This document shows positions 1 through 64,000 of a DNA stretch of 64,000 nucleotides, piece after piece. Origin of the DNA: Takakia lepidozioides (Eukaryota; Plantae; Bryophyta); assembly GCA_030704615.1 (NCBI GenBank), contig CM060734.1, positions 7,874,001 to 7,938,000 of the forward strand. Reading direction: 5' to 3'. Position 1 is the stretch's first letter, and the number at the start of each line of letters is the position of its first letter. The notes beneath the pieces were generated by a model. That model worked only from the letters and a program-made list of their open reading frames with translations, was not told the DNA's origin and made no database searches. A program made the translations under genes and the position numbers.

Positions 1-3000
1 ATTATATCATATGGTGGAGACTACTGAGCTTGGACTAGGAGACAAATGCTACCTCAAGGTTATGCAACAAATGGCAGCAAAACATTCTACCCAACTACAC
101 AACTTTCCCTTTTGTTTGTCCTCAAATTTGAATCCTTCAGAGGCCTCTAAATTCCCTTTCACAAAAAGCCAGGCAAAAATGATGTCACCTGTCGTATTGA
201 CTGGCCATCTGGAATTGCACGACACAAACCTGAGCAAAAATAGCTTCACATTCATCAAAGAAAATGATTGCATCATTCATATCCGCATCCCTAAAGAGTC
301 CACGAAGGTCTGAGGAGTGGTCATCACGGCTGCTTCCCCCTGCTGGTGTGTGTAGTGAATGGAAATCCACAAGGAGAACCCGCTTGCCTGTAACACCCAA
401 AATGCTTCAAAAACTCCTTATCCAAGAAGAGGCAATCACATGAGGTAGACACAAGAGGAGTGCACCATGGACAATGTATGGTAGTATCCATAGAAATATG
501 CATGACTGGATTCAGACCCAAAAGCTGCTTCAAGCTTAGCCTTCAAAGCACCCATCAAAACGATTCTAACAGCAGAGAGCAATTTTGTGAAGTGTGACTT
601 CTTATCATGCAATAGATTGAGAGTCACCCAGATGATGTGCCACCGCATTGACAGTCATGGTCTTTCCAGTGCCTGAGGCCCCACACAGCATGATCACCAA
701 GCCAGTGCCATAACTCATTATGTCCTCCAGACCTGCCCGCTTCCTGTACTGCCGGAACTTGGCAAAGTTGTCCACAGTTTTCAAAAGCATATCCTTTTGC
801 TCTTCGGGCAACACCACCTGATCCATAGCAACCTGCAAATCACACAGACGATTTTGAGGGGGTGGCCAAGAAATTCCTTTAAAATCTTAGCTATGAATGC
901 TAGCGTACACGGCCAAGCTAGTAACAACAAGAAACAAAGGGAAGGTAACAGCAGTAGACCTTGGGCTTATAAAGATGGCTGCCCTCAACAAGCTCATTCA
1001 TCTCTGTATCAAGGCCCACAATCCAATCAAGCATACGGCGGTCAAGCTCAACTTGCTGGTCCATTAAGTCTCCCCCACCACGTGTGTAAGAAGCTCGCAT
1101 CTTGATCAACCCCCTTGCCACCAGCTTGCTCGACTTGTAGAAGTATGTGCGAGCTAGCACCTAAAAACACATGCAATCAACTGTATTAGTAACACCAAGA
1201 AATACTAAGGTGGTGATACCAGGACATGGTTTTCGTATTGATACATGGACAAACTCAAGCACGCAGAAATTCATCGGCCACGAGAACAACCCTCCAAGGC
1301 AGTAGCACTTCCAATCCAACAGTACAATGCTATTTCCACTGATCTTGGACAGTATTTACATACAACTGGCATTCAGTGGGCCAACATTTCAATATTGAAC
1401 ACCTCTGATGAACTCAAAGAGAAGTCACCAAGAAAACATAAACAAAACTTAAGTAGCTATTTATCAAAAATATCCCAACAGCTGTGAACAGGTCATAAAT
1501 AACACCTAAATCTGTGTGATAGCTCAAGTCAGCAATGAAGCACCTGCTCTTTGAAAGACTCGAAGTAGACTATCAAAATGTCTTTCACCTGGATCAACAA
1601 ACAAGCGCTACAAATGAGAGATGAAACTTTACACGTTGCCATGATACTAGAGGCCAAGACTGCAGCTGTTAGATGTGAACAGATGTTCCATAATAGAAAG
1701 TCAAAGAGCACTTTTTACTCCTTTTTTTAGCAGTGATGAATTACATTGCTACAATACACAAGAATACAATATTACCTGGACCGCTTCACTACTGCGCCGA
1801 TAGCTACCATCTCCATTTTCTGCTTCAAAGATGCTCTTAACGACCGGCGATATGGAAATAGCTGCCATTACCGTTACAGAGGATTAAAAAACAAACAAGC
1901 ACCTTATAGCCTGCAGATAAGAGTACTTATTCAGACATCAAGAAACAGAACCACACAGAATCCATCAATCAAATACTGAGAATTCCTGCAATGAGAAGCT
2001 TTGATGCTTAGGCTGCCTTGCGGGATGACTTCTACAAGGTGTTAGACTCAGGAGGGTTTTCCTGTGTCCTTTGGTCTCTGGGTGGTTTTGGGAAGTAGCC
2101 CCTCCCCCAAACAACCCTTTTTTTACTGTTCTATTGGTTTCGTTGTGTCTCAGTAAATTGGTTCTTCTTCTTTTTTAAATCCTGTGATGTCCACCCAGCC
2201 TCTGCTGCACCCACATCCAACTCACCTCACACACGATACAACAAAAATGCGTAGAACAGACTAAGCCGTTAAGTTCAACACCTTCCAACCTACAACTGAG
2301 AAATAACACAATGAATGCATATTCTGGCTCTGTCTCCCCTTCACTACAAGTTTGTCAGGGGAATTTGCTGTTCTGAATATCTTGGAAGTTCAGGCATACA
2401 CGAGCTTTGGGCTTGAAACATTCTAAACTTCTGCAGCAGTAAATTGATGGCATATTTTCCCTGGATATTATAAGAGGATGACATTACATACAAGTCATAT
2501 ACCTGTCAGCATGACAACCACTCCTTTCTCAAACTCATCCAGTCCAAGCTTCCGTGCGAGTGCCTGGAAGATACCCATGTGCACAAAACCAAGTTCGTGT
2601 AACATGAATGCCAGTTCTACCTTCACACCTCGGTCTTCTAAGATAAACATTCATAATTCAGACCTAATTCTCAGCATGAAAAAGCCAGCGTATTCAAGGG
2701 TATTGATGATAAAGACTATTGCAAGTTCATATTAACATCTCTTGAAAATTGGGGGGAAGGGAATCACCTCGAGGCGAGGAAGCTGGGTAACACCATCCCT
2801 TAGTCCTTCCTCAGTGAGCTTCATCCTCTCTTGAAGCCTGTTTTGGGCAAATCGCAGTTTCGCTCGAAGCTCCCGTATGCTAGAAACCTAGGAAAAGGAG
2901 GGAGACAAGACTCTGAAAAGCGGCCATGCAACTGAGAACCAAGCCTATGGTGTTGGAAATGTCATGAAGGTTGGGCTTGCCATTCGGTAATTCCATAGCA

Positions 3001-6000
3001 CTAAAAACATCTAAGTATCAACAAACAACAAAAAAAACGTTTAACAACTCTACTTTGGAATCATTCAGATGTCTTAACATGTGGGAAAGATGTAGTAACA
3101 GAATGTATTACTAAAATTGTCTGCCTTTTGTGGGCTATCAACAACCTTCCCCACAATGTATCCTGGAAGGCAGTCCCCACTAGATACCAACCTACAGAGC
3201 TAGTTGTGGGGTCTCTACCCACCAGAGTATGGAGAAAGGGAAGGGTGCAATTTTCATAATAAATTGTATGCTTCAGCATGAAAGAAACAGTTTACCTTGG
3301 TGGTACGGTATACATCGTACCAAGGACGCTCATCATTAAAGGCCTCCTTCATATCCTCTTTGTGGCGTGCTTTAGCAATTCGCAGCATCAGTGCCAAAAC
3401 TTGAAATGCATCATCCAGATACTCAAGACTTGAACCATAGGGGCGCAGCTCGCCCTTAAAAGTCTTAAGATCCTCATCTGCTTGGCCAGTTGCTGTTCCT
3501 GCCATAATTGTGAGCTTGTCAAATAGCTTCACGCCTTTGTCTGCTCAACTCTAAAACTCCCACGATTCCCTGATGGACATTTAGATGAAACATTTGACAT
3601 CCGATCCAGACAAATACCTACTCGGGACTCAGGAAAGCGCACTAACTTTGCCACTGGATGCTTGGATTAAAAACACCTACCTCCATGGCCTTGGACCAGC
3701 TAAAAGTGACTACATCCCATCAAAATACACTATCTACAGATATATAGACAACTCCTAATGGATGCAGTGGCACAAGAAGAACTGTGGTTTTTGTCCCCAA
3801 ATTACCCAGAATGCTGTCCAAAGAGGTTCACCTGTTGCATGTTCCACACCATTGGTCACATCAGCTTCGGAGCTTCCCCCATCACCTAGCAAAGCAGCAC
3901 GTTTTCTCTTGGACCCAATATCTGCTCTCACAAGCTCATCCAACTCCCCTACTTGGGCTGCTACGTCATCATCTAGGTCGTCCCCCTCCCCAAACTTCCG
4001 TTTCCTACTTTGTGCCGACTCCCCCTTGCAATTTAGTATTTGGAGGAGGGTTGGTTCTAAGGAATGTGTTAATGCAGTCTTATCTTCGACAGCACTTGTG
4101 CTTACAATGCCATCAGCTTCCCCTGTCACGCAATCTGTATGGCTTTCTACCTACAAGACAGAGACACACAAGGATAAAAACAATACTGACAATCAGTATA
4201 TAATCGATCAAAAATAAAATTACCCCCTTAAGATTTATTTGGCCATAACCTCCAGGAACATGGGAATACTTTAGTTAATTTAGAATAGCCAGAACCAACG
4301 AGGAATAAGTCTAGACTGGGTGGTCCCTACCCACGTAGAATTTTGAGTGCACTATGACTGTCTCTTCTGCACTGAAGCCTAATGACAAGCCTCTGCAGGG
4401 GTACCAATGGAGAATTTGGTTCTCCAGAGAACTAGTACTGGAGGTCCAGATATTTAAAATTGCATAGAGGACAGTAAGCATTTATGTAGTTCAACCAACC
4501 CTTGTGAAGGCAACCCTGCATCTTGCAGTCACATCATGCAACCACATAAACACAAGTGAGGGCAGTAATGACCTTAAAACTGCAGTTTTACCTGTGATGA
4601 CTCCATCACACTCAGAAGCTCTGTCTTGCTTAGTTTTAAACGGTGTTCTGTCTTCAAAGGCCTCAAGAGTAGCACTGAGACAGCCTCATTCGTCATGCGG
4701 ATTGTCTTTCCTTCATAGTCATCCTGATAATCCCCCGCACTGTCAAGAATGGAGGTCTCTACTCTATTCTGCTATCAAACCCAATCAGGGACATTGCAAG
4801 ACATTGCCAACTACACTGCTTATAATCCATACGTCAAGATTGTGGCTTTTTTGCAGAGAAAGCCTCCTTTCCCTTCTTCCTTTCGTTCCTACCCGAGACA
4901 ACAGGTTTTGTTCCTCATGCAAGCCATGCAGTAAATTCATCAAGATTTTCATTCTGTAACTTCACCTAATGAAGCAGGTATCCTCTTTCATGAGGACCAA
5001 CAAAGCTGGTACTTCAAACAAAAAGTAAGTTGTGAAACTATTATCATTGGGCTTCATCATCAGCGAGCGAAAAGAACCACAAAAAGACCTAGCTTCCATT
5101 AGTCGCCTTTGAACAGCAGTTGGTTTCTATAAGTTCAATTCAAGACTTCAGTTCAGCAGCTAAGTATGTACCTGGCCCACAATGATCCCCTCAACTATGT
5201 GGGTGCGCTTGTCATCTAGAAATTCTTCCACTTCCAGTACACTCATTCCAGAGAGCTCCATAGCCATTTCCTTGTCATCCTGTCTGGGACCTGCAAGAAT
5301 GCAACTTTGGTTGAAGACGTAAAAGACATAACTGAGCTTCTTTTAATGAGTTGAATAATCAATACCCTGTAAGTGAATGGGTGCAAGAAGTATACAATTT
5401 GAAGGAGTGACCCCGGCACATCTCTTTGAAACCCTAGCTTTTTAAACTGAAATCAACTGTCCTGAACAGTGCTTCTCGCCTCATTGGAAGCCTCAACAGT
5501 TACCCATGATATACGACAGAAGGACCCATCAACTTCGGCAGAATATTCTGTACAGTAACCAATACTGCCTAGTGAATCCATGTAAGAGACTATAAATGGA
5601 TGCTTCCCACCTAAGAAGGCTCTAACTGCGAATGCCTTCGATGCACCCCGCACAAAGAGGAGTTGGAATAGATCAGATTCGCCAGTGGTAAGCCCATAGC
5701 GACCTGCAAGCCGCAGAACTAAAGGGTGTGTACTCGATTCGGTAGCTGCCAAGCGGACCTGCGCTAGAGTCGTCGTCTTTTCAAGCAGCTCGTCAACAAA
5801 TTCTAGAGCTTCCTTTCTGCATCATCCAAAGAAGCCATCATTACTAACCAAGAGAAGCAGATGCGACAAACTTTGTGCCATTTGGCCCAAAAACCCTGAA
5901 GTACTAGAATATCCCAGTTTGGAGAATTAGTACTGGTACAAATCTGTCACCATCCATAGGTAACAGTGTTGTGGACGTAAAGGGATGAAGATCCTGCAGA

Positions 6001-7085
6001 TTTGCTCAAGGACAAAGGTTTGCATGACACATGAGGTGAAGCCTCATTTTGCAGTAGAGATGAACCGCAGCCTTACTTGCACTTCCAATCTAGCAGACTG
6101 CCTTAATTTCCAGATTATCCAAAACCTTTGAATCAGACATTGTCCGGTGGTTCATCAAGCACCAAGGTAGAGATTTAAGCACAAATATAACACAAAAAAG
6201 AAGCCTAAAACAGCTGCTTTTTGCAAGCCTGTCAAGAAGGTTGATGCGACACAAGTTTATGACTGAAAGGTACTCAGCTTCGAACATAAACTTGTGATGC
6301 TTTGCACTAACAGCCAGAGAGAGGGTATGTTATTGTGTATGCTAATTACGAAGAATAGGGATCCTCAGAAATTACAACCTCCCAGACCCTTGACAATGCG
6401 CTACTGCTCAACCACCTTTAACTAGCCCTAGGGATTAAGGGTTTAAGGAGAGGAATATTTCAACGTGAGATGCATGACTATATTTGCTTCCAACGAGCTG
6501 ATGCTTGTAGCTCTGCCCTGGCCTTACTAGACTCCGTCAAAGTCTCATGACCACCCTAAAGGTCATGATTATTTCTCTTTCCAAGAAACAAGAGGACAGT
6601 ATGGCGATGAGTGAGGAAGAAAAGGAATTGCACCGAAATATCAGAGCAGATGTCCCGTCCAAGAAAACAGCAGTTAATTATACACCATTTGTGTGTAAAT
6701 AATTGCAGTCGTTGTGCGCCATTTCAAAACCATGACACTGAGGTGGGAAAAGAACTCACGAAGTAAAGGACTGTGCTGCAGAACTTCCAGATTCCGCAGC
6801 AGTTCCACTTAAGACGCGCGACAGGGACCTCAAGAACTCCATCCGGTGAGCGCGCAACACGAACTTAAGCTCCAAGTGTGCCAGCCACTCAGCCTCAGTA
6901 AATGGGGCAAGCGATGTTGACTGATCCAGCTGGTCGCTGGCCAAATTTTTGTCCAACCCCTGCCCCTCGCTGAATGCGGATGGATACACCTGGCTAATCT
7001 CCGCTTCAAAATCTTGCAGCAGCACTAACAGGTCGGCGCGTATGCGTTTGGGATCAAGGGGAGAAGATACTGCCATCGTAGTCAT
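1..7085 (-). CDS. Multi-exon AAA+ ATPase, Afp15/Pvc15-like; 3' end outside window
   Basis: Approximate GT-AG exons: 7085-6760, 5816-5611, 5290-5172, 4723-4592, 4150-3831, ~3508-3296, 2887-2768, ~2563-2502, ~1861-1775, 1588-1544, 1160-960, 832-628, 388-230. Walker A region 'SYGTGLVIMLCGASGTGKTM', Walker B 'IIFFDECEAIF', pre-AAA motif 'MDQVVLPEEQKD'. Confidence 0.85.
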
Positions 7086-8197
7086 TCTACCAATGCGTGT
7101 TGTCTAAGTACGGGGGTACTGAGCAGCTTACTCCACAGATATCAAGTCAAAAATTGACTGCAAGTGCATCTAGCAGACTCAGTATAATCCCCCCTACAGC
7201 CGCAAGAAGAAAACCAGAGATTGATGCTTAACCCCAAGCTCCAATTGTATTATCCCACAAGCGGGCAAGAGTGTGTTTGATTGTGTGCTTCACTGATGAG
7301 TTTGTGTGTATCTGTGAAATAGGAATGAACCAAAGTTGCGGATCAATGCGTGCAAATCTTCTCACAAACTTTCGATCGTAACTGAGGGGAAAAAGCACAG
7401 ACTACTAAGAGATTAATCGGTGACACGGAAGGGTTACAGACAGAGAAGGCGCGATGCGGTGAAGAAAACGAGAGAGAGAGAGTGTTTAGAAGAGCAATGC
7501 AATCAGGAAAAACTATCACAGCTTCCCGCCATTGCTCACATGTCTGTGGAAATGATCGCTCAGCGCTCTGGCATTCAGAGTAATCGTGATTCAGGGCTGA
7601 AGAATCCAAAGAGGAGGCAGAATTGGAGGCGTGTAGCGATTGATCTCTCCTACAATCAAGCCCGAAAACTCAATCTCAGACAATCGCTAAACACCCATCA
7701 CAAACAACCAGATGAAGGAAGGGATGCAAATAAAAACCGAGGGACAAGCGAAAGTAAAACATTCTCAATCTATCTCTTCTCTCCCCACCAATCTCTCTCG
7801 CACGATCTCTTCAATCCTCACCATCTCTCGTCTCTCTCGCAGCTAAACCCCACGTTCCCTTTCATTGATAGTACCGGGCTTCTCACGCTCCTCCCGGGAA
7901 TACACGTGGCGACATCCAGTTCGGTATACCCATGGATACCTCTCCAGGTATCTAATTGGACCAATTCCTACCTGCCACGTGAACACGTGCTACCAATAGG
8001 TGCTTGCGGGGATTCTAACCGGCCAGGTGCGGGGGTTCGCCCTTCGTTTCGCAGGTCGTGCCACCCTTTTCTTCTCAGTGGGCCCATCCCCTTTTTTTCT
8101 TTTTTTTTCCAGGGCTTATACACCGTGGAATTTGTGGAAAGCTAGATGTGCTGTCCAGGCCGCATGGCAGCCTTCGGGCATGTAGTAAGGGTTTTAA

Positions 8198-9720
8198 TTT
8201 TTTTCCCTTCAATAATATGTATATTTATAGAAAGGGGATGGAGGCCCTTAACTTTATATCAAAGGAGGCAAGCCCCGGAAGATTTACATCGAGGAAAAAA
8301 TAACATCGTCGAGGTTGCCATAGAGGCTGATCCAGGAAGCCACTGCTTCGAAACCAAAGTCTAAGGGAGAATAGAGTATCTATCTCAAGGAAGGAAAGAT
8401 ACTAAGAGGCTGCCAGTTGACAAGAGCCGCAAAAAACACAAGGGTCTCAAAAGCTACCGCGCTTTCGCTTGTATGTTCTAAAAGCAAGCTGGGTCCTAGA
8501 GTGGGTTTTTCTAAAGGAACACTGATGCCGCCAAGTCACCTCGGACTCCTCTCCATCAGCAGGGGACTGATGGGCACTAAAGGAGCTCCCAGCCATGTGG
8601 GATGGTGTCGTTCCACCGAATTCTCTCCGCCTCTGCTAGAGCAAATGGTTCCTCCCTTGCCCCACGAGCTGTCAAACTGAGCGAGCAGTTGGTCCCTTCG
8701 ACCGCTGCTACACCTGCAAATAACTTCCCTAACGCCCGCCAAGCCTTGCGGGCCTCAGACAAGAGGTATGAGTGAACCAAACATAAAATCACCCTAGCGC
8801 TACACGGCCTGCCATCAAAGATGCTTGAACATCTAGACTTCCAGATATGCCACAAGGTAAGAGATCTTAGAGAACACCAAACAGGGCAGGAAGACCACAT
8901 ACTACCCTGCAAGAAGTTGAGGAGCTGCACTGAAGGACAAGAAAGAGAGAGAGACCGCCAGTGCCTGTAAGTGATTACATGATTCCAAACAAAGGATGCG
9001 AGAGGGCAGTCCACCAGGCAGTGATCAATTGTCTCCGATGCCTGCGCACGGCAGGAGGTACACTGTGAAGGTGTCCCAGGGAAATGGGCACGCACCGGTA
9101 AGATTCTGTTGACCAGCTTCCACAAGAAAGCACTGATTTTTGCAGGCCTCTCCTTGCGCCAAACATCTTTCCAAATGGTAGTCCAAGATGTGGGACAATC
9201 AGGCAAGTAGGACCATTTCGTGGACCATTTGGTTGACAGTGTACTTGAAAACGGGCTGTGTTTCTTGTCTTTCCACACCCACTCCCAGGGATCAAATTGG
9301 AGAAGAGTAACTGGTGCCTGAAGGAACCAATGCAGGAAGGGGTTGGTGTGTAGGCCGTTCATGAGAGAAGGGTTCACCTGGCCTGTTGCTAAGCAGAAAA
9401 ACCCTGATAGCATAGCATAGCATGGATTTTCCGGAATGTCAGAAAAGATTGGGGAATATTGCTAGTCACCAAATCCCAGCCAGCGCGGGCCCTTCGCTGG
9501 GAGAGGGCAGGAGTAGCTTCAGAAAAGGAAAGCAGTGTCCCGTTATCCCAGACATGAGAGAAATGACTAATGTTGGCCGCCTCCCATGGGCCCATCGCGC
9601 CGAGCATCTCAGAAGGATATCGGAGTCTCTGCTTAAATTACCAAACAAGGGTTGTCTGGAGACCTCTTCCGGGATTGATGGGCCTAGGCAAGGCCTTAAT
9701 AAAGCTTCCTAGGGCTACTT
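8198..9720 (-). mobile_element. 5'-truncated L1-type LINE, ORF2 C-terminus (zf-RVT) plus 3' UTR
   Basis: ORF 8577-9413 contains 'WKDVW..PAKISAFLWKLVNRILP..CTSC..ETIDHCLVDC..FVW..LWHIWKSRCSSIFD'. A-rich tail on the minus strand near 8191-8205. Ends are approximate. Confidence 0.85.
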
Positions 9721-9724
9721 ACCC

Positions 9725-10062
9725 TTTTAACTATTTAATATTTATAATATTAATATTAATAAAGATATGCTTGGTTTTACGAGGGGAAACCACCTGGGGG
9801 CAGGTCCATTCTGTTTTCTCTCTTTTAACTATTTAATATTTATAATAATAATAATAATAAGGATGTGCTTGGTTTTACGAGGGGAAATCACCCGGGGCAG
9901 GTCCATTCTGTTTAACATTTATCATGACCTGCTTACTGATGGGAGGAAAGCCTGGGGCACTATGTGTGCAGCTGTTTCCAGAACTTCACAACAACGCGGG
10001 AGGAAGCTCTTCCAGGATTTTCGAACTTCACAACAACGCGGGAGGAAGCTCTTCCAGGATTT
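9725..10062. repeat. Two local tandem duplications (~100 bp x2 at 9725-9910; 42 bp x2 at ~9980-10062)
   Basis: Repeated 'tgcttggttttacgagggga..cac..ggggcaggtccattctgttt' and 'gaacttcacaacaacgcgggaggaagctcttccaggatttt'. Confidence 0.85.
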
Positions 10063-11239
10063 TCAGCCGTCCTAGGGCAAAACAGCGTACTCAACACCTA
10101 TCTTCCCATCATGCGTTTTACTTGGCAAAACACCGTCCCCACTAGTTGGGAAGTCTCCTAGTGAGGGGGAGGATGGAGATTTCAACTTGAGGCACAAGAA
10201 GGCTTGTGACACCAAGTTTAACCCAACTGAGGTTTTAGCTTTGGAGTTTTTGTTTCATGGCTTGACCCCTTCATCTGGCACCATCTCAGTTCCCCCCTTA
10301 GGCTCAGTCAGCTCAGTAATCTCCTGTTCTTTCCCCCCACTTCTGCTCTACGTTACTTCATTAACCCCCCTGTCATGACATGACTCTCTTTTCGTTTCTT
10401 CTTCACACCGTTGTGGCATCTTTTTGCTTCTCATTGTATTCCTTGAAGGTTTTTTTTGTAGCTGGTATGCTATGGATGCTGGGAAGTTCCCCCACAGTTA
10501 GCCTGCACACTCTCCTTGGTGGTTATTTTTTCCATCAGTTGTGATGGGGGGCGGGGGTGCGGTCCGACATTTCCACCGTAAGAGTGGAAACTCTAAAATT
10601 GGGCCAAAAAGGCTATTGACTTCGAGCGAGTTCATAAAGGTTATTATATTAGTAAATATATTGAGAAGGACTTGAAGCATTTTGTTGAGATGTTGTCTAC
10701 ATTCATGTAAAGACCCGGCCAGGATTTTTTAGTTAGAGAGGATGGCACCTTGCACGGAGGAATTTTCACGCCAGGTGAGCATGGCACCTTACGCCGCGTA
10801 AGGTTCCTCCTCTCCTCCAGAGGAAGGCACCTTCCGTCGTGTAAGGTTCCTGCTCTTGTGAGCCATCCGATTTAGATGATCCCAGCCGTCGATGGTAAAG
10901 GAAATCCTTGGCTGTGTCTTTACGCCTGGTAAGGCCCCGTCCGAGGGCCTTACCCTATACTATATATGCAAATGCGAAAATAAAATGGAGGTCATATCTT
11001 CCCTCAAAATCATATAACCAGAATGACATGTCTCGCAACATTATGGAGACATGAAATACTTGTTTTTTCATCATATGACATTAGAACATCTGATTTTCTA
11101 ACAAACAAATTCCCAACACTTTTTTGGCAATAACATTGATACTTCATATCGTCAATTACCTTCATTATATGATACCACACATCTAAGAGGATATTAATGT
11201 ATGTTAGGATCTTTGACACATTAATTTCAATTGTATAAA

Positions 11240-11930
11240 CAATTTATGGTTGGTTATGGGGTGGGATCCCCTCTAAAGGCGCCTCTCCAGGCTATTTTTA
11301 TTTTCTCGATTTCTAAAGTCTTATTTGAATTTTCACAATATGATGAAGCCTTGTGCAAGAATTCCCTAATTCAATATGCCAACTTCCTTCTTAATGTAGC
11401 TCCATTATCCTCTCATCTTTGGCACCCTCTCTCAAATGGCTTTTGCAGGGAAACTCTCATCCCTCCAGATTGGTTTGCAAGCTTGCAAGTCTATCTGGAG
11501 TGCCCAGAATTCCCTCCGTGGCCATCTTATGCTTCGAATTCCTACTAAAATATGCAAAGGCTCTTCGTCAACCCCTGTTTGATAACTTAAACTTGAATGG
11601 CTAACATCTTGCTACTCTATCGCCTAAATGGGCTCATTGGGAAGCTCCTGGCTTTTCAAATTTCACATATAGCCAATATCTGGGATTCTAACTCGTTTCT
11701 CTCCACGTAGCAACTTGCAGTGCATATTTCTCGCCAAAGAATCGTTGCTTCCTGGCCGATTATCTCTGACACAGCTTCTTTTGCGGTCTCACACATTCTT
11801 AGTTTCGGCCATGGGGAGGTTACTACTCCATCTTGGAGGGGTACTCTTTAAGTCCCTACTTAGGCCTTCTGATTTTATCCTTGCATTCTAACACAGCCTC
11901 TAGCATTGAATTCACCATTGATTTCTGAAC
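11240..11930 (+). mobile_element. Degraded LINE remnant related to the 8198-9720 element
   Basis: 11573-11650 'ccctgtttgataacttaa...aaatgggctcattgggaag' resembles the reverse complement of 9580-9652. Many stops. Confidence 0.45.
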
Positions 11931-12884
11931 TACCCAAATATATCGAGTTAAATTTGGAGCCTAAGTTTTGTTGTAGGTTGTTTGACAAGCAATGGTTTAG
12001 AACTTAGAGAGGGGATGAGTTTGATTCAATTTGTGAGGGTGCATATTACACACAAGTGTGTGGTGGCCCTTAGGAAGTAGCCCCAAGAATGTGAGATTAT
12101 GTCAAACTCATTTGTACAAATGTTGAAGGAAGATTCACATTCTTCTTATGCTCTTGCCATTACATATAGTGCTCATTCTTCCGTACTTGCACCTTCCATA
12201 CTTGCATGTGCTCGCCCACTAACTCAAGCTTTGGGAGTTTCAAAGAAGAAATGAAAGAAAAAAAACCCCTTGCGCTTGATGTGGATCACATTGGAGGGTG
12301 ATGGATTAACACGGCGCTAGTTGCAAACATTGGTGAAGAAGCAACAAAGGCCTTTTGATCGCGAGACATTGGTTGCATATTCACACTGAGCATGCAAGAT
12401 AGATGCCGCTCCAGCTTCGCCAATCGGAGACCCACATCAAGGGAAAAATTGAGAAGATGAAGCTTAAGAAAAGAAGACATAATACTTTGTCTGTAGAGCA
12501 AACAAGTGGTGAACGCTCCAACTAGCTTTGGTTTCAACAAATGCAAAAATTCATGGGGGATTCAGCAAAATGAGATGGTCTACAGGGTGGTTGACATAAT
12601 CAAGGTCGTGCATCATGGGCTAATACAAATGACAGTTTTGGTGTCGGTGAGAAGCCATTTCTAGCTAATGTAATCTTCTATGTTGAAAGATCAAAAAATA
12701 ATTCGTTGTCGAAAAATAAACCTGGAACTAAGAGAAAAGTTCGTTACTGAAATTTTTTCCATATTTGTTTTGGATGGGTATCTCATGCAAGGAAGTGAGG
12801 GTCACAAGTCACAACCTTGTGGATGGCTTATACAACTGATTCTACCAACAATTTCTTCTCCCAATCCTCAATTTGCAATGCTTG

Positions 12885-13058
12885 GGGCAACCAGCATGTA
12901 GCCCAATGGTAATGGGCACATACCACGTTGGATGTGGTTGTGGGTTCAATCCATGGTCTGGTGTGTCATGAAGGTGTCCACCTTTCAGTTGGAAGGCAGT
13001 AGCCCTTGTGGTGAAGTGACACCATAAGTTACGCTCCCTTCGGGAGGCGTCATATATA
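12885..13058 (+). mobile_element. tRNA-derived SINE, copy 1
   Basis: Pol III A box TAGCCCAATGG and B box GGTTCAATCC. 11-bp TSD tgcaatgcttg at 12874-12884 and 13059-13069. Near-identical copy at 30827-31000. Confidence 0.9.
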
Positions 13059-14400
13059 TGCAATGCTTGATCATTGAGAATGTTCGAATCTTCCCAGGGA
13101 ATGAAAGCACATCTCCCCAAGCTCTAGTAGTAGTTAGAACAGAATTCCCGCAGCCTTAGTTTCTTGAGCTTGTATAGGTACGTCTAAACTTGCTGATTCC
13201 TAACATGATTAGTTAGAAATATTTGCCATGACCATTTGCAAATTGGATTCTTACTCAACAAGCAAAACTTCAAATCACAATTGGAGTGAGCATCTATGTC
13301 GTGTACAGACACTGCCGACATGGTGACCTCACTGTTTATTTATTTACAGAACAGGGGACAGTGACCCTGGAAGTTTTATTAATAGGTAAGGAAAAAATAA
13401 CCTTACAAGGTAACCTCACTGTTCAGATAGACTTATTTTGCTTCCATGGTTTGTTACAATCTACACATTTTTCTCTGATTTTCTGGATGTGTATCAACTT
13501 GCAGCCACAGGGAGCGGTCAACGACCCCAGAAGCACAATACCAAGCCCTTGAGAATTCAGGCATCATCTGTTGCAACTTCTTCTTTCTGCGCTGATGGGA
13601 TATGTGAATCATATTAAGAGGAACCAAAGAAAAAAAAACTTGGACTAAAAGCCATGAATACAACAATTTCAAGCCCTGGTGGAAGCAATCATCTCCCCAC
13701 TCATCTGTAGGGTAGGTGGACTACAAAACAGGACCGGCGCGAGTGATAATGTCACCAGGATAACTAACATTACTAGGATAACTAACATTACTGTAACTAA
13801 TAAGCAGTGTACAACATTGTGCACAATCTAAACCCTGAGGAAAAATGCATAACCTCCCAAGACTTCTTAGAACCCTCATTAGTTGATGAGACTTAACTTA
13901 AACAAGTTCAATGGCTTACTGAATAAACAGAAGCCAAAGACAGAATTGTACAATAGACAATGGCCATGGTGAGAAATGTCATTACCATAACATAATCCAA
14001 ATGGGTTTCCATGAAATACTATGAATATTCCAGGATAGACCCTTATGCCGTAGCTTCATGGCTTACCTGATACATCACATGTAAAAGTTTAGGAAAATAA
14101 CCCAGTGGGAGACACTCGTGTCCAAAATTTACCCCACAAGTCTATGGCTTAGGGGGCAAATGCAAAATATTTGGTTCCCAGGCTTTACAGAGCAAGATGC
14201 TTTACAGACTACAATCATATAATGCCATTGTCTTATCATCAGATCAGGTAATAATGTCTCGGACGTCCTAATTTAGAATGAGGATGTCCCTACCAATGTG
14301 TCCGGTACAGTACCAAGGGACTTTCAAAACACCAACCTCCACACCAGGGTCTCTGGGTAGATGATCTAGTTAGTTAGCTGTAAGGGTACACGAACCAGTG

Positions 14401-15663
14401 TTACGCAAGATATGCACCAAAGGAAAGATTGCTAGCTAGGGGATCACAACCGGGAGGGGGGGCAGACCAGCCCTGATTAGCAGCCAAATCTTCCACAGCA
14501 ATCTTGGCCACATCCTTGCGCACCCCCATGTCGGTAGCATACCGGCTGAAGCAGTAAACACCCGTTGTAACAGCTGCAAATCCCCATGGACTAGTCATAA
14601 CAAATCGCAAAGGGGATGAAATCACAGCAGCAAAAGGTGCCCCCAGGATTGAGGCTGCTTGTCCACTCCTTCCAATCATATTGCGCTCGATCACCAGCAG
14701 CCCAGTCTTGCAGTAGATGGCAAAGTCTTCACAATTGTTGCGAAAAACGTGGTAGAATCCAAAGCCATTATTCAGCAAGTAACTTGCCCGGTGCATCACA
14801 AGTTCAGGGGAATCTGAATTGGCTAGTGTGCATGTGCCTCCACGTGCTTTGGCAAGAAATGTCACTGGATCAATTCCATACTCAAACCGATACAAAGGCC
14901 CTCCACAAAGAAAGCAATCGAGGCACGACTCTATCACACCATGGCTGTCTCCTTCCATCCCACACTTTTCACACTTTTCTGTGGTATATGTGGGTCTTGA
15001 GCTGACCAGAAAGACATCCAGCATGGTGCCTGTGCCCAGTTCTTCGTTGCGGCCTCTTGTGAAATGAATCACTTTCTCCTCGCCTGCGTATATGCCTGCA
15101 ACACGCTGCCACATTTCAGACTTTGGGCTACTCAGTTCAATTAGACAATCTCAACTACCACCGAAAGAACTTGGTCTAAACCTTCCTTTCAAAAAATTGC
15201 CCGACTCTTTTTTGACGTCTTTTATTTTTTCTGCAACCATCCATAAGCCTAACGACAGCCTATTCCACAGAGATGCATACCTATCTTCTACAATTCCCCA
15301 ACGTTTTTTACATTTGTATCAGTAAACGCTTACACCCCACAGGAGACGTAAAAATGGCGCAACTGTTTAACAAACCATGCTCTGCCCCAACACATACAAG
15401 AATTGGGAAAATTCCCAGGGTAACAATTGAATACACACAAGATCCCAGGAAGAAAAGCATCATGAACGAAGAAACCAACTAGTAAGAACAGATTTCAATG
15501 ACGGATACTACTGAGATCCTCCAAACCAGTGATCCAAATGACAAGAAAAATGGAGGAGAGATAACATACCATGGTGGGCATAAGTGTAGGCCGACCGCCA
15601 GGAATAAACATGATCACCAGGCCGCACATCCGTCCGCTTCACCCTGTTGGAGAGCACCCCCAT
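14401..15663 (-). CDS. LRAT/NC-domain protein (permuted NlpC/P60), 2 exons (15663-15570, 15095-14401), 262 aa
   Basis: '[25 protein letters not shown]|GIY..VIHF' and catalytic '[13 protein letters not shown]'. Phase-1 GT-AG intron keeps the frame. Confidence 0.95.
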
Positions 15664-16361
15664 AATTTCCCGCCCCAGCCCTGCGGAACTCTGCACCGCC
15701 ACTTTCCAAAAGCAAGTATCCAAAAGCCGAAATCCAAAGCAATAAAATTTGCTCCCTGAATCGAGAAGCACAATCTGTTTAGAGATTGCAAACCCAAGAA
15801 GTGGGACAACCTTACGAGCTTCCCAAGAGGAGAAGCTCACCGGAAGATAGCAGAGTAGAAAAGAAACCTTCAGGAGCCTTCAAAAGGCCCTCAGATGAAC
15901 ACAACCCAATTTACAGATAATCACGACCCGTCTAGGGGTTCCTCCCTGTCATACGAGAGGGGGAGGAGCCAAGAGCAAGGTGCAAAGCGGGAAGCGGCGA
16001 GGTCTTGTAGCGTCTCTTTTACGCAGACATTCGGGCTTTTGATCTGGACGGCTCAGATCTACGGTCTGGAGAATAATATATAGGAAGATTCTACAGTTGC
16101 ACAAGTAGTTTATGCGAAAGAGCCGATGCAGTGTTTGCAAGTAACTTGCTCACAGAGTCCACTTCGCTTTGTCGGTGTGGGATGATCCACAGTTTGGAGG
16201 AGGACGAACGAAGCAATGAATGGGGAGAGAGGATGATGTATCCTAGATGATGCTGACCCATAACCTGGCCTTTGATTGTAGTTTATGACAGGGGACCCAT
16301 TTGGCACTTTGATTCCGAACCCTGCCTACTGTGTCTTATAGGGAATTTAGAGAAGAGGACA
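15664..16361. promoter_or_regulatory. Short divergent intergenic region (candidate bidirectional promoter) between the LRAT gene and CIA1
   Basis: Two head-to-head start codons about 700 bp apart. No specific motif assigned. Confidence 0.5.
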
Positions 16362-19300
16362 ATGGACTCCGCGGAGACTGGGAGTTCTGCCAATGGCAAC
16401 GGTAAGTTAGGCGGTGTAGGGTTGTCGCTGCGGCTGGTGCAGGAGCTGGAGGGTCACAATGACAGGTACTTACACTGTTGTTTCACAGTGGAATTATCTT
16501 TGGATAGTCTCTTGCGGCGTGAATTCAAATGGGTCTTTCTCTCGTATTCTGTAACCTGGATTTTGAACGGGTGATCCGTAGTCTCTGGCTGTGTGCATTT
16601 AAATGGGTCGTTTCTCTGTTGGATCGAGGTCATAGTTGAGAACCTCAGCCCCGTAACTATGAAGCGCCCACAATGCGAATGAGGTTACCAGAGATGATGT
16701 TAGAATTGCGCCATTGGTGTTGGAACCAGTGTCCCAGTGTCTAGCTTTTCGCCTTTTATGCGGGTAGCCTTCTCGATTTCAAGGTGGTGGTTGCTTACCT
16801 GTGTTCTGGAATTGGTTGTTGTATACTAGTATGATACCTTTTACAAACTCTGTAACCATACATCGCCGCCTCTGCACACAGAGTCATGCTAGATTCACAC
16901 TAGTGTGTTGTAACTGCTCTTCCCAGAGCATGGAGCGTGGCATGGAGACCTGGGAGTGGCTCATCCGTGCTAGCATCGTGTAGTGGTGATAAAACTGTTC
17001 GAATTTGGGAGCATTTACCCGCATCGTCTCCAGCCTCTCCCACTTGGATTTGCAAGGTCTCTGTTGCCGACCATAGCACTCCCTATCACTCCCTCTCCCT
17101 TTCTCCCTCTCAAATTGGATGGGCTGTGAGTCAACATCTCCCTTTGGTTTACCTTTGTCGTCCTTTGTCCTCCTCCAGATCTACTGACTACATTTGCCTT
17201 GTTCAATATACATGACAATCCACCTGTGAAGGAAGCATTTTCAGCTATAAACTGGAAGTTATGTCAAGAGATTAAGGGAAGTTTTCTTTGTTAAGTCTAA
17301 CCTTAGGCTACGCAAGTGCAGGGAGTTTTGAGGGATTCTTGACATTGATTGTGACATCCGCCGTGCTCATGATGCATAGGCAGTCCTGGAGGATCGACAC
17401 ACACGCACAGTTAGACAGTGCGAATGGTCTCCAGATGGGAAGTTGCTTGCTACTGCAAGTTTTGACGCAACAACTGGAGTTTGGGAGAATTCTGGCGGTG
17501 AATTTGAGTGCATTGCATCTCTTGAGGTAAGGTCCTTGCGCTAACTTCACTGAGGTAAACCAAACAAGATTGTCGTAAGGCAGATCCATTTTAGATAAAC
17601 ATGCAGCCTTGTTGGCCAACATTATTCTCTTGAAAGGGGACGTGGGGTATCATGCGCGCAGCTGTAATCACCCCATAGACAGAATTTACCAGGTGGTATA
17701 GATCCACTTTGCCCTAGCACTCCAGATGGTGACATACATCGATGATTTTTGTACATTGGTCTGGTTAGTGATCTGGTTCTTAACTCTGCCGGATGGAGAA
17801 TTGCCAAATTACCTTGCTTTGTATGGACACCTTGCATTCATTCCTTGAGAGCACATGTTTCTTCCTGCGAGTTATCTAAAAATGAGCAGTCCCGGTTTGG
17901 CAGGGCCATGACAATGAGGTGAAGAGTGTTTCATGGAATTCAACGGGCACATTTCTTGCGACCTGTAGCCGTGACAAGTCTGTGTGGATATGGGAGGTAC
18001 AGCCTGGCAATGAGTTTGAGTGTGTTTCAGTGCTCAATGGCCACTCCCAAGATGTCAAGATGGTGGCCTGGCATCCCTCTTGTGATGTATTGGTATCTGT
18101 GAGCTATGACAATTCCATCAAGGTGGGTGTTAGCTGTTTGTAGTTGTAGAGTTCCGACCGGCACTCTATGTTGGTTTCTATGGAAGGGTTTGCACAGACA
18201 GATGTCTAAGGTTATTGGGGAAAGACACCCTTTGAGGCCATGAACATAAAAATAAAGCCATGCTGAGCTGAACCTGAAAACGAGGAGAAAGACAGATGTA
18301 GGTGGAGGGAGAGAGGGCTGAGTTGTAAAGTAGGAAGGCGTAATGGTGGGCAGAAAGGGTCAGAGGTTACAGTGGGAAGACATGGAGCAACTGCAGTAGT
18401 GATTGTGGTGGGTGTCTTGGCAAGTATGGGCAGGGTAGAAGACAGATGTAGGCGGAGGGAGAGAGAACTAAGTTGTAAAGTAGGAAGGAGTAATGGTGGA
18501 CAGAAAGGGTCAGAGATTACAGTGGGAAGGCAAGGAGCAACTGCAGTAGTGACCGTCGGGGGTGTCCTGGTAGATATGGGCGGAGGATGTTGATGGGGAT
18601 GACTGGCGCTGTGTTCAAACTTTAGCGATGCCAGCTCGGTAAAAGTTTTTCCTTAACTTATGTGAGAGAAATATACCTATTACAGGCTTGTCACCCCAAA
18701 TCCCATGAAGAATATAACAGCAGATAGTAAGCTTGTTGTGGTTTGATATTGCATGGACATTTTTCGATGTTTACGATTAAAATTTACTGAAAATAACAAC
18801 CTCAAAAGAATAACATGAGCAACTTAAAATATAAATCTCGGTGAATTAATTTAAATCTACACTGATAGGTTTGGTACTAGGTTCGTAATAAGGTATCCGA
18901 CCTGGATATTCCAAAAGTTCAGTATTATCCATCGATTGTACAGTTGGAGATCTATTTTGGATGGTTTGTGCTAATAATCAAAATAGGCCGGATGGGGAAG
19001 GAGGAAGGGTGGAAATGGGAGAGAGAGTGACAGAGGGAGACAAAGAGCGTAGCTTTTGTGGGAGACCAACTTCAAAGAGCAACTTCAAATGTTTTATCAC
19101 ATTACTTCTGCTAGTATGGATACATTGAGTGGGTTTCAGAAGTCATTGAAAACCTGTGGTTTATAATTTACAAAATGCACAAAATTTCCATTGCTCTAAG
19201 AAGCCTATATTGTGGGGTTTAAATTTGTCTGGATTGGCTGAATTTGCAGGGGTCATACATCAACGGTCTGGGCCGTTTCATTTGATGCCCTAGGTGATCG

Positions 19301-21611
19301 AATGGTGTCATGTAGGTGTGCTCCTACTGCCTTTTTTGCACATCTCTCTTATCTTGCTTTGGACTAGGAAAACAGCCTTTACATGCATCATAAACCCTTT
19401 TCCTTTCGTCCTTATGTTAATGAGCATAGCATATGTTGAACCATCCTCATGAGCTTTATTGTTATTTTGAGTGTTATTGGCTCTCTCGGTGTGTGCAGGG
19501 AACTCTAGATTCCACTCTCTTCTTTGGTAGTTTGATTGGCATTGCAACCACAGCCAGATTCGTCACACATGTTACAAGCTAGAGGTCTAAAACATCAACG
19601 TGTCCCCACTCTCTGTCTATCTCTTCTGGTTTTCTAACCTGTGGCCAGGGTCCATGCCACAAGGTTACAGCAGGCAATGTCATATGAATCAAATATTATA
19701 ATCACTCTCTAACTTTAACATGATGAGAATATCTGACAGTGACGACTTGACGTTAATGGTGTGGGATACAAGCACCGATCCATCGGATTCCAATGCTGAT
19801 GGATTTGCTCCTTGGTAGGTAGACTTGCTGTGGTGATACCCTGGTCTGTGTGTTTCTCATCTCTTGGTGAGGGGTGTTTGTGGGGCGCTTCCATTTCTTT
19901 CCGAGTTTCAGATATTATTGTCCGATGGGGGGTTCATTAAGTCCCTAGATGAGCCCATCTATTTTAGCGTTATTCTTTGTAGTGTTTTGCATATAACAGG
20001 TCCATTTATTTGAAGAGTCACGACTTTTCTCTGCCCAACTGTTATGTTCTGGTGCAACTTTTGCGAGAACTTCATGGGGGTTACAGCCAGTAGATTAACT
20101 CTTCTGGTTAGTGTGTTCGAGAGAGAATAAGTGAAGTATGTCAGTGTGTTTTCCCAAAGACTGTGCTGGGTGCTTATGGAGAGAGCTTTTTGCAGGAAGC
20201 ATCTCACTACCATATCAGGGTACCATGACCGGACAATCTTTTCTGTTCACTGGTCAAGGTAACCACCATAAACGTTCACCCATATTTCTGGTTCATGGAG
20301 GTTTTGTTTTGTGTGAAACTATCAGGCAAAGGGGGGCTTGTTGACGTCTGCCTCATGTGGACAATTGCATTTGAGTAATTGCATGTTACACTTGAAGAAG
20401 TTCCCACCCTGGAGGATTGTCCAACCATGGACTGACCTGCAGCTCATTGGCAACAATGCACTTGCTGAGGGCCATTGTAGGCCTCATATTCGCAGACGTT
20501 ATTTCTTCCTCCCTCTTGCAAACACGTTCTTAATAGAGAAAGGTCACTGTGATGAGAGGAGCTGCCATTCCCATGACCTGCAGTGGGTGTCGCCCCAAGT
20601 CAAGACATCCCACGGCAACAACAGCAAGGAATCATGTAGACAATCAATGCAGAAAAAGCATGCAGAAATCTGCCATTACAGCCACTTATAAGAATCGTGT
20701 GATCAATCTTTCAGGAGGGGCTCCAAACCTTACTGCATGCTGGAAAATGCATTAGAATTACCCACCCACATGAACCTTGCATTAGATAGGATTCTCACTG
20801 AAAAGATTGTGGGTTTCTAGGGTAAATGGCCTCATTGCCACTGGAGCAGGAGATGACTGCATTCGCATATTTTCTCAATCTAGGGAGCACACTGCCACTC
20901 TATCCGTAAGCCTATGCTGCTCTGTTAGCTGTGTATGTTGAGCTTGTCACTGAGAGTGTGGAATATATATCACCATATGGCTAGGCACCCTGACACAAAC
21001 AAATGCCCAAGATAACTATTCTCAATCAGCTTATGCAACCAAGTTTTTCCAAAGGTTGATCAAACTAGTGAAATTGTGAAGGAATACTCTTGATACATTT
21101 TGCAACCTGGACAGAATTTTCTAGATATATTAGTCCGGGTAGGTTTCAAAGATATTAACTTGTAGCTACGCAGGTGTATATCTCAAGAGGTTGTTCTCCC
21201 TCATGAACTTCTGAACCTTTTGCAGGGTGCAGGTCCATCATTTGACATGGTGCTAAAGAAGGAAAAGGCCCACAGTACTGATGTCAATTGTGTACGGTGG
21301 CACCCTCAAGTATGTCCTGTCTTTTTTATTAGTTCCTTTGGAACAGCTTTCTAACTTTTAGCAGTGTTGGCGGGATTAGCCAGTCTCATTTGATTGGCTG
21401 GTACGCACTAGCTTATAAAAAATTTCAACGTACCAACATACAGCTGTACTCCAACAGAGATGGAGGGATGGGCCTCTTGCTAATGCTATGACCCTTTTCT
21501 GTTTTCTTGCAGGACCCAAGAATACTGGCATCAGCAGGTGATGATGGCGTTGTAAAGATTTGGGAACTCGTAGGAGATCACTTGCTTGGAAATGGGGGTT
21601 TTGATTACTGA
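16362..21611 (+). CDS. CIA1: Cytosolic Fe-S assembly WD40 protein CIA1/CIAO1, 11 exons
   Basis: Exons 16362-16465, 16927-17056, 17380-17526, 17904-18122, 18574-18638, 19250-19315, 19740-19814, 20196-20258, 20821-20905, 21226-21309, 21513-21611, all GT-AG and in frame. Signatures '[13 protein letters not shown]', '[47 protein letters not shown]', '[13 protein letters not shown]', '[13 protein letters not shown]'. Confidence 0.95.
18287..18586. repeat. 150-bp tandem duplication in CIA1 intron 4, overlapping the exon 5 acceptor
   Basis: 'gacagatgtagg.ggagggagagag...ggtgtc.tgg' occurs at 18291 and 18441. Confidence 0.9.
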
Positions 21612-21789
21612 TAGCAATAAAATATAAAGAATCACCTTCTTTTGCATGTGTCCAGTACCTTCGTTCTGCACGAAGTGTAGACATACATGTTGCGATGTTT
21701 CAAATATTGGAACAATTGTAAATATTGGTCCCAATCAGCACAGCTTCAAGGTTCCTGAAAAATCTGATGTCTGATACAGTTCACAAAGA

Positions 21790-24660
21790 TCAAAGAAGAC
21801 TAAAGAGGGATAACTCCCGAATAATGGACATATGCGGGGCATATGTAACTGACTGAGTGGAATATAGAGGACCATTGTGTGAGAGAGCCCCATAGGGGGA
21901 AGTGTGGGTGTGCTGTGCGGTAAGTGTTGTATGGATAGCCTGCAATCAGGAAGTAAGGGTTAGAACGAGATGCAGTGTAGAGTGAGATCATATTGTATGT
22001 GCTAAGAGGGGTACGGGCATTGTGGCAAGATTGTAAAGAGGCGGGTAGACTGTTAGGGTGGTGGCTATCATGAATGTGGCAGCCCCAGAGGGAGCCGGGG
22101 CTGGGGGGGGGGGGGGGGGGGGGAGGGAGTAGACTTGGAAGAGGGGCTGCTCAAAAGGGGTCTAGCGGAGTCTAGGTAGACAGGATTAAGGTTAGCTGGC
22201 TTGTGGGTAGCTGGGTGGGTGTTGGGTTGGACAGATAGTTGCTGAAGGGAAGCTAGAAAGCATGGTAGGAAGAAGGGGACTTGAGGTTGGGGCAGCAGAT
22301 GGGCAGGGGGGGTGAGAAGAGACAGGCCGTGGCACTCACCTGTGTGGGGGGGGTGAATTGGGTAGAATGGGTGAGGGAGGTTACTGGCTGAGTACATAGA
22401 GTGAAGGAACCGGGGATTGAGCTGAGGCCACAGAGGATGCCAATGGCAGTGTTTTGGGGCAGTGGGGTAAGGTGGAATGGCAGAATGCTTTGGCAGCAGG
22501 AGAGGGTGAGATAGCTGGGGCATCTTTGGGCTCCTGGGTATGAATACGAGGCAGTACTGATTGGATGTGACAGGGTTGAGCAGGTGGTAATAGTGGGCAA
22601 GCCTAGGAGAGAGAATTGTTAGAGTAGGCAAGTGAATCAGGGGAAGAGAGAGACCCTTAAGCCAAAGGGCTCACCAAGTTGTAAAAAGAGGTGGTGCTGA
22701 CTATGAAGAACAGGAACATTTGTGGGACATATATAATGTGTGGAGTAGAGATTTGGTACGCATCCTGTAAAAGAGAGAGGGGAGTTAGAACATGGGGCAT
22801 ACAGTGAGGGCACTGTAAGGCCTATTATGGGAACATGCAAAGTGAGGCAACATGAAATTGGGAAGAGAGTAAAGGGCACATACTTGGAGAAAAAGCCAAC
22901 GGAATATAAATTGGGGAACCAAGTGTGGTGAGCAAGAGCAGGCCATAGATCACAGGCAGAGTCGTGGGGCCAGGTGACAAGGGGAAGGGAGGGATCAGGC
23001 ACATTGGCAGGAGAGGGAGAGGAAAGATAGGCTGGTATTGGTAGGTTGTTTTATGATGCTGGGTATTGTAAAGAGTAAGGGGGGGTGGCATGTCTGGGAG
23101 ATAATGAACTGTGGGGTACGAAAAGGCCAGGGGTAGAGGTTGATGCAGGTCAGAGTTCTGGTGCTGTGGGAAAGTGAGGAGGGGGGGGGGGGGGGGGGGT
23201 GGGGGCCTGATGGGAGCACCAGGCTGGTGAAGATGGATAACTCGGCAAAGGGCGAGAACTGGCAGGGTTGAGATGGGGGATGGTTGGTACTCAGAAGCTG
23301 GACAGGGGGAAGTGAACTGGGTATTGGGGCGAATTTAGGGAGAGGTGTAGTATAAAGGAGACGGGGGAGGTGCCAAAGTGACTGTGTAATCAAGCAGGGC
23401 GGGGCAGTGCAACTGTGGGAGGGAGAGAGTATAGGAAATGTGGCAATTGAGGGACTTATTTAATAGAATATTGTGGTCGTGGTGCAGTTTGCAGAGTCGG
23501 CGGGCACGAGCAGAGAGGCTGTATGTGTAACAAGGTGCCAATAGGGAAGCAACGTTGGTATCGAGAGCTTAGCAGGCTGAGAAGGTTCGGTGTGCAGCAG
23601 TAGGGTGTGAAATAGGTGGTGTGGGGATCTGCAGTGGGAGTGGGGTGGGTTATGGTAGGGCAGAAGGTCTTGGACGATGGCTGGGACCTATATAGGGGGG
23701 GTTTTTGAGCAAAGGATCTGAGGTGTTGGGCGGATAGGATCAAGCGCTTGAGTACTGAGTAGAGTCTTTTAAAGTGGTGATATGTGTGGGCACAGTAGGG
23801 CATGAATTGAAGAAAACGCAAAGTATGAAGTGTGGAAACGATTGTAATAAAGGAATGAGAGGTATAAATTATGAGTGAGGGATAAGTATGCTTCCTGATG
23901 GGGAGTAGACATTAAGTTGCTGGTTGCTGGAGCCGGCGGATTGGCTGGGATTTTGGGGACCAAATGATGAGGCTTGCCTTCATGCCACAAGATAGGCAGC
24001 TACCCTCCCCGTGGGCATACTGTAGTACATAAGATTCGCCAGGTCGGAGACGCCATTGCTTGAAAGTTGTGCACCGTACGGGAATGCTCGGTTTGTGCAC
24101 CGGATGGGGGGTGGGGAAGAATCCGTCCACCCAAAGTAGAGTGGAGCGTCGCTGTAGACATAACTGTAGAGTAACCATTCCATAGCTGATAGAGAGGAGG
24201 TGGGTGGTAGACCTTCCAACGCCAAAAAATGGAACTTGAAAACGCCAGAGTAAGAATCGAGAAAGTAAACATAACATGGAGCGTATACACCGTCAGGTGG
24301 CCTTCAAAGTTGTTGGTGTAGTGAGCTTTGAGTTGACGGGTGGAACAAACATCCTGAGGCTGGATGTGGCGGGCCCGGCGAGAGAGGAGGTACCAAGCGG
24401 TCGCAGAACATATTCGCCCATAGATCGCTAAAAATATTAGCAAGAGATAGCTTAAAAGACGCGTAGAGAAGAGGCGAGTCTTATGAACGATGTAGAGCGA
24501 AGCCGGGGTGTTGCGAGGCTACAGGGCAGAGCTAAGGGCCGTTGGACGAGCTATGGCGGGAGACGGTGCTAAACACCTAACTAGGGGTAAGTTAGTGGAT
24601 CCGCTGCAAAGAGAGGTAACGCCCTTGAGGAAAGTAGGAAAATGGCGAAACCCTATGGAT
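21790..24660 (-). mobile_element. Degraded non-LTR-retrotransposon-like sequence, related to 34650-35200
   Basis: Strong C/T-rich skew on the minus strand, like the LINE at 39900-43990. 'WRWKVYHPPPLYQ' (24185-24225) matches 'RRWKLYHPPPLYQ' at ~34845. Confidence 0.5.
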
Positions 24661-25159
24661 TTAGTCATGACTAAGATATTTAGCAGAGACTGACGGAAAT
24701 CCACAGACAAAGTACACGTGATCAAGCGTACTTCGAAAGTCTCCTTTCTGTCCAGTCTGTAACTGAGCACGAATTCTTGATGAATCTTCCAGTGTGGTGA
24801 ATTTGTGTTCGATGAAGGAGGAGAAGGAGATGGAACATACTGGACACAAGACAACGGTTTCACCCTCCTCACAAGGTGAATGCGGAGCTACGGTTATTTT
24901 GACGGGGCCTTCCGAAGGACTTTAAGATTATGATCGATCCTCCCCAGTTACTACCTATCCATCCACACAGGAGCCTGACAGCTACTCTCCTGAATCAGAC
25001 GATCATGACGCTTATTCACCAATATGATGTTTTAGGCACCTTCCTCCCGGGTCAGCTGCTTTAAGTTCTTTTCTAGCACAATACTGTGGAGGGTCTTTCG
25101 GAGATCCTGTAGCTGAAGTATCAGCAGAATCAAATGATTTCTGCGCTGGGTACCCAGAG

Positions 25160-25294
25160 TATACACCCGCATCCCCAGAGTATACTCCCGCATCACCAGA
25201 ATATTCTTTGGCATCCCCAGAATACACTCCCTCATCCCCAGAGTATACACCCGCATCTCCAGGGTATACTCCCGGATCCCCATAGTACTCTCCA
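25160..25294 (+). repeat. 21-bp tandem repeat encoding RNA Pol II CTD-like heptads
   Basis: Plus frame reads YTPASPE YTPASPE YSLASPE YTPSSPE YTPASPG YTPGSP* YSP. More YSP/YTP units lie in the same frame between ~24980 and 25580. Confidence 0.9.
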
Positions 25295-25705
25295 ATTGGA
25301 TACTTTAGCCACCTCAAACCCGGGTCGGCTGCACTGGCTTCATTTTTGGAACTATACACACCTACGTCATTTGTAAATTCCATCCATTCGGAATTAGCAG
25401 AAATGAAAGGATTATGCACGGGCTCACCTGAGTATACTCCCACAAGTTCAGAATCTCCCCGTGGTTCTACTGAAGACCCACCTTAATCACCCGGATACCT
25501 TTCAGGGTACCCTAAAAGTTTTCCAGATATTCACGGAGAGTGTACTGGATCTCCATGATATAGTCCTTCATCTCAAAGTTAGGCAAAAATACATAACAGT
25601 ACATTTTAACTCCAACGATGTCTCCATTTTTGGTTGTCACTGTTTCATAATAAAATATTATTGATTATCACTTAAACCAATTGGCTTCATCTGCATCTTT
25701 TGAGA

Positions 25706-25831
25706 TTTCCAGCTTAATTGTAACTTAGATTTATTCCATGCCATTTATTCCATGTTGCAGTCACATTTGAATGTTCCATATTTCAGCTTAATTGTAACTT
25801 AGATTTATTCCATTCCATTTATTCCATGTTG
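25706..25831. repeat. ~73-bp-period direct duplication
   Basis: 'cagcttaattgtaacttagatttattccat.ccatttattccatgttg' twice. Confidence 0.85.
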
Positions 25832-25945
25832 TCATGTTATCCGATACATTATGTTTTGTTTCAAATTTCCGTCATTCCTCTCAATCCTGAAATAATGTCA
25901 TGAGATATCTAATCCCACGAAAATAATGTTGTGTTTCATGTTCAG

Positions 25946-28900
25946 TGGCCAGTCAAAGATACCTCGGGATTGCCTGGTTGGCGTCTGCAAGGAGATATCT
26001 GGGGAGTTCACCTCACCAAAATCCAAACTTCAGTATAGACCATGTAGCTTTGTATACTCTTAACCAGGCGATCTCCGAGTGGGGAATAAATCTTGTGGGT
26101 GTACCCCCTGACCAGCAACTGAGGTTTTCCTTCAAGATTGGAGCAGAGGTGAAAGAGCTTAATTATTATGCCTACGTTAAAGATGTTGAGATGGAGTCCG
26201 ACGTGGAGAATCCAATGATGATGGTTTTCATCAGGGAGGATGGTAGAACGCCAAAGACGTTTGGCTTTTATTTGGAATCTCGTCGCGTTCGCAAAGCAAT
26301 GATGAAAGAAGCTGTTAAGATGGGATTCACTTTCCCTAAAGGTAGTTCAGCCCCTACTGCGGAGGGATTCATCCGAGCTTGGAGCATTTTCCAAAAGAAA
26401 AACTGCAGTCGACAGCAGGTTCCTCTCAGATTGAGAATGAGGAGGAGCAGCCGGCTGGGAAAAAAAAAAAAAAAAAAAAAAACTCGATATTTTTTTTTAT
26501 GAACAACAACAATAAGCCAAAAGCTGGCGAGATTTTCAACAAGGTCAAGTGCGAGGTGATGAAGCAAAGTCTGGAGAATGACTACAAAGACATGTTTTCT
26601 TTTGGGTACAACCACATAATCTCAATTGACGTCTCAAGGATGGAACTTGCTCTAAGAAGCATGGTGTATCGTCCGCTGAATATTAATCACAATGATGAAG
26701 TAAAAGCCCGTCTCTACCAACTGCGAGTTCTAGGTACGAAACATCTCGTCTACCTGGTGCCGAGGAACGAACAGGTGCCAACCCAAATGTATGCGATGAA
26801 ACCAAAGCATCAAAAGGATGTTAACAATTCAAAATTCTTCATCATTGGAGGCCAGCACACAATTATGGCAGCAAAAGTATATTACAACAACTTTTTGAGA
26901 TGGTTAATTAGGAACATCGCGGATCGCGCGTGCTTGTATGCTTGTATGCTTCTATGAGAATCTTATATGGGATATGTCTTAAGTTGTACTTTGTGGACCC
27001 GTTGTGGGACTCACAATGAATACATGATGTTTATTAGCAAGCACGCGCGAACGCGCGTGCTTCATTTTTTGCTTCATTCCACTCTAGTTCAATTCCATGC
27101 TGATGCAACACTTTCCACATCAGGAATTCGTGGAGGAGATACTGACCAAGAGCAGAGGGACCACTACGCCGAATGGCCATCAATTATCCTCTGGTCAGAT
27201 AACAATAATCGACTGCTGAAGATTTCTAAGCTCCTCAACGACCCAAATAAAGCCCAAAAATTCGACACAACATTCCCGGAGAAAGTTGCTCATGCCTTGA
27301 TGTACTATGAGAAGCCGACTTGTTGAACTTGTACATTTTCTTCACTGCGAGCCATTGTGCTTTTGTATACGGCTCTGGGTGCTGCTTGCTTCTGGCGTCA
27401 AATCCCAATACCACCATGACATCATCGATGATAAACCGCCTGTCATTTATTCGATCGATGTAATCTGACGTGCACATAATATTGGGGTCTTTTCCCTTGT
27501 AAGGACCACAAACGCAGATCTTCAAGTCCAAAATCTTCTGGACAACCTTCTTCATTTGGAGGGGGTTCAATCTTTGGAGTTTGCAGACGACATATTTTGT
27601 CAACTGCGATTGTATACCCTTATGTTTCTTTCCGTTAATGTCTAGGAGGTTTCCCTTCTCCCACTCTCTGAAACCTCCTGCCACTTCTCCCAAACATCGT
27701 CATCGCAAAGGACCAAAGTCACGGCCTCCTTAATGCTGAGCATCTCCAATATAAGTTGTGAGGCTTGCAAAAATTCCTGATCAACAGGAACAGCATGTCA
27801 GGCCAACATACACCGGGTACACGTATTTTTGGTGAATATACAACGGGACATTAAAAGAAAAATGAAGTCTAAATGATTACCTTCCACTGAACGGTTTCAG
27901 ATTTCGAAACGTTATCGAATACGAAAACCGTGAAAGTGAATGACGCATTCATCAAATACGTGCTTTCTTGCAAGAAAAAGGTTGAGGACATGGAGAAGGA
28001 AATGGGAAACCTAAATGAGACCTTCAAGTCACTTTATCAGAGTATAGGAGGGAAGCAGAGGTTCACGGATGTAAAAACTTAGTTGAAAATTGTGAGAAAG
28101 AGGGATTTTGAAGACATCGCAATGATGTTCGTCAACACAGTCTGTGACAATGACTCAGTTGTTTTCATGCATAGGAATTACAAGAATATTTTTGATGCGT
28201 TCTTCGAACAGCAGCTGAGCCCTAATGCATTTCTCTTCTTCTCGACGCAGAGGTCCTCTTCCAATCTAGTTTCCTACTTAAGGTTTGGCGAGGGTCGGAA
28301 CAACTATATTCTACTTCAAGGGTTGCATTCCTGGAGAGTTTGACAATCCTTACCAGAGTCGGCCAAAGTCATTTTCAAGACCAGTCATGTGCCTTGATTA
28401 CGTATTTCCTGCAACAGCTGCCCAGATTGAGAACCATGAGGAGCACCTGCAGGCTGTCTTGATGGTCAGCCCCATTAAACCAGTGATTAAGGCTCCAGAT
28501 ACTGAGTTCACGGACCACTAGAATGAATGTGTCGCCTACGAACACGAATTGCGGGCAGAGTCGAGCGACTACATTGCGTCCTTGTTCTGTGGCGAAGGAA
28601 TGGTGGTTGTCAATCTCTTTGGAGGAGTAATGCTAACATCGGCACTCCACGTAAGCATTTCTAGTTCCATTTCCATTTCCATTTCCGTAACACAACTTTG
28701 CGCGATCACTCGTTCATCCTTTTTATTCACTTGTTGTCATGTTTTGCAGGCTAAGAACGTCCGAGTCCTTGATATAAACCACAAGCAAAAAAAGAAATTA
28801 TGCGCGAATAAGGTGGCCGCAAACTTCACACTCCTCCACACGGAGAATGACGATGGAACCGAGGTTGGTGATGACACAAGGGGGGGCAGGAGACCCACAG

Positions 28901-29464
28901 GCACAATGGCGAAGGCAATGACGATGACGAAGAAAGAGATCCAGAGAAAGAGGAAAACCAGGAAGAAGGTGACGGAAATAAAATGTTGGACAGAAATGAA
29001 GAACTTGAGGATGGGAGGAAGAGAAAGGCGATGATGATAATGACCAGCACGACACCGTCAACAATTTCTTGCAAGAGACCGAACAAATTGAGCAAGGGAG
29101 AGATCCACCAGCTGAACAAGCATGGAGGGTATACCGCGAAGAAGCCCACCATCCACAGGCCGTGCAAATTACAGGTGAAGGAGACAAGCCTGGGACAACT
29201 GTACTGTCTTCCTCCACTGAAGAAGTGGGGGGCGATAATGTCCCGGATGACGCTGATTCAAGAGACGTCTTCACTAAGGAGATTGCAGAAATAGACTCAA
29301 GGGTGGGATTCAGGCCGGTGGAGGGCGATATGCCATTATGGATGTCACCATATCAAGGTTTAAGCCAACGGGTTAGAGACATCGTTGATGGTCAGGCATC
29401 TAGGGCACTGGTCGGCGATAAAGTTACTGTTGACGTGAGTATTGCAGATTATGAGTTGTCCTGA
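25946..29464 (+). pseudogene. Multi-exon ParB-like domain + degenerate DNA amino-methyltransferase-like domain + acidic tail; frameshifted and internally inverted
   Basis: 'MVYRPLN..YLVP..FFIIGGQHTIMAAK' is like the ParB/Srx GxHR motif. 'YEHELRAE..IASLFCGEGMVVVNLFGG' resembles MTase motif X-I. GT-AG introns at ~26877-27123 and ~28651-28749. Confidence 0.55.
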
Positions 29465-29497
29465 CACTTGTAAAACAAAATTTTGAAGTTGATGTTA

Positions 29498-29681
29498 AAA
29501 AAAAACAAAAAAGGTGGACGCGTTGCCGAAGCAAGCGTAACTTATGGTGTCACTTGACCCCATAGGGCTACTGCCTTCCGGTGGGAAGGTGGACACCGTA
29601 ATGACTTCCAGCATGTGGATTGAACCCACAACCACTCGTGAGAGGATATGTGCCCTTACCACTGGGCTACATGCTGGTTGT
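29498..29681 (-). mobile_element. tRNA-derived SINE, copy 2 (diverged subfamily)
   Basis: Same A/B boxes and body as the other copies. T-rich tail. Imperfect TSD (ttgaagttgatgtta / ttgagttgatgtaa). Confidence 0.88.
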
Positions 29682-30229
29682 ATTGAGTTGATGTAACATC
29701 AGAATTCGTATATAAATGGAACTAATAACTTTGTGTTTTGTGATAGTCTCATGAATCAATCAAAACTTTTATGTAAGTCTAATCACCAGCATTTTCTGTA
29801 GATCCGTGAGTCAAATACAGAGGAAGTGACACATAGAAGAACAAACGACACACAACAGCGTACAATGAAAAAACAATCTGACTTGAGTGTGAGGATATCG
29901 TTGCCCACATTGGAAGCTTCAGAAACCGCGGGTGATCGCGCGAGGTTACTTTTGGGAGGGGTCAAGAAAAACATGCCGGAGGACGAAAGACCCGTCTCTG
30001 GTGGAGATGGCGGCCAAACCTCATCCGACTTGCAGCAAGTGCCGCCAAAGCTGGTATTTCATTTTCCGCCTTCTCCTTTCTTTCCTGCTTTCCATTACGA
30101 AAAAATTCCAATGAATTAATAATTATTTCCTAATGGGCCCGATGATATGACCTATCCACCACACGACTATTCCCAAGCTGTCAATCCTGGGGATTTTTTC
30201 CAATGGGTCCAAATGGAAGTCAGCCCGGA

Positions 30230-31062
30230 TATTCTGTCGTTGTTCTGGATGTCGGGTTCCTTTGTGAGGTCTACCTCCAGAAGGGGCAAAAAAAACCCCT
30301 CCCGCAACGCAGCCTTGTATCTCTACTGGAAGATTTAAGTTAGCAATGCGACATGAGGTGGGAGACTTCCTCAAATGGGTCGTGAAGAAGTTCTTCGTCG
30401 TCTTATGGAACACTAGCAAAGAAGAGACTGTCGTGGATTTCAAATCAACTTTGTTCAGGAGGAACGCCTACATGGTCATGCATTACAGTTCCGACCAATG
30501 TGTGGAACATAGACTTACGTTCAACCAGTATTGGTCTACGTTTCCTAAGGCCCCTATTTACTTCAAACGACTTTACGACTTGTTCGTTGACCCGGACTCT
30601 AAAGCCTACAGGTCTAACACCCTGCTTATAGACGTCGTAGGGAATATGGTCTTTCCTCAATCCTCTGAGCCTGGTCATCTTCCTCCATAAATAGAAGCAC
30701 TTATAAATCCATACAAGGATGATTTTTTGATGGGTCATCTGAAGCCCCACCTGGACAAGTTGAGGCATAAAAAAAAATGGACGCTTGGGCCTTCAATGAG
30801 CATAACCTTTTTGGTATACCTAAGAAAAAAGTATGACGCCTCCCGAAGGGAGCGTAACTTATGGTGTCACTTCACCACAGGGGCTACTTCCTTCCAGCTG
30901 AAAGGTGGACACCTTCATGACACACCAGACCGTAGTTTGAACCCACAACCACATCCAACGTGGTATGTGCCCATTACCACTGGGCTACATGCTGGTTGTC
31001 GGTATACCTAAGAATATCTACTTTGAGGATGCAAGAATGAAATTCATTCAACGCTGAGACTT
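30230..31062 (+). pseudogene. FCP1/SCP (NIF, HAD) phosphatase-like domain, copy 1; frameshifted and SINE-interrupted
   Basis: 'VVVLDVGFLC' (alternative frame at ~30236), then 'RHEVGDFLKWVVKKFFVVLWNT', 'IYFKRL', 'SNTLLID'. Confidence 0.7.
30827..31000 (-). mobile_element. tRNA-derived SINE, copy 3
   Basis: Perfect 14-bp TSD ggtatacctaagaa at 30813-30826 and 31001-31014. T tail. Highly similar to copy 1. Confidence 0.92.
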
Positions 31063-31299
31063 TCCATGGCCTAAGTACAAGGAGGAATGAGATGCACATC
31101 TTAAAGGCCCGTGCCTTGGAATGTGGAATACTAAAGTGACTATATTTTGAGAATGAACTGGGAGTGGGAGGTCATTGAGTTCCTTATGTGTACATGGGAT
31201 TTTTCTCTTCTCTTCTCTATTCTGCTTTGATTTACCTAAGTGTCTTTATCACTCCTTCACAGATCCGACAGCCTGGATCTCCACCTGCGAGGGGACCCC

Positions 31300-31975
31300 G
31301 CTTGATAATTTTTTGACGTGAATGGAGTGTTGTGCAAATAATGAAGCGCCTGAGCACAGGCCCTGCTCCACGTTTTTCGGAATCTGATTACAAAATTCCT
31401 GCTATTGTTGGGTATCAGCAAATCTTTAGATGGGAGATGTACTGGGAAGTTTGGCAAGAGTTACACAAGCATTTCATTTTAGGAATCTGGAGCTGCATGA
31501 TGCTTAAAAACTTAAATGCCGTTCTGGATTTGCTCCTACGTGGTCTTCCACGGCCAGCGTTCATCATGTCGCAGGAAGATTGTATCATTTGCCCAAGCAA
31601 TCTGCACCCAAATTACCGACCAGGACAAGAACAACCTCATGTGTTCCTGAAACCACTCATTAAAGTATGGCAGAGTTCTGAAGGTTATTACAATCAGAGT
31701 AACACTCTGTTGATTGATGATACGGCTTTGAAGTGCTTGCTGAACCCTCGTGAATCATGTCTTCTTCTCAAGTCTTTTGAGAACATCGACGTCGACGATT
31801 TCTTCTTCACAAACTTAGAGATTTTTTGCTTGGCTTCTTGAATGTTGAGAACGTTTCGAGCTTTTTGAAAGCAAGGAGAATAGGCTTTCCACCTTTCAAA
31901 GTTAACGATCCACAGTTCAGGCCTCTTCTTGACTATATTGACAATTCACAATATCGTCATTTCCGAGTAAATGAT
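31300..31975 (+). pseudogene. FCP1/SCP-like domain, copy 2; frameshifted
   Basis: 'FFDVNGVLC' at ~31309, then 'HFILGIWSC..FIMSQEDC..VFLKPLIKVW..SNTLLIDDTALKCLLNP'. Confidence 0.8.
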
Positions 31976-33550
31976 AAGTAAATATTCGTGACCTACTATG
32001 GACACAGTTTACTACTTAATATTGAATGTCAAGACCTTGGAATTCAGTCTTCTTATGACATTCTTCTGCATTGCATGGAAATTGTTATCTTGCCAATCCA
32101 TAAGCAACGGTCAGAGGTTTCAATGATTCTTTATGTCCGTCGATTTCTTTTGGGAACCTCGCGTGGTCACGCGTTCTTCCAACTCAAATTTATGACTTTG
32201 TTGATATATATTTTACTTGCAGGTATGCTCATATCAAAATGTTCTCCACGCCACAAATGCAGCTCCAATTGGCGAAACATGTTCGTCTGATATTGTTGAT
32301 GATTTAGACATGATCAGACCAGAAGCTTTTAAAGGACCTGACAACTTGTTATCTACTCAGGCATCAATTGCTATTATCGAGAGGGATCCTTTCAGTGTTT
32401 CAGATGTTGTTTCGAGGCTCAATATGTCAAAAGGTGAACCCACCGTTAGCAGGGTTGATGATTTAACTGGGGTTGGCTACATAGGGGAAATGGACTCTCA
32501 AGTTCTTGAGGAATCCTCTTTGGAGCCGTCTTCATCCCATCACTTTTCAGCAAACGCCATCATGGGGCCTCTACATGACTCTACCGAACTACATGTTCCA
32601 TTGGATGCTACCGTCGCTGAACTGCCGCCTCATCATATCATAATTCCAAGTGAGTCACCGGATCACGAGGGTTGGACACCTCAGCTGCTGAGAAGTTAGG
32701 TGATTTAATTCTATTTCATCCATGCGTTTTATTGTTATCGTGTTTCTGTTCATCCTCTGATTTTCTTTCTTTACTCCAAGCCAGAAAAGCTGCAACGTAT
32801 GACCTTCCTGTGAAGCGGCAACTTCTGTGGGGTTGTATTCCAAGGTAATCCATTTTTTCCGTTTGAATTCGGTTCAGGATGTGCAGAAGGCAAGGAACCG
32901 CATTCCATTATCAACCGTGAGAGGGAACGTTATTGAACTCACTCATTCACCGAGGTCAGCACACCGACAAAACCAACAAATATTTGTGCACATCCCCAAC
33001 CGCCCAGAATTCCGGATGGTCTTGTGTCAAGGAAACGTCATAGATCACAGCAGTCTGTGGCGGTGGTGTCCGATGATAAAAGAACAACATCCGGCGTGCT
33101 GTTATCCCTTCAACATTCACCTGCCTCCAGTGGTAACCCGCCTCAGAATCGTAGGGTAAATCTTGTAAAGGTAATAAGTATCTCCTTCACTTGATCATAT
33201 GTCTTATTGTTTCTGGCTTCCTGGTAATGAATACATATATCATTTACATGGTGGACATAACTTGACACACAAGAACCTCGCGCGATCGCGCGTGGTTGCA
33301 GGAAACTCAGATACTCCGGATGGTGTTTGTTTGTCTCATGTCACTTTGGGTGTCGTAATGCGGAGTCATGGACATCCTTTGCAAAATATTACATTTTCCT
33401 TTCAGGATATAGACGCGGGATATACCACAAAACGCAAGTATGTCGTAGCATTTTTGAGTTGGAAAATATACTAGAAATAATTTAATTTTGGGTCAGATAA
33501 CATAAACTAATGGGTTCTTTTGGATGGTTCAGAATATTGTTTCTTAACCA

Positions 33551-34306
33551 ATGTGTGCTGTCCGAAAACACAAACGCATATTGTTGGTCTTGAGTGTCAA
33601 TGAACTTCTTTGCTACAGGGCACCTCCTACCGGAGGTGAGTTGTTTAAACAGAGGTTCCACTTGAGGAAAGTAACAATTCGGGTGCCCGCAAGACCGTTT
33701 GTGGTTCCAAGACCTGGAGTGCTAGAGTTTCTTCGACTTGCATTGACTCATTTTCATGTAGCAATTTGGTCTTGCTTTGAGAGTGATACTCTATTCAAGA
33801 TGTTGGAGTGTTTCGTTCCCCCGGAAATTACGAAAAAAATTCGCTTCATTTGGTCTACCGAGCATTGCACAGATACAGCTGGACATATTAAGCCTGAGAT
33901 GAAATATCTTATTAAAGATATTAAGAGTATTCTCGTAAAATTTAGTAGGAAAGAATTTGCTAGGCAGGGGCGAATTCTACTGGTCGATGATGATCCATCC
34001 AAGGCACTCCAAAACCCAGTGAATACTGGAGTCTTCCCAATCACATTCAATGAATCAAACCATGAGGAGGATTTGGTTGACCTCACCAAAGCTTTGTGGC
34101 CTTTTCTCTCGGGCATGATTGGAGCCCCGTCCGTTGTTGATTATGTCAGCAAGAACTCCTACATATCTTCCGGTTTACCGATAGATCGAAATCACGTCTA
34201 CTGGTCTTGGTTTGGAAGATTTGTTGATGCTTCTGTTTGGCACCCACCGCAAAAAGAACCCGATTATCTCGGTATGTTGATTAACATTGCCCTATATCGT
34301 GCGTAG
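33551..34306 (+). CDS. FCP1/SCP-like domain protein, copy 3; intact 251-aa ORF lacking the catalytic Asp
   Basis: 'ILLVLSVNELL..FVVPRPGVLEFL..HFHVAIWSC..FIWSTEHC..LIKDI..ILLVDDDPSKALQNP'. Confidence 0.8.
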   Translation: MCAVRKHKRILLVLSVNELLCYRAPPTGGELFKQRFHLRKVTIRVPARPFVVPRPGVLEFLRLALTHFHVAIWSCFESDTLFKMLECFVPPEITKKIRFIWSTEHCTDTAGHIKPEMKYLIKDIKSILVKFSRKEFARQGRILLVDDDPSKALQNPVNTGVFPITFNESNHEEDLVDLTKALWPFLSGMIGAPSVVDYVSKNSYISSGLPIDRNHVYWSWFGRFVDASVWHPPQKEPDYLGMLINIALYRA

Positions 34307-34649
34307 TCTTTCGTTGTTACATGAACCTCCATTTGTTCTTTGACGAATGTTGACTTCACATACTTTTGTGAAATCAATGATATTTCTCTGACATTTGGAT
34401 ATTCGTTAACAATTCCCTGTTGTGCTACTTCCTCAGAGTTATTTTCAAGTGTCAAGTTCAGAATCAAATTTGACATAAGAAAAAAGAAGAAAGGCAGCGG
34501 AAGGCTGCGCGGAGGGACCACGAGGCTTTACGGTCAGTGACAGGTGATACCACGGACATGTTGGGTCATATCTTCAATCAATCTCCGACTGTATCGGATG
34601 GACTTTGGATTCAAGCGAGAGCGCTCAGTGAGGGCGGAGCTCCGCCCTC

Positions 34650-35900
34650 CCACCGTTTTCGTCGCTAAACTCTGTAACCGTGACTTATTATTTAGGGTTC
34701 CGCTATACTTTTAGCTTTTACATTCTATCCCTCCTCCTTTTATGTCAGCTCGGCTACTCTCACCCTAACTATCTTTCTAGCACCACACTCCACCGCCGCC
34801 ACCGCTCGGCTTCTCCGCTCTGTGCTTGTGACGATGGTTCTATACGCAGATGGAAGCTCTACCACCCCCCACCTTTATATCAAGCAAGGAGCTACGATGC
34901 GACAGATATACTCGCGCAGGCATACCATTCACATCACTATGTGCTCACTACTTTGAGCTCGACACCCTTCTTCCACGAGTCAGCGAAGCTTCCTACGCAG
35001 CACTATGTGGCTTCTCGCACCGGACAGTATGTATACACACTCGCCAACACTGCGATGGCGTTTCTGTCTACCTGTCACGTCTCAAGCACGAGGTACTTTC
35101 TTCTCAAGCCGGTCTTTACAACCTCCGGCGGTCCAGCTTCACACAAAACACAGTCCCAAGCTACAAGCATGCAGACATCACATCAACGTTACAACCTACG
35201 TTCGCTTGTCTTGGAGGAAGAGCAGGGATTTTGAAGCGGCTACTGCCCATTTTCTGGTTCGTGGTTTCACCGTGTAGAGGCTGGGGGCTTCACTCCCACC
35301 TCTGGAGACCGTCTGAACTTCAATCGACGAATTTGGTATCAGAGGCCATCGGCGATTGGAGTAGGAGGCGGAATCCCCCAACCTCTCCCGCCCCTTATTT
35401 TCAACTAGACCCTTGCTCCGACACTCCCAACTCGTATCAGCAGCAGGCCATCATTGTTTGTCTACCCTGGGCCAAGTCCGAATGTACCAGGTGCTAGACT
35501 TCCAAACCCCCTCTCTACCTGATCAAATTTACACAAGGCTGCCATCCTACGAGTGTCGTGGATCATCATGGACCCAAAAGAGTCCTTTGCTATGGTGGCA
35601 ACACGATGACACAGGTGCTATCAGACCAAGCAGCCGACACTATTACCCACATGCGCTACAATTTGGGTTCCTATACGACAGAGTTATGTATGAGCTCCAC
35701 TCGCTTGGCCCTCTCCGAGCCATGCTTCCAAGCTCACAAGACGCAGATGCAAGCTACTACTCTAATGCGGGTCAACCAAACCTGGTCTTCATATCCCACC
35801 ACCAGGGCCTTGCATCTGTACTTCTCCAGCTTAACACCATCTATAATGAAGTATGAAGCTCTAACCTCGACGGCAAGCATTGGGCTCTCTACGACTTACA
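34650..35900 (+). mobile_element. Probable 5' part (ORF1-like) of a non-LTR element, homologous to 24000-24450 (minus)
   Basis: Shared 'WK[LV]YHPPPLYQ' peptide and DNA similarity. Preceded by a perfect 20-bp palindrome. Confidence 0.4.
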
Positions 35901-36329
35901 AACAGCAGCAGCTGGATCCACGCCTGCTCCTATGATTGGGGAGGAAGGGAAGGCTCCCCACGTCTTGCTGAAGAAGCCGTCGAGGCGATTTTGGATTTTT
36001 CAACGATCTGCAGCACCTCAACTTGTATATATCAAGGCGCGGGTAAAGGCTCTCAGAGGTGATGCACACATGGTTGACATATCCCCGACCCAACATCAGG
36101 TGACCCCCTTGCCAAGGACCTCACCGCTTGTCATGATCTCTACCTTGTTCACTCGCCCCAACTCTACTCAGTTCCGCCATCTGCCTATTGATTTTACCTT
36201 CGAACGCCAGCGTGGGACACATGGTTCCGAAACGCCTACACTTTCAGATGATGGAGGGGAGGATCTCTTTTCCAGGCATATTGAGATGGAGAAAATTAAC
36301 TCTCCCAGTGTTGCCTCAACTTCTACATC

Positions 36330-38751
36330 AGAGCCCAAGTCAGCCGCTGATACTAGTACAACAGAGATCTTAAGCAAAGATCTTTCAATTGAACCATTCT
36401 CTTGGAATGCGTGCGCAAGCCAAGGTGTGCTGCAGAAAAGCAAAGTGGGCCATGATGACATCTTCAAAGCTGGAATTATGCCGGATACTATTCTGGTGAA
36501 CATTCCTGTTGACTTGTTTACAAAATGCCCGAGTATAGAGGCTGCGTGTCAAGTGCTGGACAATGTAGCACAACAGGTCGTGATCTCTTGTAATGCAATG
36601 ATCGAAGGATATGCTCAACAAGGGCGCAACAATGTGTCTGATTGTCATTTATGCATCATAAATGCCTACAGCACCCTAAACAGAGATCTTTCAGTTGAAC
36701 CATTCTCCTTCAATGGGTGTGCAAGCCAAGGTGCGCTGCAGAAAGACAAAGTGTTCCATGATGACAGCTGGAATTGTCCCGGATATCAATCTGGTGAACA
36801 CCCTTGTTGACATGTATGCCAATTGCGGGAGTGTAGAGGTTACATGTCAAGTGTTTGACAACAGGGCACAACAAGACGTGGTCTCCTGGAATGCAATGAT
36901 CGTAGGATATGCTCTACAAAGGCGCAGCAGTGTGCTTGACAGTCACTTAAGCATCATAAGTAACTACAACATCTTGAGCAGAGCTCTCCCAGTGCCACGA
37001 CAGCAGGGCAGACCAGCCAGGGAAGAGCAGGAGCTGCAGATTTGGCAGCGTGAAGATGAAGAGACCTTGCAAAACCAGACTGTTCCTAATATGAGGGCAT
37101 TTCAGGCTGGTATCCCATACCCTTTACCTCTCCCCCCACTCTTCATGTGTTCAAGGATATCTGAATATGCTGAACATGGTTCTGGCATAGAGGCTTTCAC
37201 GACATCACGAAAGGGCAAAGCGGTGCATACTAACATCGTCCAAGCAGTAATTGAATATGTTAGTATTCTAGAGACTGCCCCCACTGCCATGAATTACACA
37301 AGTGGTTGCTTGAAATTAGATGCATGCCCTGTATTTTACAACATGACTTTCCGAACGGTGGTCTCATGGAGCGCCATAGTTGAGGAGCGTGTGATGCAGC
37401 GGGAGAACTGGCTGCGCTCAAAAGAGAAAGAGCGGCGGCTACAGCAGCAGACCATGCTAGAGATGGACTCACCTCAGCATACACAAGGTTCTTTGCCTCT
37501 GCCTCAACTCGTCTCTGTTTCACTCAGCTCTGCTTATCACCCGCAGTCCCCCGACACATCACAAGAGCCTGGCAGCCATGGAAAAGCGCAAAGCTGTACC
37601 TGATGCATCATCAAAGCTGTAGTTGTTCCAAATGTCATTCTGCACACTGCCCTGGCAGATCTGGAAAAGGACATAGAGGTCCATGGCGACATTTCAGAGC
37701 TGGAATTGTACCAACTGTCATTCTGAACAATACCCTGGTGGACATGTATGCAAAATGTGGGTGCATCGAGGATGCAAAGGGAGTGTTTGACGCTATGGCT
37801 GAACGAGTTACGGTGTAGTGGAATGCGATGCTTGAAGATTCTGCTGCAGTTGTACCAAATGTCATTCTACACACTGCCCTGGCAGATCTGGAAAAGGGCA
37901 ATGAGATACATGGCGACATCTTCAGAGCTGGAATTGTCCCCATTGTCATTCTGAACAATACCCTGGTGGACATGTATGCAAAATGTGGGCGCATCAAGGA
38001 TGCAAAGAGAGTGTTTGACACTATGGCTGAACGAGATATGGTGTCGTGGAATGTGATGCTTGAAGGTTCTGCTGTAGCTGTACCAAATGTCATTCTGCAC
38101 ACTGCCCTGGCAGACCTGGAAATGGGCAATGAGGTCCATGGCGACATCTTCAGAGCTAGAATTGTACCAACTGTCATTCTGAACAATACCCTGGTGGACA
38201 TGTATGCAAAAGGTGGGCTTGCTGACATCATCAAAGCTGGAGCTGTACCAAATGTCATTCTGAACACTGCCCTGGCAGCTCGGGTAAAGGGCAAAGAAGT
38301 CCATGGCGACATCGTCAGAGCTGGAATTGTAATGAAAGAGAAAGAGCTGCAGCAGCAACAGCAGCAGACTATACTAGAGGTGGAGAGACAAACCCTTATC
38401 AACATGTATGCCAAGTGTGGATGCCCGCTGGATGCCCGCCAAGTGTTCGAAAAAATGCCTGAACAAACTGGGTGCTCTTGGAACATCATGTTAGCAGGGT
38501 ATGCGAAGCATGGATGTGGGAAGGCTTTCGAGATCTATGAGCAAATGATGAGGGAAGGGCTGATTCCTGACAGGGTCTTTTTCATTTGCATTCTCAATGC
38601 GTGTGCAAGCCAAGGTGCGCTGCAGGAAGGCAAACAGGTCCATATGAACATCTTCAAGGCTGGAACTGCGCCAGATATCAATCTGGAGAACACCCCTGTT
38701 GACATTTATGACACATGCGGGAGTATAGAGGATGCACGTCAAGTGTTTGAC
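36330..38751 (+). pseudogene. PLS-class PPR gene remnants with internal tandem duplications; no E/DYW domain seen
   Basis: Repeated 'NTLVDMYAKCG.I.DA..VFD.M.ERD.VSWN.M' and 'PDRVFFICILNACASQGALQEGKQVH'. ~303-bp and ~222-bp repeat units, with stops and frameshifts. Confidence 0.9.
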
Positions 38752-39460
38752 TGGGATCTTACCCTCATTGGGAACAAAGAGTGGCCGATGTCATTTACTC
38801 GGCCACCATCTCATAACTACAACATGCAGCTCACTACCACTGATTATCCCGATGCTCCATACAGGGAAGTCACCTGCCCTTTTGATCAATGTGCCCCCCA
38901 TGCTGCTCTCCATGCCTGCTGTCCACCCTGGTCTAATGTCACTGCTCTAAATCATGTTAGCCAGCAAAGTGCTACATACGCTCTTATCACCTTACTAATG
39001 GCTAAGCTCTTTGTCCAAAGAAAGCCACCCAGCCTAATACCATCATATATGGATATGCTTCTCCAATTCTTCTTATGGCTGTCTGGTTATCCCATCACCC
39101 CACCTACCTGTTTTACTTCCACCTAGTTTCTCACCTCGCTATAATGTCAACACACAACTCATCTCATCCCCCCTCTCTTGCAGACTGGAGGAGTACCTGC
39201 CCACTGTCAAGCACTTGTACAAGACTGACAATACTGGCTCAAAGTGCTCATATATGTTATTTCTTGAACGGCTGCCACTCAACACACTACCACTCTCCTT
39301 TACACAATACTTGGATCTACTGGCTACCTTGGAAAAATGCTACCTCACTCTATTGCTCTAACCCCCGCAGTGCTCTTCTATGCTATTCCTTGAACGATTG
39401 CCAATCAGTACATTACCACTTTCCTTTTCAAGATACTTGGAACTATTGGCTGCCGGGGGA

Positions 39461-39678
39461 AAATGCTACCTTGGGAAAATGTTACCTTGGGAACCACTCT
39501 CTTCCAAAAGATATTCGGAACTACTGGCTACCGTGGGAAAATGCTACCTTGGGAAAGTGTTACCTTGGGAAAATGCTACCTTGCGGAAATGCTACCTTGG
39601 GAATGTGCCACCTTGGGAAAATGCTACCTTGCGGAAGTGCTACCTTGGGAAAATGTTACCTTGGGGAAATTGTTACCT
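39461..39678. repeat. 16-bp minisatellite (aatgctaccttgggaa), ~11 units
   Basis: Directly visible tandem array with one interruption. Confidence 0.92.
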
Positions 39679-39785
39679 CGGGCCCCTTCAAAAATGATTC
39701 GGTTATACTGGTTACCATGGGAAGATCCTCCTTCCTACTTTTGCTGTACAATGCACCTCACCTGCTGGGGTTCATGAAACTTTGA

Positions 39786-39866
39786 AAATCACTCTGGAAA
39801 TCACTCTGAACATCACTCTGAACATCACTCTGGACATCACTCTAAAAATCACTATGGAAATCACTT
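39786..39866. repeat. 11-12-bp tandem repeat (aaatcactctgg), ~7 units
   Basis: Directly visible. Confidence 0.9.
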
Positions 39867-39899
39867 CACATGTAAACTTCCATATTTCCCTCCCCTAGT

Positions 39900-42800
39900 C
39901 ATGATTTTACGCAGCGACCCACGCAATTTCTCTCCAGCTCATAATATGTATGACAGACGTATCTGTTTTTACTCGCCAATACACTTCCCACAACATATAC
40001 CCCACCTACGATACGCCGACCCACGCGATTTCTCTCCAGCTCATAATACATACAGCATTCGTATTCGTTTTCCCTCACGAGTGTTACCACCCACAAAATA
40101 TACCCCACCCACAATATGCCAACTCCCCCAATCCACTCTACGCTATGCACAGGTCACCCCCATCACACTATGTACCCACAACATAATTATTTCCCACCTG
40201 CCAGTATATCACCCATCATCACTGCCGTCATCCAAACCCCCGCGACCTGTCATCCATCCACAACATTTATATACCATACCTACGCCCACCCACCAGACCC
40301 ATCAGACCCCATCACCACAACACTTGCAATATTCCCACCTTACCTACTCTTCACTAGCAGCTCCAACCCATGCTCTACTCGTCAGCTCTTTGATCATATA
40401 GCCCCTCTACCACCTAGCCCTCAAGCTCTTAAAATCTCTCCCATATATATCAACCATACCGCTTAACCCACAGTCCGCATGGTAGAAACCCCATACACTT
40501 AGGTAGATCTAAACACTACTACCCCACTCCCCATATCCCGCTCCACTGTACCACTCAACTCACACCCACCACCTAGCACACTCCCATAATCGCCACATGC
40601 TCACCCCTAATCATATCCCCCGCACTCGGACTCCTCTCACCCATAACCGACACCTCATCCAATTACAAGGTCCCTTCATCCGCGCCTCTACCCAAATTCA
40701 TTCATCCGAGTATGTCGCCCACTTATCCTATTTTCCCCACTCTAATTAAATCTATATTCCCCACCCACCATACACTCATATTAAATTTTTACCAACCCCA
40801 CCATATGAGCTCCCGCACAACAAACCCCTTCCAATGCCACCGGATGAATCCACACACTAATCTAAACACAATAAAATCCCCCCCACACACACATGCAACC
40901 AGCTCCACTCGTACCCACTATGCTATCACCAAATCCATCCCCCTCATACACCTTTTTAGCAACTACCCCCCACGTACCCCTACCCCCCGTTTCCTCAAAA
41001 TCTAACTTATAACCCACTGCCCACATGGGAGATATCACCAGAAACCTCTCGCATCTAAACATTCTTCTCACCACCCACCGTCCCACTTTAAGTCCTATAA
41101 ACTTGCCTGTGAAATGCTTATACTACTACGTTGCGGCGACATCCACCCAAACCCAGGCCCCTCTACCATCACTAGCATCATCAACAAGCTTTCAAAGGAC
41201 CATAAAGACAGATATGCACTATATTTCCAAACAGACACTGTCTCACTCGTACCTGCATATCAACACCTTAGTGGTCACTTCTCTCCCTTTCTCCCCAACC
41301 CTTCCACTGGTCAATAACCGCAAACCCACACACCCAATTGCCACCTTCGGGCTCCCTGCCTGCCAACACCCATCTCTAAACAATGCCACCCATAAACTTA
41401 GCACATACCCCATACAACACCTCATATTCTCACTAATCATCATCATCTCCCCAATACCCTCAATATGCAATGACTACTTTCGAACCCAACCAAACACACA
41501 CATTTGTTCACTACTACAACAACTGCATGATTTACCTACACAACCTCACAGATATCTAGCACCCCCACACTACCTACACAACCTCCACGAATCTCTCGGC
41601 CTACTACAAGCCAAGCCCGGAGAAGTCCATAGGATTCTTGGCGAACACCTGGCATACCCAACTGCAACCATACACGAGCTAGATACTATCGCCAACAAAT
41701 TCCCATTCCTCTCCAAAAAAATTCTCACTGCAACCCTTCAAGCCAAGACAAGCATCCCTGGATATCACCCCCCGTCCATGACACCGCCATCCACCACCCC
41801 ATCCTGCATGCCCAGCTCCACCAGTGACCCACCTCCAACACCCCCTAGGTCCCACAGTCCCCCACACACCTCCTCCTCCCAGCAAACACACGCACTCAAA
41901 CATACTTACTTGGAATGTAGGATCACTTGCCACCAGCATTCAAAGCCTTATCCATCTCACGGATTCTACACCCCCGCATATTATCATAGTACAAGAAACT
42001 AAGCTCAACACACACAACCCCAATAGTTCATATATCAACAAACTCCTTCCAGCCTACTATATATTATATGGTAACTCATTCACAGCCGCATAATGCCTAA
42101 CTAGACGCTCCGCGCCATACCATCCTACCCAGGGCGGGGTGGCTTTTGGTATCCTCCGCACACATCACTCCCCTAGCACCACGGTCAAAATACCTGTCGC
42201 TCTCCCCCTCCAATCACACCTTCAAATCATCAAACTACACCTCCCCGCGCTCCCCCCCATTATCCTTATACACTTGTACATGCCCTCACACGCCGAAGAT
42301 CTCCCCCTAATCCTTGATATCCTACTCACCATCTCCAACACACTAACCCAATCCTCTATCCACTCCCATCACTACATTCTAGCAGGCGATTTCAACAGGG
42401 ACATTACCCTCATGGGTCACACATACAACGGTATACACGAAACTTCATCCCTTGTAGACCAGGAATGGGCCAAATTTACTCAATCGACACACCACCTCCG
42501 TTATATACCCGCCAATCATCATTATTCCAGACAAGGTGGACTCAACTATTCATCCTTAAGCTTTCTTGACGGCTTCTACCTCAAGACACAAAAATGACAT
42601 CCCAACGTACCTTAACAGTCATGTGCACATTAATAGTTTATGCAACTCAGACCATTATCCCGTTTCAGTAACCATCCCACCATCCCTCATCCCCTTTAGA
42701 CCTATTCCACCCATACATGTTCCACCGCCGCAATCTAGAATTTTATTCCCACTCCCCTACAATAACATAGTCACCTTCCTCAAGTACTTCCAACCAACAT

Positions 42801-43990
42801 CCTCACACCTTATGCTAAAACTCTCCGACATACTCTCTGAAGCAAACCTCGCGCAATCCCTTGACAAAGCCTGGATCGAAGCCGAGATCATACTCACAAC
42901 TTCAATGAAAGAAATGACCAAAAGTATCATTGCCACCTGCTCTGCCCCTTCGGAAATCCCACAAACCACACGCTCAAAACAAAATGGTGGCTACCTTACC
43001 CGTACTAAAAAACGTACATCACATCTTAACACATACCACACGATCAGATGTGCCCTCACTATTATACCTACCACTACCCCCATACACCCGGGGAATAACT
43101 GGACATCGGATCCACGTATCACTTGCCTAAATACCCTAACAACATGTCAAGCACTTATGCCTCCACCTGCCAATCCCCAAGATATTCCTAACTAGATAGC
43201 TGCTCTCTCCGAAGTTGGAAGAGATGCAAAAAAAAACCACTTACAGTATTATCAAACAAAAAGCCGCCGCGAATCACAAAAAAATTCTCTCCTCTTTTAA
43301 ACCAATTGCTACGCGACCACCCCAAAAAAGCTCACAAAGCCATCTTTAACCCTACCCTCAACCCACCCATCGATTGTCTCAAACACAGGCATGGCCACCT
43401 ACTAACCAATCCAACGGACATCAACCAAGAAATATGGTCACAAGCATCCTCAACCTACACACCCACAGTTACAAATTGTTTACATCCCAGTCTCCACACT
43501 GCCAACTGTATGTGTAAAGCTAAATATTATCCATGGCATGATATAGATGGCTTTTTGATTGACAACAGAGGATCCCCAACGGACCGCATTCTATTATTCA
43601 CAATAGATCTCTACGTATCATGTCTCAGAAAACTATCTAAATCTAAAGCCTCGGGCCCCGATCTTATACTAAATGCCATACTTCAAGCATTGGACCCTCA
43701 ACTTCATCACCTCCTTTTTAAATTCTTTCAACTATGCTACAAAGTGAAACGAATTCCATACTCCTGGAAGCATAGCCGCACCACTTTACTCTTTAAAAAA
43801 TGTGACCTTACAGATCTCAGTAATTACAGGCCCATAACACTGGCCAATACCATATACAAGCTATTCACCAGCACGCTCACCACAATGCTCTCAAGCTATG
43901 GCGAACAACACCAAATTCTCAGTGACCCCCAAGAAGGATTCCGAGCTACGCGTAGTACAACAAAACAAATACAATATGTTTTATCCCTCA
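39900..43990 (+). mobile_element. Degraded APE-type non-LTR retrotransposon: 2A-like motif, AP endonuclease, N-terminal RT; 3'-truncated
   Basis: APE motifs 'ILTWNVGSL', 'IIIVQETKL', 'GGVA', 'LYMP', 'ILAGDFN', 'SDHYPV'. RT motifs 'KASGPDLI', 'NYRPITLANTIYKLFT', 'QEGFR'. Confidence 0.9.
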
Positions 43991-44179
43991 ATTCCCAAGG
44001 TCATAAAGTAACAATCAGGAAAGAATCTTATATCAGACTTTTAGTGTTTACCCACCCCTTGTTTTGGATAAAAACATGTGTACAAAACCAAAGGGGGCAG
44101 GTATTGGGACTTAGGTAATGAAGTCTGGTAGGGGTTTACCACCTTGTATTCAAACGAAACCTCTACCAGCAGCATATCA

Positions 44180-44560
44180 GAATTGGGTATTTTTTATGGT
44201 GCTATAAATAGCAAAGCCATAACCAGGAGAAACATAGAAACATTTGAGCCAAATAAATGGAACTCATTCTTATCATAAGGTATCTAAATTTGACATAAGG
44301 CATCGGCTACAGGGGACCGGCAAACAAGAGTAATGTGCATTGACCGGATCATGTATAAGGTGTACACGTCTAATCCAGCAAGCTGTCTTACCAAGGCCTA
44401 GCTCAAAATTTCAGCATTCAGAAGCCCTATAGATGTTCTATGCTTATCTCAGGTACCTTCAAGGATGCCTTACTCTCCATGCCCAATTAGCCAACATATT
44501 TTTGCTGGAGAAGATCTTACCTTATGAAGGACTTGCTTGCTCCACACCATGGTCATGGCG
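44180..44560 (+). repeat. Dispersed repeat of unknown family; inverted homolog at ~52830-53190
   Basis: 'aggcatcggctacagggga...gtaatgt.cattgaccggatcatgta.aaggtgtacac' matches the reverse complement of 53030-53097. Confidence 0.8.
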
Positions 44561-45587
44561 GGAGAGGAGGTTGATATCTCATGGCTTTGGCCTTCTCATG
44601 GCTTTGGCCTTCCCATTGCCTTGGGTTCATCAATTCAATCGGGAACATATTTGATAACCTTTTGTCATGCTCAGACCAAGGTGTTAGTAAATCAAACATA
44701 AAACTGAAAACAGAAGGGAGATTGGTTGATAATGTGTACAAGAACCACCAAGTACACTGGTCTAAATCAGAGAGGGAAGATACTTATGTCTTGTCAAGAC
44801 ATGGACAAAGACCTGACAAGGTCATTGTAAAATTAATGACAAATCAGCCTCATAACAAGGCATTATCAACCATTCTTCATTCACAAGTCAGCTTTATGAC
44901 AAATCCCAGATTTCAAAGTCAATGAAATCTCTGGGTGGGGGGGGGGTGGGAAAAATTAGAGACTCAATTACCACTGTTCATAGCAGGAAACCATTGTTCA
45001 GCATGCTAAAAAGTGCCATTCATGACATGCCATGTCATTCAGTCTGTATTTTTTGGTCAGCTTACATACCAAGGCATAACCAACCATCCTAATTTATTGT
45101 TGGCCCAAAAACTAGTATAGTTTTGGGTTCTTTGTATCATTGGACATACCAAAGTGACTGAACAGTAGGTATCCATGTCCAAATAAAGATCCATTGATCA
45201 CTGTTCATGGCTGGAAATGTCTGTTTGTCTTAAAGAAGCCATTTATGATCATAGAAGGCTTAAGAACAAAATAAGAGCATTTCTTTACATAAAGAACATC
45301 ACCAAAGCAGGGTTACAAGACTGATATTTGGCAGCTTATACAACATTGACCAGCAAGAGAAAGGAGATGAAGCCTGGAAACGATGCCTTTACAGGTGCGA
45401 AATGGACTGTGCTTCTTTGTTTTGCATAAACACACTCTCCTCCATCCAACCTGTTTTTGGCTGGCTCATATGAGTTTGTGGTGGAGTGTACTGTGCCGCA
45501 TACTCTTTTAGGGGGTCTTCGTGATGAGGTGGAAACGCTGGGAGACAATATTTGCATTGCATGATGAGGCTGTCTCTGTTCCTGCAG

Positions 45588-46801
45588 GTACATAAAGTAT
45601 GTTCTCATGGCAGAGAACTGCTTGGACAAACATCCTGATTTCGTGGACCTTTGGCTTGTCCCTGCTGGCAATCATACCATGTTTACTACGGGGATCTTGC
45701 ATGACTGGGGCCCATACCATCTTTCTGCTTGTGGTTGGTATTTGGATTGCCCTGCTTCTGAGACCCCAGCTCAGGAGGTGTCTTTGAGGAGAGAAAATGA
45801 GCGTATAGCAACCAGCGCCGCAGCAGCCGACCTCGAAATTCATGATAGAAATTTGAGGACTCTTGCAGAGAAGGAGCCTCCCGCTCAGGATACACCGGGT
45901 AAAGGTAGAAAGGGAAAGGGAAAGGATGTTGCTAGTGGTGTGGGGAAAGGAAGGGATAGGGGGTACTGGCGGTGGATTTTCTCCTTTTGCAATTTCTTTC
46001 TGTCCGATGCAGGTGTTTTGGTGCTCATCCTGTCCATCGATCTTCGCTGTCGCCGTGCAGTTGCCAGCTATTTGAAAGCCTCCGAATCTGCCTTCTTATT
46101 CCTCTTCTTGGTGGTTCTCGGATGGAGTTGCATAGGTCGCTCAAATGAATATGTAGGGGCCTGGTTTTCAAGCTTCTTAGTTCCTTGTGTATGTCATGTT
46201 CGCAGACTCGTTTGTTTGAAGCTGTTTGTCTCATCCGATTGCATCCACCTACAACTCCAGCCGTCATTAGGGAGTTCGCCATCACTCATGGGGGCAAGTT
46301 CATAGACGAGAGGACAGATTTTCCCACGGATGACATGCACCACAACTACGTAGACAGCAACGTGTGCTTGCGAAGGGGGAATGGGGTTCCTTGGAGAGGG
46401 GCCAGGGAGAGGAGCCCGGCTTTCATTCAGACGATTGTGGAGTGTTGCACCTACACAAACGCCAGAGTTCTGGATTTGTCAATGGGCACAGGTTCGTCTC
46501 TTCAACATTCACATTTCATGAGGTTTGTTTGAGCTTGCATTTTCAGCTCTTCCCACCGTTCCAAATGTGTCTTCAATGTCTGTTTCCTTCATTGTATTCC
46601 ACTGCAGGTGCCTCGTACCACGCTTGCAAGGCCAGTGCGCGACATCTCTTTGGGATTGAAGGGGATGCCGAGATTTACAAGAACCTCCTGATGGGTTTGG
46701 GTGGACACACTTCTCAAGTCTTTCCGAAGCCCCTACCCGCTGATATTGATACAGGGGAGACTTCCGACAAGGAGCTGGACTCCGACTTTGCCTATGAGTA
46801 A
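45588..46801 (+). CDS. Intron-containing beta-class DNA amino-methyltransferase-like gene (N4-C/N6-A family), probably 5'-incomplete
   Basis: Removing intron 46492-46607 (GT..AG, phase 1) joins 'ERSPAFIQTIVECCTYTNARVLDLSMGTG' to 'ASYHACKASARHLFGIEGDAEIY' (motifs X, I, II). Upstream are 'WIFSFCNFFLSDAGVLVL' and 'YLDCPA'. A candidate phase-0 intron 46111-46205 gives one open frame of 327 aa from Met 45607. Confidence 0.7.
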
Positions 46802-47781
46802 GTTCAACCTGTGGATGCTTGCATTGTTGTTTCAATACCCAGAATCATTGTTCTTAAGGCGAAGTGCACATGGGAGACATTCTCTTCGTTGGACTTGTGC
46901 ATTGCATCATTGTGTTCAAAATGGGTTTTTGTCGACTTGTGCAGGAGTCCGCGTGCTTCCACTGACCCTCCAGGGCTATCACACCTTTTTGGACTTCTTT
47001 CAAGTCCTCCTCAGTCTTACGTGCTACCTGTCTATGCGGAGGCACTCGCAGCAAGCATGTCCGTTCATGGCACTCACAGTCCAACAATCGACGGCCGTGG
47101 TAGAAGACGTGGTGTTGGGGCCGGAATCTTTGTGGATGACATAGCACAAGAGGTCGATACTGATTCTGATGACTGTGACACTTGATATGAAGTTTTCTTT
47201 TGCTTTTATTCAATTTGGAAATGGGATGGTTGTGTGTCCCTGTTGTCCTGTTTGCAATGTGTGCGTGGGATGCAAATTCATGGGAATAGACTATCGTTGG
47301 AGGTGGGGGTTGCATGGACTGCCCGAATTGTTCCTTCAATCTATTTAGTGTTTTGCGGAGCTCACAGGCTTGTTAGCATTGCAAAAACAAACAAACATCT
47401 TTGGTTCGGGTAGAACATTCTCCCATCGTTTGCTCGTTGGTCTCCAAACCATTCCTGCTAGAAGAATGCTTGGTAAATCCATCACGTTAAAGTCCACGTG
47501 ATCAAAGATCGTTCAGGCATTCTCAATTCTGGTGAGCATCCATGATGCTCCCGCACATACTTGGCATGTTCGCAAAGGTGGTGAGTAAGAAAAGATTTCG
47601 CAGGGATCCGCTTTGGATGATGTGAGTGTGTACCTGCTCATGACGTAGCCACATTCCAATGCAGGGGCTTGGTATGTTTATAACGTCTAAATGGATGCAA
47701 TGGATAGTAAGGATGGATACAATGGATGTAACACAACCAGTCTGCATTCGCTGCAAATGGCTGATCAACCCGCGGTAGTAG

Positions 47782-48405
47782 ATGACACCCGCGGAAATAG
47801 GCCCTATATGCATACTGACGTGGCGTGAGCCTGTGCTGGGCTCACGGTTTCCTGGGCTCACAGGCTCACGCCTCCGGGCTCATGGAATAGCACCCCCCAT
47901 AAAGAAGCCAACCTTCGAACTCGCATTGAGGTGGTTCCCTTTGCACTTTGGCGCGAAGCGGGCGTATGCCCGTGAGTTAGACCGCCGGTTTCCGGGCAAT
48001 TGAAGTGACACAAGGGTGATGGAGATGGTGGGGCGAAACTTGAAGGACAGGAGGTACCGTGCCAGACAGATCATTCGGAGGGCAATGGAAAAGGGGGCCA
48101 TACCCAAACCACCTTATGGAATTACACAGGTTGGCAAATCCTGAATCATGTCACCTTCCATTTGTCGCATGTGCATTAATGAGGTGGATTCGATGCAACG
48201 TATGTGTGTAATTCACTAATTGTTGGGGGGGGGGGGGGGGGGGGGGGCATAGGTATCGTGGGATGCACTCATTGCGGGAGAGACTGATGCCGCAACAAAG
48301 CCAAATTTGACCGGGTACGCGAAGCAACAACAGTCCACCTTAACAAGCACGAATCCACACACAAGTGGGGCGCCGGCGGATCCAAGGGTTTTATCTTGCG
48401 ATTTG
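47782..48405 (+). mobile_element. CACTA TnpA-like (Ptta/En/Spm) degraded exons
   Basis: 'MEMVGRNLKDRRYRAR' and 'HKWGAGGSKGF' resemble TnpA-type segments. Lies just inside the CACTA terminus. Confidence 0.4.
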
Positions 48406-49059
48406 TAAGTCGTACTTCCCTATGGATTTTGTTATGTCTTCTTTCTGGCTCCATCATTGCGAAGAACTGACTTTAATTTGTGGCATGTGTAGCAACATGC
48501 GTTTGAGAAGAAGCCATCTCCGGTAGAGTACAACTACGCCAAGGAGCATGGTTGGCAATCCCTCATGAAGAACATGGCCAACACGGAGGGGATGAGTGCA
48601 CTACAGGGCACTAGTATGGATGAGGTCGGGGGTCATGGCCAGGGATTGGATGAGAGCTCTGTGGGACTTAGGGGAACGCCGCCTCATTTAGGTGCTCTGG
48701 CAAAGGGCGCGGAGTCATCAGGCTCATCGGATAGCTCTGAGTCCTCCACTGAGGATGAGGACGAGGATGACTAGTCCTAGTCCATGTAGGTCCCAGGGTC
48801 AGCCTACTGAACCCTTGTGAGCTTTTTAGTTCAATTCCTGTAAATATATTTCCATCTTTCCATCTTCCATCTTATTCATGTGTCACACCGTCCTCACCCT
48901 CGATTCATGCTTGCTCAATTGTTAAATCAGAGAAATGGAACTGTAAGGTCTCCCATCCCCAAAAACAAAACCAGGCAAAAAACAAAAAACCACCCCCAAT
49001 TCACCCCCAAAATCAACCCCCACCCCCCCCCCCCCCCCCCCCCCACCGGGCTGCCCTCG

Positions 49060-49762
49060 CGACTGCAGGACGTCACCAATGGCGACTTGTTTTTGGGCTG
49101 GGGTCGCACGCCGCGACGGTCGGGCGTCGCCAATCCCATTTGCGGGCGGCAACCCCCGACACCCCCTGCGACGTGTTTTTTTGGTCCGGGGGTCGCAAGC
49201 CGCGACGCCCTGGCGTCGCGTAGCCCGCCACCCTGCCTGCGCCACGTTTTTTTTTTTTTGATTAAATATTTAAAAAAAACGACGCCAGAGCGTTGCCAAA
49301 ACCCACGCCCGGGCGTGGCGGAGTCCGACTCCTGTTCCTGTTGTTTTTCTTGCCACGCCCAATAGTCGCTTGGCGTACCACCCGGCTTACGCCACGTGTT
49401 TTTGGGTTTTATGATGGGACTCCCGGGCAGGTTAGAAAAAAAAAAAGGATGCGACGCCGTGCCGGCGCCCCCACCAACGCAGTCGGCTGGAGGGCCGCGA
49501 CGGCGAGACGTCGCTCGACGGAGGCCCCTGCCATTGGCGCAGACGGCCTGAAAAGCGATGTCCGGTAGTCGCGGGAGTTGGGACGGGGGCTCGCGACCCC
49601 CATACGTCGCATTTTTGCGACGTCATTTTGGCGACGCCCATGCGACTGTCGGGCGACGGCCGGGCGTCGCAAATTTTGCACTTGCCCCCTGCCCGAAAGG
49701 GGCGTTTTCCCGACGCTGCGGCGTGGCTCGGGCGTCACAAAGGCCCCCCTTTTCCTATAGTG
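49060..49762. mobile_element. CACTA (En/Spm) right terminus with GC-rich subterminal repeats
   Basis: Ends '...cccccttttcctatagtg' (reverse complement CACTATAGGAAAAGGGGG). Many direct and inverted GCGACGCC/GGCGTCGC motifs. Confidence 0.85.
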
Positions 49763-49856
49763 TGTAGAGGGAGAGCTTTACGAGAATGGGTCTGGTATGC
49801 ACTCCCTTACGGGGTGAGTGCATACCACACTCACTCCGTAAGGGACTGCCATGCCA
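49763..49856. repeat. 28-bp motif repeated at 53642-53669, followed by nested inverted repeats (probable terminus of another DNA element)
   Basis: tgtagagggagagctttacgagaatggg occurs twice. tggtatgcactc/gagtgcatacca and cccttacgg/ccgtaaggg are inverted pairs. Confidence 0.65.
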
Positions 49857-52829
49857 GGGGTTTGGATGGTGGGTTCCCTCCCTCTCCCTCCCTCCCTCCC
49901 TCCAGATATCTATTTGGGATTTAAAATATGATTTTCTAGTTTGGAATCTATTGTTATATAACCCCCAAAATTAAAAAAAAAATCAGGGGCTCATCCGTAC
50001 TGGATGAACACCTATTGGAAAATGTGGCTTGATGTTTTTTGCCTAAAATGGATGATTACTGGACAGCCTGGTATTTTTTGAAGTATTGCTTAAAAACTAA
50101 TGAATGGCTGGTTTTTTCATCCATGTTGGATGTCATCCATAATGGATGAGTTCTTGAAAACCTACGAAAAACATCCATGCTGGATGAAATCCTGCGAAAG
50201 TAACCTACCAGCTATGACCGATTTTCCATCCAAACTGGATGAAATCGCGGGGAAGCAGGATTGGTTCACCTCTCTAAACCTAAACAGCCCGACGGTTGGG
50301 CTTCTGTGTTTCCTGGAGCTGTGCGATGGTGGATTCACGGCGCGATGGCGGCCAGACAGGAAGAAATCACGGGGAGGTTATGCATGATCACTTCTCTAAC
50401 TCTAAACAGCCCGACACTTTGGCGTTTTAATTTCTTGGATATGTGTGATGGCGGCCTGAGAACGCAGAGGCATGATCCCCGCGTTGGTAATCCCCTTAGG
50501 AGGTGTGACTATGGTTGATCTTAACGCTCCCCTGCTGGTATTTTCACGCCACTAGCGGGCAGACAAGCTGCTGCCGCGATCTGTGGAGAATCCTTCTTTC
50601 TTTGTGTTTTCTGCAGCGGCGCCCTAACAGATCTGTGGAGGCTTGTCTGCACTCCCCTTCAAGAAAATCTATTATGTTTTGCTTTGTTGTATGCCAGATC
50701 ATGGACGCCAGGCTGAAGAGCTCTCTAGTTCCATTAATTTTGAAAAAATTTGGTTGATTCTGCTTCTGCTTTTTGCTTGGTCTCTTTGTTTGCTTTATAA
50801 CTCAGTTTTGATATGGATAGCAACTGTGAAGTCATGCCATTCACCTCGCGCATCCTCACTAACACACAAAATATTTTTTGTGTTTGTTTTTGGGACGGGC
50901 GCAGGTGAGGGACTTCACTTGAATTGATTTATGAAGCTTGCAGGGATCTAAGCATTGTAGAGTGGATGAGTGTTGCTGCAATCGGCTGTTGCTGCACACA
51001 GCGGCTTCAAAAAATGCTTCAATGGGGATATACTTCAAACTTTGACCTTGATTTCTAGTTCTTTGAAACTGTTAAGTTTTTGAAGTATGGTCACTTGCAG
51101 GGTTTCCTAGAACACAGACAGTCTAGTGACGGCTCTATGGCTTTTATGCCAAAGACATATAGTTTGATCATGGTGGCTTTTTGACAAGGTTATGGAATGC
51201 GGTTTCCAGACCTCTATTAAATGGCTCTGGCTTTATGGAGGATCAAGCCATCTCCAGGCCTTTATTAAAATGCTTGGCTTTATTTTATTTCTTGGCTTTA
51301 TGGAGAGTCAAACCAGATTACATTCCCCCAAGCCCTTGGGGTTATGACACGGTAAAGGTTAAGTGATTCTGGATATCCTTATTGTGACCTATATGCTCTG
51401 AATGTTTCTTATGGGGTGCTGGATTACCATTTCCAGATTTGTACCTGAAGGTATCTATGCTGGAAACGGCTTTACACATGTGTATCCGTGTAAGTAAAAT
51501 GCAGCAATGCACCTGCAACGTGTGTTTATGGCTCATTTCTTTCTATGAGGGCATAAATCAAGGGTGTTGATTGTCTCCTTCAATGCTGAATGACCTGAAA
51601 GCTCAGTTTGAGACTCAGTTTTCTTAGAGGGCATGAATGATCTAGTGGCTGGCTTACAATGAGACTGCAATAAAGGGTATGCAGATCTGGTCATGCTATG
51701 TCAGATCTGTCATATGTTTTCATGACCCTTTGGCTTTATTTTTTACCTTGGCAATGCTTCGAAAGTTCTTGTGATGCACTGGTTTTGAGTCTGGTTTCTT
51801 AAGCATGCCTTAGTTATGCTATGGCCTTGGTATCGCTATGTTGTGATACATTGTCTAGCTCCAGACTTAAACCTGGTCATGGGGCAGTAAGCAGGGCCAC
51901 TTCATTTGTTTTGGCTTAGATCTCCGAACTTGAAATTGCATAACTATTTAAGCCTCAGCTTTAAAGGGCAGAATCTATGATGATGGATCTTAGAGTGTAG
52001 ATATTCTCATGTAAATGCATGATGTTAATCTGATTCTTGTCCATGCTACTAAGTTCTGGAAAACCGAATCCAGGCTTAAGAAGGTTTATAACATACAAAA
52101 CTGGTATGTTCAAATGACTCTTTGCTCAAAAAGACACTTGATACAAGTTCATATGGGTAAGGCATTGAAAAGATTCTTACTTCAATTGTTTGAGACTCAA
52201 GGGCATGAATCTATGGTGACGGATTTCTTCGACACCTACCTTGTTTGCAAGCTCTTAACACATGTGTATGTCTAGTGGTTCTGTCATGCCTACAAGGTAT
52301 GTAAGCTGATGCTGGAAACTATTTCATAACTGCTCATGGCATAGGACTGTTTTCTTATGAAAAGAAGACTTTGAATTGAAGACTTTCTCGGGCAGCCCTC
52401 TCAGATCCAACTGAGCTGCAAATGGTATAAAGCAAGGGGGTTGATGGTCTCTTTCAATGATGAATGGCCTTTAAAAAAAAAAACCCCCCCACCCTCCCAC
52501 CCTGAGATTTCATGTGCTCTGAAATCTACAGTTCAATCATTTGAGGAGATGTGCATGGAAGGAGGTGTTAGATGGTGCCATGTAAAGGGCTGATGATGTC
52601 TTTTAATTGACAATGACCCTACTAGTCTTGTATGCGTCTTGACATGACATTAATATCTTCCCTCTCTTCTATTGACCGGTGTACTTATGTGGTGTTTGTA
52701 CACACCATCTACCCCTCTCCTTTCTTGTTCCATCTTTCTCATGTCGAGGTACTAACCTTTCTTTGGCTTTGACATAAGGGTAGCAAGTACACTCTGAACT
52801 GGAGTGATAAACTCAAAGCCAAGGGAGTT

Positions 52830-53190
52830 CTAGCAAGGGGGCACTCCAGATTGGAGTAATGGGCTCAAAGCCATGGAATACGAGTAAGGTATGATCCAGG
52901 TGTCCAACAAGAGTTTGTTGGTGATTTGAGCTTGGAGAGAAAGGCATCATAAGCACAGAGTTTCTAAGGTAGACCTGAAAGCTGATATTGTGAGCTAGGC
53001 CCTGGTCAGACAGCATAATCGAGTATATGTGTACACCTTCTACATGATCCGGTCAATGTACATTACCGTTTAGCTTGTCCCCTGTAGCCGATGCCTCATG
53101 CCACTTTTAGATACCTACTGGCTCATATGCTTTTATGCTTATCTTGTATGTGGCCTCGCCCTTTGTAGCACCACTAAAAATTGCCCAAGT
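52830..53190 (-). repeat. Inverted homolog of 44180-44560
   Basis: Matches the reverse complement of 44180-44560 by eye. Confidence 0.8.
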
Positions 53191-56100
53191 GTAATATATG
53201 GCTGGAATAGACCGGTGAATCAGTCATACAATGTGGTGATTTCACTGGCTTCTCCCATTATGTATCTTTCCAACAGCGTTGATACGGCTTGGAAAGAGTG
53301 TCACGTACTGATTCATACCCTTGGAAAATTGATTCTGAAACCAGTAAGTTGACTCACATCATGATAAGGTTCCTCGAACAAGGATCCTTCCCTGGTTAAA
53401 TTTGGAAATGATGTGCAGCAATTTGCTGCCATTGGTTGAAGAACACTTATAATTTCTATGCTCATGCCTGTCCACTTGTGTGAAGGCTATGTCGGCAAGC
53501 TAAAAGGTAACCTAGAAACTGATCAGTACTCTGTTTTGCCTAGCATGATTTATGCTTCACCATTGTTCATTCTTGGTCTGGGAGGAGAGATTGTAGGCCT
53601 TTTATCCTTTTGGTATTTAAAGTCCACGGATAAAACTACAATGTAGAGGGAGAGCTTTACGAGAATGGGAATAGTCCTCCAAAGAATTCCAAATAGTCCT
53701 CCAAATGGTCCTCCAAGGACCCCAAATAGATGCGTTCTTCAGCGCAGTGAATAAATAAGTTGAGGGAGACTAAGAAATGTGTGGACAAAACTGAATAATT
53801 AGGGGCAAAGATAAGTAAGAAATTTTGGCAAAGGGTAGGAAGCAGAAAGAGAGACCTTGAGAGTACTTATTGACTGTGCTGGCCTTGACAATGATCTAAT
53901 TTGAAGCCCCTGCACGTCTGCGTTGGACTCTTGTAGCAGTCCGGGGTTTTCACTCACCGGGGTGCGTGGTGAATGCCACAGAATGGGTGTACACCCACAG
54001 AATGGGTATACACCAAATTCTAAGTGCACATTTCCATCTTCACCATTCACCCCGTTCTCTTGAGCTTTGCATGGACGTCATAAAGTTTCTCTCTATTCAC
54101 TCAAAGTTGGATAGTAGTTTTATGGTTTGGGGTGGAGGTTGGTTGTTGGGGGCTAACTGTTGAATTCATTGTGTCTTGTCTTTCTTTCGTGACCTAAGCT
54201 CTGTGACCTCCCATGGACTCTGTACGTCTTTCTTACTCTGAGCTCCCCATGGATGTTGTAAACCTCTCTCACGCGTCTTTTCTTGCTTGGCAGCTTACCT
54301 GGATGAATCGTTCACTCTTACACAATCCCTTGAGCAGTAGGTGCTTTTGGGCTGCTTGTAGCCCCTTTCTCTTTCTTGTTTCTTACTTCCTCTTGTCCAT
54401 GGACCTTATAAAGTTCCCTATCATTTCATTTGTCCTTCTGTGGACGTTATACAATTCTTTATCTTGCTTTCTCTTGTCCCACAAGCACTTGAAGCTTTCT
54501 GCCGACATTAGAAAATACTAGTCCATAAGTACCAGTCCATTTCATTTCTGCACTAACTTGCCTCTTTCATTGAGTATGCTTGGGTGGGTCTTTGACTTAA
54601 TCCAAGCAGTTGTGATTGTGGAACTGTGACCTGGGTCGGTGACAACGGCACAGGTGAAGCGAGTGTAGAAAGAACAACAGGATTGTGCACACCGAAGGGG
54701 GCAAGTTACTAGAGCAGCATCAATGGATTGCTATAAGAAGCAGTTGTTTCGCAAACCTGGCACTGATTACGACTTCGTCACACGCATCGCTCATGTTGCA
54801 CAACAGGATTTCGAGCATTTGCAACGTGTTGAAGAAGGTGCCTTCATGAGCAGTGCCTGATTTTATCAATCGTGCCGATGCTGCTGCGGGGAACATAAGA
54901 CGTATGTCCTCTCTTCATGGCCACATTGAGGATGTCCACTCCCAATTGCTCATGGCCTCCGTTGACATTATGTAAATTCTTTTCTTGGTTTCCTTCTTTC
55001 TGTGCATCCCCGTGTCTCTGTCCTTCAGCAATGGCCTGTATTATGCTCACCTCTTGTCCATCATATCTAGGTTTCCCTCAAACTGGGCATGGGGTCTTCC
55101 CACACTTGTAAGCAGAAAGTCAAGTGGAACTAAGTGCCCCCTCTTATCGCACCTTTGAGTGAGACTGTTCTTTTATTCAAACCAGCGCCCTCTATCTGAG
55201 TTACTCCTTGATGTGACTCGATAGGATGAAAGGTTCGGCCATGCAGGCTACCTAAGAAGAGCAAGCCTGCCACTTAATAATCTCCTCCATTAAGGGACAT
55301 GACAAAGACATGGCACAATAAGATGCCATAATTCCTTCTTATGTTTGATGAAAACCCTTTCATATCTGAAAGTCTTAGGATGAGTCACGTCGTCTAAGAC
55401 TTCTTTTCCTGGCATTTCTTAAACTCGATTCCAAGAAGGCTTACAGTTGGCCATCTCTTTCTCACTTCTGTAAATGGTTTGAGTTTTGTCGATGGGATAC
55501 AAAGTGGAGCCTCAGAGGAAAGGGCCATATATTGCTTACCAGATCCTCCAATGATGAAAAACGTCTGTCGTCTCCTTCACTTGGCATGCAAGTGCTCAAA
55601 CAGAAATCTAGAAAAGGTCACCTGAAAGTATACAGCAAAACAGAGTCAGGCATGTTTTTCGCCAAAGAGGTGTTGCAGAGTTTTGAAGTCTCACTCTGCA
55701 TCCGAGCAACAAGAAGCCCATGAGAAAGAAGCTTCCAACTGTTGCATATGTACTCTATGACACAAAATTGACCTTTTTTGGACAACATAATTGTCAATAG
55801 AGTTCGAATGTATGCAAGGCAGCAGGATTGAGGCTGTACAAGTACGGGCCTACTAAAATGCTGAGGCACAACAACCACTTACATGCCCATGTGGCTGTAG
55901 AAGGACAGTTTATGAGTCCATGGGAAGCTCAGACACCTTACTGGATAAGGAAATCAGAAAAACTGGCGAGTACAATTGGCTTTGACAGAGAAAAAAACAG
56001 AATAATGATGTACTTGATTTGTTGCAAGGTATATCCTGTGAGGATTGTTTGGTGGTGGGCTTTTGCTTCTTTCCTGCAGCCTGCCTTCTGCTGGCACAGT

Positions 56101-57613
56101 TCGCGTGACAGTGGAGACACCGTCAACAAATTTTGTCCGGAAGATGACATTCGCATTGTTGAACATGCTCTCTCTCGAGGACACCACAATAAACTGTCAT
56201 TCACAACACAATCACCTTTTAGGAAGGGCAGATTACACATTCACCTTCCCCACTAATGGCTACAAAGGGCATGGATCCATTTTTCTATAACAAGGTCATG
56301 GGTTGGTGTATGATACACATACCTGAGATTGGGGAAAGCGAGCTTTGATCATACGACCAATGTTGTGCGTGTGGCTGAGATCAAGATCTGCATCAACCCA
56401 CCAGACAACAAGCCAAATATAACACTGCAACCGTTTTTTTCTTCCTCTTGGTTGAGCTTGCCTGTCATCATTGTTTCTGTCAGCTCTTATCACTCGTGAA
56501 GATGATGGCGTTGTCAGTAAATGCCACTCACTGGGTTGGAGGACTTCTGAAACCTAGACAATTCTTTTTCATTGCCATATATGTAATAGAACAGGAACAA
56601 AAAGCTCTAAAAATCACCTCATCAATAGAGTAAGAAAGCTTTTTTGGTCATAATGGTGATGGAGGCCGTAATGATCCTTAACAGATTCCTCTGCTTGTAT
56701 CATTTGTACATATAGAAATAAATTGTCTACATACACTGCTATGGATCGACTGGACTGCATCGACTGGACTGCTTGTTGTAGGTTTGCATTATAATTGGAG
56801 TTTCCACGATGAGTTGCAAGATCTCGTGACCTGCCCTTGCAGGTTGCATGAACTTTTAAGCTAGTGGGTGTCAAATTGGCATTGCAAGGTGCATCAGTCC
56901 TGCATGCATCCTAATGGAGTCATTGGGTAATTCAAATAGGGGATTGCAAAAATGTATACTGTAGCACTCGCATCTTCGAGACGCATGAAGCTGAGATTGG
57001 CTCTTGCCGTGTTCACTTGTCTTTGGGCAATGGGTGCATTCTCCACTGGGGCACTCCGGCGGATGGAGAGTCACCTTTGCGGAAACGAGCCCACATTGGT
57101 GCTGGGATGGGCTTATCAGTTCTTTACCAAAAATGCAAGCTCCTGCTATGGGGACCTGGTAAGTGCTTCTTCATCTTGTACTGTGGTGGTTGTTTTTGCA
57201 TGGCACTTGTGCTGCAAGGGGCAGAGCCATTCATTTGGCTGGAGGTTCAATTCCTCCGCAAATGAGCTATTCCTTTGTCACGGCAATCCCACATGTGCCC
57301 AACGAAGGAGTTGCTGAATTTGCTGCTTTGAGGGGTCTTGCTTTGTGCGTGTAGAATTCATGGTGGGGGGGGGATCCACATGAACCAACATGACACAGTA
57401 CGGTTGGGCTCACAACTAAGACCAATGCACGGCTCTTGAGAGCTGTTTTGTTGCTATGACAGTGTGGACAACATCCCTGGACATAAATGACTATTCATTG
57501 TTTCCCCCTTTGGCAAAAGCATCCATGTAGTGCATTCGTTGTGCCCAACTGGACATCAGGATTCCTTATGACAGCTCTGGTCTAGGAGCGGGCAGGTTAA
57601 TGGAGACCAAGAT

Positions 57614-60275
57614 TCAGGTGAAATGACTGTCCGAATCTAAACTATCTTCCCCTTCACTGCCCCCATGTGCAATGCGCCTTGCGCTATTTCTCAAAGGAAC
57701 AATGTCTTCCTCGTTAAAGGCAACTGCTCCTTCCAAAGAGACCGGTTCGGCCGTGTTGGGTAGATTTCGTGGTTCCCTCAAACCCTCAAAGTCCGCATTC
57801 TCCCCAAGGTCCACCTCGTTCACGTCGGCCACGACTCGCCTGGCCCGGGGGTCTTTGCAAAGAACCACCTTCCATCCCGGCGCATGAGCATCTGAAAAGA
57901 AAACTTGCTCTACTTGGGATGGGAAACATAATGGCTCTTCCTTTGGTGGTAGCATCCTTCTGAAATCAACTAGAAGGAACCCGTACTCATCCCGCTTCAT
58001 GGTCGCATTCTCTCCCACCATGTTGGCTCTCACCCAAGAACAACGGAAAACAAACAATTGGCTGCACAAGACCATAGTCCAGTTTCAGGATTTCCTTGAT
58101 GACTCCTACATATTGTAGAGGGCATGAAATGGGATTCCGATCTCGTGCACAGCTCCTACTCTGCTGCTCGAAAACAGAAGCCACGCCGCTGTCATAAGTC
58201 ACGAAGAGGCGGGTGTTGGCATCGTCCACTCTATAATGATTGCCATATGCTTTCATTGACTGGTACGAAGTGGCAACCAGCCCCGGGGGGAACGACAAAC
58301 TCACCATGTCCGCATGTTCAGGCTCATTCTCCGATGCGTGTGCTGCAACCGCTGATCTGACCCACACTGCAAACGGCTGCAGCTCCTCCAATGTTGTGGG
58401 GTATTCCACTGGGGATGCCCTCATCCGACCGTTTCTCCGCCATGCTCTTGCAAATGCACCCCGCTCAGCTTTCACGCGGTCCTTCTCCGCTGCGTACTTC
58501 CTTGAACAAACCAAAATCTGTTCGACAGAAGTTTAATATATCAAACTCTTATATGTTGAGACCCTTATAGTGGTATCATGTTTGTTATAGGTACATCAGT
58601 CCACCTTCACACACCGTGCGAAACATGCTTGCCCCATGCTCCCAAGCCCTTTCAAGAAAACAGTAGTGATGCAGCCTGCTACACATTCACTTACAAGTAA
58701 CATTACCAACTAAAAAAGATGTTTTGTAGTCGACTGAAGCACTCTGTTAGTACATCATGCCACTCCCATAGTGGACGAAATGACTGGTGACAGTATAGGT
58801 AATTCCAGCTTAGAAACACCATCAAGAAAAGCAGTGGAGGGATATAAGTTTGCACTCACTGTCTCCATGGTGTCATTGTGGTTCTGTTGTTTAGCACATA
58901 GTCATGTGCCACATCCCGGAGCCGAGGGGTCATGACATGCTTTGTCACACCACCTTCTAAAACCTCGCCTTGCACTCCTTCTTCCTCGTTCTCGTCCCAT
59001 ACCCGTCGTGTTGTTGCATCAAATGAAGACATGTACTCTGTCATGAACCCCAGGGCTTCGTCCCGAATGTAGCCCTCCGCCATACTCCCCTCGGGCCGTG
59101 ACTTGTTGCGTACATACCCCTTAAGGTCCTTCATGTACCTCTCTATGGGATACATCCATCGGTTGGCTAGGGGCCCACACACATGCAGCTCCTCTACGAG
59201 ATGCACTAGCAAGTGCGTCATGACGTCAAAGAATGATGGAGGGAATTCTTTCTCCAACAAACAAAGGGTCATAGCCACATCCTCAGGCAACAATGTAATC
59301 TCCCTTGTTCCCACACCTTCGCACATATCCTCCTAAACACTCGACTTACACGCATTATGGCCGTTCGAGGACCCAACGCCATCATACCTCGGATGCACAC
59401 AAGCAAAATCTGTTGCATCATCACATGCAGATCATGGGACTTCATCCCTAACCATTTCTTGTTCATGGCATGCTTCTAGAAAGCACCCGAGAATCCGGTT
59501 GGCACTTTCAGGGCTCCCAACGTCTTCAAGAACTGCTCTGCTCACATTTGGTGAGGACATATGGTGCTGCTAGCATGAGGCCTTTTCGAGGTCTTTGGGG
59601 ATCAGGCCTTAGCCACAAATGTGGCGTAACCCTTCGATCTCCATGTCGTGCCGTACGTTTACCGTATCCTTCTCCCCAAAGATCATCTTTAGAATGTTCT
59701 CGCACAGGTTCTTCTCACAATGCATGGGATCTAGGAGGTACCGCTGCAACAGGTCCTGCCATGCAATTTGTCCTCCCATGAGATGAACTTCCATGGGCAC
59801 AAAAAGTAGACTATGTGGCAGAAGCCGTTCATGTAACTACAATATACTTTCACCAACTGCAAGATCCACTCCACAGCGAGGTGTATGACTTCAACATCTA
59901 CTGCATAGTAGTTACACTCACTTACGAGTTCTCTTCCAGACTCCTGACAGTAAAGGTAATTCCATGAACCACAATATGAAAGAAAGTGAGTGAAGGGGGA
60001 AGGGGGGGCATGCACCTTCCAGTATGGCAAATCCCAAAGGATTGTTCGGCGCTTCACCCCATGCTCTAAGGCTGGATCCCCTCTACCTCCATCTCTCCCT
60101 CCAACCTCTATGTACGCTTCCCGTTCCATTGCATATTGCAAGGTCTCCACCGCGGTCACAGCCTTCGGTGCCACTCTCTTTTCAACACATCCATTGAAGT
60201 GCTTTTTTGCCTGACGATATGGGTGGTTTCTTGCAAGGTAAGCTCGATGCCCCAGGGGGTACTTTTGTCTCCCAA
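57614..60275 (-). mobile_element. CACTA TnpD transposase pseudogene (DUF4218 and DUF4216 regions; 5' catalytic part missing)
   Basis: 'GHRAYLARNHPYR', 'LPYWK', 'LDPMHCEKN', 'MKSHDLHVMMQQ', 'FPPSFFDVMTHLLVHL..RWMYPIERYMKDLKGYVRNKSRPEGSMAEGY', 'FPSQVEQVFF..WKVV'. Introns and frameshifts present. Confidence 0.93.
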
Positions 60276-60289
60276 CCCGCTGAGGTGAG

Positions 60290-60900
60290 ACCCCGTGACA
60301 CCCCCTCAGAAGCTCCTTTTAGTGTGAAGTCGAAACTCATTATTCTGGACCTGAACGCGATCTTGTGCCACTCTATTCCTAATTTCCAGCCCAACCCGAG
60401 GCGTGATTGGCCATGGGTCTTGACAACCAACAAGTTTGTTTTCCCAAGGCCCCAGGTCTCCGAGTTCTTAAACCTGCTTTTCCGCTATTTCTATGTTGGA
60501 ATATGGTCTTGCGCTTCAAAGGGGAATGTTGCAAACATCTTGAAAGTGGTGATGTAGGGGGTCGTGGGTTCTTCCCTGTTCGTGTGGTCACAAGAGGACT
60601 GTGACCCCTCAACAGAGCCACACCCCACAAAAGGGCCTGCCGTTCAGAACTATCATAAGAGATTGTCACGGGTGTGGTCTGAATATTCTGGCTTTAACAA
60701 AACCAACACCCTGTTAGTGGACGATTCTCCACACAAGGGGAAGGGGAACTCCCCTTTCAACATGGTTCATCCACTATCCTTTGATGTTACTGGCAATGCC
60801 AGTGAGGGGCCTGATTCAGATTACCTTCTAGAAACTGTATGGCCCTATTGCTAGGCTCTTTTTTCATCCGAGGATGTGCGTGTCTTCACAAGACAGCGGA
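60290..60900 (+). pseudogene. FCP1/SCP-like domain, copy 4; in-frame stops at 60555 and 60852
   Basis: 'KLIILDLNAILC..FVFPRPQVSEFL..YFYVGIWSC..LFVWSQEDC..KRLSRVW..TNTLLVDDSPHK'. Confidence 0.85.
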
Positions 60901-61744
60901 AGCTGACTCCGACTGACCGCCTGAGTGCAGGCGAGCATGGGGCCACTGGGGGGGGTGCTTCTGTGCCCTGCCAGGTGAAACCAACCTGCACTGTTTGTAA
61001 CATGACATAGTAACTTGCATGTTTGATTCGTTCCCCCCTTTTGCCCTCTCACGTTTGGATGGTCTGTTTTGTTTTGAAGACACCGAAGGGGGTGGGAGCT
61101 GGCTTGGCGGAGACAGTCGTGGCTGGTGCTTCACAGACCAAAGTGCTCTAGCAGTAGTCGGGATCTGCCCTCCGCCATGACCCGGTTAGGCCGAAGGTAA
61201 TAATTCTTCCCACACTTCGTCTCCGCGATCTCCCTTGGACTACTTCCATTGATGCTGAAGCAGCCTTCGTGTGTTTTGTGCAGGTGAGATACATGCGTGG
61301 AGCCCATGTAGGCCCAGCATCGCAGCCAGAAGTGGTTCCGCAGGCATGCCCACTCACTTCTTTGATGTAGTAGCGTTTTTGTTAGTGTGTTTTTTTGCAT
61401 GAAGTTGTAGTTTGCTCCTTTGTGCACGTTCTGGCTTGCCTGATTTATGAAATTTGTATTCAGTTGCATTGTGGGAGTTCTTGAAAATCTCATCTCTCAC
61501 AACGCGAATGTTTTCGCTGCTGCAGTTGAAGACACGCGGACAACGTTCCTCGGCTGCCACCCTCAATGACGAGCCTCGGTTCAAGGTACGCACGATGACC
61601 TTGTTACTTCGTGGATTTGAAGCCCAATACTTCTTGACTTTGGAGCATTCGTGCCTCTTCATTTGAGGTTGCCCACATGCCCAAATACATCACCCTTCCT
61701 TGCTTTGTGTTGTGCTGAATGGGAGTTGATGTTGGTGTGTGCAG

Positions 61745-61935
61745 ATTTCAGATCCTGTGTTTTTGTTGAACCCCAATGACAAGCATGCAAAGGCAACCGC
61801 CGCAAAGGCGGAAGTGGTGGGATTAGATGGGGTTGACAAGTTCCATTGCAAGGACATTCGTTCCGGGTGGTACAAGGTGAAAGTCCTGGATATTATGCTT
61901 CCAAGTGTTGTCCTGCCCTACCCAAATCTTGACGA

Positions 61936-61975
<40 letters not shown>

Positions 61976-62055
61976 AGACTACACTTGCGCACGTGAAAGA
62001 CACGGTTACTCTCTGGCCAGAGAAGAGTATGAGGCCGGGTGAAGGTGTCAAGTGA
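61745..62055 (+). mobile_element. CACTA TnpA C-terminal (Tnp1/En/Spm-like) exon containing a long poly-C run
   Basis: 'AKAEVVG..FHCKDIRSGWYKVKVLDI..VVLPYP..QTTLAHVKDTVTLWP' fits the Tnp1-like pattern. Confidence 0.6.
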
Positions 62056-63129
62056 GCTTTGATGTTTGTAGTTTCTGTTGAGCGGTTCTGATACTCATAG
62101 AAGTATCACCAGATCAGTTTTTTAACATTTGGGCCATATGCACTGGCCATGACACTTTATGTAATGTGCGGAAACCATGTATATTGGCCCTTTGTCTTGT
62201 TCATACGCAGGTGACGTTGACGCTGTCTTGTCTGAATATGATATGACATTTTCCTGGCTTGTCTTGGTGTCCTTTCCTGTTATATGTGGGTTGGCGACTA
62301 TCATTTCTCTTCCATGATATTGCCTATATGATTCAATTGCGTGCCCTTGTTCATTTAATTTGTGTCTGTTCTCGTCGTTTGCGAACAACAGTGTGGGGTT
62401 CTCAATTCCCCTTGCTGGTGTGTGCATTCACCACAGTTTCAGTTTAGACTGTTTGCACAACTTACACAAATCACTACAAGTGCTTGTCTGCAGTGCTTTC
62501 CTAGTGTAGTGCAACCCATTGGCATAGTGCCAGAGAAGTCGGCAAAACAAGTGCTGAGTGGACAGAAGCACTACAACCCTTTGTACTACAAGTCATGCAG
62601 GTCACTGCAGTCCACCGCGGAGATCGCCACGCGTCGTCCCACACACTCTCCACGCGGCCTCCGTGTATTCGCCCGCACGCCCAATGGCGTGGTTATGTAG
62701 TCGACTTCCCCAGTTGGAGGTACCACTGGGCAAGAAGCATTGCAGTTATGTGGTTGACTCGCACGTGGCACTCCGGGACGGTGGCCACGTGCTTGCCGTG
62801 CTAGTCGCGGTGCGCTGCCACGTCTGCGTCCACGTCGGTGTCCACGTCCTTGTCCGCGTCCGCGTCCATGTGTCACCGCTCTCCGGTGAGTCATTCCCCT
62901 CATGCGGAGGGAAAAGTCAAAGTCAGCCCAAAAGGTCAGACGCATGGGCGGCTACCCTGGTTATGCCACGTGTTGACTCAGCAATAATCGCAATTATTGC
63001 ACCACAGTTGTTCATGCGTCTGCGTCCGCTACCACTCCAATCATTGGATGTCCGATCCAACTTTTATGTATGTTGTAACTAGTCGTCTACTACTTCAATC
63101 GATCCCATGGTTTTTGTCATTTTCGACTC

Positions 63130-64000
63130 AAAATGAGTTGTTTCCCCAGTCGTGAAAGACAGGAATGCTTGTTGTGTCTATCAGCACCTGATTGTAACCC
63201 GAAAATCCATCCATGAAAGATTAGAGCTCCTCCCCTGCTACTTTTTCCACCAATGTATCTATGAATGACAAGGGAAAATGATCCTTGTGTGTTACCTTGT
63301 TAAGGGGGCGGAAGTCCACGCATACCCTTAATCCTCCATTCTTCTTTCGAACAATCACCATGGGAGATACCCATATCGATGTCTCCACAGGGAAGATGAA
63401 TGTTGCGGCCAGCAGTTTTTCGATCTCCGCCCTAATGAGTAGCGCTAAGTTGGGATTCACTCTTCTCTCTTGTCGTCGTCGTGGCGTAGCTCCCGGAATC
63501 AGGGGAATAGAGTGCATAGCCACATATAACGGCACACCCTTCAATTCGGTGTAGGACCATGCAAAGAATTCTCGAAATTCTTTGAACAACACTTGGTATT
63601 CCAATGCCCGCTCAGATGTCAAGTAGGATCCTGCCTTCACCATTTTTTGTGACTCTCCTCCAACCACCATGTCGACCAACTGTGTTGTTGGTTCCGAAGT
63701 GAAGGTCGTTCCCGGTTCAAATCGAGATCCGCTTGATCCCTGGTGCAAATAGGGAATGTAGGGGGCGGTATGTTTCATGACATCCCTCTCCAGGTCGGCC
63801 TCCTCTACAATTTTTATGTCAATGATCTCGCCGTTCTCCTCCTGAGGACTCTCCTGTTCTTGCAGACCAACCTGTTCGGTAGGACCAACCTGTTCGGTGG
63901 ATATGGAAAAGAGCTCGGTCAACAACTCGAACTCTGGAAAAGACTCGGTCGATACCGAGTGTACCATTACTTCCCTGCCTTGGTTTTCTCCGAACAACCA
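63130..64000 (-). mobile_element. Ty3/Gypsy pol fragment (RT N-terminal half) with premature stop
   Basis: 'FAWSYTELKG..HSIPL..WVSPMVIVRKKNGGLRVCVDFRPLNK..KDHFPL..*SFMDGFSGYNQ'. Confidence 0.93.

Follow-up and report, generated by a model that had tools for sequence, protein, structure and literature searches.

In Ectocarpus, the cargo of the giant transposon Sola1-1_Ec32 includes an accessory gene coding for a ParB-MTase protein; the proposal is that this protein binds the very element that carries it and modifies it (PMC12477816). The Plavaka elements PAG2 and PAG3 of Bostrychia, whose carrier is EnSpm-related, hold a ParB-like accessory protein beside inverted-repeat arrays, together with N6-MTase cargo (10.1101/2025.02.11.637652). 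The ParB-MTase accessory genes of algal transposons are only predictions (2025) and have never been tested. In the VANDAL/VANC system an accessory protein is paired with family-specific, fast-diverging internal target motifs, and anti-silencing is proven (PMC10398659).

The window analysed here is a stretch of 64,000 nucleotides from Takakia lepidozioides (contig CM060734.1, positions 7,874,001 to 7,938,000). Its region of main interest, block A, resembles Sola1-1_Ec32 (PMC12477816) in that a ParB-like domain is joined to an N4/N6 MTase-like domain in the cargo of a DNA transposon. It differs in lying in a land plant, in its degenerate MTase motifs, in the one to three NIF domains that follow these parts and the CTD-like heptads that precede these parts, in its dispersed palindromes, and in the missing transposase of the window copy. 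With Plavaka (10.1101/2025.02.11.637652) block A shares a ParB-like protein, inverted repeats and MTase-type cargo; there, however, ParB forms a fusion with a 2OG oxygenase, as the MTase does with SET, and neither NIF domains nor heptads have been reported. The likeness to VANC (PMC10398659) lies in the combination of an accessory protein with family-specific internal motifs; block A may function similarly, and a relation in sequence is not expected. We found no paper on Sola1 in bryophytes, and none on NIF or CTD-like additions to ParB-MTase cargo; these NIF and heptad additions appear undescribed.

Composition of the interval

Host genes occupy 1-21.7 kb of the window, and from 21.8 kb onward it is a repeat nest which also includes the start of a Gypsy pol. 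The host genes are spliced; this, the style of the PPR repeats and best matches in liverworts and mosses fit a seed-free plant. The features are collected in Table 1. Spliced models were searched one exon at a time, unjoined; word-based homologue searches found no homologues. Three dead DNA-transposon pieces, unrelated to one another and forming a nest, are the best explanation of the interval, and every gene in question except the NIF3 open reading frame is broken.

Table 1. Features of the interval (window positions; NIF rows give PF03031 matches).
Feature	Position	Strand	Remarks
LINE-like 5' part	21.8-24.8 kb		faces left
Possible seventh palindrome copy	24708		
Block A, palindrome-tagged multi-copy accessory cassette remnant without transposase	24780-34565	+	ends approximate
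CTD-like heptad exon	24905-25577	+	core array 25153-25292; heptads also at 25433, 25559; five in-frame stops
N-terminal and ParB-like exons	25946-26877	+	GGQH motif near 26845; reading frame disrupted at A-run 26461-26483
Private 24-bp palindrome, core CACGCGC-GATC-GCGCGTG	26910, 27037, 28692, 29922, 32153, 33272		six dispersed copies; span 26910-33299
Linker exons, inverted in window copy	27311-27917	-	opposite-strand joints; match to Riccia plus-strand linker, E 0.002
Degenerate amino-MTase-like exons and acidic tail	28083-29464	+	intron 28651-28749
SINE-like insertion with target-site duplication	29523-29681	-	second copy 30827-30999; later insertions outside cassette
NIF1	30120-30790	+	30268-30687, E 0.011 (weak); frameshifted; motif I not recognisable
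NIF2	31371-31978	+	31317-31838, E 1.4e-4; frameshifted near 31820; motif I not recognisable
NIF3	33551-34306	+	33548-34303, E 8.4e-12; open 251-aa ORF; motif I S-V-N-E-L
LINE-like element	34570-44115		faces right; PPR repeats, endonuclease, RT
Second MTase-like gene, 5'-truncated	45400-46801	+	exons 46245-46491, 46608-46801
Decayed TnpA-like gene	47780-48774	+	judged by eye, no Pfam match
CACTA right end	49059-49762	-	TIR 49741-49762 and subterminal repeats
CACTA TnpD, 3' half only (5'-truncated)	57617-60318	-	Transposase_21 positions 168-208, DUF4218, DUF4216
NIF4	60333-60851	+	60198-60554 and 60558-60851, E 1.7e-7, 0.053; motif I D-L-N-A-I; in-frame stop 60555
Tnp1/TnpA-like C-terminal exon	61730-61993	+	by eye, no Pfam match

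Block A is flanked by two LINE-like 5' regions, both pointing outward. Summed contig depth over 24.8-29.4 kb is about 18-26x that of window-identical contigs (~60), a rough ratio that is not to be read as copy number, and it rises in a step at ~24800, the left edge of the block. These depths support the earlier suggestion that the modules are cargo of a transposon type, present in many copies, as opposed to single-copy genes of the host. That the block lies wholly on the plus strand held for most of its length; contigs with opposite-strand joints at 27311 and 27917 indicate that 27.31-27.92 kb is inverted in the window copy. The stop at 28080 is likewise private to this copy, other copies having a sense codon. 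In run X6, taken as a guess to be RNA, an 88%-identical contig covers 28328-28650 and 28750-29483 without gaps, with the predicted GT-AG intron exactly removed, so that a sister copy of block A is putatively transcribed and spliced.

No DNA transposase of any family was found in block A, where only NIF domains and the Rpb1 repeat were matched among 131 six-frame pieces. There is no CACTA TIR or CACTA-type end at the block, whose ends may have been lost, and the CACTA subterminal motif is absent from it. Nor was a DUF7869/Sola1 DDE transposase, with TIR and 4-bp TSD, found anywhere in the window. The segment 33178-33471 was considered as Sola1-like and dropped, having no Pfam match and containing a palindrome site. 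By analogy with Ectocarpus, the carrier of block A would most likely have been a giant cut-and-paste element, Sola1.

Several neighbouring sequences were also recorded. The host genes of positions 1-21700, named by eye, are AAA-ATPase-like (minus), LRAT-like (14.4-15.9 kb, minus) and WD40 CIA1-like (16.9-21.6 kb, plus), and a LINE RT/zf-RVT fragment lies among them at 8.6-9.5 kb. The right-hand LINE-like element consists of a 5' region, degenerate PPR repeats at 35.9-38.8 kb, 16-bp and 12-bp arrays, an endonuclease, and an RT cut upstream of its catalytic motif; its 5' end and the 5' end of the inverted LINE-like piece (24.8-21.8 kb) are similar. The short SINE-like repeat has a third copy at 12888-13054. 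Two of the three copies have clear target-site duplications, its depth is ~1000x single-copy, and empty-site joints are present in other copies of block A.

ParB-like and MTase-like genes, palindromes and relatives

The ParB-like/MTase-like gene reported in block A matches no profile in either part, and is upheld by homologues in Riccia and by look-alikes in the atlas. The ParB-like exon aligns with a Riccia exon at E 8e-5. Its atlas look-alikes are DUF6551/ParB_N, at scores of about 0.89-0.94 with low recognition. The single-sequence structure model has a pLDDT of 42 and is unusable, and a fold search with it was uninformative. The exon is thus only tentatively assigned to ParB.

The MTase-like exons of block A find their support solely through the Riccia homologues. 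In the second gene the two exons join in frame to give a D-L-S-M-G-T-G SAM loop, ie motif I, whose place in beta-class MTases is near the C-terminus; this motif is degenerate in block A and in Riccia. Exon 46245-46491 has N6_N4_Mtase in 27 of 30 atlas matches and no Pfam, PHROG or NCBIfam match. The reported CACTA end at 49762, ~3 kb from this gene, is borne out by a TIR and repeats. The two window exons do not align with each other, and tblastn searches of phages and plasmids with the ParB and MTase exons gave no meaningful match. DNA methylation, the marking that had been proposed, is doubtful because the catalytic [DNS]PP[YFW] motif IV is absent from both MTase regions; it is also absent in frame from the Riccia homologues. 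Both window genes are damaged, and the motif may have been lost by decay.

Two divergent phmmer matches to NIF3 in Riccia sorocarpa (P0150 and P0115) lie inside cassettes of the same order as block A. At both loci, L008 and L009, the order is ParB-like, linker, MTase-like, NIF, which is colinear with block A. Pairwise similarity to the window is modest outside the NIF domain (ParB-like E 8e-5, linker 0.002, MTase-like 0.003-0.005, NIF 1e-16), and the Riccia MTase-like exon matches PF01555 at E 6e-4 to 1.6e-3. A search of the fetched flanks of the Riccia loci, out to 10 kb, found no DNA transposase or terminus. The contigs L005 and L010, both from one ENA sample, are 85% alike over 3.4 kb and carry tandem NIF domains 2 kb apart. 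One is an orthologue of NIF3 (36%, E 2e-30), in which the motif-I Asp is also lost. The occurrence of ParB-like, MTase-like and NIF parts together in other genomes bears out the proposal of a recurring module. A metagenome locus, L004, was rejected as a relative since its match was a spurious one of 24 residues. The sequence shared by L005 (3400-3430) and L010 (10800-10830) terminates in a hairpin, which closes on CTAG and is followed by T, and this may be a Helitron-like or palindromic-TIR end.

In leave-one-out scoring, five of the six palindrome sites of block A exceeded every site in the 54 kb outside the block. The palindrome occurs in neither CACTA piece nor elsewhere in the window, and its sites are deep within the cassette, inside accessory-gene introns and in the spacers. 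The Riccia loci carry private palindromes of their own, with 21 matches in L008, and the ENA loci carry a third type. There is no cross-match among the palindromes of the window, Riccia and the ENA loci, ie the families differ while the cassette is conserved. Sequence-specific self-recognition would be expected to show just this pattern, a conserved protein cassette with a palindrome that changes by family. The centre of the palindrome is GATC in the window and L005, and ATGCAT or ACGCGT in Riccia.

NIF domains and CTD-like heptads

All four FCP1/SCP-like (NIF) domains of the sequence-only reading are matched by PF03031, weakly in the case of NIF1; NIF4 was read through with an X at its stop. 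The predicted model of NIF3 has a mean pLDDT of 82 and the FCP/SCP-type HAD fold of the FCPH group, and in a fold search it resembles CTDNEP1, SCP, TIM50 and UBLCP1 about equally. The fold is thus predicted to be common to NIF3, FCP1/SCP, the C1271.03c-like NIF proteins and TIM50. NIF3 retains the Lys and Asp-Asp motifs and has lost the nucleophile Asp of motif I. DxDx(T/V) is the CTD-phosphatase signature (PMC5070719). Unlike FCP1/SCP, none of the four domains contains it, NIF3 lacking even the first Asp, and it was found in 0 of 80 homologues, whose consensus is D-V-N-G.

The phmmer matches of NIF3 are mostly host C1271.03c-like proteins, and the kin of the NIF domains are these plant proteins (27-34% identity) and not FCP1/SCP/CPL. 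We found no paper on C1271.03c. NIF1-4 are 23-35% alike, no more than they are to host proteins, and the same holds for NIF4 against NIF1-3. A quick tree of 56 rows, with hits below rank 45 left out, has long branches, and by it one origin is neither demonstrated nor ruled out. Active dephosphorylation of the CTD, the means by which the modules had been thought to interfere with the CTD code, is unlikely because DxDx(T/V) is absent and descent is from the C1271.03c-like family.

The CTD-like heptads are borne out. The 21-bp tandem array at 25153-25287 (6.4 copies) reads Y-[TS]-P-x-S-P-[EG] with the unit Y-T-P-A-S-P-E, and is matched by PF05001 at E 6e-7. All five matches to Y[ST]PxSP in the six frames of the window are inside it. 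Y1, P3, S5 and P6 are preserved at a strict 7-residue period, as in Pol II CTD-like repeats. A splice from the heptads to the ParB-like exons (25578-25945) is phase-compatible, but the putative RNA contig crosses it unspliced. The Riccia and ENA loci showed no heptads. The array of ZNF768 has been suggested to recruit CTD-binding factors (PMC6344866), and by analogy the window heptads may do so. Both are heptads of a non-polymerase protein with Y1/P3/S5/P6 conserved and an acidic substitution. ZNF768 (PMC6344866) is, however, a host mammalian protein with Glu at position 2 and not 7, and its heptads are tied to a DNA-binding domain recognising a repeat, whereas in block A the link to a DNA-binding gene is putative.

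CACTA pieces and the proposed role of the cassette

The 45-49.8 kb piece carries a CACTA TIR and subterminal repeats (GCGAC-N8-GTCGC, at 49059-49670 only) at one end; the left end is absent, and another repeat has cut off the 5' part of its MTase-like gene. The window holds no partner for the TIR at 49762, which points left. This lone TIR closes an element that extends leftward from it, and the TnpD/NIF4 piece is therefore outside that element. The claim that the fourth NIF lies between TnpD and a Tnp1-like exon was right as to the domain, but TnpD is on the opposite strand: NIF4 and the exon (plus) start ~15 bp from the TnpD break (minus), a head-to-head junction that is the product of deletion or inversion. 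An inverted TnpD inside one CACTA starting at 53635 was rejected, as no plus-strand TnpD N-terminus was found. With a TIR, subterminal repeats and TnpD domains at 49-49.8 and 57.6-60.3 kb, the pieces resemble CACTA/EnSpm TnpD-TnpA elements, and differ in a NIF domain in the TnpA-like gene and in MTase-like cargo; we found no paper on either. An identical 28-bp sequence starting TGTAGAG is present just outside the TIR (49763-49790) and at 53642-53669, after the CACTA-like AACTACAA. The CACTA probably inserted into an element of another DNA-transposon family, whose terminus this sequence would be. Cys/His-rich decayed frames on the plus strand at 54600-57400 are KDZ-transposase-like by eye only, with no Pfam match.

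The proposal that one CACTA lineage carries all the modules, actively marking DNA and editing the Pol II CTD code, could draw on the CACTA end 3 kb from the second MTase-like gene and on NIF4 abutting TnpD. It is now very improbable. The elements are separate because block A has no CACTA end, subterminal repeat or transposase, its palindrome is private and missing from both CACTA pieces, and the MTases and NIF domains are not copies of each other; DxDx(T/V) and PPY are absent besides. No evidence links block A to CACTA, and none demonstrates an effect on RNA polymerase II. Scarcely more credible is that heptads and NIF domains are passengers with no functional link, the former a chance S/P-rich repeat and the latter a C1271.03c-like host exon that was captured and triplicated. 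The ordinary plant host kin of the NIF domains, the lack of heptads in Riccia and ENA loci and the unspliced contig would fit this, but the NIF position kept in liverwort cassettes and the NIF3 orthologue in another organism argue for selection on NIF, and the strict period of the heptads also speaks against chance. We give somewhat more weight, while still thinking it unlikely, to the palindromes being transposase or transpososome sites, the accessory proteins acting in transposition or targeting and not in silencing. TnpA binds CACTA subterminal repeats, and repeats of a comparable kind, GC-rich and palindromic, occur at the CACTA end of the window. The palindromes of block A are, however, internal to the accessory genes, and differ between families with the cassette conserved, as VANC targets do (PMC10398659).

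We lean towards an accessory cassette whose product binds the palindromes of the cassette and either shields or activates the family, the MTase-like and NIF domains serving for binding. Block A would be the accessory half of a giant element that has lost its transposase end. The spliced ParB-like/pseudo-MTase protein of intact copies would bind the dispersed palindromes of the element, in a parS/VANC-like self-recognition, and once bound would protect or activate the transposon family. The MTase-like and NIF parts would serve as binding modules that are non-catalytic or altered, and the heptads, as a low-complexity tail, may recruit factors. Two further elements would use parts of the same kinds: the CACTA end together with the MTase-like gene, and the CACTA TnpD/TnpA-NIF piece. 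We infer the carrier superfamily, the ParB identity, DNA binding, anti-silencing and the heptad role. A bolder version, which we hold to be possible but rather unlikely, is a self-targeted transcription switch in transposons of seed-free plants: the ParB-like clamp on its private palindrome would bring in the CTD-mimic tail and dead NIF domains as phospho-CTD readers or decoys, several superfamilies in one genome having recruited NIF and MTase-like modules convergently.

Being dead and without a transposase, the window copy is a poor type specimen. A land-plant cassette with conserved gene order, private palindromes and liverwort relatives makes self-recognition testable in Marchantia-type laboratory plants. 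If true, it would provide, alongside VANC, a second and unrelated route to sequence-specific anti-silencing.

CpG o/e was highest in block A (0.72 over 24775-34565) among the regions compared, the others being 0.15-0.61. This is partly due to the palindromes, and is weakly consistent with low past methylation. The lowest value, 0.15, was that of a strongly CpG-depleted inverted repeat pair at 44166-44950 and 52485-53205, the two members of which are 66% alike.
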